DNA of 64,000 nt from Marsupella aquatica (lineage: Eukaryota > Plantae > Marchantiophyta): the NCBI GenBank assembly GCA_973895155.1, contig OZ316895.1, positions 7,490,184 through 7,554,183 of the forward strand, written 5' to 3'. The position numbers and the translations under genes are program-made. The notes beneath the pieces were generated by a model. It worked only from the letters and a program-made list of their open reading frames with translations, ran no database searches and was not told the DNA's origin. This document shows, in pieces, positions 1 to 64,000 of this stretch; the first letter of the stretch is position 1, and each line of letters begins with the position of its first letter.

Positions 1-240
1 ACTCCTTAAAATCCTGTTGCCGGACTGGAATTCAACCATTCTGATTCCCCATAGGGTCCGACTCCCTCCCTGGCCATCTTTTTTATGCTCCATAGCACTT
101 CCTTTTCTGTGTTGAACCTGTCCCGCTCTCCACAGTCCAGACACTCCTTGAAATCCTGTTGCCAGACCGGAATTCAACCCTTCTGATTCCCCCTAGAGTC
201 TGACTGCCTGGCCATCTTATTCATGCTCCATAGCACTTCC
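1..240. repeat. Degenerate direct repeat, two ~100-bp copies ~142 bp apart
   Basis: 1-102 (actccttaaaatcctgttgcc...ctccatagcacttcc) matches 143-240 (actccttgaaatcctgttgcc...ctccatagcacttcc) with scattered mismatches. Confidence 0.8.
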
Positions 241-1996
241 GCTCAACTCACTTACTATCGGCAATCTGTCCACCACACAAACATTGGGCTATGTAATCAT
301 GAATTGACTGAGAATACTTGTTACTGTTAAAACCCCAGGGGCATGAAACCATGCGGTACTTTTGTCTCCCTTTAACTTGGAGCGGTTTGGCTTGATTTCT
401 CTGCACTACAACGAATGGGACCAGACTTTATTCAGAGAAATTGTGGATGCTTCAGCTGGCTAAACCCAACATTCCTCTCGTCAATTGAAGTGCCTAATGC
501 ACTTTATTGTACGTTCTCGGTTTTGAAATCTAATTCTGCTGCTACTGGCCGAGACACAGAATATTGGGCCCCATCCACGTCACACTTCAAATTCAAGTTC
601 TGTTTCTCAATTCCGCTCTTTGGAAAGTGGCTGGCATCACCATGTGGTTACAGCGTCTACGCTCTGGACAGAGTAACATATAATCAAACAGAAGAAAATT
701 AACGGAATTCAAGCTCTCGATTTTAACAGTGTCCACAAGCACTGTAAGCAGAAGCAGAAGCAGAAGCAGAAATCTGATGCCAGTCACCTCTGAAAAGATA
801 TAGCATATGCCCAGATTACAAAGAAAATCCCATATCAAAAACAGTCAAACGTCTCGGTTAATCCTTCAATCATCAACCAAAATGTCCAAGTAGAGATACT
901 GGTTCTTGCGGTTCTTGTCCATGTGGACAATGGTCTTTTATCACAATTCGATTTCATAATTCTACAGTTTACATCAAAAGTCCTTGGTGATGGGGAATAG
1001 TAAAATGTTCAATCGCAGAGCAGAGGGAAGACGAAGACATCAACCTCCGTAGTGATAATCAGTACTGATCCCATCTATTTTTCACACCCCATCAATTATG
1101 AACATCCCATAATGCTGATCTGCGCCTTCCTAATATTATTCACTAGTGCAAATTTGAGTCATCGTTGCCTCAATTCTCCTTCCTCCAAGACACTCTATTG
1201 CCAGTGTGCTATGGTGGACTCTCAATTCAGCTAGACAACCATAGCCTTCTAAGAGTAACAACAGCCAGCCCACTCCGTTTATATCACAACGCTGCTGCCC
1301 TACAATCGGAACTACTTGACGTCCAAAGCAGGTCACGATCCCAAAGTACACTGAAAAGATGATGACTCCACCTACTCTTTTTTCTCGCTGTAGGCTTTTA
1401 GACTGATAGACACTTCAACTTTCCCAAGGATGATCCAGGGTATTGTTCGGGAAAGCTCCTTCCTGCAGACCTTCAGAGAAACAACTGCAGGCTAAATTCC
1501 TATGCTTCAACCCAGTAGTAATCAAATTAATCGACTCAAGTGTGTACATGTGACATCTTTCGGCTAATTCTGATTTCTTTCAGAGGTACAGCACCTCTAC
1601 AGCTGTTCTCAGGCTGCTTGGTTTCCCAGAGTTCCCCTTCATCGCCTCGATTTGGCCTCCCACCTCGATCTATCCTACCCTTTCCCCTTTGCTTCCCTGT
1701 GACCTGGGGCGGACTTCGGACACGAATTTGGATGAACCACGATGGTGGGAACGCTGGAGATCCTGCTGGATTGGTTGCTTCGTTTGTTTCGTGCCCCATT
1801 AATAGCCAATTTCTTTCTTGATCCGCAGTTCTACTGCCCCTGACGACCAGAATCAGAAGCCAGGACCCTTCTCATACCTTCTTTACATCCTTCACTGGGT
1901 AAACCGCTAAAGTAATGATCTTTCAAGAAATCTGTCGATTAAAGGCATCCACTAATATATTACAAATCATTCCTACCATTACATACAACGTAAGAT

Positions 1997-4331
1997 TTAT
2001 AAGTCGACCTCCTTGGCGGATTCCTCTACTGCATCGGACTTGGAGAGTTTAGCATCCCACTCTGCAAATTCATTCTTTAGTGCTTCTTCCTGCATTCTCT
2101 TCCATTCGTCTGTCTTCGTCTGATCATCTTCTTGAATTGCGCTGTCCATCGGCCGCGAATCCTGGGGGAATAACACCAGACCATGACGATTGTGTCCCTC
2201 ATGAGCTCTCTGTCCCTCATGAGCTCTCTCGGATACACTATAGCTTTGAACAACGTAGACAACAGATTCATTCTGCAACGCCATTTTAAAAAATGCAAGA
2301 TAAGCGTAAAAAGATGCTACTTACGGATTTCTCAGCAAGCTCTTTTAACCCGCTTACGAGTCCTTCAGCTCCAATCCTAAAGTCCTTCATTCGTGTATTC
2401 TCGGAAAAAAATTTGGACATGTCCCCTAGTGGCGGTTGCGCTCCTTCAGCATTGAATGATATATCTAGCTGGGACATGCACCACAAGAGTCTAGCTCAGT
2501 TCAACTCTCCAGCAGCTTGTCAGCGACAAAGTGGTTTACCTTGACCAAGCAATGAGATTACACATAGAAGACGCTAATTGATCGACTTTACTCGATGATA
2601 AATTTTCACAAATGGTTTGAGAGCTCAAGCCAGCACGGCCGACCCAAGGTTAAGTAAGCCTGTTTGGACTTGAGTCAAGATAATCTGAAGAACGCAACAC
2701 ACCTGTACATGCACAATGCAGGCCAATATACTTGCAATAGGTAGCCAACTATCTTCAGGAGAGATTGATAAGCCAGTCCTGCAAGAACCGTCACTTAACC
2801 GTAAACACAGATAACTATACAATGAATGATTAGAAAAGAGGTGCATCACGTTTCTTGCACTTTCAAAACAGATATAACGACGATATGAAATCGAAGAACT
2901 TTATGGCATCACAGACCGCTAGTGAGGACCATTGAAATGAAGCAAGGACAATGATCCAAACGCCCATAAATGCTGTCCTCACTGCAGCGAATTTCTAGAC
3001 TAAGAATGGGCTGAAGAAATCCTTCCCTACCCTAATCTTAGCACGTTCACGCCCCATGTAACGGAAAAAGCAAAGAACATACGTACTTCAGATATGGCGC
3101 AAGATATACGGCAGAATACGCTAGATATCTTGGCTGTCGAGTGTCTAGCCAGGCAAACACCCACGCCTAGACAACACAGTAATACATCATAGACGAGACA
3201 AGTTAGAAAGTACTGTCGAATGTGACACGAAGGAGGATGGTGGCAGTACAAACATCGATTCTCTAGGTGATTGCTGTCATAGAACATCTATATCCATGGA
3301 CTTTTTCGCATTACAGTTCCATGCTTTTAATTTATAAACAATATGAACCAAATTTTGCCATTAATGTTTACTTAGTTTTTTATTTCCATAGAAAACAACT
3401 GTTCATACCGAGAGCAGAATATTCAGATCATTACCAGCCAGTTGAACAGGGGAATGAAACTTATTATCTGCTCAGCTCCAGATCGTACATCATCCGGTCC
3501 GAACAAGGAGCTTCCCTCGTTATCTTTCTCCGCCGGAACAACTGGGAGAATTAAAGTCGAAAGAATTGATGCACCAATGGCCAAGGCAAAAGGCGCATCA
3601 TCAGGAAGCGCTGTCCTACGGGTTTCTTTCTTCCATCTGCGCTTGATGGCGTCCTGTGAAAGAATGGACAACGTAAGCCCGTGCGTAAAGTGTACATAGG
3701 CATGTTCATATTTTCCCCGCAGCTATTCTGAGGTATTCACATCTGGAGATAACTGGCTTGACCATGGCTTGGAGTTTCACGGAGTTAGTTGGAAGTCTGC
3801 TTAGGTTGCTGAATTTTCCGAAGGCTGCAAAGGTGCCATACCTCAATTCCCGGGGTGGTTAGGAGTCTAAAGGAAGATAAGTTCCGTCCTGTCTTCCGTC
3901 CGTCTGTCTGTCCACAAGGGGCAGCAAGATTAGGTGGGACTGCATACCATATGTGATAACATGTACACCAAACTACAGCAAAGTAGTCAAATGACACAGA
4001 TCCCAGACAGGTAGCAAGAAAGATATCTTTCTCTTGGAGAAATCATTAGACACCAACAGACGACAACGCCATACATTCTAGATCCAGCATTATTGTCACG
4101 CGAACCACAGAAAAGCTTCTCTTGAATGACCACTTCTACCACAGTAGCAACGAGCACCGGAAACCCACCTGAACTGGGAAAAATGGGGGAACGGCATCGG
4201 ACAGTCCTCGAATCCGTCAAACAGCACTGGCTATGGTCCCCAATAGAGATCCACACCTGGGTTCCAGCAGTGCGCCGCACAGCGACGGATCGGAGAGCAG
4301 TTTCGACAATCGTAGCTGAAATCGTGGCCAT
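1997..4331 (-). CDS. Spliced gene for a conserved plant multi-pass membrane protein of unknown function, probably plastid-targeted
   Basis: GT-AG exons in consistent phase: 3653-3435 (DAIKRRWKKE...IISFIPLFNWL), 3166-3087 (AWVFAWLDTRQPRYLAYSAVYLAPYL), 2778-2703 (TGLSISPEDSWLPIASILACIVHVQ), 2468-2325, 2161-1997 (stop). The FNWLxWVFAWLDT..RY..Y..VYLAPYL..LSxSPEESWLPIASI block is recognised from an uncharacterised plant family. The 5' exons (ATG at 4331, MATISATIV...) are not resolved. Confidence 0.8.
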
Positions 4332-4490
4332 TCCAACAACAATCAGCTCCAACGAAACGAAGACAGAGTTTGCTCTGCTCCGCTCTTCTTGGTAGAATTG
4401 CAAATCCTCGTCTCTTCGCTGATTCTGATTCTCTTGCTACACTACTACTGTAACACTGAACCTCTTGGCTTTCTCAGTCCGAATGAATCC

Positions 4491-4537
4491 AGCCACGTAA
4501 GCTTGACGTGTTACTGCCGGTCATCGTCTTACACGTG
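4491..4537. promoter_or_regulatory. Cluster of ACGT-core elements (G-box/ABRE-like) between divergent genes
   Basis: gccacgta, tgacgtg and cacgtg occur within ~45 bp, ~160-200 bp upstream of the minus-strand ATG at 4331. Confidence 0.35.
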
Positions 4538-6050
4538 CCGAAACACAGACTAGCCAAGTGTCCCCCGGCCCCTCCAACCGAAAAGTTTTGAGGTTACAGT
4601 AACCATGACCTCCAATCGACGGTGTAGCTGTTCCCCTTTCAGGGTGACTCGCAGCTGTGGCCGTCGATCCTCCCTGTGACTCACCGGGGTTACAGGTTGG
4701 ATAGCTGATGACGAGTCAAGAAATGTGGTGCAGAATCGAAGTGCGAGGCTGAGGAGAGGTCTTTTGGATGTCACCAGGATTTTTTCTTGATATGTGTGCG
4801 ATTGTCGGGCGTCCACCTTTGGCAGACAGTCTCGATTAATGATGAGAAGGTGAGTACGAGAGGATCGCTTTCGCCCTACCTCTGATCGTCGTCATCAAGG
4901 CACTACTACCGAATTCTCTCGAAGTTTGTGAACCTACTGTTACGCCTGCGAAGTTGTGTGATGCGTTTGGGTTGATCGCTCTCGAACGAATTGCCGTGCA
5001 ACGATTTTGCGAGGTGGGATTGAAAGGTATAGAAATCGAGTTGTAATAAGCAGTGCATGCGATGTGATCGGTTATTTAGTCCTGCCGTTTCTTGCCTTGT
5101 GTGGGTTGTTGTTGTTGTTGTTGTTTATCATGGGTCGCGCTTTGAAGTCAGAGGCAGATGAGGGGTTGTTGAGAAACGACCTGTTGTTGTCTGCGGAACC
5201 TGAGTATGCATTTCTGTAAGGGGCATTGCGACGAGTCGCCTGATCAAGTTCTGGTCGCAGTTGGCCGCGGCTTGAGTGAGTCTGGTTGGAAGTAGGCAGT
5301 TAGAAGTTGGTCTCACTTCTCATCGATGAATCCTTTTTATCATTGCATGCCCATGTGTCTGATCATAGCATGTGCTGTTATTTTCGTCTTCACTGTTGTG
5401 TTTGCCTTCACTTGCAGAAAGATCCGTCCTGTGAACCATTTCTCTCGGTTTGTCGTTGTCTGTCGTTAGACTCTCGCTTCTGAAGGGCAGTAGAGGCTCT
5501 TGTTGCAGGGGAGGGGAGAGGTTGTGGCCCGGCAAATTTTTTACGCTCGCTTTTGGGGAAATTACTCTTTTCTGGCTTTTCTGGGTCTTTGGGACAGTGG
5601 AATTCAGACAAGTTTGCCACCCTCTGGGCAGTAGGTGCTGTATTTGATATTTGGCTACTTCTTTTGTCACTCCTCCAGAGCATGTTAAAGAGAGCCGTTG
5701 AAATCAATTTACCATTCGTCGGTTATTAAACTGAAGGATGTTGGTTGCTATCACAGGAGTTTGACGTTCCGGAGGAGCAAATTATACAGGATACAATTAC
5801 ACAGATACAAAGATACAAGCCAGTGGAGGGAAGCTGGAAGTTGGTCAAGGCTACAGCTGGAATTGGTTTCTTGGTAACGAATTGCTCAAATAGAAGTAGT
5901 TATTTAATATTGAAGGTGGCAGAGAAGCAAGGTGCGTCACGAACGATTTTCAAAAGGGTGGGGGTGTCAATCGAAGACCCAGGCTTTCGTTCTCTTCAGG
6001 TTTCTTTTTCGAGGAGTTTTTTCACAGAGCAGACACTCCCTCCTGGGTCC

Positions 6051-7081
6051 ATGGGGAAGTTACACTCTCTGAACAAGCTAAATGGGGTGATACGGAAACA
6101 GAAATTGAGGCTGCGACGGAAACCTAGGAAAACTTCTTTCCTTGGTGACATATGGGATTACCTTACCTCTGACAGTTACATGTATGGGCCCCTGCTTTCC
6201 AACAAAAAATGGCATACTCCGGGTGTTTTGTACCTTTCAGGTACGAACATAATCCTATTTCTCATTTGCCCAAACAAAAATGCATTTGCTGCAATTCATT
6301 GACTTTTGGGTTTGTGTGCCTCATTAGCCACGAAAACATGTGGCTTCGGATTTCTGCATTTGTAAAATCGGGGATCAGTCCCTCACGACGGAGACACCAC
6401 GTGCATTGCAGGAACAGATCGACAGAAGCGATCAAAGTCTAGGTCAAAATCCAGGTCACCCGTGAGGGTCTTAAGGGAGTTTTTTACTTCGCCGGGGGAT
6501 ACTGGGAGGCACACTAATGAGCCCATCCAAAGCATGATTGAGCAACTGGAAGAAGTTAGTGAGACTGGTGGACAGGTGGTGCAAGGCACATATTTGAGCG
6601 TGAGTAAGACCATCACGACTACTACTCTTCTTGAACAAGGTCTTCAACCGATCGTTCCTGTAGGAGTGGATGGCCAGCACTCTGCGACACCCAAGTCTGT
6701 CGACGTTAGAGGAGAGACAGAGCTCACCGACCAGGATGGAGACGCTGACGAAGAGCATTCTTGGGATCAGGGCAGTCACGACAACGAGGATGATTACCAT
6801 GATCATGTACCACTCGACGCAGATATCTCCCGACAGGTACAAAAAACTAACAGATCAGTCGTTTTTTTCTAGTTAATTGAATATTTAATTTTATGATCGG
6901 GGAGACTGTTGCAGCTACTTGGCCTTCGGGACCCTCTCAGAAAGAAATGGTCGTCAAGCGGGAATTAGATGAAAGAAGGGTTTTTACAACCAGTTCGTTC
7001 GCCTTTAAGTCAGAACTTAAGCAAGAAAGGGAGGGAAATAAAGTCAAGGAACTGACGTTCAGCAGAAGTCAGTTCGGATAA
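6051..7081 (+). CDS. Putative spliced gene for an uncharacterised plant protein (basic N-terminus, YLxSDSYMYxPL motif, acidic middle)
   Basis: ATG 6051 gives MGKLHSLNKLNGVIRKQKLRLRRKPRKTSFLGDIWDYLTSDSYMYGPLL. The donor at 6240/6241 joins in phase to exon 6411-6836. The junction to the ~6915-7081 segment could not be phased, so the 3' end is uncertain. Confidence 0.45.
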
Positions 7082-7265
7082 TTAATGGATTGGAAAAAAA
7101 ATGACAGAGGAACATCACGAAAAACGGTCCTTACGTCTTGGTTGGCACATTATCCAAAAGCTAAAATTTACGCTTCAGAGTGTGCACAAGCATATGAGTT
7201 TGAAGGGACAAACTTAATGCAATAGGAGACTGGCTGACAGTCCTAACTGTGATCACAAATCACAG

Positions 7266-8951
7266 GTGGCAAATCAGTTGATAGGAAGCATGGGAGGCCG
7301 TTTTTCGGATGATCTTGGCATCAATGTCGACGTCAGCGATAACGCAGTGGAACGCTGGTTCTTGGCTGCAAACTTCTACTGCCGTTCTGTCTCATTTGAT
7401 GTCGCCAGAAAGACCTATAAGGTACTTTGACTTCACCTTTAATCCTTGGCCGAACAGAGCTTTAATCGAGTTCTTCAGTGCAGCTAAGACATCTCTTGTT
7501 CCATGAAGCTTATATATGCCCCTTATACATTATTGTTGGTGAGGATGATCAAACAAAGTGAGGGACAGAATAATACTTGGTAGCAGTGGCGGAAAGGTTG
7601 AGTTTGAAAGGTCATGAAAGTTGAGTTCTTTGTCATAGAGCCTCAGTATTGTACGATTCCATTGTGAGTACTGTTGTGGGGTCTTGTTTGCTTTCTGACG
7701 TATTTAGACAAACTTGATCGAAGCAGGAACTCTCTGAGGCAGGTGTATCTAAGACGTCCGACCTCCTGACTATAGAAGAGAGCAGACTTGCTGATATTTT
7801 GGAGCGGACCGGATATACCAAGTATGGGAAAAGGTAAAAAGTGGCTATTGAAACTCAGCTTCAAACGAATGTTATCTTTGTTGTCATTTCATCTGTACGG
7901 CACGAAGACCACGTGTTTACTGCAGCACTCTTTTTCTTCGGTTGTCTTGATTGGACTAACCTAGTACACACAGGAAGTGTGTTCCAAAACCTATTTAAGC
8001 GAAGACTGGTTTTGTCAATTGAAAAGCTTGCCATTGTTCCCTGACTAAAATATGTTACTCACCTGTGGACTTAACTATGTCACAGGGTGGCATCGCAGTT
8101 GAAGAAGCTGGCAATCCACTTAGAAGAGAACAACTGGGGTCGTGTCTCAACGTTCAAACACACAACTGACAGCCAAGAGCTTATCCGTCAACTTCGCACT
8201 ATACCCGGAGTAAAGCTACATGCAGCTCGAGTATTCCTTAGGTGTGTGTTACTAATGTGTTACTCGCGCATTTCATTGATGGCTTAACGTGCTTAAAATG
8301 TAGCATTGTTTTGGTATTGAAGAACTTTGTTTCTGTCATCTCAAAGCAACTGGACTGGGTTTTCCGCTTACCTTCGATCTGCGCTAAATGTGCCCAGGGA
8401 ACTCCGAGGGGTGTGGACGGGCGTACCAATAGGATTCGACACGAGGACAAAACGTGCTGCCCTGCATTTGAAATTAATTGGTTCCATTAAAGCTTCGTCT
8501 AATCCGGAATTTGTGCTTTCTGAGTTCTCTCAGTCTGCAGGTAATCGAAGGATGCCAAACGTGCCTGCAATAAAAACAATAGAGGATATTTTGACCAATC
8601 TAAGCATGATCTGAATCGATGATTCTTGCTGGCTCTTTGATCTCGATCTGGTCACCTTCGCTAAGCGCACAGAGTCTCCAGTATGGGCTTCAAAAGCGTA
8701 GAGGGAATACCAGACAGTGCTGAATTGACTAGGTAGATTGCAAGTTCATATTCTATAATTGTGCCAAGAAGCTGACTGTATGATGTTTTAACTGTGAAGG
8801 TATCGATGTGAGAGATCTTGAGGTCGCTTTGTTCAAGCTTGGTTCGGAGCATGAAACCAAGTATGGCGAGTGCCCGGGTGGAGCGAGTTGCACAGCCCTA
8901 CTCCCGACCGAGAAACTCGTGGACTTATTGCCTTCAGACATACTGTTATAG
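7266..8951 (+). CDS. Intron-containing gene or domain encoding a bacterial-type helix-hairpin-helix (EndoIII/HhH-GPD-superfamily-like) protein
   Basis: Five GT-AG exons with fully consistent phases: 7266-7421, 7727-7833, 8086-8241, 8398-8540, 8800-8951. The spliced product reads VANQLIGSMGGRFSDDLGINVDVSDNAVERWFLAANFYCRSVSFDVARKTYKELSEAGV...LADILERTGYTKYGKRVASQLKKLA...LRTIPGVKLHAARVFLRELRGVW...GIDVRDLEVALFKLGSEH...CPGGASC. The start codon is uncertain (possibly 7085). Confidence 0.7.
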
Positions 8952-11900
8952 TATAAGGAGCATTCATTTTGTTGTCCAATTTTCGAATACCACATGATTT
9001 AAGAGCCAGCGGCACAAGATGGGACACAGTTAGCCTGCACATGAGATCCAGCATGCAATATAGTTGTACAACTCTCGAACATCACATAAATCAATGGCCA
9101 CCAACACAAACTGGGGTACAGTTGGGCTTCATATGACACTAGACGTTCCACCTTATCACTGCAAGTTGTGGAGATGACAGAAATATTTCACTCTTCTGCG
9201 GCTGGCTGTGCGGATTTTTGAAGTCAAATATTGAGGACCCTGAAGGTTGATCTACTAGTGGTTGCAGGAATCAACAGTTGATGTTGCTCCAACATCAAAG
9301 ACGAGAAGCAATGTGAATTCTGTGCATACAAGTTGCTTCAGCACCGGTTACAAAAAAGAAAAGACGTGATGTACTGTAGCTTTTTTGAAGTTATGTAAAT
9401 TTCGTGGTTTGGTTTGAAACTGCCCAAAGCTCTTACCCTTACCTGAGGGAGATGGGCTATAGTGTAGGCTAGGAAAAGATAACAATGTAGATAGGCAAAG
9501 TGCAGAGCATAATTATCCAGGGCGAGCGCAAGGGCAGTAAGTTCTCGAACAGTGAAGCAAAAGCCAGCAGAATGTACGAAAGATGAATTTTGTAGGAAGT
9601 GAAAATTTATGTCTACATATTCCTCGGTTTTGATATAAGTATGGATATGTAATTGACATGAGAAGCACTCTTTCGCAATGGTCTTGAAGAAGTAAGGACG
9701 TGTGAGAAATAGCAGTCTCGTCTCCATTCCTTGCTGTCCATTAACGCAACCACCTTGCAAAATTTAACTTGAGATTTGTTGGTGTAACCTCAAGTTCCTT
9801 CTGAACCCCATGTTCACTACAAGCTTTGATTTCACAAAACACCGTCGGAAACTTCTTTCAAGAACAAACATTCACTACTCAATGAACAGGCCACTTTTCA
9901 AATCAAACCGAAACGTTCACTCTTCCATTGCAAATTGTCCGACACTGGATTTCGAAATTAGCCGATGCACGACGTTATGAGTCGACGTCTCTGATCTAAA
10001 TGTCGCCGCTACTAGCTTTATGAAAAAAAATGTCTTCCTCTATCCATTCTAATATGGTTGGCCGACAATTCAAGGAAGAGAAGTCGGAACTTCAGACATA
10101 CCCGGTTGTAAGCGAGAGTCTCGTCTGCTAGATTAGATCATGTCCTGAATCATGAAAGTGAAAACTGCATGCCTACAAGGCCGAGTGTCTCAATCCACTA
10201 TCTCATTGAATAACACTGATCACAGCATGAGAGGACCAACACTCATGTGTGACTGTTTTGATCAAAATGGATATTTTGCGCATATCTCTGTCGCTTGAAT
10301 TGGGATTTGATCTTGATGAACTGATTTCAATGCAATGGAGGGTGGAAGTTCTGTACAATGTTACATTCATGTACCTGCAAATTTTCGGATCAGCTCTCCG
10401 TGTAACCATGTTCACAGCGAGACCAAGATCAGAAGGCTTATGTGTACATTCCCTTGAATACTGATGAGTGCATAGGCCCATCCTTCATATGCGGAGTGTG
10501 CGGAGTGTCGCAACCCCATATCAGTCACCGGTATCAGGTATGAGTCGCTCCCATCAGTCAGGGGATTTCATTATCTGTAAAGCGTGCAGCTATAGTAACA
10601 CTCCATACAAACGATTGAAATAAAATATTTTGATTTATCATGATATGGTGATATGGAGTGGCATAGTACATCATGTATTGTCACATTTTGATGTGTAATT
10701 ACCAAAACATCCGAATATTACGTGGGGTACTCCTTTCTGGATTGTTTGGCTTACATTGTGATTAGAGTACTTTGTAACGGACCTTAAGCTTTTAGTAAGA
10801 CCAGCCTGTTCCTATCCGACTCCTGGTACGCCAAGCCATTGTATTGCATGATTAAACTGGAGAAGTGCATGAACTATTACTCTGTGCAATTGTCAGCTTC
10901 ACTTATCAATAAATGTCAATTGTAGTGTATATTGTACATTGTGGATAAATGCCTGTATACACATGCATAGTTTGCTCTAGCTATATATTGGTCATGTAGT
11001 GATGGGTCACCATGCACTTTTTGGTGCAGTTACATATAAGGGAGATGCTGGAAATTTTTGGGAAGAGGTGATTGTCTTGCACATATCCACATTAGGCAGT
11101 TATACACTGCGGACTCTAGTATAAGGGCTTGCGCTTTTTAAATTTTGCACGTTGATCATGCTGGATAAGTGTTAAATTCTTGCCCTTCTTTCAGATTCAT
11201 TCGTGGATTGTCATCTAGGCCCACTACGCCATCGTGGGATAACTAGAAAAGGATTTTGCAACATAGTCTTTCAGAGGGGGTGGATCCACCAAATGGCCGG
11301 GGCACCGCACCAAACACCAAGGATCCTGGGGACACACAATAGGGGGACCACACCCACAAAAGCGCAAGGGCCCATGGAACCAAATGAGTCCAATATGGCA
11401 ACCAGCAAAGACACTACAAAACCTCCACACCAGCCACCTGGCACGGGCTAGAGAGTCAAACACAAAAGGCAGCCAGTGGGCTCCAACTGGAGGAAAAGGG
11501 AAGTGAAGTCCACTCACAAACACCAGATTGATACACATATCCAAGGAAAAACTTAATTATATAAGGGACCTCATGCAAAATTCCTGAGCAATGTTGTTCA
11601 CAGCTACAGATTATTCAATGATCTGTTCATGAAATTACTAACATCCTTTCTACTCTACATTTGTTCATGATTTTATCATCATGAGATGGACTCCTCTTTT
11701 AATACCCCTAATGAAATCATTTTCATTCAAGCACCAGGTTACTTGATCTCATACTAAGAATTGGCACGGAACCCGGACCTAAGCAATTCATGCTCACGTG
11801 TCTACAGTAGGAAACTTAAGCCTTTGAGGTTTTGTCTTTGACAGTACATTTTGCTTTCCCAACAAAGGTTTTTACATGATTCGACGCATGTTATGTTTTG

Positions 11901-14900
11901 CTCCTTTGATTAATTGTTGTTCTCCACATGAGTTATTCTAATTCTCTTTTTCTTTTTCTTTCTTTTTGTATTCTAATGCTCTTTTTCAACTCCAAAATTC
12001 TATCTTTATTTCTTATTCTTTTTTGGCATTTACACTTGACTCATAATTTGTACTTTGTGTACAATTATAAAGACCTGTCTTTTCCTTTCTTTTTCTTTGA
12101 TACAGAGTTTCGTCGCTGACATCCCTCAATGTTTTCTATGCATGAAGAAAGTAAACCCAATCTTCAGATCCATGATGACATTGGGGGAAACTTTTGGGGG
12201 GAATTGATCAGCCATGTATATGATAAGGGGTCTGAATTTGAAGAGAAATTTCAATTCTTCTGCTAGAGAACTTTCAATTCTTTTGCTAGAGAACTTTCTC
12301 CCTACTCTCTAGTGCTGAAGATGGCATGGCCCTGCTCAAGGTCCAAGTTTAGAGCATTTTCTTGTTTCTTTCCAAATCTGGAGAGGCATTAATTTCTTCT
12401 TTCCAAGAATGGGTGACAAGTGTTGGCTCCAACAAAAACCAACCCACTGTCTCTTTTCTATCGCTATAAGCAATTCCATTCTATGCAGTATGCAATTGAC
12501 TGCTGGCGTGTAAATTGTACACTTGTTCTTCAAAGACACTGCTTTGGTGGGGGAGCTAGTTTGTTCTGATAGCGAGCTAAACCGATTTGCATTACCTCTC
12601 ATTTGAAGTGTAGCTCATGATGAAATCAACTCCTCCACTCAGGAGAGTGAACTACAATAGTGACCCCAGCATCTTTATGCAACTTGGCATAAGTGAGGGG
12701 GTGCCCAATTGGACCAGTCAGGCGGGTTGTCTTGCTTCTTTGTAGACAACAATACTTTTGATCACCCTTCAGAAACGGCTTATAGTGGTGAATTCTTACA
12801 CTCCAACAAACATCACAACTCCCATGGCAAGTGAGACTGGCTGATCTTTAAGCTCTGCTGGCCGTGTTCCTTGAGGCATTATAAGTTCTAGACATGCCTA
12901 AAAAGTTCACTACTTCGTAGCTGGACTCGATGCTGGACTGAGAAAGAATGATTGCTAATCCAGACATTTTGAGTTAAAATAGACGAGTTTGAGAGCCCCT
13001 GCTTTGCATGCCCTGAAAAACTTATGTCCCTGAAAAACTTAATATGCCCCCAAAAGCTATGCCTCTTGCTGGCTACAACAAAGACCGTCATCATTTGTAG
13101 TATATAATTACACTTCTATCTTCACAGTGCAGCAAAAAATCTAGTCAAAACCTTGTCTCAATTGTTTCCACATTTCATTGAGGACAGTAGTGGGCAGCAG
13201 AAAGAAGCTTGAATGGAAGCAACAAGCCAAACTTAAGGAGATGAGTTTTGGAAGTACTAAAACAAATAAACCTGCAAAGCCTGAAGCTTTGACTTGGAAA
13301 ATTGATCCAGCAGTGTCATATTTAAATGGCAAATGAAAACAATTAGTAGAAGTAGATTCCACTTTATGCAGAGGAACAAGCCCAATGTCCACTAAAGATT
13401 CCATTCCTTGCACATGTAATACTCACAAAGTTAGAGAAATTAGTAAACCTCTCAAGCATAGCACTTGTGAAGAATCACAGCCTGAGGAGAGTGAGTAGAA
13501 ATGGAGAACTGAGATTTTCTATTCATTCAATTGGAAAAGGTTTTTTTCCCTGAAAAACTCTGTTTAATTATATTAAGAGAGATAACATACAAGGGTGATG
13601 GCTTGCAAGGGTAGACTAACCCAGAGGTTGGCATGGTCCATGCATGCATTGGAGCAAGGTGGACCCTGAGATAGGCCTGCTGGCTACAATTTGATTTCCT
13701 TCAGTATGGTCCGATCATTTATAGAATTGGAAGTTTCAGTTTCTTGATTTTGTTTATGGGTTCTACACATTTGCTATGTTAGTATACATTTTTGATTGAC
13801 CTGTCTGATTATTTGGGACTCACGTGGCAGTCTTCAAATAGGTTTTATAGGAAATGTCACAAAGATGAAAAATCAATACGTAGGACTTTGAACTAATAAG
13901 GTGATGCACATAACATATCGTCAGAATCATTTAAGTTACTTTAATTTTCATTCAACTTTCCTTCAAGTTGTGAATGCAAGGTTTACTTAGATATACGAGA
14001 AATACTTGTGAGCCTAATTGGACTGGAAGAGTATTGGGATTGTGGTTCTACCAACTCACAACTTCATGGTTTGCCAAATATGTTGAATGAAAATATTTCA
14101 CTAAATATGTCGTTGGAGGCTTTTGGAGGTGGCTCGTTGGATGTGGTGCTTTGGAAAAACTCTGAGGAACCTGAAGATGTTGATAAGTGGTGACCCACAT
14201 GGCCATGGACAATAAGATCAAACACTTTGGATATGACTTCAATGCCAGACTTGTGGAAGCTAGCAAAAGTGAGGGATGCAGACAAAGCCACTCCAAGGAT
14301 GACAATTTTTGTAAAGAGCTTTTCAAAGGATTTCTTTTTGCGCTGATGTACATCCCTCTTCCGCTGTTGTTGTATGAATCTCCTATCCTCTGGCGGTAAT
14401 CTAGCATCTATCTGTATTCTCCTTCCTCTTGGTGAACTCTTCCATTTTGGGCCGATAGCCATGTTGTCTACTGATCAATTGCAACTTACATCTCTATTTG
14501 CAAAGACCCTCTTCTCTGGCTTTAATTGGGTTCCAATTGAGAAAATATCTGGCCTTCACCCTGTTAAACTTTTACAATCCACTTCATTAATTAAGATGCA
14601 AAATTCAAGCTCTTGAAGGCAACCTTAGTTACATCACATCTCTAGCAACCTTAAAATATATCTAGTAAGCAATGCATATTTACATCAAGGCAATTTATAG
14701 CCCAAACCAAGTCAACAATTTATTGGGTGCCTTTGAATGGAAGGAAATGGACCTATTGCCTTTTTCCAATTTCAAACATGTACCAAATTGGTTCTTTGGG
14801 TGAGGATCTCCCTCTGTTGGCTTTTTGCACTCTATTCAACCAAAATCTACCCCTAGCATATTGTACATATGTTCTTTCAATCAGATTCTCTAGAAAAATA

Positions 14901-15733
14901 TCACATTATATCATTGGGTTCAGTGTCCGTTCGGATGGATCATGTGACTGTGCATCCTTTAAATTGACGTTTTAGAGAGAACATGCACCTTCAAGTTGTT
15001 TGTGTCACCAAAGGTCTACCCCATGAGCAATGCAAATTACAGTACTTAAAATAAAGCTAGGTCACAATTAAATGTAAGGAAAGAGTGAAAAGGCCGTGAG
15101 AGGCCTGGCCTGGTGTTCAATTTAGACCTAAGTATGGATTAACTATAAAAAAAAGGACAATTATAGGTTATCCACCTCCAAACAAATAGAGCCAGCCTTT
15201 TGATGTGAAAGGGCACCAAGAAGAAGGGGGAGGAGTCGCACAGCATAGACAGGAAGTAGGGGAACTTGACCCAGACCAGCCTTCTAAATGTCTACAAGAG
15301 TTTTGATTGATGATCATCAAGAAATTGGGTGACTTGCTCTCAATCTGTTATATAGAAATCTGATATAGATCCTCTGGGGGTAGCTAGGTGCAAACCTAGA
15401 CACTTTTTCTAAGCTCAGATTTTGGGTGCTGGATAGGGTTTCTCTGTCTGCAGTTAGGGCACCCACTTCCATTTCCTTATGTACAACAAAAAATACAACA
15501 GTATAAATGAAGCATGGATGGCTTATACAAGTTGGATGCAATTTTCTGTTGGATGAGGCATGTACACAAGTACAATACAAAAGCATATTAAACACATGCA
15601 CAAAGCCGCTTGGCCATGTAGGGCTAGTAGCCTTCAAAACCCTATTAAAGAGTCAGTATTTACATCCTGAATAAGCTTGGTTTTGTTCAAGGGAAGTACC
15701 TTTTGGATGCCTCACATTCACTTTGTTAAGTTA

Positions 15734-16692
15734 CAGGTGTATGCTTAATGGGACCCTTGCCAAAACAATTTTATATGATGGGCCCCTATAAAACTTTTGC
15801 TACAAACTAGGCCCCCCACTAATATGTTGTTACAAACTAGGCCCCATACCTAGTTTCTGTATAACACATGGTTTTTATGTGATGTCTAATTACATGGTCA
15901 ACCATGGATACATTTCCCATCGCACTCCATTGCACGGCGGATCATAGTCCACAACATGTATGTGTATGCTTATGTCTTCACATGATTACAGAGATTTATA
16001 TGATCCGTTGCTACATGATAGTGGGTGTGTAGAACATTTAGTCTAGTTCTTGTAGGCTAGCAAACTTTCCCGTTATGATTGACTCTGTGTTGTCTTTGTT
16101 TCCCACTGGGACAATTTTTGAAAGTTGCAACAAGGGCAAACAGCCAAGAGTAAAAGATACTTGGTTCCTTCCATACTTAGAAAAAAATGGGGTCTAGATG
16201 TGAGAAGACAACAACCATGACATTGTCTTTGTTCGACACTTTGACAATTTTTGAAAGTTGCAGTATGGGGCCAACGACCAAAAGTAGAGGATTTATTCCA
16301 TACTTAGACAAACAAACAAAGAGAAAGTCAAAACATCATGCATATCTTATACATAGGTTGCATTAAGCAACCTAAAGACGAACAGTATGGTCAAAATTCA
16401 AACCTGAAGACATAAATCATATTGTCTTCACTTAGAAACTGACAGCACAATGGCCGCCACTACTCTGTAGTTACCCCATGATGTAGTTCATCATTCAACA
16501 CGGTTTGACTTTAAACTTTACCATAGCTCTTATTGGTGATAATATTAAGCTAAACCTTCTTGTAGTAACTGACATTACAAGAACATCTGGTCAACACAAA
16601 AGTGTCAGAGGGGGCCTACTTTGTAACAAAAGTTTTGTAAGGGCCTACCACGTAACTTTGTTTTAGTAGGGGTCCCATCAAGTATATACCTC
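15734..16692. mobile_element. Non-autonomous Mutator-like element (older copy)
   Basis: Imperfect TIRs (aggtgtatgcttaatgggaccc...cttttgctacaaactaggccccc versus gggggcctactttgtaacaaaag...gggtcccatcaagtatatacct). 9-bp TSD with one mismatch: gttaagtta (15725-15733) and gttatgtta (16693-16701). Confidence 0.7.
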
Positions 16693-17916
16693 GTTATGTT
16701 ACTGTCACAACAAGTTCAAACCCGGGCTCAAAACCTACAGTCAGATTTTTGATTGAGGCAATTATCAACTGAAGTGAGTAAGCGCATTGTTCATACATAT
16801 GTAGAATGGAAATAAAAAGGAAGCCCAAAAAGTGTATGACAATGAGACCAGTCTCATGCAAAAGTAGCACCTGTGCCTCAGTGGGAAAAAGGTTGTCCTA
16901 TGTTGGGTCTGGGAAATAACGGTGGAGAGCTTGTAGTTAATAGCTTTGGATGTGGCAGTCCACCCTGGCAATCAAGAAGCCTAGCTGTATATGAATGCAC
17001 CTAACAAATCTCTAGATAATATGACTCTAGTGACTAGTGATGGCTTAATATACTTTGTGATATAGAGTTGGGACCAGCTAGCCCAATTCTAATGACTCTC
17101 TGCAAATCTATAGCATACAGTCTACAAATATCTTGATGGAGGTGCACCCATGGTCTTGTGCTAGTAACTATGGTCAACAACGTTTGCCACCGAGTTTAAA
17201 GTTTAACGTTGAAGTTGTTAGCTGTTGGTACTGGGGCCATCCAAAGGCTGCATTTGTGGCTTTGCATTGTGAAACTTACTGATGTTGGGCATAAAAATCT
17301 TCATGCACTTGAGCCTTTTTTGTTGGTGTAGAACAAATGGGGCCTTTTAGTGAGAATGGCTCAAAACAAGCAAGAACAAGTGAGCAATTGACTGCAGTTT
17401 GAAACAAAACCAAAAATGTTCAAGCTACGACAACAGCAACGGCTGTGGCAATTTTTTTGGGACTCTATTGTATTCATTGATATAGCATACACCAGGGCAT
17501 TCTGAAAGGGAGAAGTCCAGGTGATCCACGGCAAATTATCAAAATTCTTCCTAGTGCCCGGTATGGCAGTGTGACCCTAAGAAGGACAACATGAGGACCC
17601 CGATGAGGACCCCATCTACAACAGAAGGATTTATGATCTTTTCTTATTCTTATTCTGTTCAAATAAACGAGGGAAACTAAGATCAAAGGCCAAACCAGGC
17701 ACAAGCAGGGAAAAATCTTTGGGCTCAGGAAAACCCTCTTTCTTAATAATAAATGATTAATGATAAATCATAAAAGCCCTGAGGGCATGTCAAAAATGAT
17801 CACGCTCAGGTTTGCACATGCCCTGCCTGAAAACTGTACATTTTGGCATTCTAGATTGGAGTGTCGATCATGCCATACAAAATTGATCTAAGTTTCATTT
17901 TTTCCTTGAAAACTAT

Positions 17917-18913
17917 GAGATATATGCTTGATGGGCCCCCTGGTGAACCTTTCTTACCTGATGGGCCCCTAGGGAACTTTTTTACCAAGTAGGACCCCTC
18001 TTAATGACCAGTACACCTGTTCTTGTGTGGTGCCTACACCTGTCCTTGTGTGGCGCCTACTATGTATGGTGACTCCAAGCAAACTGCACAGTTGAACTGT
18101 GCGGTCAATCTTGCATGGTCGACCGAGAAACCACGGAGATGATTCGGGAGAAACCGCGAAAAGCGACTGCCGCTGCCGAAACTACAATTTGAAGACAATA
18201 TGCATTATGTCTTTGGATTCACTGGGTTAATGCCTGAAGACACAATGGATTATGTCTTCGGGTTCAAATTTTTACGTATCGTGGGGTAGTTATTAGGTAT
18301 ATTTTTCATGTTGCGCACATGGGTTTTTCACGATGTTTTCATGCACGACTATCAGCGTCAGTGTGGGGTACCTCCAAATGTCCACAAAGAATATTCAAGT
18401 TCAATGTTCAGAATTTGCCTACTGCAGCCACAACAAAAATTGGCAAATGATTGACAAATGCGCTCAAAAAATGGTAATACTCCCCTGTGTAATGCATACA
18501 AACAATTTCCAAAGAAGACAGACCCAAAGGTGTCGGGGTACACCCTAAACCCTAAACCTTGAAACACGGGAAGACATAATCCATTGAGTCTTCAGGCATT
18601 AACCCATTGAATCCGAAGACATAATGCATATTGTCTTCAAATCATAGTTTCGACAGCGACAGTCGCTTTTCACGGTTTCTCCCGAATCATCTCCATGGTT
18701 TCTCGGTCGACCATGCAAGGTTGACCGCACGGTTCAACTGTGCAGTTTGCTTGGAGTCACCATACATAGTAGGCGCCACACAAGGACAGGTGTAGGCACC
18801 ACACAAGAACAGGTGTACTGGTCATTAAGAGGGGTCCTACTTGGTAAAAAAAGTTACCTAGGGGCCCATCAGGTAAGAAAGGTTCACCAGGGGGCCCATC
18901 AAGCATATATCTC
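17917..18913. mobile_element. Non-autonomous Mutator-like (foldback) element with ~343-bp TIRs
   Basis: 17917-18259 is the near-perfect reverse complement of 18570-18913 (ends GAGATATATGCTTG / CAAGCATATATCTC). Perfect 9-bp TSD gaaaactat at 17908-17916 and 18914-18922. Confidence 0.93.
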
Positions 18914-19010
18914 GAAAACTATTGATACATTGACACCTAATGCTTAAAATATCCCAAATATTCACTGTTAAATTTTTTCCAAGTTTCACAAAACATTACC
19001 TAAATTTTCA

Positions 19011-19093
19011 GGAAAATACTTGATGGGGCCCCTCTAATGAAAGATATTACTAACTAGCCCCTAACTTTTCAAATCTATTCAATGGGGCCCCTT
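19011..19093 (+). mobile_element. Isolated MULE TIR remnant related to the two adjacent MULEs
   Basis: ggaaaatacttgatggggcccctc...caatggggccccttg resembles the GAGATATATGCTTGATGGGCCCCC terminus. No partner TIR was found. Confidence 0.4.
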
Positions 19094-21654
19094 GTCCCTC
19101 TGACCCTTTCTCAGGACCTGTCATATTTAGTTTTTACATTTTTTAATTGTAATGTACTATACAACTTTATACGAGTCAGTCCACAAGATGTATTGTCTAG
19201 AAGCAATTCAATGTACTTTTATTTATAAATACTTATAGAATTTATGTACTAAGTATTTAGCACTTCTAACTCACATATTCGCTGCCCATATTCACTTGTT
19301 TTATGTTTTGAAATATTTATACAAGGGAATTAATCCTTAAGGCATGTAAGTTTTGCTCTTTTTGGTTCTTTCTCTCAGTTGTTTGGAATTATTCATAACT
19401 TAAAGCATTTCTCCAAAGCATAGCTTCACCTGAACTTTAGGAAGGTGAACCAATGGGTTTGGGTGCTATCTGGGTGGTGCCATTTTTTATATGTTGTTTT
19501 TTGCAAATTACTCATGTGGTACTTAGACAATTCTTTGATACTATTTTTCCAAAACATGTTTGGAAATATTCACACAGGAGCATTTCCTTGGTGTCAATTT
19601 TGTGATTTTTTTAAGATGTGAGCACCTAGGTAGAGTATATCAGGCAATTGATGCAATGTTACTTAAACAACAATTTTATTCTTTAGCTTAGTACACAAAG
19701 CATTGATTGAATTCACAAGGCGTCAATTGAATTCATAAAAATGAGCATAAGGAATGCACATAGTAACAAGTGTTAAAGCTTTTATATGACCTTATAATTA
19801 TGAGCTCAATGTTGGTGCAACAACTACAAAATTAGCTATCAAAATCATATTGCAATCAAACTCATATTGCAATTCACATCTATATGCTTACTCAAAGTGA
19901 CACTAAAAAAATTCACTTTGCATGTCACACCCTGTGACCACCAGTCCAATCTATAAAAGCTATGAAGACATTGACAAGTTAAGCATGCGGCTTCACTCCT
20001 GAATCTTGCCTAAGTAATTCCAAGAGTAATTCAGTTCTGCAAAACTATCACAATCAACCAAGACTTTAGTCCAAAGGGTACTGTCAAAGAGACACATACC
20101 CTCGTACCTGGGATTCATAAATCCAAGGTAGTGAATGAAATGTGTAATCACCTGTGAAATTAAGGTGAAACATAGTTGACATTGTACTTTGTTGTGATTC
20201 TTCTTGTGTGGCCAACACATTGGCTGCACCCTCGTTTGCCAATTCAAGGAAACGTTGCACTTGTGATGCGTTAGTAAAATCGTTCAAGTTGTCCGGCATC
20301 CAGTGAGGTTCACCTGAATTCTGGGAATCAACATCTCCAAACCTATGGTATGACACATTTGACTTATCATCACTGCTTGGCTCATACTCAGAATAATCTT
20401 GACCTTCGGGAAAAGGAACATCTTGTGCTTGAGCATAGTGATCACTTAAAAATCTATGTCTCTCCAATGATCTGCTTTGTCCCAGAAAATTTTATCCCAG
20501 AACACAAATTCATAATATTTGTTTATTTATTAAGAATTATCTAGTAAGCAAACCTGATGTATGGTTCAGTTAGGGAGCTAAGATAAAATCTCCAGGAGCC
20601 CCGTAGTCTTAGCATGGGCGTTTGGGGCACTTTAGAAGAAGTATGCGGCAAGGGGATACATTTAAACCATGGCTAGAACTCCACCCGGGTTCCTAGTTCC
20701 TTGTCATCTGAAAACTGCCCAAACCCAGGTACGATGCAGGTTCGCCTCTTCCCAGAATGATGCTAGTTCAAATCGACGGTGAGGAATTATTTCATCGGAG
20801 AAGAAACAGCATTCACCATCACTTGCTTGAGTATACAGTAGTAATGGGCCACCAAAAGAACGAGCACGTACATGACGTCCACATTCGTTTCTGCCCACCT
20901 TGTCGGCCAGTCCCGGGGCTGACGCAATAATCCACCAAATCCAGCTTGACCAAGAGCAAGTCCTCCATGACGACGCGAGCAATCGGTGACGCAATAGGTG
21001 ACGCAATCAGTCACCAATCAATTCAAAGTCTCGTGGCCTAAGCGTTATCGAATCAATCTCTCGAGTCTCGAAGGGATATGGAATTTCGCAGTTCTCTTGG
21101 AAGCTACGAGACAGCTTAGAGCACCTTATTATTAGAGGGTTCGGTTGTCAATTCTTCGTCTGGCCATTATTGGTTCTCCACTTCTCCGTGACTGTAAAGT
21201 TAACCTTTCGAAACAAAAACAAGAATAACTCTTCGTCTGGCTGAAGCTCCGCAGCCGACCGACCATGCCAATCACAGATTTGATTTGCAAGTCCAGTGGA
21301 TTAGACCCTCCACTGAAGCTGGCGGCAGCACTGCAGCAGCCTATGATGTACAGTTACTGCTCTCGACCAGCCTCGCGTGCCAATGACCGTCTAGCCAACA
21401 GATTTGACCACTTTGGAGCTGTTTGACGCAACGGTGCATGTTCTGTGTTTCACGAAGCGAGCCTAGAGAAAAACCTAGGCTAGAAGAACGGGCTCTGGAT
21501 AAATCTCTAAGAACGACGCAGGTCGGTCCACATAGGTCAGGAGGGGTATATACTCAGGTTTTCACTCTCGGACAAGATGTCTATTTGTTGGACAGGACAA
21601 ATGATAACTTGTTCGCACAAAAATGGTCTATTTATTCAATATTCACTTATATTC

Positions 21655-22340
21655 CCTGGCCGGGACCAAAAATTCCCGACCCATCCCTGGCCCGGTCCCG
21701 AACTCTCCCAACCCCTCCCAGCCGGGTCCCAGACTTTCCCGAACCCTCCCAGCCCGGTCCCGGACTCCTCCTAACCCTCCCGGCCCGGCTGTGGCTGCCT
21801 AGCCTGGCCTCCCCTTCCTGGCCTAGCTCTTTCCTGGCCTGGCCCACCCAGCTCTCCCCCACCAACCGGCCCTCCCTGCCTGACTCTCCCCGTTAAGTGA
21901 GCCTATTCCCAGCCTGGCCTACCCTTCCCGGCCCAGTTCTTTCCCGGCCCGGCTCACCCGGCTCTCCCAACCCCTCCCAGCCGGGTCCCAGACTTTCCCG
22001 AACCCTCCCAGCCCGGTCCCGGACTCCTCCTAACCCTCCCGGCCCGGCTGTGGCTGCCTAGCCTGGCCTCCCCTTCCTGGCCTAGCTCTTTCCTGGCCTG
22101 GCCCACCCAGCTCTCCCCCACCAACCGGCCCTCCCTGCCTGACTCTCCCCGTTAAGTGAGCCTATTCCCAGCCTGGCCTACCCTTCCCGGCCCAGTTCTT
22201 TCCCGGCCCGGCTCACCCGGCTCTCCCCCCCCCCCCCACCCGCCCAAAGTCTCCCTGCCCGGTCCCGGATTCCCCCGTTCAGTGAGCCTATTCCCAGCCC
22301 AGCTGCGACTGCCTATTCCCGGCCCGGCCCAGCCAGCTCT
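21655..22340. repeat. C-rich tandem repeat: two near-identical ~259-bp units plus degenerate flanks
   Basis: 21703-21961 is repeated from 21962 onward. It is built from ccc/ccgg/cctgg submotifs and shows extreme C-versus-G strand skew. Confidence 0.9.
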
Positions 22341-25300
22341 ATGAAACCTCCACTTTGTATATGAAACCCAGATGGACTTGCTTTAGAACATTTAAAATGG
22401 CTCAAATAACACTATTTACGCTGGTGACTGAAATATAACCTATAAACTGTCTCCTTGTTGTTTGCAGTTGGTTTCAATTACATTGTCGACCGATTTCCTC
22501 GATAACTTGACTACCTTGACCTGAAAGATGTCAAGACGTCATGCTATTACTCAGATCACCATGACTTACTACTTTCTCCCCGAGGTAGTGAAAAGTTGCC
22601 AACTACAATTGGTTCCATTTTATTTTTGGTGTAAAAGTGAAGACTGCTTTATGCAGTCCATGGGGATGGCCAGGGACAATGTCTCCATCCATCCGGGCTA
22701 TTGTTTCTTCTAATGTTTTCTCTTTGTAATTTTGAGGGAATTCTCTAAAACTAATGTGCTGTCAAGATTTGTATAGGTTCATTATGAAATTTCTCTCTTG
22801 TTGTCAGTAAAATAGTAAAAAAACTAAATCTCCTGCGCTAGGTCTTTAGATTATTCCTGTTAGGAAGGCACTATGGGCACTAATAATCACTCAAACCTTG
22901 AGCTAAAACCCTCCTTTCGGGGATGTGATGGCCTATGTTGCCACACTACCATCGTATTCCTGTATATAGAATGTGTTGGATGGGGATTTTCATTGAAGCT
23001 TATAGTTCCATGGCCATTATAAAACTCACTCTATATACCAAATTTAAATTACTATGGCCGGCCTATTATGCATTGATCACAGATTGATTTGCAATATCCT
23101 AGTAGTAGTCAACTCCGTTGAATTAGACCCTCCACCGGTTTTCTCTGTTTTTTCACCCAGATGACGAATATCACTCTGTGTAACGGAGAAGATGCTCCAA
23201 ATGTTTTTATTTAATTCTCTTAAATTAATGTCTGCCTATTAGATCTCACTCTTGCTAATGGGGTCTGTGGCTGTGTAAATAATTGAAGACACAAGCCTGG
23301 GGGACTTTGGCCAAAAAATGGCAAAGACTTTTCAATGCCATGGAATTTGGCAAATATTCCTCACTAAGAAAATACCCCTTCTAGATTTATCTTTATATAT
23401 TAAAAGGTGGGCCCTGAGGTGGGGATGGGTTACCTGAGACAAGTGGATATTGGAATTCTTATACTTGGGAGGAGTTGTGGCCCTCATCTGAGTGACTACA
23501 TAGAGATTTGCATTAGAGAATCTCCTTGACAGAATGACAAAGGGGTAGGACTCGTACAATGCAGATAAAAAAGAAAATTCACAAGGAAGGTTTAGGAATA
23601 TACTTTGTAATGTCCTGTTGGCATAGTGGGCCATAATTCCCCCAAGCTTCAGCACAAGTTTTGAGGTGCTACAAAATCAGATTCAACTAGGGCTTAAGAT
23701 GTAGTATTACCAGGTACCCCAAGAGTTGTTAACTGGGTGTCACAGCCTATAGCCCAAAAGAGACCATGGATTATGGAGGTTAAATTCCAAGTGTATTTAT
23801 ATTTTATTTTCACCCAGAAACTTTCATCTCAGTTCCATGACCCTCAAGATACGATGGATATCGAGTTCTCGATCCTTGTTGCATTTCCACCTCACTAACC
23901 CAAATATACTTTCTTTGAACATAAATAGAGGTGATGAAAAGAAGACATCTCCCATGCATGCCCAGGTAGCCAATTCTCTCACACAGGTACTCCTCAATGT
24001 CTTGTTCTGAATATTAATACCTACCAACTGCATTCAATACATCTGCTGTAGTTCCAGAGACTCGTTAGTCGTTACTCACCTCAATGCCCCCTTGTCATTT
24101 TCACCCTAGCGCCCCAAGTTTTAGATACGTCCCCACAACCACTTTCCATGGCACCAGCAAAGGTAGTCCAAACGACTTTCCATGGCACCAGGGGCAAAGG
24201 TAGTCCAAACGGTAGTGTACAGGAGGACACTAAGGTACGGTACATCACGCTGTCCAACCGGAACCCACCAAAACAGTATACTGGTGTACCTTGGAATGCA
24301 AGCTATCATCCCTTATTTTGTCCCTTGGAAACCCAGCAGGAAGGTTCGAGTGGACTGTGCCGCCAAGACCCTTGAGAGATGAACTGTCAAGATCTATCCC
24401 AGTAATCGAGTGCAGCACCACAGCCGGTAGATTGTTGGGCTGGAGAGACGCCAATAGTCCCGTACTTTACGCTCGACGTGGTCCAGGGCAGGACGAGTTG
24501 CTAAAGGCCTACGTCGTTGTCATTAGTCCCCTACCGTAAAATAATTACATAGGAAAGTTTGATGCTCTCTAAAACTCTGTTGCTTACCTGGTTACACACT
24601 GTCCCCCCGCCTCACGAGCCTGGACTGGGCTCTTACAGCACTCCAGTCCGGTCCATTTCAGTCTACTAACAATTGAGTTTCTCTCTATATGTATATCACA
24701 CTGCAAGAAAATAAAAGACATCCAACGGGGAGGCATGTACCCAGAGGTAGGAGACGAATAGTGCCTCTCAAACCTTTTAATTTTGGCTCCGGTCATGATA
24801 ACACAGGTTTCCCAAAAGCAAAGTGGTGGACTCACAAATGTGTAGTTTACCACTTGTGACCAACGTCCAAAATTTGTACATTTTGGGCAAGGTGTTTTTT
24901 GTGGCCCTTCAGGTTTGAGACACTTTAGTAAAGAGGGGAGAAACAAAGGAAAACACCAGGACGATCAAAGAGCCCAAAAGCCCAAGAATTTTAGCAAAAG
25001 TCCACCACAATTACACTTGAGACTCTTATGTGATTTAATAATTTTTTTGAGCTAATCATTCTTGTGATGGTCTGTTCATGAAACGTGATATTGGCAGGAA
25101 ATCTCTTTCATCAATGGAGGATTATGGAAATCTTGTTTGTCGATCATGACGTGGACCTATTGCTGCCACTATGTGCTTTTTCCATGCGCAACCCATTAGT
25201 TGCCCTGAAACTCCCGATTTAGTTAAAATCCAGTTGTGAGGCTGACTTGTTATCTCCCTTAGTGTCCAACTCCCCTTGTGCCTAACAATGTCATCTCGCT

Positions 25301-25674
25301 CATGCTTCTTCTACAATGCACCGATATAGATGCATTGGCAGTCACGCTAATAATACAAAAATAAATAAACTTCAATATTCGCTTACACCGTATGAAACCG
25401 ATCAGAGTTCCCTGACTGTGGTTGCTTTTCTTACTGGGCTTCTAGAAAAGAACAAAGAATATGTCCGTGCAGACCTCAGTGTAGACTCTGGCGTCCTTCG
25501 TGCACTTTCTCGGCGACGACAGAGTCTAGAGTGTCGATCGGATTGGCTGAAGCGTCCGCACGCTAAGGAAGAACCACTCACATATATTCTACTGAAAGAA
25601 CTCCCATCTCCACAGCTTATGTTGTACATGTTCTGCGTGGAATTGGATGATGAGATCATTAGAGAATTGGTTTT

Positions 25675-25746
25675 CTTGAGACCATTTCGAAGGACTCCTT
25701 GTAGCCTTACTTGAGACCATTTCGAAGGACTCCTTGTAGCCTTACT
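25675..25746. repeat. 35-bp tandem duplication upstream of the AOX start codon
   Basis: cttgagaccatttcgaaggactccttgtagcctta occurs twice, back to back. Confidence 0.9.
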
Positions 25747-25927
25747 TGTTGTCGAGTTGTTGTGTTTTGTTTAAGATTGTCGAAGATTGTGTAATAGTTT
25801 CGGGTTCTCGTACACTGGTCGATCTAACGTAGCTCTCCTTTCAAGGAGAGCCTGAGAGTGCTCCGAAAGAGCTCGACAGGTCGTGGATCGAGAACAGAAG
25901 AGAGACCTGAAGAGAAGTGCCATCACG

Positions 25928-28826
25928 ATGAGTGCAGCAGCGGCAGCCGGAAGTTTGAGGCGCTCATGGAAGCCTGTGAGCCGGATGGTCGTATGGCAGC
26001 TCCAGAGAACGACCACCGTGTCTGGTGGAATCCGGGGCATGAGCACAATCGTTGCTAGTAGCACTACTAGTTCCACATCCAGCTGGCTCAGTGGTTTGGC
26101 GATCGAGAAGAGCTTCATACGCTCGGCGGGTGTGGGAGCAGGGGAGAAATGGAAGAGTTCGTCGTTGATTAGTCCACCTCATGTGAGGTTTGCCAGCAGC
26201 AACTCAAGTGCTGCGGCTCAGAAGGAGGGGAAGGAGGAGGAGGAGGAAGAAGAGGAGCAGCAGGGTGAGAAGAAGATGACGGAGGCAGAATGGCTGGAAG
26301 CTAACCAATTACATAATTCTAACTACTGGGGTGTCACCACTTCCAAATCGCTGACTCGGGAGGATGGCACGAAGTGGCCATGGCATTGCTTCAAGGTGAT
26401 TTTCCTTCTGAATCGGTGATATCTTGGTCGTGTAGGCAATGACTTTGGTACTGAATAATTTCCCAGAATTTTACCGAGTGATCGTCTTCTTTATTAGATC
26501 AGGTTTCAATTCGTCATGTGATCCCACTTTAGGCCGATCGTACTGACTGACGTCGGAGATTTTGGGATTGCAGCCTTCTGACGCTTATAAGCCCAACTAC
26601 GACATTGATCTTCATAAGCATCGCGACCCAACACGTTTTGAGGAGAGATTTGCGCTGTGGGTGGTCAGTGTCCTCAAGAAGCCTACAGTTTGGTTCTACC
26701 AGGTAAATCAGTCACCCAAGCTAGGGTGCACCAGAGGATGGCATGAGGTGGTCATGACAGAAGGGTTACCCGGCTGAGAGATTCATGGGCTTAGCTAAAA
26801 CTCATTATTTTCTTTGGTTGATTCAAGTCCATCGAGACTCCGAGTAAATGAATGGATTCAATTACTTCGTGACCATCTCGCTGTACCTCTATAGATCTGA
26901 TTGGTTACGGGAAGAAAATGAACAGTGCCGGCAGTTCAAGCAGTACAGGATCGCCGCTGTCTAGCTGCTCTGCACCTACTCGTCCCAAAAGCAGCGTGCA
27001 GGGGGGCCAGCCGGAGATCTTGCAGTGCTGTGCTGTGGTCTATGACATAGAGAGCAGGTGAGTGGCTTTCGCCAACCTCTTCTGTTCCCGCCGTTCTATT
27101 TGTCTCCTATCACTGGGTAGGAGATGAGTTTCATTCCCTTTCAACTTTTGGTAGTACTCCCAATATGTTTGAAGTTCTGGATCAACATTTTCTGGTAGCG
27201 GTGAGATTGGTTCTTCCGGTCAACTCTAAAAGGAGTGCTCAGATTCGCACGTTTTACTTATACTGTTTTGGCATGGTCCATCACGTGGACCACCTGGTTT
27301 TGAAGCTAATGGGGAGGGTGGGGGTGTTACTTTTACGTCTTGCCTGTGCATATTATTCCTCCATTTGGATCGTCCTGAATGGTTGAAAGGTTGAGTTAGA
27401 ACCCTCAATGAAGCTTGAAATCGTCAGTAGCCGCCTTGTACGCGGTGTTATGTTCATTGGCGCAAGACTCTGAGAGACCTCGCTGTGATGTGCCATGTGC
27501 AGGAGCGTTATGGATGCCGAGCAATGATGCTGGAAACCGTAGCTGCAGTTCCCGGTATGGTGGGTGGCATGCTGCTGCACCTAAGGTCCTTGAGAAGGTT
27601 TGAGCAAACAGGGGGATGGATCAAGGCCTTGCTGGACGAAGCTGAGAACGAGCGCATGCACCTCATGAGTCTCCTGGAAGTTGTTAAGCCCAATTGGTAC
27701 GAAAGACTTCTTGTCGTCGCTGTCCAAGGGGTTTTCTTCAACTTCTACTTTCTGCTGTACGTCATATCGCCCCGGTTAGCGCATCGTGTCACCGGGTATC
27801 TCGAGGAGGAAGCCATCGTCTCGTACACAACCTTCTTGGAGGGGATAGACAACGGTACCGTGGAAAATGTTCCTGCTCCGGCCATTGCCATCGACTACTG
27901 GAGGTTGCCTAAAGATGCCAAGCTACGTGAAATGATAGTCGCGCTCCGTGCTGACGAAGCTCATCATCGTGATGTCAACCATTACGCTGCGGTACGTTTC
28001 CTTGAGTTTTATCAGAATTTCTTTCTAAACTTCGATCATTGTGTGGTCGGAAGGAGCTTCGGTTAGATTTGGTTGCATTGCCCTTCTACTTGGGAATTGT
28101 GTCTGGAAATTTCAATTTTTCCTTTCTGGGAGTTGGATCTCTAGAAAACTGGAACCGGCACTCTGGTTCTAACAGTACTTTAGCTTATTCCGATGTTAGA
28201 TGGCAATTAGGTTAGTCTCATGAGGTTCGTAGGATCTCCAATTTCCTTGCCTGTACTGCCTCTCTTTTGTCGATTGGCATGACCATTCTCTTCTCCTTAA
28301 GCTCTCCGGAAACTCCCCAATTTTCTTTCATGGAGTAGCTTTTCTAGAGTCAGTTGGATGAGCATTCTGTTCTCATGACGCTCGTCGAATTCCTGTCAAT
28401 TGGCATGACCGAAGTTCTCTTTATGCTCTCTGGAGTCTCCCCAATTTTCTTTCATGGAGTGGTTTTCTAGAGTCAGTTGGAGTGAGCATCCTCTTCTTAT
28501 AATGCTGTTCGGATTCTTTCTTTGAGTATCTGATCAAGACTCGGTTTTCATGACGGTCATTCTGACAATACTGTTCGGAGACTCCGACTGTCTTACCTGA
28601 GTAGCTGTGCTTGAGAGGAATTTCCTACGCGTAACTGTTCTCTTCTGACAATGGTTTTTCTGGAAATCCCAAAGTTCTGTCTGAAGGATCATTTGGACAA
28701 GGCAATCGTAGACCTTTTTTCAAAGCTTAAATGGAAAAATCTAAAAAGCGGTTGATTTTATTACAGGATATTCGAAACGAAGGAAAGCAGCTACATGAGT
28801 CTCCGGCCCCTGTTGATTATCATTAG
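25928..28826 (+). CDS. AOX: Mitochondrial alternative oxidase (ubiquinol oxidase), 4 exons, 381 aa
   Basis: Exons 25928-26395, 26574-26702 (129 bp), 27503-27991 (489 bp), 28767-28826, all GT-AG and phase 0. The 129- and 489-bp exon sizes are the canonical plant AOX ones. Di-iron motifs [17 protein letters not shown] and RADEAHH are present, as are CysI (WHCFKP), CysII (GCRAMM) and an N-terminal transit-like peptide. Confidence 0.97.
28269..28520. repeat. Degenerate ~125-bp tandem duplication in AOX intron 3
   Basis: ttggcatgacc...ctccccaattttctttcatggagt...tttctagagtcagttgga..gagcat occurs twice. Confidence 0.75.
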
Positions 28827-29779
28827 AAGTCTGAATACATTCGGGACTTCGGGTCAAATTCGACTCTTCTGAGAAGGCAACAATGCTGCGAAATTTGAGG
28901 TCAGGAGTGACACACAGCGGTCTTGACTTGAAGGCAAGGACGAAGTGTTGAACTTCATCAAATTAAGCAGCTGTACATATTTTGACACAGTCGAAGGGTA
29001 CAATTAATTATAGGTGCTATGTAGTGTTCGGATTGAACCATATTGATTATATACCATTCAAATTCTTCGTGAAAATATTCGTGAAGTTGAAAGAAGATTT
29101 CTGGCGAAAAAGTTTATGGATGTGAACTGCATTGAATATCCTCTAGTGTTGGTTCCCAATAAGCTCAACCCTGGTAATGACAAAGTCATCATTGACATTA
29201 CTGTCAGTTTTGCTATTGGTGACGTCCGTGATGTAAATTTTTGCTTTCTAACGAAGATACAACGTTAGATCTCTATACTTTCGTCAATTGCAGTGGGAAT
29301 CTTGACACACTTCATTTAGCCGTACAACGGGGGATTGCTGCTGTGACAAATTGCTCAGCTCGAAAATGGGAATTTTAGCTTTGCGTTGAAGATACTATCA
29401 CAGCTCCTATGACGTGACTGCCATCGACAAATCGAGAAATCAAGCAAGCTACTCAGGAACTCTGAAAATTTGTTTTCACTACCTCCTAAGCAAAAAGTGC
29501 TGCACCGGTTTCCAGAGACTTTGCCAACGGTAGGCTGAAGTAGATTGAGCGTCAAGGAGGGGGGTGTTAGCTTTCAATCCAGATTCGAAAAACGTATTGG
29601 GCACGGAAAGAATTTGTGTCGGCTCTTAGCATCATCTTGAAGTCCCACGCTGGGCAGTGGTATTTTACTTCAGAGCTTGTCTCAGATGACCGCCACATTA
29701 GTTTTGCTTAAACCCCTAAACAAACTGAATCACTTCGTGCCTCTATTCTGTCAAGCCTAGCAATGATGTTAAGCCTGGT

Positions 29780-29950
29780 CTAAGCATCACTAAGTTGGTC
29801 AGGCAGTTCTAAGCTATGGGGAGTTGGTGACTCTGAGGAAGGTATGGGGAGTTGACAAGACTGCGTTCAAGCATAGAGTTGGTCAGGCACTTAAAGCTAT
29901 GGGGCGTTGGGGACTTTGGGGAAGATATGGGGAGTCAACAGAATTGCGAG
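29780..29950. repeat. Degenerate ~85-bp direct repeat, two copies
   Basis: agttggtcaggca...aagctatgggg.gttgg.gact.tg.ggaag.tatggggagt occurs twice. Confidence 0.7.
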
Positions 29951-29990
29951 TTGAACCTACACTGTGTGAGTACTCTCTAGGATATCAGGT

Positions 29991-30159
29991 GACCCTTATT
30001 CTGCTCGTGCCACTCTTGAAGCAGCCTACCCAATGCCTTGCTCAACGACCTTACTCTGCTCGTGCCACTTTTGAGGCAGCCTGCCCAATGCCTTGCTCAA
30101 CGACCTTACTCTGCTCGTGCCACTTTTGAGGCAGCCTGCCCAATGCCTTGCTCAACGAC
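29991..30159. repeat. 55-bp minisatellite, three copies
   Basis: gaccttactctgctcgtgccacttttgaggcagcctgcccaatgccttgctcaac in tandem; the first copy is slightly diverged. Confidence 0.92.
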
Positions 30160-30744
30160 GGTTAATGTTTTGTCATCCGCCCACATCCATGTGCTGAGGA
30201 TTGTGTTGGACTGTATGTGGATTCAGTGAGGATCCTATTCTATGTTCTCTATGAAGGATTGTTTGCCTTCATTCCGCTTCACTTTCATTGACATAGACAA
30301 GCCGGGAAAGTCACTCCACATACACCGACGTGCTCAAGTATGCAATCTGCAACAGAGTCCAGCTTCATGCATTTCTATGTTTGTATATGTTGTTCACTGA
30401 GCAGATTAATTTTAGGGTGTGTGAAATGTGGAATACCTTGTCATGCTTCGTCATTTATGGTTTGCAGATAATGTTTTTCGCCCATTGTAGGAATTTGGGC
30501 TGTCTGAACTTGGCATTCAACTAGACCTTCATTTGTTGATGCGGGATTTGATGCAGGGAATGTTGCGTTTAGGATGCACTCTGCAACCTTGGAAAAATAA
30601 GCCTCATGTTCCACCGGAGGCAAAATGAGAGAGGCCAAGATCAATGAACATTGGATGAAAGCAAAGATTCAAGCCAAAGAAGAACATGTGTGTACAAGAT
30701 TTCTCTACACAATAATGACCAATGACTCTTGTCAATGTTTTCTC

Positions 30745-31336
30745 TAGAAGTAGATGTTCCTGGGTGATATGCGATCAGTACATCACAAGAATCCAATATT
30801 GTCCAATCAATATCCCAAATATAGACACAACAAACATATTTATATTTTAAAATTTAACATCACTCCATTTATTTTTCATAAAGTTTACTCTTGGTTAGTG
30901 TCAGTTGTTTGTTCTATCCCCTTACATGTTAGTTTAAGTTTTGTATTATGATTATATATGCACATGTGCATTGGTTTAGGTTTTGATATTCGGACAATTT
31001 TCCTGTTGTTTACTTGCAAGAATCTACCCGGTGTAGTTGTTGTAATGCATAATCGACAATCAACTTTGGACTCCTACCCTGAACAGCATGGAAGTTGAAG
31101 TGTCAGCAGATGACGCGGTTGCTATGTTGGGCTCACAACCTCAAACAGGCTCAATGGGGATGAAACCCAATGGAATTTGAGCATGACAACAAAGCGCTGA
31201 AATCATAAGAATTCATTAACATGTCCTCCATTATGAAAGAAAGTATCATTGGTTTTTAGCATAATCATCCTCTCGACCTATAGGCAAATGAGTTGGTCAT
31301 GACTGTGATTATACCAAAAAGTAATGATATTTCCTT
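30745..31336. repeat. Left arm and centre of a ~1.1-kb degenerate foldback palindrome
   Basis: agaagtagatgtt...atatgcgatcagtacatcacaagaatccaa, tatgcacatgtgcattggtttaggttttg and ggttgctatgttgggctc have reverse-complement counterparts at 59888-60424. The symmetry centre is near 31285. Confidence 0.8.
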
Positions 31337-31663
31337 TGTCACACCATTTAGAGTGGTAGTAAAGTATATCGTACTATCTAGGGTATAGAGGTTTTGTATG
31401 TGTGCTATATGAGCACTTTGTGTTTAGTTTGAGTTGTTGTGAGGGATAGTTATCCCCTTGTGTTGGCTCAAAGGCCTCATCTTTCAATGTTGAGCCTTTG
31501 AGCATGAGCTTGGTGGCTATGGTGTGGCTGACCAGGTTGTGTGCATGTAACGTGGATTCCTTGAAGCACAAGGTGCGTTGGCTTGACATATATGTGTGAT
31601 CATGTCGGATGGATCGATGTTGGATTAGCACTGATCGTTGTTCGATTTCATCCATTGAAGATT
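31337..31663 (+). repeat. Terminal repeat A1 of the retroelement
   Basis: Near-identical to 59410-59738 (tgtcacaccatttagagtgg...ttcatccattgaagatt). Confidence 0.93.
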
Positions 31664-32245
31664 ACATTGAAAGATCACTCCAAGTTGATTCGAAGTTGTT
31701 TCGAAGCTTGCTATATTGCAGAGTTGATCCATGGTAGCTTGGATTGTTGAGATCTTGCTGGTTGATTTGTTGTAGCTCAAGTCAGATCAGCCGTTGGTAG
31801 ATTGGAGATTGTGAGCTATTGATTGCTCTGAGAGTACAGCTTGGTGCTGTTTGAAGCTCTTTGATAGTTTGTTCATTGAAGTCCTCTCTGGAGTTGATTA
31901 CCGGATTGACATTTGGAGCTTCTCGAAGCTATGGCAATGAGGGACTGATCGAAGATCAGAAGGTGCCTCAAGTGGTAGTTGCTACATTGTGTTTTTGGAG
32001 TTCTAGTCCACACCGATTGCGTTGCAGCATCGCAAAGGCTATTGCGGATTTGAGATTCGTTGATGGATAGTACACTTTTACAAAGAAAGTGACAATCAAA
32101 TGTTGGTGAATTGCATTGTTGGCGTCATGATGGAGTCCGCATTGAAACGAGGTGCGGCGGCGACCTAGGGCACAAGGAACACGACAATATTGTTGAACAG
32201 TGGTTTGGTCCGAGAATTGCGGTGTGTTTTGTGACGCGCCTTGTT

Positions 32246-32828
32246 TTGGACTGGGATCATCCGAGTCCAATTGTGGGTTGTCTCTTGAGACTTCAGTTTG
32301 ACTCGAAGCTGGATTTGGATTGGGATCATCCGAGTCCAATTGTGGGTTGTCTCTTGAGACTTCAGTTTGACTCGAAGCTGGATTTGGATTGGGATCATCC
32401 TAGTCCAATTGTGGGTTGTCTCTTGAGACTGCATTTTGACTCGAAGTTGAATTTGGACTGGGATCATCCCAATCCAACTATACATTGGTAACTTCGGACC
32501 CCATTTGGATTTGAAGTTGAAGTTGGATTGGGATCATCCCAATCCAACTGTACATTGACAACGTTGGAGACTTGATTTTGGGCGAAGGTGAATTTGGATT
32601 GGGATCATCCCAATCCAACTGAATGTTGGCGTGTCCAGAGACCTCATCTGGACCTTGAAATGGATTTGGATTGGGATCATCCCAATCCAACTGTATGTTG
32701 GTGTGTCCAGAGACCTCATCTAGACCTTGAAGTGGATTTGGATTAGGATCACCCAATCCAACTGTATCTTGGCGACTTCACCTATGTAGAGGACGTGAAG
32801 GACTTGGACTGGGATCATCCCACTCCAA
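32246..32828. repeat. Array of nine 25-bp palindromes (TTGGATTGGGAT-C-ATCCCAATCCAA) spaced 66-72 bp apart
   Basis: Copies start at 32246, 32315, 32384, 32453, 32523, 32594, 32666, 32738 and 32804. The intervening 42-47 bp are more divergent but mutually related. Confidence 0.92.
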
Positions 32829-33573
32829 CTTGTGGACCGGGTGTCCGGATGACTATTGAATGGATTTGAATTGGAGGTTCACCCCGACGTAGCAAAATGT
32901 GGCGGGTGTGAAGGGCTCCCTCGGGCTCATCTCGGCGTTTCAAGGCGACTCATGAGGAGGGGCGTGAGGGCGGAATAGGAGCCAGACCGGAGCGGGCCGC
33001 AAGGTAGCTTGCTGGTACGTGAGGAGTAGTTGACAATTGGGTGGTTTGGAGTGCCTAAGTTGGTGCATAACTCCAAGGGGGAGGTCACCCATCCCAAAGC
33101 TATTCCTCCTGCGCGTGCTTAACCATGGGGTTTATATGGCATGTAGTGTACACACAAGCTTTCACAACTTGTTGTCTAAGTTAAAGGGCCAGGGGGCTTT
33201 ATACACTTATTAGTTTGTCTAGAGACCTGTTTTGGGCCAAATTAGAAGCTACTTAGAGGTTTTTGATACCTCTGAATCCATCTAGATGCATAGATTGGAG
33301 TAATTTTGCATGGATTCTTAGCTACAACCTTGGGGCATTGTGAAGCCTATCATGAAGGTGATGGTGATGATTTAGAGCAGATTTATCATCACGGATTCTT
33401 CGGGTGCTACGGGACTGTCCGAGGGACAGAGGACCGGTTTCACTCGAAGTGGGGTGCCGTTTCGGCCAACAACATTGATAGCAGTTGCAAGTGCAGCTTC
33501 AGATAGTGATTCTGACAAGGACTCTGTGACCAGTTCTCCTTGTCATCAGGTGATTGCACTTTTGTTGTGGGAT

Positions 33574-34971
33574 ATGGAAGAGATGTACGGGGCTACAAAG
33601 GGCCCACGACGATACTCTGGTGCAGTTGGCACGATTGATCTGGATGACTTCATCCAGGAGTTTGATACGTGGTGCGATATGCAGTCATTGCATAATGCCA
33701 TGTTGTTTACCCCTTTCATGGCATGGAAGGGATTATTTCAGCATTTGGAGGGGCCATCCATGGATGACTACCATGAGTTTCGGAAGGCTCATTTGGTTGA
33801 GATTGAGGCATGGAGGCAGCATTGGTCGCCTAATTATGTGTCCATCACCTATGGCACTAGAGCGGCTGCCCAACCCATTGCTACAGTTATTTCTTCTTCT
33901 AGCAGCACTAGCCAGAGTGGCACACCATCTACAAGTACCACTCCAACAATATCCACCACTACTCCTACCGGTGCGATTGTGACAGGGGTTGGAGTTACGC
34001 CAACGCTTAACCCTGTGGTGGAGTTCTTTGAAGTATTAAAGCAAAACTATCAGGGTGTGAGGACTGATAAGTTGAAGGGTCTCTAGGAGTTTCAGCGCAA
34101 GACTAGAGAGAGTCTACGTGAGACATACACTCGTATGCGCAGATTGATCACTGTCACCAAGGGAGTGACAATGACTCAGGCAGTCCAATTTTGGTATGCA
34201 ATTCTGGATAGAGAATTGCGATGTAGAGTGAGAGATGTCACTCTGCTTAGGGATGCAAATCCCACATTGGCAATTGTTTTTACACTTTCTGAGCGAATTG
34301 AGGTCAATATGGTGAATGAGAAGGTGGTGACTTCTGGATTTGCCAAGGAAGCACCAAAGGCTGCATCTACATCTACACCACAGCCTACTGCACAGAAGAG
34401 CCAAAGGGAGAAGCCTACTGCACGAGAGTCTACCAGTCAGAGACCTGTGCCTTCCTATGTTGGACAGCAGTCAGGATGTTAGACCTGTAGTGGGGATCAT
34501 GTGCAGCGGTATTGCCCTGATCATAGAGGGTCAGGAGGGGCCTCAACACCTGATCAACGGCAGTGTGATCATTGTGGAGCTCTTGGACACACCAAGGATA
34601 GGTGTTTTTCACTCCATCCTGAGTTACGGAGAGGAGGACAACGCACACATGATCAGGGAAGAGGAGGTAGAGGTGGTAGTCATGGCCGAGGTATGCCACA
34701 TGTAGCAAGGCAGGGAGGTGATACTGCTCCTACTGTGACCACCGATCCTAAGGATGCTAAGATTGCTCAATTGAAGCAACAACTAGCTGCTATGGCTAGT
34801 TCTCAAGTCAGATTTGCTTCTAGTGATGGGGCTTCCACATCTTATGGAGCTGATGGGGACCTTGCCACCATGGGATTCATGTGTGGCACTGCACATATTG
34901 ATGCATCAGCAGCTTTGACACGTGGAGCAGCCAAAGCTTTTGAGCCCCGAGGAGCAGTAGTGGAGCTAGAT
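33574..34971 (+). pseudogene. gag: Retrotransposon Gag with two zinc knuckles
   Basis: MEEMYGATKGPRRYSGAVGTIDLDDFIQEFDTWCD...; C*TCSGDHVQRYC and CDHCGALGHTKDRC knuckles; in-frame TAG stops at 34084 and 34480. The frame resumes at 35564 after the TIR insertion. Confidence 0.8.
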
Positions 34972-35557
34972 CCCCTAGGCCCTCACTCTTTGTATATTAT
35001 ACAATCATACCTGTGAGCCTCCCCTACACAGGTACCCCTTCTTATTAATTTTTCTCCTATAGAGATTATCCTTGTGTTTTATAAAAACCAAAAATTTCCT
35101 CTTATTAAAGTCTCTTGAGTGTATTACAAAAGGGAGTTTTGGGCAATAATAATTATCCTTCATATATTACAATTTCACTCCACACACCCGGTCCATCCCC
35201 CATCGCCCTTAATCCTCCCTTCAAAACTTTTCTGGCTTAGCATAGCTGCCAGTATTAACATTTTAATCTATGAAGGAGACATGGATACTATAAGGATAAT
35301 ACACGTGTACCAATTATAATTTGACACGTGTACCAACAATATGATGTCGCGTGTTGCTACCTATTGATTTACCCTTCCGCAAAAGTAAGAAGGATGCCAT
35401 TTCAAGGGATCTTGCAAAATTACAAAGTGGTTTTGGTATATATGCGAAGGTTGCGGAATTGTAACCGGATTATAAAAATTACCGCCGAAGGGATAAAAAT
35501 GACCCTTGAACGGTTCTCACATCCTCCCCATATTAGAAAGGAGTGGGGGCCCAGGGG
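34972..35557. mobile_element. 586-bp non-autonomous TIR element (MITE-like) with a 6-bp TSD
   Basis: TIRs cccctaggccctcactctttgtatat and atattagaaaggagtgggggcccagggg; TSD ctagat at 34966-34971 and 35558-35563. Excision restores the reading frame GAVVELD-SERGDARRQ. Confidence 0.88.
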
Positions 35558-36039
35558 CTAGATTCAGAGAGGGGGGATGCACGTCGACAGACAAAGCTTC
35601 CTCAGTCTTTTACATTGTTAGAGACAGTTCAAATTGCCTCTATGAACCCGGTTCAGACAAACCCTAGTGTGGGTAAGTTGGCAGGATCAGGTAGTGATGT
35701 AGTAGGGATGACAGGTACCTTGCTGGGGCAGCTACTACCATAGTGCGCACCCCATTATTTTTAGCGACAAACATGCTGAACTTGGGAGTTGGTCCTACAT
35801 AAGTGTTTAGATTGGCAGCTACACTCTGTGAGGACACTCCAATCGTTGCTTCCCACGCAGAAGCAACTTGCAGTGTTGAAGCAGTGACGACCATGCCACC
35901 TACTGCTACTAGTGAGACCTGGCATGCAGCAGCAGTGAGGTTGGTGGATTTACCAGCACGCCCTGCATTTGAGAGGACTAGGTTTAAACCTAGTGTTGTG
36001 TCATTGGATAATCGGAGTGGTATCTTCCGATTAGTTGGG

Positions 36040-36400
36040 CCTACTGGAGCCATATACCAGCCAAAGAGAGTGTTACTGGATATTGGTGCTCAGCCCTTGA
36101 TGTTGGGTAAGTCTGCAGTATGAGGATTGGCATTGCGTCCAGATGATCTGGAGGAGTGTCCCTTTCCTATTCAGACTTCATTGGGGGGACCTACACCCAC
36201 ACAACACATCACCAGACGACCACTTGAATTGAGGATTCAAGAGGGTCATGCCAAGGATAGCTCCCACATACAGGCGCAAGCTATTTTGACTAAGGCAAAG
36301 TCCTATGATGTGTTGGTGGGATGTACAGTATTGTACCCCATGGGATTTATTCTTGATTTTTGGGATGAATCAGTGTCATATCGACCTGATTGGCAGTCAG
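36040..36400 (+). pseudogene. Retroviral-type aspartic protease
   Basis: KRVLLDIGAQPLMLG (D-T/S-G-like active-site motif) followed by YDVLVGCTVL; in-frame TGA at 36121. Confidence 0.7.
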
Positions 36401-36804
36401 GAGATGCTCGATTGAGTAGGTTGCCAGTGCGATTTAGTGGACTTGTGAGAGGCCCTAAAACCACACTATTGTCTTTGGCAGCCTTCAGTGGTGCGATCAT
36501 TGATCCTGATGATTTGATGGAGGGTAATGCACATGCAGCAGATGTTCCATCAATGGAGGAGTCACATGAGGAGCAGATGGTGCAAAGGAGCAACCTGGAT
36601 TGGGATGATCCCAATCCAACTAGTGTTGTGCCACCAATATGGGGTACTGCACAAGCCTTGCCATAGAGGGCAGCACAATTGGTACATGATGCATGGCATC
36701 ATGCTTTTACACCACAATCAGGAGCAGAGCAGTCTCCTACAAGTGGGCCAATGACTCTTTCACCATTGGATACCACTCCTATTGCGTGGCAGTATCCACT
36801 AGAG

Positions 36805-37743
36805 GGTATTTGTTTGTTGGATCTATTTGGTGGGATTAGCACTGGATTGGCTACTATTCTTCAGGCAGGAATTCCTGTACATCGTTACTTGTATGTGGAG
36901 ATAGATGAGACCACACGAAGAGTCTCATTGCATCATGCCGCATTGTTAGTGGATCGTTATCCACACTTGTTGCCAGTGGATGCTGTTTGTGGCTATCAGC
37001 ATGCACTACCTGCTGATATTTCACTGTTGGGGGCGGATCATTTGGATCGCATTGGCCCTATTGATTTGGTGATTGCTGGTTGGCCATGTCAAGGTCAATC
37101 TAGAGCTGGAGTTGGACATGGACTTCATGATCCACGCTTTGCACTGTTTTGGGAGATGCTACGGGTATTGCGTCATCTCCAGTTACATCAAACACATTCC
37201 CCTGCCTACATTTTGGAGAATGTGCCACTATTGGGTGATGAGCGTCATCGACTTGTTGCTAGTGTTCATCAGGTCAGATCTTGGATTGGACCTGCTGTGT
37301 TATTGGATGCTGCACGTGTGAGTTCTCGTGCACATCGTCCACGCTTGTGGTGGACTAATTTGTTACCTTGTGAAGTGTTGAAGCGAGCATTTGATAGCAT
37401 TCCTCGCTCAACATCCTTGGTGATGGATAATATTTTGGATCCAGGGCATTGTGCACAACATGTGACCCAGTCTGACAGACCTCCATTGGCAGTGGTCAAT
37501 GTAGTTGGTCACCCGCGTTGTGAATTACCCACTTTTGTGAGCCATTCTGCTTCATATGCATTTAGAGCAGGTGGGCCTGGACTTGTGTGGGATACAGCTC
37601 TACAGTAGTTAGTGGAGCCTACCATTGATGAAAGAGAGCGTGCTATGGGATTTTTGACAGGCACTACTGCAGTTGCCTCAGTGTCAGAGAGTTCTCGCTG
37701 CCAAGTCCTTGGTCAAGCCATGGATTTGAATTGCTTGACTTGG
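36805..37743 (+). pseudogene. C5-cytosine DNA methyltransferase domain (DNMT3-like motif style) inside pol
   Basis: Motif I LLDLFGGISTG, II YVEID, III ADI, IV IAGWPCQGQS, VI ILENV, VIII AHRPRLWWTN, IX ERERAMGF..GTT, X RCQVLGQAMD, in canonical order. Same frame as PR and RT; one TAG at 37606. Confidence 0.9.
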
Positions 37744-37992
37744 ATTATCAACTTGAGAGTAGCTGAACAGTTGCGGATGCGCTCTGCTGGTGTTACTGAT
37801 CGTCCATTAGTGAGCTTGCGGTCCACTGAGATAGTGATGACCACAGCTAGGGGCGAGCAGACAGTCCATGGACCTATGGCAGGATTGGCCAAGGCTGGAC
37901 AGATAGTTGAGTAGGAAGGGACTGCTCAATCTACTGCTAAATAGCAATCATCGGCTATCTCTTCTACCCTACAAAAAGATATTAGGGATCTG

Positions 37993-38930
37993 GTGGAGAG
38001 TTGGGAGCCACAGATTGGTCCTAAGTTGATTGGGGAGGAGAGATGTCGCATGCATCGATTCTTGAAGAGTTACTGGAATTGTTTTGCATTCAGCATGAAG
38101 GATTTGGGGACATTGAAGGGCCCTGGTATTCAGATTGAATTGGCTAGTGATGTGCCAATCTTTCGTAGACCATATCGTTATAGTGACATGAAGAGAGCTT
38201 TGATTCAAAGCAGAATTCAGGATTTGTTGGAGGCTGGTTTGGTAGAGATATCATACGAAGAGTATGCATCTGTCACAGTGATGCCAGCCAAGAAGGATGT
38301 GCATGGTAATTACACGGATAGGCGCATGTGTGGTGATTATCGACCTATTAATCGTCAGACAAAATGTGATCGATATGCCATGCCCACACCTGAGGAGATC
38401 TTTGATGCAGTGGGGTATGCAAGGATTTTTAGTTCGTTGGACCTCAGGGCGGGGTACCATCAGTTGCCAATTAGGCATTCTGACAGGTCCAAGACAACAT
38501 TTTGGGGGATTGATTCTTATGGCAAAGATCGTTTGTATCAGTGGTTGTTCTTACCATTTGGGTTGAAGAATGCACCAGCTGAGTTCCAGAGAGTCATAAA
38601 TCGAATCCTTGCAGGTTTGGATTTTGTCAGATGTTATATTGATGATATTTTGGTCTATTCTTCTACTATGGAAGAACATCAGCAGCACTTGCAGATTGTG
38701 TTGGAGAGATTGAGAGCACATGGGTTGAAGCTCCATCTTGGCAAGTGTAAGTTCTTCCAAGAATAGATTGAGTATTTGGGCCACACTATATACCCAGGGG
38801 GATTGGGTGTACAACAGACTAAAGTGGAGGCCATTACACAGATTCCTCGTCCTACTGATGTGAGCACAGTTCATGCATTCTTGGGATTGGCGAGCTACTA
38901 TAGGAGGTATGTTAAAGGATTTAGCCAGCT
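37993..38930 (+). pseudogene. Reverse transcriptase, Ty3/Gypsy type
   Basis: RMCGDYRPINRQT, FSSLDLRAGYHQL, LPFGLKNAPAEFQR, YIDDILVYS, KCKFF. Confidence 0.96.
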
Positions 38931-38939
38931 TGCTAATTA

Positions 38940-39445
38940 AACCTTTGACCATACTCACTAAGTTGGATCAGGAATGGATTTGGGGTGATGATCAGGAGCA
39001 TGCCTTTCAGGAGTTGAAAGAAAGATTGGTATCATCCCCTATTTTGAGAAGACCCATTTCAGGGAGACCATTTCAGCTACACACTGATTGGAGTGGAGTA
39101 GGACTTGGAGCAGTGTTGACTCAGAAAGATGATGAAGGACATGAGTTTGTTGTGGCATATGCCAGTAGATCAAACAATTCAGCAGAGGCTAAGTATAGCT
39201 CTTATGAGGGAGAGTGTTTGGCAGCTGTGTGGGCCGTGGCACACTTCTGCTATTACTTGTTTGGTAATCCTTTCACTTTGATCACTGATCATTAGCCTCT
39301 CAAGTGGTTAATGGAGTCTGAAAAGCTTACTAGGAAGCCCCGTAGGAAGCTTGCAAGATGGGCATTGTTGTTGCAGGAATATGATTTCCAGGTTGTACAT
39401 AGACCTGGAAAAGTGAACTTGGATGCGGATGGATTGAGCCGCAAC
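38940..39445 (+). pseudogene. RNase H, Ty3/Gypsy type
   Basis: FQLHTDWSGVGLGAVLTQ...VVAYASR...YSSYEGECLAAVWAV...FTLITDH*PLKW...ARWALLLQEYDF...ADGLSR-like. Confidence 0.93.
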
Positions 39446-39759
39446 CCATGTACCTTTAGCAGGATGAGATTGGAGCCAGATGGCATGATGAGTCAGATAA
39501 GGAGATGGTGCCTTTGTTGGGTTCCAGCATGCAGTGGATCTATGGATTCTACATGATGAGTCTTCAGATGTGTATGTTGGTGAGGTAACTTTTGGACAAC
39601 AAGATATTCATAATGATGTGAGAGTGTTGGAATATCTGCGCAGTGGTTCTATTGTTGGTAGTGTTGATGCCAAGGAACGTGACAGGGTTCTACAGAGAGC
39701 CAAGAGGTTTCGATGGGAAGGAAACCATCTTTTGAGAGTACTACGTGATGGTAAGGTAT

Positions 39760-40232
39760 TGGTGGTACCAAAACCATCACAACGAGTACATTTGGTGCGA
39801 CATGCGCACGAGGAGTTAGGGCACTTTAGTGTCAAGCGCACTTATAGCTTGCTGCAAACACAGTACTGGTGGCGTGGTATGCACACTGATGTTCAGCAAT
39901 TGATAGCTAAGTGTGTGGTTTGTGATCGAGTGCGAGCATCATTTAATGCTCCCACTCCCCAATTGCATCCGTTGCCGATCATGGGTTTGGGGTACAGATG
40001 GAGTTTGGACTTTGCTGGGCCATTGCCTCTCACCCAATGACATAACCGTTATGTTTTGGTTATGGTAGAGCACTTCTCCAAGTGGATTGAACTAGTGGCA
40101 TTGCCAGATAAAGCTAGTGGAGGAGTGGCTACCACATTTTTGGATCGAGTACTCAGTCACTTTGGAGCACCAGTTGAGGTGTTGATTGATCAGGGCACGG
40201 AATTCCGTGGAGATTTTGAGGGTTTGTGTGAG
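39760..40232 (+). pseudogene. Integrase, 5' part (HHCC zinc finger and the first two catalytic Asp)
   Basis: HAHEELGHF...CVVCDR; WSLDFAGPLP; VLIDQGTEF. Truncated at GLCE by the CACTA insertion. Confidence 0.92.
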
Positions 40233-40959
40233 CACTAGTAGAAACCGGGGGGTATTTAGACCCCATTAAACGACTATTCAGTACCGTATAGGACTTGGAA
40301 ACGACTGGGAAGGACTCCAGTCCTTTATAGGACTATGAATCGTATGTTTTGTTACTATAATCAACTGAGTCCTTTATAGAATTGGTTTATAAGTCGTTTT
40401 ATAGACTGGATTTTCAGTCTATTGTAGTCTTTGTGTGGGTAGGTTTGGTGAGTCTTTTTCAGTCTTTTATGGGCTACGATGGTGAGTCGTTGGGAACGAC
40501 TCAAAAGGTTATGGAGGGTAGTCTTTAAGTATACTTTGTGGGTTTATAAAACGACTAAAGTAGACACTTTGTGGGGTATATACAAGTCTTTCATGTCAAC
40601 TGGAAATGAGTGATGAAGACCCCACTATACTACTTGGAATGAACTCACTCTTGTGCACAAATAACACATTCCATTCATGTTTTATTGTGTACTTGGAATG
40701 AACTCACTCTATAAGGTCACCATTCACCATGTTAACATTAGAACCTCACACAAATTTTCAGAAAGCCATCTTCTATACCATGTACACTAATATGAATTCA
40801 CAGATTCAAACATCATAGACTACAAAGAAGGTCACAAAGCATTTGTCTATACCATACACACTAATACTGAAATGATACAAAACATATTCAAGTATCATAG
40901 ACAATCACCATAGAGCCATAGTTTGACATCAATCACTTGTTTCATACATACAGAATTCA

Positions 40960-43900
40960 GAAATATCAATGTCACACACAACGGCTCCTTCATCCTCTTT
41001 ACCAAATGGAAAAATTGGTACAGATATTTCTTGGATCTTTCCAAGGCAATGTCAAAATGTAACACAATTCACATGATTCTATCTACACTTGTATTCAGTC
41101 ACTGTAGACTAACACACTCTGATGGCCAGAGCACAAGAGATCCTACTGCATCTGCAATTATTTCCTGAGGTGGATCATCGTCTCTATTCGGAAATGGCAA
41201 ATTACAATTAGATACAATCACTGTAGTCAACAACACTACTACATGGTCATCCGGGACCACTTTGCCATGGAATTTAGCATGATCCGGTCGCAAAATGCCT
41301 GTACCCACACATACCTGCGAGTCATCCTCCCATGATAGAAGATTATGGATTGGCTCTGCTGTGGACCTCCACCTTACCCTGGCTGTTTTTCTTGGCTTTC
41401 CTAGGTGGCTTATACATGACATTATTCATACCTTGGTTGCGAGTCATGACTTTGGCACGAGTGTTTTGAGCTGGTGATCGAGAATTGGCTACACTCTTCT
41501 TCAAAGAATCTGCATCCATATTTGACACTTCCGATTGTGTAGCAGGATTTCCCTGCGACATCATCTTAGTATCTGCCAACATTGTACTTGCTTCAATTGA
41601 AGCATCTACAATCTTACTTGCATCCAATGTTGCTCCCAAGTTTCGACGTCGCTTCACCCTGCTCCCACTTGGTTGAGAGTCTGTCAACTCTGCATCAACT
41701 ACAATTCAGTGCATTGTCCAACATAAGTGAATCACTCATCACATGTGCGCCATGTACATGTCACCAACCACAAAGTTGTCACTATCTCCTTACCATTATG
41801 AACAGCCTTCTTCCCCTTCTTTGCCATTGCCATATCCTCCATGTCTGCTTCTGCTGATCAATAAACACACCACCAAATTCAGGTTCAATCTATTAACCAC
41901 TGAATTGTTTCTCAACAATGGTAGGAGAGGAATTTAAAGCATCAGCTTACCTGATACCTCCTTGGCTATGGTCACTGAGGCACTGGGCATATCTTTTTCA
42001 TTGCTCTTTGAATCACCTGATACATCAATCATGATGTCACTTCAGATCCCAGTTGATCCAACCAGTTCTTACAGAAAAGATTACCTCCAACCGGCTTAAG
42101 CTTCACAAAACTCCATGCACTTTTCAAATGTAATGTACTGGATCATAGCAGGTTACTTGTCTTAGCAACCTTTTTGCCATTATGCTTACTGATTACAGGG
42201 TCCTTCTCTGCCTCCACTCTTCCTGCATTCAAACCATTCACTCAATTCATGAAAACTTACTTCTAACATTTGAACATAGGACACAATGAACAATGGGCCG
42301 GTGTCATTTCCATACCTGTGTCAGATTTGCCAATTCCCTTTTTTGTTAACAAGGGCACACTTTGTACAATGTTGCCCTCATTGTTCGGTTGGGAACCACC
42401 CAATTTTTCAATCACAAGCTTGAAATTAGATTCCACTGATGCAAGAAGGTTCGCTACAGATGCCTCCACAATATCCAAACGATCAGCCAATTTACTTTCC
42501 ACTCGAGGGAGTCCACACTCTAATGACTTCAACCGTTCACACATCTCTGTGAGAGTTGTAACAGTTCCCTGTCATAACACAGCTTACATATCTCAGATAA
42601 TTATCCCCAAGAACTGGTTGCTTACTTCCTACTACAATTCTTTCTGATGCTCAAGGCCAAATAGTCACAGAACATACAAAATTACAACATAATCACTTGT
42701 TTGGAAGTCACACTTGTCACCTCACCCCTTTGTTTCATGAACTCCTCTCTCACTTCTTGTGCTGATGGTTCTTCACCTGTCAATTTCTTCTGCAGTCCAC
42801 ATCAACATACATATGAATGAAACCAAGTGTTGATTGTCAATGAAAATGTAATAATGGTAGCAAGATGATAAGTTTGAGGCTTACTATCAGGCATGTCACT
42901 GCCTTACCAATTGTTCTTTCACTAGAGCATAACTTCCTCTCCCAGCCTGTGACAGGTGTTTCACTTTGCCTCGAGCATTTGACATCAGTTCACTCTTGCT
43001 CTGCCCAACCTCCGACATGAACCCTTTGATTAACCGTGTCCATTGATCCAATGATGGGGGTGGTGGCATTCTCCTGTTAGAACCATTGTCTATCCACATC
43101 CTTTTCAACCTATGCCTCTCTTGTTTCAAAATCCTCATTGCATAATCTGATATGCAATCTTCAACTGGGCCCTTACCATCATTACCAACATAGTCCCACC
43201 GTTCAAGAATGTCCTTGCAGATAGCAGCCCAATCAGCTTTGTTCTGACTCCTAAACTCTATAATGCTCAAATCTAACCAACGCAATACTTCTCCTCTTAG
43301 GTCAGAATGCCAACGGTTCTTACCATCACATGTGGGAGTTATCCAACCATCGGAATTCACTTCTACTTTACCAAATTTGTTACTGTCTCCTGCCTTGGTA
43401 CTCCCTGAAGCGCTACTAGGTGTCCCTCCACGGCCTGGTGTCCCCCCACGGCCTGGGGTCCCTCCACCGCCTGATCTCCCCCCACGGCCTGGATTGCATT
43501 GTCCAAACCTCCCTGGAGTCCTTGCACATTTACAAGATCCATTAGGTAAGTATGAATCATAAATCCTGCTGCCAAATATACACTGGACTTTAGAGCAATT
43601 CTGCAATGACCAAGTTACCTCTCCCTTGGCGCATAGATGGTTCTGGACCACCTGTCCTATTGCTTTGTCTTGATGAATTAGGGCCGTTTCTCCCGCCTGT
43701 GAATGATTGCCTCCTATCTGAATGTGGATGGCCTTTGTTGTTTTCGTGATTGTCCCAATCAAAGTCTGCATACCAACAGGTACATGCCACACTCATGGAC
43801 CTGTAAGATAAACTCTTTGCCCTAGCTACACATCAGATAAGTCCATATTGAGCTAAATCTCTACTACCATCACAAAATCACTAGCACAAGGCACTTACTT

Positions 43901-44241
43901 GTCCAATCATCCTCCTCACCTTTCCATTGCCCTCTGTACCCGTCTCTACCACGCTCTGGGTGTTCATATTCATCCCATCCATCTTCTGCTCCATCATAGT
44001 CATCATCATAATTATCAGGCGTCCCTTGCCAATAACTCTGGCTCCTTCTAGGGTATGGATTATGTGATTTCTCTCTAGCTGCCCACCTACCTGGGACTTG
44101 ATGAGGGCCCTGTGCATCCTGCACAGGTGCATTTTTCTGTGAGCCCCGTGCATCTGGGTCTCCATCCATATCCAATCTTTCCTCTTCACCCCACTCTCCA
44201 AGCCCCATGTCTGTCTCCATGTCATCACCCTCTTCCCCCAT
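40960..44241 (-). pseudogene. CACTA TnpA/Ptta-like accessory gene (multi-exon, partly decayed)
   Basis: 42896-43560 WHSDLRGEVLRWLD...QWTRLIKGFMSEVGQSKSELMSNARGKVKHLSQAGRGSYA resembles the En/Spm Ptta block. 41099-41330 VGTGILRPDHAKFHGKVV...IADAVGSLVLWP resembles the En/Spm C-terminal domain. A coiled-coil exon lies at 42263-42544. Confidence 0.65.
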
Positions 44242-44379
44242 AGCTTCTGCACAGCACCCACAACCAAACAGAGAGAATTAGCACACTAAATTCAAAGTAT
44301 CAATCAATTTCATGCATATCCAACTATCCTAAACATCATTCCAAGCAGCAATTCCCGTTTTGTGACTCTGTGCAGGTAG

Positions 44380-47300
44380 TCATCCTCAACTTCATACTTG
44401 CCAATTGCCAGCTGTTGCCTATTGCAAATCATCAACCTCATCATATTCCATTTGCCCAGGTTCATCATATGTCTCTCTCAATGTTAAGGGGATGTAGTCA
44501 GTCCCTGCCCGAGTTGGAAGTACAGTCTCGTGACTAGGATGCTCGAATGCAGCATGGTCATCCAAACTGAACTCTACTTTACTTCCATCCATCCGCCTGT
44601 TCCGTGCTTGGCTATGGCATACCACCCTCCAGCCATGTGACTCCTCCACATCTGCAAAGCTAGAAAGCCTGTTCAACTTGGCTAGGGAAAACAAAAGGCT
44701 CAGACCATTCTGGTACTTTGGACCTAAAATTGGCCAACAAGAACCCATCATGATCACGCTTCATGGTGGCCCTTGATCTCTGCCACTCTGATTTCACCCA
44801 TGATCTCTTCATCAATATCACTGGGACACTTGTGTTACTAACCATAATTCAACACCCAAATGTCGGTCAACTCCCCCACGTAACCCATCTTCATCCACCC
44901 CCTCTGTTCTTCAAAGGTTCTCTGCTCAAACACAGAAATCAAACCACAATCATATGATACACAATGGTCACCCTGCTCATCCCTCACTTGATAATGATTT
45001 CCATAAGCTCTCATCCGTTTGTAGGTCAGAATAGACAATCGTGGTGGCACAGATAGAAGATACAAATCCTTCTCCATATCTGGGTGATGTCTACTATGCT
45101 CTCAAATTGTCACCCGAATCCACTGCTCGAACTGTGGGAAGGGATCCTGCTGCCCAGAGTGTGCAACTTTTTGCATATCATATTCCCTGCAATATGAGGT
45201 ACAGGCATAGTTAGGTCTAAACAACACATGACAACCTAAGATCACCCTTGGAACAGACAAGAAGCATCACAACAAAGGCAAGTCAATTCAATCACTCACC
45301 TCCACCATGGTTGCATAGGCTCTGTGTTTGCCAGCACATATGAATGAGCCTTGTCTTGAATCGCAACAGGCAGCTGAACAGCATGTCCCACACCTTCAAC
45401 AACCTCGCCACTCACTCCATCATCTTCACCAGATTTCCAAACTCTTGTCATAGCTTCACCAGACCCAGCCATGTACTCTGTTAGGAACCCCAACGTCTCA
45501 TCCTTAATGTACCCCAATGCCATGGAAGCCTCTGGCCTGTAGTATGTTCTCACATGACCTTTCAACAACTTCATGTATCGCTCCATAGGGTACATCCATC
45601 TGGTACTGACTGGCCCATACTGCCCTAGCTCTTCTACCACATGGATTAGGAGATTCAGAGTCATAACATCAAAGAAAGCAGGGGGGAAGTATATCTCCAA
45701 GTCACAGAGGACATAAGCAGCATCCTGCTTCAACTGCTCCAATCCTTGGGGATCCCACACTTTCACACATATACGGCGAAATACATTGCACAGTCGAAGA
45801 ATGACATTACGGACTGGTTTCTGCATGAGACCTCTAAGGCATAGGGGCAGAATGTGCTGCATCAACACATGGTAGTCATATGTTTTCATACTGCCAAGTT
45901 TATTCTTTGTAATATGCTTCTTGAAGGCACCAGCATAGCCAGAGGGCACTTTCAGACAGCTCAATCTATACAAGAATGTCTTCCATTTTTCTTGTGTCAC
46001 ATAGGGAGCTTGGAACTTGAGAAGTACATTGGGATTGCTTGCATGGGGCTTCAACCAAAGGTGAGGGCGAATCCCCTTCTGTTGCATATCAGCTCGAACT
46101 GCTCCTGTATCTTTCTCACTCGACAAGAACTTCAGCAAGCTCTCACAAATATTTTTCTCAATGTGCATGACGTCAACATTGTGTTTGCTGGGCTCGAATT
46201 CCTGCACTCCACAAAGCAAAGAATTCAACAACAGAAACACTAATTAACCACATAGGAGGATTGTAACCAACATCAATCCACCATTGCTCCAATCTAAAAT
46301 TGCAATCATACAGGGGCTGGAGGCTAAGTACATTACCCTCCAGTACTCCAACTCCAAGTCCATCAAGGTCTGTCTTTTCACATCGTGTTTCACCACTGGA
46401 TCCTCAGGTTCTCGATCAGTGGCACTTCTCTTGTCCCAATCAGCCTTCCTGGCTGCCCACCTCAGGGCTTGCTCTCTGGTGACCCTCTGTGGTGGGCCAT
46501 GAAGCTCTGTTTTATTGTTGAAGTGTGCAATTTGAGACCGTGTGTGCCTGTAAGGATGATCAGCAGGCGGATACCTTCTATGCCCCTGAAATTTCATACT
46601 GTGCAGGGCATGCGACCACTCACTTGTCACATTTTTCCCACATGGTGTGCACCCCACATAGCCCTTTGTCACTCGTCCAGATATGATGCCATGGCCTGGG
46701 TAATCTGCTATATCCAGCAAACAAATTGCATGCAGTCTAAAGGGGCTGGGTCGAAAAGCCCCTTCAGAACATCATGGGTTAACACCCCTTCTATCCACAA
46801 AGTCTTCCACTCTTCCACTGTTGGAGCCAACATGATATCTATGAATTGCTCGGTCACAGAAGCTGGTCCAGGGATTAACAGCACCATCATGACAAAAAAC
46901 CTCTTTGTAGTCATCCATGGGGGAAGGTTGTAATTTAGCAGCGTAACCGGCCAACATGAATAACGGTTGTTTTTGTCTCCAAATGGGTTTACTCCATCCA
47001 GTGATAGACCAAATCGAAAGTTCCACTTCTCTGCAGCAAACTGTGGTCACCTCTCATCAACAAATTTCCAATGGTTGGAATCTCCAATGTGACGCTGCAG
47101 GCCATCACTACTCTTGTTATCAGGAGTCCATGTCATCAGCTTGGAAATGGCAGGGCATCTAAACAGACGTTGTAGTCTAGGAATGAGAGGAAAATGACGA
47201 AGAACCTTGGCAGGGTGTGTACATTTCCCTACATTCTTGTACCTATGCTTACCACAATGAGGGCATGTCAATTTATCTGCATGCTCTTTGCGAAAGAGAA

Positions 47301-48138
47301 CACACCCATCAGGGCATGCGTCAATAGACACATAGTTCAGCCCAAGGTTAGACATCAATTTCCTAGCCTCGTACGTATTTTTTGGAATTGAATTACCATC
47401 TGGTAACACATTTCGGTGCAGGAAGGTCAACAACTCTGTCACAAATATATTGGGAACATTGTGATTGCCATAGATGTTCAACAACAACATGACAAAACCC
47501 AGCTTGGAGCAGTTCGACCCCTCGTAGATAGGAATGCAAGCTTCTTTGATGTGTTTTGGGCCCCCAAACACCCACTCCCTCTCTGTTGCACCTTCCCCAA
47601 TGTCAAAGTCAGGTTCAGCTTGGCCATCTCCAATGTGTGGCTGCGGTTCATTGTCCTCTTCTGATTCCACTGTGTCGTAAAAAGCATCAAGGTCTTCAAA
47701 AATCTCTTGAACCATTCTTGGGACATCCATCCCAACGTCCTCAGTGACTGCCTCTGCATCTCCATCTTGGTCATCCACGTTCTCATGTTGGACCCCAGGA
47801 CCATCCTCTACACAGTCTATGTCCTGCTCTATGTAGTCTCTACGCCTAGTTGTATTAGAATCCACAAAGTCAGCTCTCCACTCTTCATCAGAGGAGTCTT
47901 CTTCTGCTGGTACATTCCAAACCCTCCACCGAGGGTGCCTTTCATGCCGCAGCAGGTGAAGGTGCACAGTGTTCAAACTCAACGACTTGAATCCTTGGCA
48001 CTGTGTGCATGGGCATCTCATCCTCCTACTCCTACCTTGGGCGGCCCGGGCTTGTTCACGCATCCACAATTTAGAATCATGATGCCTAATCCTAAATGGG
48101 TTGTGAAGAGGCAACCTTGGAGCCATCACTATACACAC
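44380..48138 (-). pseudogene. CACTA TnpD-type transposase with frameshifts
   Basis: MRCPCTQC..HL (transposase-associated), SIDACPDGCVLF...CPHCG..RY...KVLRHFPLIPRL, DYPG, DVMHIEKN, FPPAFFDVM...RWMYPMERYMKLLK, EPFVFPSQVEQAF. Confidence 0.92.
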
Positions 48139-49179
48139 GCACTCATTTTATTATGCAAGTGAAAAATACACTTCCTGTTAAGGATTTCACCCCCGACTAT
48201 ACTTGCCAAAATACGTAGCATAACGTTCCAAAAAAACAAAAAATATAGCTGCCTGAGTCATGTACCTATTCTCAAGTGAATGAGACAAAATTCCTAAATG
48301 TTTGAGGGTGTCAACTCCTCCGCTGTCCTCACATGTACTGCCTCTGCACGTACATCCATGACCATATCAGAGTCCAATCATGTATAGTCATAGACACAGG
48401 TGCCAGGTGCGAGACCGGTGTGAGATGTCCTCATCTTACTACCACATCAAATACAGATACCAATCCTGTTGTCGATGCCACTCAGCCCTGAGGTACTCAG
48501 GCATGTACATTAAGTCATCAAGGTCTAAACCCTGCTCATGCCATGGTGGTCTTCGATCCGTGCCTACAAGCAGTGGCAGCAATGCCCTCCATGGTGCACA
48601 TGTTGCTACCAAGTCCCTCCACTAGGTACTAATTAGTCTATATTTGCAGATATCTTGTGCGCCAGACACCACAAGAACCCTCGGCCAGACATGTGTAAGA
48701 ACTATATCATACTGCCAAATCAGGCAACAAGGAACCACCTACAGCATCGTGCTTGTCTAACTCATCTGCTGAAAAGTAAATGTCCTCTTCGGACTGTGCA
48801 TCCTCATTCACCATAGCATTCACAACACATCCAAGGTCTGCAGGCATTATCTCGGATGGAGCTACACTCTGTCTGGTTACCAATCCACACAAGTAAGCCC
48901 AAGCAGTAGCCATGCACGATGCAACCCGTAGGAGGATCCTACATAGGGCCTGTCGGTCTGGAAGAGGCAACATACCCACCAAAGTCTTCAGCTAAACAGA
49001 GCCCAGCAAGTAGATTCACAGTCACACCCCACGCAGCAGGAAACAACAATCACTTCAACTGCGACCAACCATGACAAGATGAGTTAGTTCAAGGATCACA
49101 TTTATTACAAAATTGTGATTTATACAAAAATATGAGGGACTCCTACTCCTCACTTTCTCCCACCATTGGTAAGCATACA

Positions 49180-49910
49180 TCTTCGCTGAAGCTTGGAGGG
49201 CCAGGCCTCAAAAATATCAAAGTCCCAAGCATTCTGTCATTTCCCTCTCGCTGCTGATTCCAGAAGCCAATCAGGGGAAAGCACCCAAAGATTGTTGTTC
49301 ATGACAAAATGACGCACTGTTGTCTTAAAGAATTTTTTGCATATTTTCATGTATGACAGACCTACAACATGAGTGGAGGTTTCTGTTAGACTCTCCTCCA
49401 CTGTCCCAACTAGCTCAACAACTATGGACTTGTACAGTCTGCACTTAGTCTCCCCAATTCCCTCTTCTGCAAATACCACACTAAACCCCTTCATAATGGT
49501 ATTTCTCTCCTTGCCATGCTCATTCAATATAGCATCTGCACGCATAGGATGGTGTCCTATGTTGACAACAGGTCCATATTGGACAGAAGCAAAGTTGGGT
49601 TTCTCTGTCGCTGCTTCATAGGCTTCCTTTTCAGCCAAAGCCTCTATAGTGGCCTCCTCACTCTCCCACAACTCATATTGCTCAGTACTCTGTACACACC
49701 TATGTTTAACAGAATCAATCAGCCAAGAGACTTCAACCACTTTTAGACCTTGGTTGGTAATGGCAGAATCAATGAAGGACCATGACCACTTGTTCATCAC
49801 ATCCAGCCATGTCCCCGCAACAACATGTGTAGTCTATGGAGTGATGTCCTTGACTTCAGTCCCATGGAACTCTGAGAATCGTTTTTGTACGATTGGCCTG
49901 TGGTATACCC
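49180..49910 (-). pseudogene. Tandem BRCT-domain cargo gene inside the CACTA
   Basis: DITP*TTHVVAG...LKVVEVSWLIDSVKHRCVQSTEQYEL and IMKGFSVVF...GTVEESLTETSTHVVG...VLSPDWLLESAARGK: two copies of the THVV...W(L/I)xDS BRCT signature. Confidence 0.75.
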
Positions 49911-52107
49911 GTTAGCGATAATCTTCTAAATAGGAGACATTTTTAATTTTTTTGGATGGAAGTTAGAAACTTTGAGGTTGTAAGCAGGATAATTAGCCAT
50001 AAAGAGCATTAAGTGAGTAGGGAAGAGGAACGGCCTTTACCAAGAAATGAGCGCTTCAACCTGGTGACCGGTAGCAGTAAGAGCGCGAGAAAGAATGAGT
50101 ACTGGCGGAGGAGCTATGCAGGTCGAGGAAGAAAACCGAAGGCTTAGGACAATTGTTGAAGCTGTAATGTGACACCACTGATTGAAGACTGGGCGCTGCG
50201 AGTAAAACAGGGATAATTTTTGGGCAGAAGTGTCAACTCACAAGAGGCGCCCTCTGTTAGTAGTTCTTAAGACAGCACTATTTACTTACTCAGAGCACCT
50301 TTAGTAAGTTTACTAAGTAGATGTTCACTATTGTTTTACCGACAGCGCTACTAGTTGATTTTCCACCATAGTAAGAAGTCTCTTTTCTAGTTAGCAGCAC
50401 TCAGTACTCTACTACTTTTCATACTAGTTAAAACTACAGTATGTAGTTTAGTTTAGATCAGCCTTTCTAGATCTCATTTTAGTTACTTTTCTTTCTAGAT
50501 TCTAGGGAACACTTTCTCTGCCCTGACTTTGATGATACTTAAGCCCTTGTTTTTCCTCATTTCGGGTGAGAAGGACTAAATTGGAAGCCTGGCTGTAGAT
50601 GCAAGACTCCCGGTCGCTCCCTTTGTTTGTGATCTATTCAGTTGTAGAGATTGCAAATGAAGTAAATGTTTGTGTTGAGGAATTTGTTTTGAAAGATTCC
50701 TCGATAAACAAGTGTATGTTCAACTTCTGGAAATCAAGATGAATTTTATGATTGATTGCTTACAGTGATGAGAATCATTCAAAATTCAAAGATGAATGTT
50801 TATAGGAAAGTGTCAAATCTATCATTGAGGGACAAGAGTACCATTATTATGCCCTGGACTTTTGCATTAGTATTTTGTCTATGCCATACCTGATGCCTAG
50901 CCAAACCGTGTTGCCATCATTTTAATGCAAAGCTCGGCAATTATAATCTGAAATTTACCTTGAAAACGGTAGAGATTATATCTTTCCTGTGATCTTCTCA
51001 TGACAAGAGCGAAATTTTGAAGGAGAAGAATATAGGAGAATGGGTTGAGTAAGACCCTAATCTTTGTTGAAGGAAGGGCAATGCCATTCATATTCCTTGA
51101 ATTCTTCCTTATGTAAATCCACCTTCAATCATGATTCCAGAATTAGTTGTTACTGGTTGATTTTATTCTGTGTTTGATCGGTTGAAGATAGAGAAATTTG
51201 AGAGGTCAGCTTATATCTCTTCATTAACACTATTTCCTTCAATAGCTTCCACTTTGTTCTTTACGGGATCGACTTTGGGTTATCTTTGGCTTTAAACCTT
51301 GTGTTTTATTTATAGACCTATACCACATGGCCAACTCACTTGGGTGAACCCATAGTGGCCAGGAATCAAAATGGCTTTGATTCCAGCCAACAGATGCGGG
51401 TGGTCAACCTTTGTACGTTTCCTACAGGCCATGTACACACACCCCACCTAATCACTGCAGACCGGAAGATAATGCGTTCACCTGATAATTGGAGGGCCTC
51501 TAAAATGCTGCGTTTATAACTTGGTCCAGTCCAGTCGTCTGGTGAGTCTCTGCTCCGATTCCAAACAGGAGAAATATTGGGACAAACGTACTAGACACCT
51601 TCAAGGATGCACCTCATAGGTTGAATATGAATGTGCCTTCACAATATTGAAGGTGACAAGTGCAATTGTTTTGTGATGCCACATACAGATGTTGTAAATG
51701 GGCAAACATTCAATGAGAATACAAAATGTTGGTACACAAAGGGAATTCTCGCAATTTAAATAGCCTTGTAACTTATATGCTCATAATCAGAAGTCCTGAT
51801 TTAATTTAAGCAGTGTCATGTAAGTCGTGATCAAAATGATTGTAGAGTTAAAAAAGTTCCTACAAGGCTTAAGGAGAGTTTTTGAAGGCATGTACCCAGG
51901 AACAAGTAATGAACTTAGGGTACTTGTTGCCTAAGCATCCTCTCCTACAGAGGTCCTTCTCAAAATTGGAATGTCTGCAATCTCCAAGGTATCCACATTA
52001 GGTGCACTATGCAAGTACATTATTCAGGTTCAAAGCCAAGAAATGTGATCTCTCATAGGAGTGTGCAAAGTAGGATCTATGGCATGGCGATGACAATAGA
52101 AGATCCA

Positions 52108-52710
52108 TCAATCAACACCATGTGCAGAGTGATGATAGATGTGTCTGTCACAAGCATAGCCTTTTGCTTGACGATCCTTCAAACAATGAAAGTGCCACAT
52201 GGTGGGACACCTAACACAGTGGACTATGTCCACCCAAAAATCTTCATCGTGCTGACCACATGCCTTGCACTTATGAAGTGGGCAAGTTGTGGCAAGATCG
52301 GGCAAACATGAAAAACAAAAGAACCTCACACAATATCTGTCAGGGCATTTCCTAACAAGTGGTGGAGCATCAACAGAGCCCTCATAAGACCCCAACTTCC
52401 CACACTGTGCACACTTAGCCTGCTTCTCCAAACAATCAGTGCACATCCAGCCTCCCTGGTGTGCTGACGGGAGGCCCACCCCTGGACAGTTGTTTTCTGC
52501 AGCAAGGTCAGACTCCGGGTTGAGGTGGAAATGCCTCATGCAAGGGCCCTCACATATGGCTAAGCCCCCACCATCGTCACAAATGGCACAACAATGAGCT
52601 GCCTTCTGGAAAATCTGACGTGCGGAGAAGTTACTACCATCAAGCCCAACTACACCTGTGTTGCTCACCTCTGTCCCCCGCTTCTTGGCTCGGATTTTAG
52701 GGCGTGCCAT
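52108..52710 (-). CDS. Multi-PHD zinc-finger protein resembling the EDM2/NSD-type PHD cluster (CACTA cargo)
   Basis: CAICDDGGGLAICEGPCMRHFH...C..VG...WMCTDC...CAQCGKLGS...C...C.RFF...C...CPLHKCKAC...CVRCPTMWHFHCL. Open 200-aa frame with a basic NLS-like N-terminus. Confidence 0.75.
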   Translation of the reverse strand: MARPKIRAKKRGTEVSNTGVVGLDGSNFSARQIFQKAAHCCAICDDGGGLAICEGPCMRHFHLNPESDLAAENNCPGVGLPSAHQGGWMCTDCLEKQAKCAQCGKLGSYEGSVDAPPLVRKCPDRYCVRFFCFSCLPDLATTCPLHKCKACGQHDEDFWVDIVHCVRCPTMWHFHCLKDRQAKGYACDRHIYHHSAHGVD

Positions 52711-53377
52711 GCCTACCCATGAGACAGATAGTACAATTTAGCAGAGTGCACAGACAATACAATTTAGTAGTGTACAAAAAGTACAATGTAGCATATAGAC
52801 TAGAGTGGCAATTGCTACTGCAATGAAATGATCACACACAGATGCAGAGTATACATACTTTTTGGTTTGTTGAGCCCACTCTGAAAACTGATCCCCTAGT
52901 ACAATAGCTCCACCTACACCTCAATTTTGTGGCTATGATTCACCAAAGGAGATCTGCAACAAGATTTAATGCATTTGAATCACATACAATAGTCGTGACA
53001 TGTAAAACAGGCATTTTTCGAACAGGATTGGTATCAAGCAGTGTAATCAGGGTTGTAATTTATACATCCTAAATAGGCTATGATAGTGAATGAGACAAAT
53101 AAGTTAGGCATAAATCACTTTTTCCAGGTTATCACATGGCCCATTAATTCCAGTCTTTGAAAGGAGACTTTTAAGTGAGCTTGCTAGCCTCTTAAATTAG
53201 GATATTGTACTTAGTGCAGCCATAATAGGATAAGTTATGTACTGTTGACCCTAAACCCTAGACCCAAAATTGCTCATAATTCAAAATTTTAAGTAAATAT
53301 CCTCTCTGTTCAAGTCAGAGTGTTAAGTTATAGGTTAATGGTCTTTGGTCTGTGCATGCGGTGAGACAAGTGGTCCT

Positions 53378-53827
53378 CTAGAGCGTGTGATCCAAACATG
53401 TGTAGACACCAAAGGCACCGGTGTTGGGGTCTGGGAGGGCAGGACAAGTGACATCGCCAAGCACACTACAGGATGGCGAGTGGTTCCAGATGATACATTG
53501 TGCTCTGTGCAAAAACCGACATCCAAGAGAACGGTCATCCAACTCTGGGCCAGAAGCCCTCCAAGTAGGACAGTCATATTGGCAACTGTGCACACACCCT
53601 TGGCACCTAATTTGTGGTGGGTCATGTACAAGAGACACAAATACCAAGGATGTCAGGAAGGGTACTGAAGCAGGTAGAGGCCGGCTGTAGTTGTTCCTGG
53701 CAAGAACAGGGTACTCAAAGTACCATGCAGATTGGGCTGGAAGAATCCCCAGTCTGACATACTCAAGGCGCAACATCTCTGCCTTGCGTGCAAGCCACAC
53801 ATGTTCAGCGTAGCGGGTCCTCACCAT
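53378..53827 (-). CDS. Hypothetical Cys/His-rich protein inside the CACTA
   Basis: 149-aa ORF with an ATG start, on the same strand as the other CACTA genes; CQGC..SC..C and C..H..C patterns. No family recognised. Confidence 0.35.
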   Translation of the reverse strand: MVRTRYAEHVWLARKAEMLRLEYVRLGILPAQSAWYFEYPVLARNNYSRPLPASVPFLTSLVFVSLVHDPPQIRCQGCVHSCQYDCPTWRASGPELDDRSLGCRFLHRAQCIIWNHSPSCSVLGDVTCPALPDPNTGAFGVYTCLDHTL

Positions 53828-55838
53828 AAATGTTGCTTTTGTTGTGATGTCCTCTGTTCACGTCCTTTGATGAGCAAGGCGAGCAGGAGGTCGACTTGCC
53901 TTGCCCACATCAACCAACCTGCACTTATCAGCTCCCACTCACTAAATTGGTTCCAACTAAAGGTCACAATATACACATAGCATGAAAGGTGCATAGTACA
54001 TATTTGATGCTAAGTTCCTGAGACAAAGAGCATGTATATAAAACCATGTTCTCCATGGACATGTACATAAATCATATTTGGATCCTGTTTTTTCATCCAG
54101 AAAGATCGAAAGTCTCACCTTGCAGGTTGCAGCAAAGAGAAAACTCACTGGTTGTCGTGTTGTGCAAGTGAACCTCCACTAAGGTGGCAGAAAGCAGACA
54201 AAGCTTCAAGAAGATGGGAAAGATGATCCTCGCCCATCATCCCCTATAAAATCTACACATAGGACGGACGCCCGGGGACATTTATCATGAAAATTGAAGA
54301 TCCATTCGACAACTCCATGACAGCCTATTCCGCATTGTGTCCGCCCCATGCAAGCGAGGGGTGTTCAGCCGAGCTTAGTCTAACCATGAATGATTGTTCT
54401 GGAAGCAGTTGCGACAATGTTTTGGTTTTTTTCTCCTATCCAACTCAATAGCTCACAAACATGGCATTGGACCCAATAACAAATTATACTTGCCATCATT
54501 CTCAACTGTATTACATGGCCCACACTGCTGACGTCCCTGACTCTTAAGGGAAACTCATCTCTTGGGCCAGCAACATCTCAGATTCTACAAAAATGAGAAA
54601 CTGTGAAGACTTCTTGAACTCCTATCCTGTGACTGTAGCATGTATGATTTGCTGGGACTGCAGGCAGTTCTGGATCCTGTTGCGGTTTATATACAGCAGC
54701 AACCTGAGCTCCATGAATTTTTTTTTAATAGACATGCGTTTGACCACGGCTACAACTCCAAAACAATCACCAAATCAAATCATAACAAAACCCACTCGAA
54801 AGCTGAACACTAGAACACTGGAACACACTCAAACAGGTTCTGCAAGGATGGCTCTCTGTCGGATCGGCTAGAGAATCAGGCAGGCTTCCTATTACGGTCT
54901 GCTCAAAGCCTTACACTCTGGATTAGACTCTGAATCCAAACGCGAGTCTACGCTTTCCGTTGCTGGTCACAGCGACGGGCAATCAGGATGATGCCATGCC
55001 GAGTAGAAGAACAAGAAAGCATTCCATAAAAGGCACTGAGATGAACCGTATAGTAAAAGTGGTAGTACTTCCGGTAGCGCGACCGACTCGCTATGTGACA
55101 GTCCGGAAAAAAGCTGAAAGGCTGAACTTAGGCGATAGATTCCGTGCTCAATGTGACAGGTTTTTTGAAATGATCAAGCCAAGGTGCAAAGGAAAACTGA
55201 TTGAAGGTGGCATGGGAAAGTTGTCAATGCAGGAGAAACTCTTCCCTTAGAGTAACCTTGTAACCAGGTAACAATGCAGGAGAAACTCTTGCCTTAGAGT
55301 GCTCGACGCTCCTTCAGCTGGATAGGGGCAGCTCCAAGTACACGGTCTGGTCCAATCACCGCCTGCTTTGTTACAAGAAGGTGGACTAAGCCACAGCTGA
55401 CGTCAATCATGCTATAAAATATGGACAGATGAGCCGTGCACAGTAAAAAATGGACAGATGAGCCATGTCACGGAAGCATATAGTCATTCCTCAATATTAA
55501 ACGAGACTATGAGAGGGCATATATAAGTTCACGACCAGGAAAGAGTCTCACCTTGCAGCACGGAGATTCTCAAAGCGCACCAAGATGAGTCCTTGTAGCA
55601 GGTGAATGTTGGGCGGTGTCATGTAAGGCGCAAATCAATAGCTCGCTACCTCCTGTCTCCCCGTCTGTCTCCCGTGCACTTCTGCCTCCCCGTCCGACTT
55701 CCCGTCTGTCTCCCACGTACTTAAATTGAAGTTTTAACAAAAACTATCAACACCAAGTGCAGCAAATGCCAACATATTCACATTGCAGAGCATAAAAGTA
55801 GTCACAGTTCATGAATCAGTTCCCTATTGAATCATGGG

Positions 55839-56340
55839 CACTACGCCGAGCACTGCGCAAGAGACTGGGATAGACACTGCAAACATGGGGACTTTTGTTT
55901 GGCAAGAAATCTGGACATCAAACCTTCAGCAGCGGCAACGGGAAGCATTACATCAGACGAGTGGACATCAAATGAGCAGTCCAATTATAGGCAAACGGCG
56001 ACTGACATAGCAGAGGGAAAAAATGTGCATTGACATAGCGGACATGCGCGCATTGACATAGCGGAGGGGAGCAAAACTACATAAGCCAAGTGACCTTTTT
56101 AAGGCCCACAATTTCAAGGGGAGGGACAAAGAGAGCAAGCACTCCAATCTCTTCAATCCCTTCCGCAAGTAGCCGCCGAAATCTACTTCTTGGGGTCCAG
56201 CCCACGGATGTAGATCATGCAAGGTGGTCAATCACAGTAAGTGTAATCACTACGCCGAGCACTGCGCAAGAGATTGGGACAGAGACTGCAAACATGGGGA
56301 CTCACAGGCAAGAAATCTGGACATCAAACCTTCAGCAGCG
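55839..56340. repeat. ~95-bp direct repeat inside the CACTA
   Basis: cactacgccgagcactgcgcaagaga...ggcaagaaatctggacatcaaaccttcagcagcg at 55839-55933 and 56248-56340. Confidence 0.85.
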
Positions 56341-57433
56341 ATCGATGGGCCTTAATTCACAGGTCCCCCGACTCGGTCCCTTGTTGCAGCTCGCCCAGCT
56401 CCACAACACCATAGACAAGGAGTTCGCAGGTCCAGTTTCCACCACGCAGCGTTAGCAAAACAAAAATGCTTGATCTTCGCCCTCCGCCCTCCGCCCTTTG
56501 CCCGAACCCCAAAAGATCACAAGCGCAGCTCCAACATCCAACCGGCAACCCTCCCCCGAGCTTTGTTAGACAAAAATCAGCACAGCACAACTGAGCTCGA
56601 CGGAAATAAGCTCAGCACCCACCGCAGCTGAACAAAGCTCACACAAGAGCTCATACGGGAGCTCGCTGTGGGAGTAAAAGAAAAATAGGAGGGCCGATGG
56701 CAGCCCGCAACTCCCACACCCTCCTCCTTCACAACTCTGGCGAGCTCCTTTGCAACTCCAATGCAAACTACTATCCACAATTGTAAATGCACATCGATCA
56801 GCCAAACCTAAACCCTCCCACTGAGCTCAGACTCCCGCGCAGCACTCCCGCAGTAGCACTCCTGCAACAACACATTGCACAGCACTCCCGCAGCACATTG
56901 CACATCCTCCCGCAACACTTTGCACAGCGCTCCCGCAGCTCCTGGAGACCTGATTGAAGCCTTGATTGCACACTCTTGAGGCAAAACAGCAGCGCAACCT
57001 TGCTAAACCCCTTGACCCTCTTGCCCTAAACGCTGAGTGGCAAACACTAACCGCAACATTCAACGTTGAGCCTCGATACTTTGTGAGAAAAGTAAAACAC
57101 GACTGAAAGGCGCGAGGGTGAAAAGGGTGCAAAGAGCCGTTTGGCGCCAACCTTACTATGACATGGCAGCCCCTAGAGTGATCTCAGCCATCCGGATGAA
57201 AAGAGATTGCCTTGAGTGATCTCGACCATCAATATGCAGGTTTCATGTTAACCCCAGGCCCCCATTCCCTCTACTTCAAGTGTCTAAATTAATTACACTC
57301 CAAGCCTTGTCTAGCCCCTAAAAAACTAGTGCTAAGTCATGACTACTCGGCCCTCTCAAAGTATAGCCCAGCTGAGTAAACTTCCAATATGCGACTTTTT
57401 GATGGTGGGGATCGATGGACTCCATCCAATGGT

Positions 57434-57925
57434 CCCTAAACCCCCCATCCCCTTAACCCTAAACCCCCCACCCTTGACATCTCAACCCTCCACCCTTGAC
57501 ATATAAACCCCCCCTAAACCCCCTTTAGTGAAAACTCAGCCACCCCCACACCTTGACATATAAACCCCCTAAATGTCTTGACAACTCGACTGTGGCCAGA
57601 CTGTTTTTGCAATGCCACGGGCCGTTTTAGAGCGCCGCTTGCAAGCTCAGGATCAATGAAGCATGTTGCCTCCAGCTCTCCAAATCCTCCCAAGGCAGCA
57701 AACAAGTTAGGGTCCACGGTCCCTGTTCGTTTACCCTAAATCGCTGCGTCACTATTTCAATTGAGTGTTCTCTGACCCTAAACCCCCTTTACTGACCCCC
57801 ACCCCCTTGAGACCTAACCGGCCCACCCTTGGCATATAAACCCCCCTAAACCCCTTTAGTGGTGAACCCCCACACCCTTCGCATGTAACCGGCCCACCCT
57901 TGAGCCCTAAACCCCCCCAAACCCA
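57434..57925. repeat. C-rich subterminal repeats containing plant telomere-like CCCTAAA units
   Basis: Multiple ccctaaacccc and ccttgacatataaacccccctaaa motifs in two clusters near the right end of the CACTA. Confidence 0.7.
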
Positions 57926-58282
57926 CTATGGAGTATATTCAAAATTAGGGAATTTCAACATTTACGCCGTTTGTCCGTGTTCAAGTTAGCGGGATGTTGG
58001 TAAAGAGGTCGTCAAATGAATTGTGCCCCCCCCCATATGCCCATTATCAAATTAAAGCCCACAACTAAACCCTACAACCCATCATGTGCTAGAGTGTTCA
58101 TACATTCACAAAGAAGGGTACTTTTCATAGTCTTATCCAAAACCAAAAAGCACTCACAGTCTTTTGTAGTGTTCATGTGAACCGTGGCAATGGTTTCGAG
58201 TCATTTAAGGTTGCCAAAAAGGACTTAGTGGCCTTAGTCCTATAAGGTTTGGTCTAAATTGCCCCGGTTTCTACTAGTGGAG

Positions 58283-59092
58283 CAAGCTCTGATTGACCAT
58301 CGTACTACTTCTCGCGATCATCCTGAGGCAGATGGATTGGCAGAGAGAGTTATACAAACTGTGAAGAGAGGATTGCGCAAGTATGGCTTGCAGGTTGGTC
58401 ATTTGGGAGACTGGGATCTCCAACTACCTTGGTTAGCTATGGGCTACCGTTTCAGTCGACAAGCATCACTTGCATCCTTCTCACCCTATTTCTTGCTCTA
58501 TGGTAGAGAGCCAGATTTGCCAGCGGCTATTCGTCATGATGTTGCAACTGTTGTGGATTTGGATGATCCAGATATTTGGGTAAAGGTTTGTTCAAAGAGG
58601 GCACGAGTTTTTGAGAGAGTCATGCCCATGGCCTTTGACAACCTTGCTATTGCCCAGCATCGTGATACTTTGCGGTATGCTACTATTCGTGGAGGAGGTT
58701 ATTGCACGAGGATTAGGAGATTTCATCCTGGCAATTATGTTTATTTGCAGCAGACAGCACCAACAATGCTTGATGTGACTGCAGGGCGGACAATCTTGTG
58801 TGTGCGTGAAGTGTTGCCTTCTGGAGTCCTTATGTTGGAAGGGCGTGATGGTATGGTTTGGAAGGATCACGTGCATAATTGTGCGTCATGTCACCTTCCA
58901 AACATTGATGGCACTATGGATCCAAGCTTTGCACATGTTCGTGCTAGCTTGAAGTGTATGTTGTGTGGGTCTGCTCGGGAAGCAGCTACTATGTTGATTT
59001 GTGATAGGTGTTCTAGAGGATGGCACATGTCATGTTTGACACCACCCTTGCAACATGATTCCTAGCAGATCATGGTTTTTTCCTCAATGTCG
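58283..59092 (+). pseudogene. Integrase, 3' part (catalytic Glu) with a C-terminal PHD finger
   Basis: HPEADGLAERVIQTVK...WDLQLPWLAMGYRFS...SPYFLLYGREP, then CMLCGSAREAATMLICDRCSRGWHMSCLTPPL...WFFPQC (C4HC3, frameshifted tail). Confidence 0.9.
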
Positions 59093-59262
59093 GTGATGCC
59101 GACTAGTTATCATTTGTGTTCTTGTGGAAGATATAGATTGCAGGTAGGTGATCGATGGGGCTCACTTGCACCCGGCCTCCTGATCTTCGCACCTAAAAAG
59201 GTGTATATTAACCTTGTAGAACTCATGGCTAGCTAGAGTTAGGGGACCTCACTCCCAGCTAG

Positions 59263-59407
59263 GGGGGCGATTGTGAGTTTTGGGCATGTGTGGACATTGG
59301 TTCCATTTGTACTCCATTCTCTTATGTTTGTGTTAGTGGATTGTGACTATGCTTGGATATGTGTGACAAGCAATGTATGTTGAGTAGCGATGTGTATGCG
59401 CACGACA
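59263..59407 (+). repeat. Repeat B1 of the retroelement
   Basis: gggggcgattgtg...tgtatgcgcacgaca, repeated at 59739-59887. Confidence 0.92.
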
Positions 59408-59409
59408 AC

Positions 59410-59738
59410 TGTCACACCATTTAGAGTGGTAGTAAAGTATATCGTACTATCTAGGGTATAGAGGTTTTGTATGTGTGCTATATGAGCACTTTGTGTTTAG
59501 TTTGAGTTGGTGTGAGGGATAGTTATCCCCTTGTGTTGGCTCAAAGGCCTCATCTTTCAATGTTGAGCCTTTGAGCATGAGCTTGGTGGCTATGGTGTGG
59601 CTGACCAGGTTGTGTGCATGTAACGTGGATTCCTTGAAGCACAAGGTGCGTTGGGCTTGACATATATGTGTGATCGCGTCGGATGGGATCGATGTTGGAT
59701 TAGCACTGATCGTTGTTCGATTTCATCCATTGAAGATT
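59410..59738 (+). repeat. Repeat A2 of the retroelement
   Basis: Near-identical to 31337-31663. Confidence 0.93.
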
Positions 59739-59887
59739 GGGGGCGATTGTGGGTTTTGGGCATGTGTGGACATCAATTGGTTCCATTTGTACTCCATTCT
59801 CTTATGTTTGTGTTAGTGGATTGTGACTATGCTTGGATATGTGTGACAAACGATGTATGTTGTGTAGCGATGTGTATGCGCACGACA
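59739..59887 (+). repeat. Terminal repeat B2 of the retroelement
   Basis: Copy of 59263-59407; ends ...cacgaca and is immediately followed by the TSD cctt. Confidence 0.92.
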
Positions 59888-60424
59888 CCTTTCATAGAGG
59901 ACAACATGCTGGTGAATTTCTACAAGGTGAATTCCTACAAGTCCCTCCAGTCATTGTAGTGCTTTGTCACCTTACTCAAAATTCATTGGGTCTTATCCCC
60001 ATCATGGGTCCATTTGAGGCTGCGAGCCCAACATAGCAACCATGTCATTTGCTTGAATGCGCATTAGCATCCACATCTATCCAAGGTAGAATCCAGAGTT
60101 GATTGTTGATTGTGCATCACAATAATTGTACCGGGTGCATGGATTCCTCCAAGCAAGCAATGAGAAAACTATATATTCGAATACCAAAACCTAAACCAAT
60201 ATACATGTGCATAGTTATAATCAAAAACTTAAACCAACACGTAGAAAAATAGCACAAACAACAGAACATAACCAATAGTCAAATGCGTGAACGGTAATTG
60301 AGCTGTCAAATTTTTAAATATGAATAGTTACATGTGTCATGTCAATGTTTTAGGCCAACTGACCAGATACTCTTGGATTCTTGTGATGCACTGATCGCAT
60401 ATGATCCAAAAACATCTACTTCTT
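59888..60424. repeat. Right arm of the foldback palindrome
   Basis: Reverse-complement match to 30745-31240, e.g. ttggattcttgtgatgcactgatcgcatat...aacatctacttct. Confidence 0.8.
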
Positions 60425-63405
60425 GACAAAATGTTTATTCTATGAGTATTATATGAGTTCAGGATTAGCACACAGGGAAGAGAATAGGCAGCAGACAAAC
60501 ATCAGGCAGACCAAAACCAGATTTATTTTTACTTTAGAAGATATTCATCCATTTTTGAAACAGAGAAAACCCAGCCGTATACTGTTGAGATCTTTCTTTT
60601 GATCACTACATGGCCTTCTGAAATGGACAAGTGAGATGGCTAGATGCAAACAAAAATGTGGCCAAGATAGAAGAAATTCAAATGTGGATGGAAATCTCAG
60701 GAATTTGAAATCAATCAAATGAATAAGATTGAAAATGTTTGTTTTCCTTTTTTTCTCTCTTTTAGCACTATGTTTGGCGATAATTTCTAATTACCAAGCG
60801 TAGATCTTGGTGGGACCCTTCTTTTGAGCCCTTGATTGCATCAAATTGAGTAGGTGCGCTCTGGGATGAGAGCAAATCCAATGGCTGCTGAGAGGCATAG
60901 AGAGTGCCTTGCATTCTTCGAGGGAGGAATCAGTTTAGAATGAGCTGTGCATGTGGCACGGGACGTGATTTAATTACCACCATCAACATGACTCTCCTTG
61001 GACCCGGTGAAGACCCAAATTCCTTACCACTTATGAGAGGAATTGTCTCCTCTCATAAGTCCCCACACATAAAGCACTCATGTAAAGTAAGTGTGGTAAC
61101 TTTCACAAATGGTTGCCCCATAATTCTTCTCTATCATCCCATTTTAATGACAGTCCAGAAAGTGCTTCACCACACTACTGTATATAGATAATAATGTCTT
61201 GTTTAGAGGGAATTGTGTGATATAATGCCCCAAAAGAAAGATAAGAGTTTCATCTCAAGTTTTGAGGGGCTATTATTGGCCACAATGCACAGAAAACAGG
61301 ACCTTAATACACTTAAATGGTCTAAGAGGTTTTTATCATTACTAATTTTAGGAAACGAAAGGAATTTTTTCCAAACCAGGTGATTGAAATCTTGACTGGG
61401 CATTCGTCTTCCATAATGCCCTCAAAAGGACAAAGGGAAAAATTAAGAAGGGTGTTATATACAGTAACATCCTTTTTATGTGGCAGCCAATGGTATGCCT
61501 TGCCCAATGCCCTTTAATTCCTCTCTATCCTTCCATTTGATTCAACAGTACAGTACAGAAGTTTACTTAAAGGCCTAAGAGATTAAAAAACAAAATTTAG
61601 TAAAAGTAGAAGAAAAGTTTCATAATACCCAGGTCCAAATAGGTGCATTCTTCTCTATAAAGCACCAAAAGTTAAAAAAGTAAAAAATAATGAAAAAAGT
61701 TAAAGGTAAAAGTCTCTGAGGAGGGACTTTTCCCAGGGGAATGCCCAAAACCCCCCTGCCTGCCCGAGAGGCTTCATTAGGGAGTCTCAAAGTTCCAAAG
61801 TTCAGAGTTGTTAACTTGGAAGTTCTGGGTTACAAACACAATCCGGATGGACTTTAATTTAAGTATTCTGTAAATTTCTGTTCTTAACAGACATCCATAA
61901 GATATGGCCATAAGTTAGCTTCATGAGGCACATTTTTTTTTAAGTCACCTGATGACAAGAATAGTTAAAGTCAGATATTATGACCAGAACCTGTTTGCCC
62001 TATTGCTCAAGGATTGGACACACTGGGAATACTTTAAAATAACTGAGTCATGACCTAACTTTTCTAACTTTATTGTTGAGTCAAACAAAGATGGTTTCTT
62101 CCAAGACTCCATTATGCTCTCTTCCCTATTCTCTCCCTACAGTTTCTTCTGATAAAGAGCTTCCAATCTACAAATGAAAATCTCAGGTAGGGCCTAGAGT
62201 AATATACTGGCTCCCAGAGTCTTCAGGACTTTAAGTCAAGAATCCAGGATACAGAGGAAAATGATGCCAAAAAGCAAGGTTGTATATTACTTTGAAGTCT
62301 CCTTAGCTTGGATGTCCTTGGACAACCTTGAGCATTCAAATCTAACCAGGATCTAACCATGTCACAATTCCGGGCACAATTCTGAGTGGTGAAATAATGA
62401 ACCCCGCCAACAAATGGGAACAGGCAAGTATAAATTATTTTCATGAGATGCAAGGGATGGATGACAACAAATAGCTGGGGGAGGTCACTTTCTTCTCACC
62501 TAACTTGAATCTGGCAGGGTCACAACACCTAACTGTGGGAACCATAAGAAACTGGAGTTCATCCTCGTATCAACTCAATGGATGACAACATATAATAGCA
62601 GGAGGCCACCTTTTTATCACCTAAACAAGCCCAAAACGGTGCGTTGCACAATTGTCATTGCAAACATGTTATCATTGTGTGGCAATGCCCATGCGCCGCA
62701 CATAAATGCAAAGGTGAGGCAAAGAAGCGTGGCCGACGCAAGGAACTGTTGTTGTTCACTCCTTGTCATTCTTTCAGGTGGGTGGTTGTTGCTGTAAAAG
62801 TGTTGTCATTTTTAGTTGATGTTGTCATTGCAAGTGATGGAGGGCAAGGGGCACATGAGATTGTGGGGGAGCCCAAAATGGGTGGGCATCCTGGGATCTA
62901 GGCATGGTGGTGTGACACTGCATGGATTCTCTTGCCGCCACCCCCCCTCCCATTTTCCCTTGTTCTCCACCTCCCTCATGCCCTCATTTCTCTCCTTCCT
63001 CTCTCATTCTCTCCCTCCCTTGCTCCGTGCCATGCTTTTCTCCCTCCCTTGCTCAGGGCCATGCTTTTCTTCCCTTCCATACTGTTAGAGAAAGAGAAGA
63101 CAAAATAGGAAGAAGAAAGCAAATTAACACAAAAGAAATTTAAAGAGGTATTCTATGTTGCGAGAAAACAGGAGATTTTGATAGCGAGTAAATGTTATTA
63201 GCGAGACACTAATGGTTTCAAATTTCATTTGCTTTTTGGTGCCATTTCTATTTTTTGTGTTTTTTAAAGACTCCATATGGCTAGCGAGCTCGCTAGCAAA
63301 AAGGGGAGTCCCCAAGAGGGATGTTACCAACCAGGTAGTTGATAGCGAGGCAGTTGGATGTGGAAAAACAGGGGTCGTGCAAGATATTTTTTTGCTCGTG
63401 TGAGT

Positions 63406-63516
63406 AAAATTTTTACTGGTTGCTTGCACGTTACTATAACCCAAATTTAAAGCTCCCCACCAAAATTTTACTGTTTGCTCGCACATTACTATAACCCAAA
63501 TTTAAAGCTCCCCACC
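63406..63516. repeat. ~56-bp tandem duplication
   Basis: aaaattttactg.ttgct.gcac.ttactataacccaaatttaaagctccccacc occurs twice. Confidence 0.85.
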
Positions 63517-64000
63517 TCGACAGCAAAAAGCCTCTCATCCAGAGGTACTTTCCCCTCTCATCCGAATGTTCTTTCCATTTGTACTCGCTCCATGCAAGGA
63601 AAAGCAGCCAATCATCCAAATGTACTTCCTTGTGTACTGGCTCCAATGTACTTAGCAGCCTCCCATACCAATGTACTTCGCTTTGTACTAGCTTGTACTT
63701 CTTATAGTGGTTATAATATAGCAGCAGATATACCTTGCACACTATCAGTCAATGCAAGAGTCTTGTTCCCTCCACTTTCAAGTTTGTCACAAGACATTGG
63801 AGCAATTTTGTTAATCCCTTATTATGGATCTCTGAAAGAGTTGCAATGAATGAGTCCCAGAAACCATCTACCTGAATTTACTATCCACGCAAGATGACAC
63901 GTTGATTCCTCAGCATTGGTGTATCTGAGAGGGGCTCGCCACAATTCGAGCACGGGCGAAAGGCAGAGCTCATCACCTGAGTGGAAGATATACATTGCCG

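Follow-up and report, generated by a model that had tools for sequence, protein, structure and literature searches.

The window, a stretch of 64,000 nt of Marsupella aquatica DNA, harbours a dead, decayed copy of a family of Gypsy-type retrotransposons that bear a Dnmt3-like methyltransferase. Copies of this family begin and end at a GACA-GC-TGTC palindrome situated inside the predicted LTR (B-GC-A), and we consider it probable that the integrase cuts them there. In known LTR elements and retroviruses, to our knowledge, the ends of the LTR serve both for priming and for attachment by the integrase; in this family the two priming sites are 140 and 330 nt away from the predicted attachment site. 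We lean, a little less firmly, towards the broader view that an algal and bryophyte lineage of Dnmt3-bearing Gypsy elements gave up attachment at the ends of the cDNA for attachment at a palindrome templated within the LTR, in which case every insertion would involve internal CA-GC-TG cleavage and the rejoining of primer-defined ends, an obligatory form of the junction-cleavage route that has long been debated for retroviruses. The layout itself has been recorded once already, in an alga, with no mechanism attached to it.

Re-alignment confirmed the outline given by an earlier reading made without database searches (the sequence-only reading), namely the A1...B1-AC-A2-B2 coordinates, the TGTC/GACA ends and the CCTT target-site duplication (TSD). 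The alignment of A1 (31337-31663) with A2 (59410-59738) pairs 327 bases, 324 of them identical, and has two 1-nt gaps; in that of B1 (59263-59407) with B2 (59739-59887), 141 of the 145 paired bases agree and there is a single gap of 4 nt; blastn of the window matches B just twice, neither time after A1, as that reading had noted. Its claim that the empty site restores a flanking palindrome was also borne out, the rebuilt structure being a 1.14-kb inverted repeat (68.5% identity, E 1.5e-124). Other details were revised. The outer ends of the element, 31333..59891, stand, but 40233-58279 is not part of it: this segment is a nested CACTA transposon that splits the integrase, and without it the retroelement measures 10.5 kb, in the order gag-PR-Dnmt3-like-RT-RH-integrase-PHD. 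The 3' ends of B1 and B2 likewise hold, but their first 7 nt, GGGGGCG, belong to the 3' part of the polypurine tract. The features are as follows:

31333..31336, + strand: left TSD, CCTT
31337..31663, +: A1, the 3' part of the LTR as the priming sites define it (predicted U3 end, R and U5); begins TGTC
31479..31490, +: predicted self-primer ATCTTTCAATGT and predicted RNA 5' end; exact complement of 31664-31675
31664..31675, +: self-priming primer-binding site ACATTGAAAGAT, whose start is the first base past the A1/A2 homology; relatives are arranged alike
32240..32870, +: repeat array in the 5' leader, its ~70-nt units having a palindromic core (repeat families D2-D4)
33574..35016, +: gag with zinc-knuckle-like motifs, interrupted by stops; resembles P0123 and P0141 by inspection
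35803..36666, +: protease-like region LLDIGAQ (by motif only; LLDSGAQ or LLDTGAQ in relatives) and linker
36667..37914, +: Dnmt3-like C5 cytosine methyltransferase with one in-frame stop (PF00145, E 1.6e-10)
37945..38766, +: reverse transcriptase (RT), Ty3/Gypsy type (PF00078)
38864..39295, +: RNase H (PF17919, PF17917)
39501..40232, +: N-terminal part of the integrase, with H2C2 zinc finger and the first two catalytic D (PF17921, PF00665)
40233..58279, -: nested 18-kb CACTA transposon with CACTAGTAGAAACCGGGG inverted ends and a GAG duplication, foreign to the retroelement (PF02992, PF13960)
58283..59065, +: C-terminal part of the integrase (catalytic E) and PHD finger
59257..59269, +: polypurine tract AGCTAGGGGGGCG; the same tract precedes B1 in family I relatives
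59270..59407, +: B1 proper, the predicted U3 start; ends GACA
59408..59409, +: 2-nt spacer AC (GC in the family) in GACA-nn-TGTC, the predicted integrase site
59410..59738, +: A2
59739..59745, +: 7-nt polypurine tract remnant at the A2/B2 joint; shorter or absent in relatives
59746..59887, +: B2 proper; ends GACA
59888..59891, +: right TSD, CCTT

The window RT matched Ty3 Gag-Pol at E 8.9e-34, against 1.5e-9 for the next retroviral RT, and the best solved relatives of the methyltransferase were DNMT3A (E 1.3e-11). The methyltransferase sits in the Pol frame, the reading frame of gag and RT; gag (33574..35016) had no Pfam match. Besides its RT, the element has the Ty3/Gypsy order PR-RT-RH-INT, TG..CA termini with a TSD in the 4-6 bp range, and two priming sites: the 5' repeat is followed by a primer-binding site, here a self-priming one, and the 3' repeat is preceded by a polypurine tract. 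As two identical full LTRs are absent, it is filed as a Gypsy-lineage variant and not as a canonical LTR element. Its A1-ORFs-B1-A2-B2 repeats are those of PAT, Ngaro and VIPER elements (order DIRS), but a Pfam search of 12 reading frames (E up to 0.1) returned no tyrosine recombinase, and the H2C2 and DDE integrase domains are present, in agreement with the sequence-only reading. The element shows a Tf1/sushi trait in that its primer site can pair with the stretch of the 5' repeat where the RNA is predicted to begin; in that group the RNA does begin there and is cleaved to free the primer. The chromodomain that follows the integrase in that group was not found, and a PHD finger stands in its place. 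The D-to-E gap of the integrase was 34 residues in all 29 pattern-matching proteins; the usual gap is 35.

We surveyed relatives among the best 80 of 553 matches, in loci from metagenome assemblies. The B-nn-A-B layout was present at 29 of the 80 loci, corresponding to about 20 insertions (20 flank groups) in three families with unrelated repeat sequences and RTs 42-77% identical to that of the window, whereas paired full LTRs were seen at none of the 80 loci, nor in the window. The spacer was 2 nt long in 23 of 23 loci examined (GC 10, AC 8, AT 3, AA 1, TC 1). The sequence-only reading was right that the layout is more than a one-off and that B-nn-A is templated and conserved, its spacer being 2 bp long. 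The commonest spacer is GC and not AC, which yields the palindrome GACA-GC-TGTC. Four-bp TSDs bordered L020, L030/L054 and L047/L048; L069 had the layout and no TSD, the TSD of L008 matched at 3 of 4 positions, and L025 and L060 had the junction with B2 out of view. Single insertions recurred in identical form across separate assemblies (L009/L014/L021 and L030/L054). With both ends in view there were 5 full copies and 5 copies of the form A-internal-B. The mirror isomer, A-B-GC-A-internal-B, was not encountered, B preceding A in 0 of 12 independent 5' ends, and a scan for relatives in viral contigs found none.

Priming by a tRNA gained no support: a TGG-type primer-binding site is absent after A1, as had been reported, and a 12-nt self-complement lies there instead, which makes priming without a tRNA likely, as the sequence-only reading had suggested. 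That reading is incomplete in that the element has a primer-binding site, a self-priming one, as well as a polypurine tract. In the window a self-complement of 12 nt was reached by 1 of 8536 start positions. Among the 12 independent 5' ends, a self-primer site at the A boundary was present with at most one mismatch in 7 and at most two in 11, and the primer started 29-32 nt past a TATA or TATG in 8; the window's own TATA candidate, TAGTTAT, is weak. Five different self-primer sequences were seen overall, the fifth (16 nt) in L025. The best self-primer of L076/L077 was poor, at 3 mismatches, and that of L007 matched best at another place in A. Comparison of the relatives placed the start of B2 at the end of the G-rich tract that precedes B1. 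In four families A ends exactly at the self-priming site and B starts exactly after the polypurine tract.

With these two sites so placed, reverse transcription would yield an ordinary cDNA whose LTR is B-GC-A. The RNA would start in A1, about 30 nt past the TATA box, and end in A2; judging by complementarity, its first ~12 nt would pair just after A1, so that minus-strand DNA is primed at the last base of A. The tract before B1 would then prime the plus strand, giving the linear cDNA [B-GC-A]-internal-[B-GC-A]. The integrase would cut the two strands of the left junction 2 nt apart, which creates a pair of CA-3'OH ends bearing 5'-GC overhangs, and would insert these with the 4-bp duplication that is observed. 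The A2/B2 joint would form where the end of A and the start of B, at first the termini of the cDNA, are linked to each other, be it ahead of insertion or afterwards. Cutting of both junctions would produce the A-internal-B copies, which are about as frequent as full ones. A symmetric covalent circle is disfavoured by the missing mirror isomer: the two junctions of a symmetric 2-LTR circle would be equivalent, and a bias towards the left one must therefore be assumed.

The A/B joint varies among copies, and the B-nn-A spacer is constant in length. Joints were exact in 7 of the 10 family I cases and in 4 of the 7 from family III; otherwise they kept 7 nt of the tract (window) or 1 nt (L032, L075), carried a 17-nt filler with 2 nt (L017), or had lost 2 nt (L062, L065), the last with a 2-nt microhomology. 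These variants could be products of decay after insertion, which counts against the route proposed above, and with poorly resolved trees an independent origin of each variant is at best tentative.

The sequence-only reading suggested a PAT/Ngaro-like or IS3-like route, and the corresponding full account would be that the RNA carries B1-A2-B2, with both joints templated, that the repeats anneal into a circle, and that the DDE integrase opens the B-GC-A junction as in PAT/Ngaro or IS3 elements. The layout does equal that of Ngaro, PAT-like and VIPER elements (PMC6681497), the junction is a conserved palindrome, and full templating could explain the absent mirror isomer. We nevertheless regard this route as unlikely: the exact placement of the A end and B start in four families counts against it, self-primed minus-strand DNA would jump to A2 and bypass B2, and tract remnants, filler and losses mark the A/B joint while the B-nn-A spacer keeps its length. 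Because a self-priming site and a polypurine tract exist, the ends are better explained by a permuted LTR that is reverse-transcribed in the usual way of LTR elements. With this same permuted LTR, the joint might instead be made by the reverse transcriptase itself, the finished plus strand jumping from the right end to the left and recopying B and the integrase trimming long overhangs, with neither a ligated circle nor host end joining; the predominance of exact joins and the microhomology of the -2 variants speak for this, but the 17-nt filler in L017 is more suggestive of end joining by the host, and we think this version quite improbable.

That the window copy is an ordinary LTR element changed in a single event, whether by tandem insertion, by deletion or through misassembly, is refuted by the family data and retains hardly any credence. 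The copy is indeed old and disrupted, with an atypical joint, but its layout is shared by about 20 insertions that are independent of one another and fall into three other families, several of them with TSDs of their own, none of the loci has paired LTRs, the same insertion looks alike in separate assemblies, and in each public sequencing run 24-43 loose ends leave B's last base (59887) into unlike flanks. It is possible that A-internal-B copies are late products of B1 x B2 recombination. They are, however, scattered among the full copies and do not appear older, although the test is weak: terminal branches were 0.056 versus 0.048 in family I (p 0.44, n=19 versus 11), and p was 0.43 in family III (n=5 versus 7).

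For integration from a circle junction, the sequence-only reading had pointed to IS3-family transposases. The IS3 junction is made anew in each cycle, and foamy virus integrase, which cuts its own LTR-LTR palindrome in vitro, is the closest biochemical precedent. According to PMC1180852 and PMC4372172, the prototype foamy virus and HIV-1 enzymes cut the palindromic junction after CA on both strands; the foamy virus cut (CA-AT-TG) leaves a 5' AT overhang, the 2-nt geometry predicted for the window family (PMC1180852). The viral junction, as described there, arises by joining of cDNA ends and is a side route at most, whereas that of the window family is templated in the LTR and would be the sole attachment site.

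The combination of split repeats and a Gypsy element had been thought undescribed, but it appears in the Fig. 4c legend of PMC5890265: KnitGypsy-Dnmt3 of Klebsormidium nitens has DIRS-type repeats, which the Fig. 1 legend defines as A-coding-B-A-B (de Mendoza et al. 2018). By its description it resembles the window element in having the domains of a Gypsy element, a Pol with a Dnmt3-related methyltransferase and the DIRS-type repeats; priming sites, junction, TSD and mechanism do not figure in the sections of that account that were consulted. It is treated there as an acquisition of the K. nitens lineage, whereas close relatives of the window element are annotated in Marchantia, Calypogeia and Sphagnum, and no Klebsormidium-named protein occurred among the 28 matches of one search or the 120 listed of 343 of another. 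A search of the open literature, which takes in neither Repbase reports nor the original account of REM1, found a Gypsy element with split repeats solely in PMC5890265 and the mechanism nowhere. As portrayed in PMC6317226 and PMC4600332, Tf1/sushi elements and Tcn1 resemble the window element in a primer-binding site complementary to the predicted RNA 5' end, a polypurine tract and a DDE integrase. Their inserted copies, however, keep both LTRs complete and most of them encode a chromodomain, where the window element shows permutation of its repeats and encodes a PHD finger and a methyltransferase. PAT-like, Ngaro and VIPER elements share the repeat order (PMC6681497); the window element differs from them in its lack of a tyrosine recombinase and in its Ty3-type RT, DDE integrase, TG..CA ends and 4-bp TSD. 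REM1 of Chlamydomonas reinhardtii, the subject of a 2005 paper by Perez-Alegre, is likewise a Gypsy element with a PHD finger, and its integrase is portrayed as truncated and in reverse frame. REM1 is also reported to have an unusual LTR structure.

If the integrase cuts the internal palindrome in each cycle, the family would be a natural system for the old question of whether an LTR-LTR junction is a genuine precursor of integration, and it would show that permutation can produce split direct repeats without a tyrosine recombinase. Programs that search for paired LTRs would overlook such elements. Relatives of the polyprotein that bears the methyltransferase are annotated in Marchantia polymorpha, where tests are feasible.

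Contigs from public sequencing runs span both flank junctions of the element with 0 differences; this argues against misassembly without being independent evidence, since the window may itself derive from these runs. Within the window's own family, G stands in place of A at position 59408 in 80-87% of contig depth (4 runs, 2 studies; the contigs are too short to phase A with B). The depth of element contigs is hundreds of times that of the flanks in the host. The flanking gene is an alternative oxidase, 76-80% identical to those of many land plants.

The split-repeat layout of the Marsupella aquatica element (31333-59891), A1...B1-AC-A2-B2, is real and family-wide. Re-examination of the window bore out every coordinate that the sequence-only reading had assigned to the repeats and ends, together with the termini TGTC and GACA, the AC spacer and the 4-bp duplication CCTT. 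The direct repeats are genuine, with 324 of 327 bases alike between A1 and A2 and 141 of 145 between B1 and B2; only two copies of B occur in the window, and a 1.14-kb inverted repeat is re-formed once the element is taken out. The insertion target is the centre of this degenerate 1.14-kb palindrome (30738-31332 plus 59892-60431), perhaps an old foldback element. Contigs from public sequencing runs, possibly the window's own source, span both flank junctions with no differences. In all four runs compared, from two studies, the depth of repeat contigs ranged from thousands up to hundreds of thousands, against about 10-190 for the flank, 24-43 contigs per run exited at the last base of B into differing flanks, and G instead of A was present at position 59408 in 80-87% of the depth of site-spanning contigs.

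Relatives were collected by a metagenome scan, and the best 80 of 553 related loci were analysed. The ending B-nn-A-B, where nn is a 2-nt spacer, was found in 29 loci (20 flank groups) and an incomplete B-nn-A, cut short, in two. Another 29 loci (26 groups) were put in a class in which flank comes after B; this class includes two misassigned loci, L039 (a junction at the contig end) and L026 (a truncated B). One locus carries an internal deletion and 19 lack a B match, the contig stopping within 224 nt in 13 of the latter. Conventional identical LTRs in relatives, which the sequence-only reading would have taken as the mark of a one-off copy in the window, were not seen: none of these best 80 of 553 loci has paired LTRs.

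The loci fall into three families (I-III) whose A and B sequences are unrelated to one another, with RTs 42-77% identical to that of the window and a methyltransferase upstream of the RT in all three. L020, L030/L054 and L047/L048 lie between 4-bp TSDs, which L069 lacks. The spacer, expected to be identical throughout, proved constant in length (2 nt in 23/23 loci) but not fixed as AC, GC being commonest (GC 10, AC 8, AT 3, AA 1, TC 1). AC and AT can both arise from GC by transitions, so that the palindrome GACA-GC-TGTC is the likely active site.

Without its nested insert the retroelement measures 10.5 kb; its contents are as follows.

40233-58279: CACTA transposon, 18 kb of the 28.5 kb, interrupting the integrase, with a GAG duplication
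10.5-kb element: gag and a protease-like motif
10.5-kb element: C5 methyltransferase, best solved relatives DNMT3A/B/C
10.5-kb element: RT, nearest to Ty3
10.5-kb element: RNase H, H2C2-DDE integrase and PHD finger

Scanned against Pfam in all 12 frames, the element's two halves gave no tyrosine recombinase, a domain that the layout had led the sequence-only reading to propose searching for. To judge from its stops and frameshifts, the window copy is dead. The CACTA element also holds ORFs matching BRCT and NSD-type PHD domains alongside transposase pieces.

The combination of such repeats with Gypsy domains, thought at first to be undescribed, is already in print: the Fig. 4 legend of de Mendoza et al. 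2018 (PMC5890265) gives DIRS-type repeats and Gypsy domains for KnitGypsy-Dnmt3. The accessible text of that paper offers no mechanism for the layout, and a search of the openly available literature found no further description. The layout itself is therefore known; what is new is an explanation with comparative support, in which the priming sites are uncoupled from the attachment site.

The 12 nt directly 3' of A1 (31664-31675) are the exact complement of 31479-31490 within A1, and no second 12-nt match exists among 8536 start positions in the element. With 31479-31490 as primer, the minus strand is predicted to start at 31663, the exact end of A1/A2 homology. Among 12 independent 5' ends of relatives, this self-primer match holds with at most one mismatch in seven and at most two in 11; it fails in L076, and in L007 the best match lies at another place in A. 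In 8/12 it begins 29-32 nt past TATA or TATG. A fifth self-primer sequence comes from L025, whose contig may wrap around through A. The five primer sequences differ and each is still complementary to its own site, a case of compensatory change. The same arrangement has been described in Tf1 and Tj1, and plant Tcn1 elements are predicted to have it (PMC6317226 and PMC4600332). At the other end, all the families have a G-rich polypurine tract ahead of B1, and the end of this tract normally marks the start of B2. The order in L025:8500-9317 is tract-B-GT-A-primer site-leader, which reflects either a wrap-around in the assembly or two copies in head-to-tail tandem.

These priming sites bound an LTR of the form B-GC-A, so that reverse transcription of an RNA with the ends we infer would yield an ordinary linear cDNA with B-GC-A at both ends. 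The integrated copy would be a circular permutation of this cDNA, opened at the left GACA-GC-TGTC. If the cut there had a 2-nt stagger, each of the two resulting ends would carry CA-3'OH and a 5' overhang of 2 nt, which is the form of DNA end inserted by retroviral integrases. In vitro, foamy virus integrase is described as cutting its own LTR-LTR palindrome in this way (PMC1180852). The A2|B2 joint would represent the two primer-defined cDNA ends, joined, and its variation among insertions fits such joining. In families I and III, to which the joint classes apply (those of family II are too decayed), the joint is exact in 7/10 and 4/7 insertions, respectively; L032 and L075 have one additional tract base, L017 filler + 2, L062 and L065 a loss of 2 nt, and L069 an ambiguous class, while the window joint keeps seven tract bases.

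Cutting at both junctions would produce A-internal-B copies, as would recombination between B1 and B2; four of five such copies have exact TSDs, and by a weak test they are no older than full copies. The main difficulty for opening at the left junction is that a symmetric two-LTR circle should open at either one, yet B precedes A in 0/12 independent 5' ends. Timing might speculatively account for this: the left LTR would be double-stranded long before the right, so that integrase could bind it first, with the ends being joined later. That joining may proceed by ligation before insertion, by host repair after insertion or by an RT jump.

Named relatives occur in Marchantia, Calypogeia and Sphagnum, and at greater distance in Haematococcus; the bryophyte methyltransferase elements narrow a commentary's statement that 'land plants, such as tracheophytes' lack transposon methylases. 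Bryophyte-type elements place the methyltransferase between protease and RT, unlike five alga-like polyproteins (P0143, P0144, P0145, P0147 and P0148), where it precedes the integrase and follows RNase H where that is present. The Marchantia polyprotein P0123 (Mp_4g09160), annotated as a hypothetical gene, has an open 1278-aa gag-protease-methyltransferase frame and is a candidate young copy; relative to it, an AT-rich stretch at ~35000-35560, probably a small insertion, breaks the gag-pol frame of the window. The 5' leader array (32240-32870) has a palindromic core that recurs in frame at 36591-36621 in the protease-methyltransferase linker, in a peptide missing from the closest relative, P0121. 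Elsewhere in the window are a ~1-kb element with long inverted arms 96-99% identical (17917-18913), an exact 259-nt tandem duplication (21703-22220), an alternative oxidase exon (27431-28066) and a three-copy array of a 55-nt unit (29994-30159).
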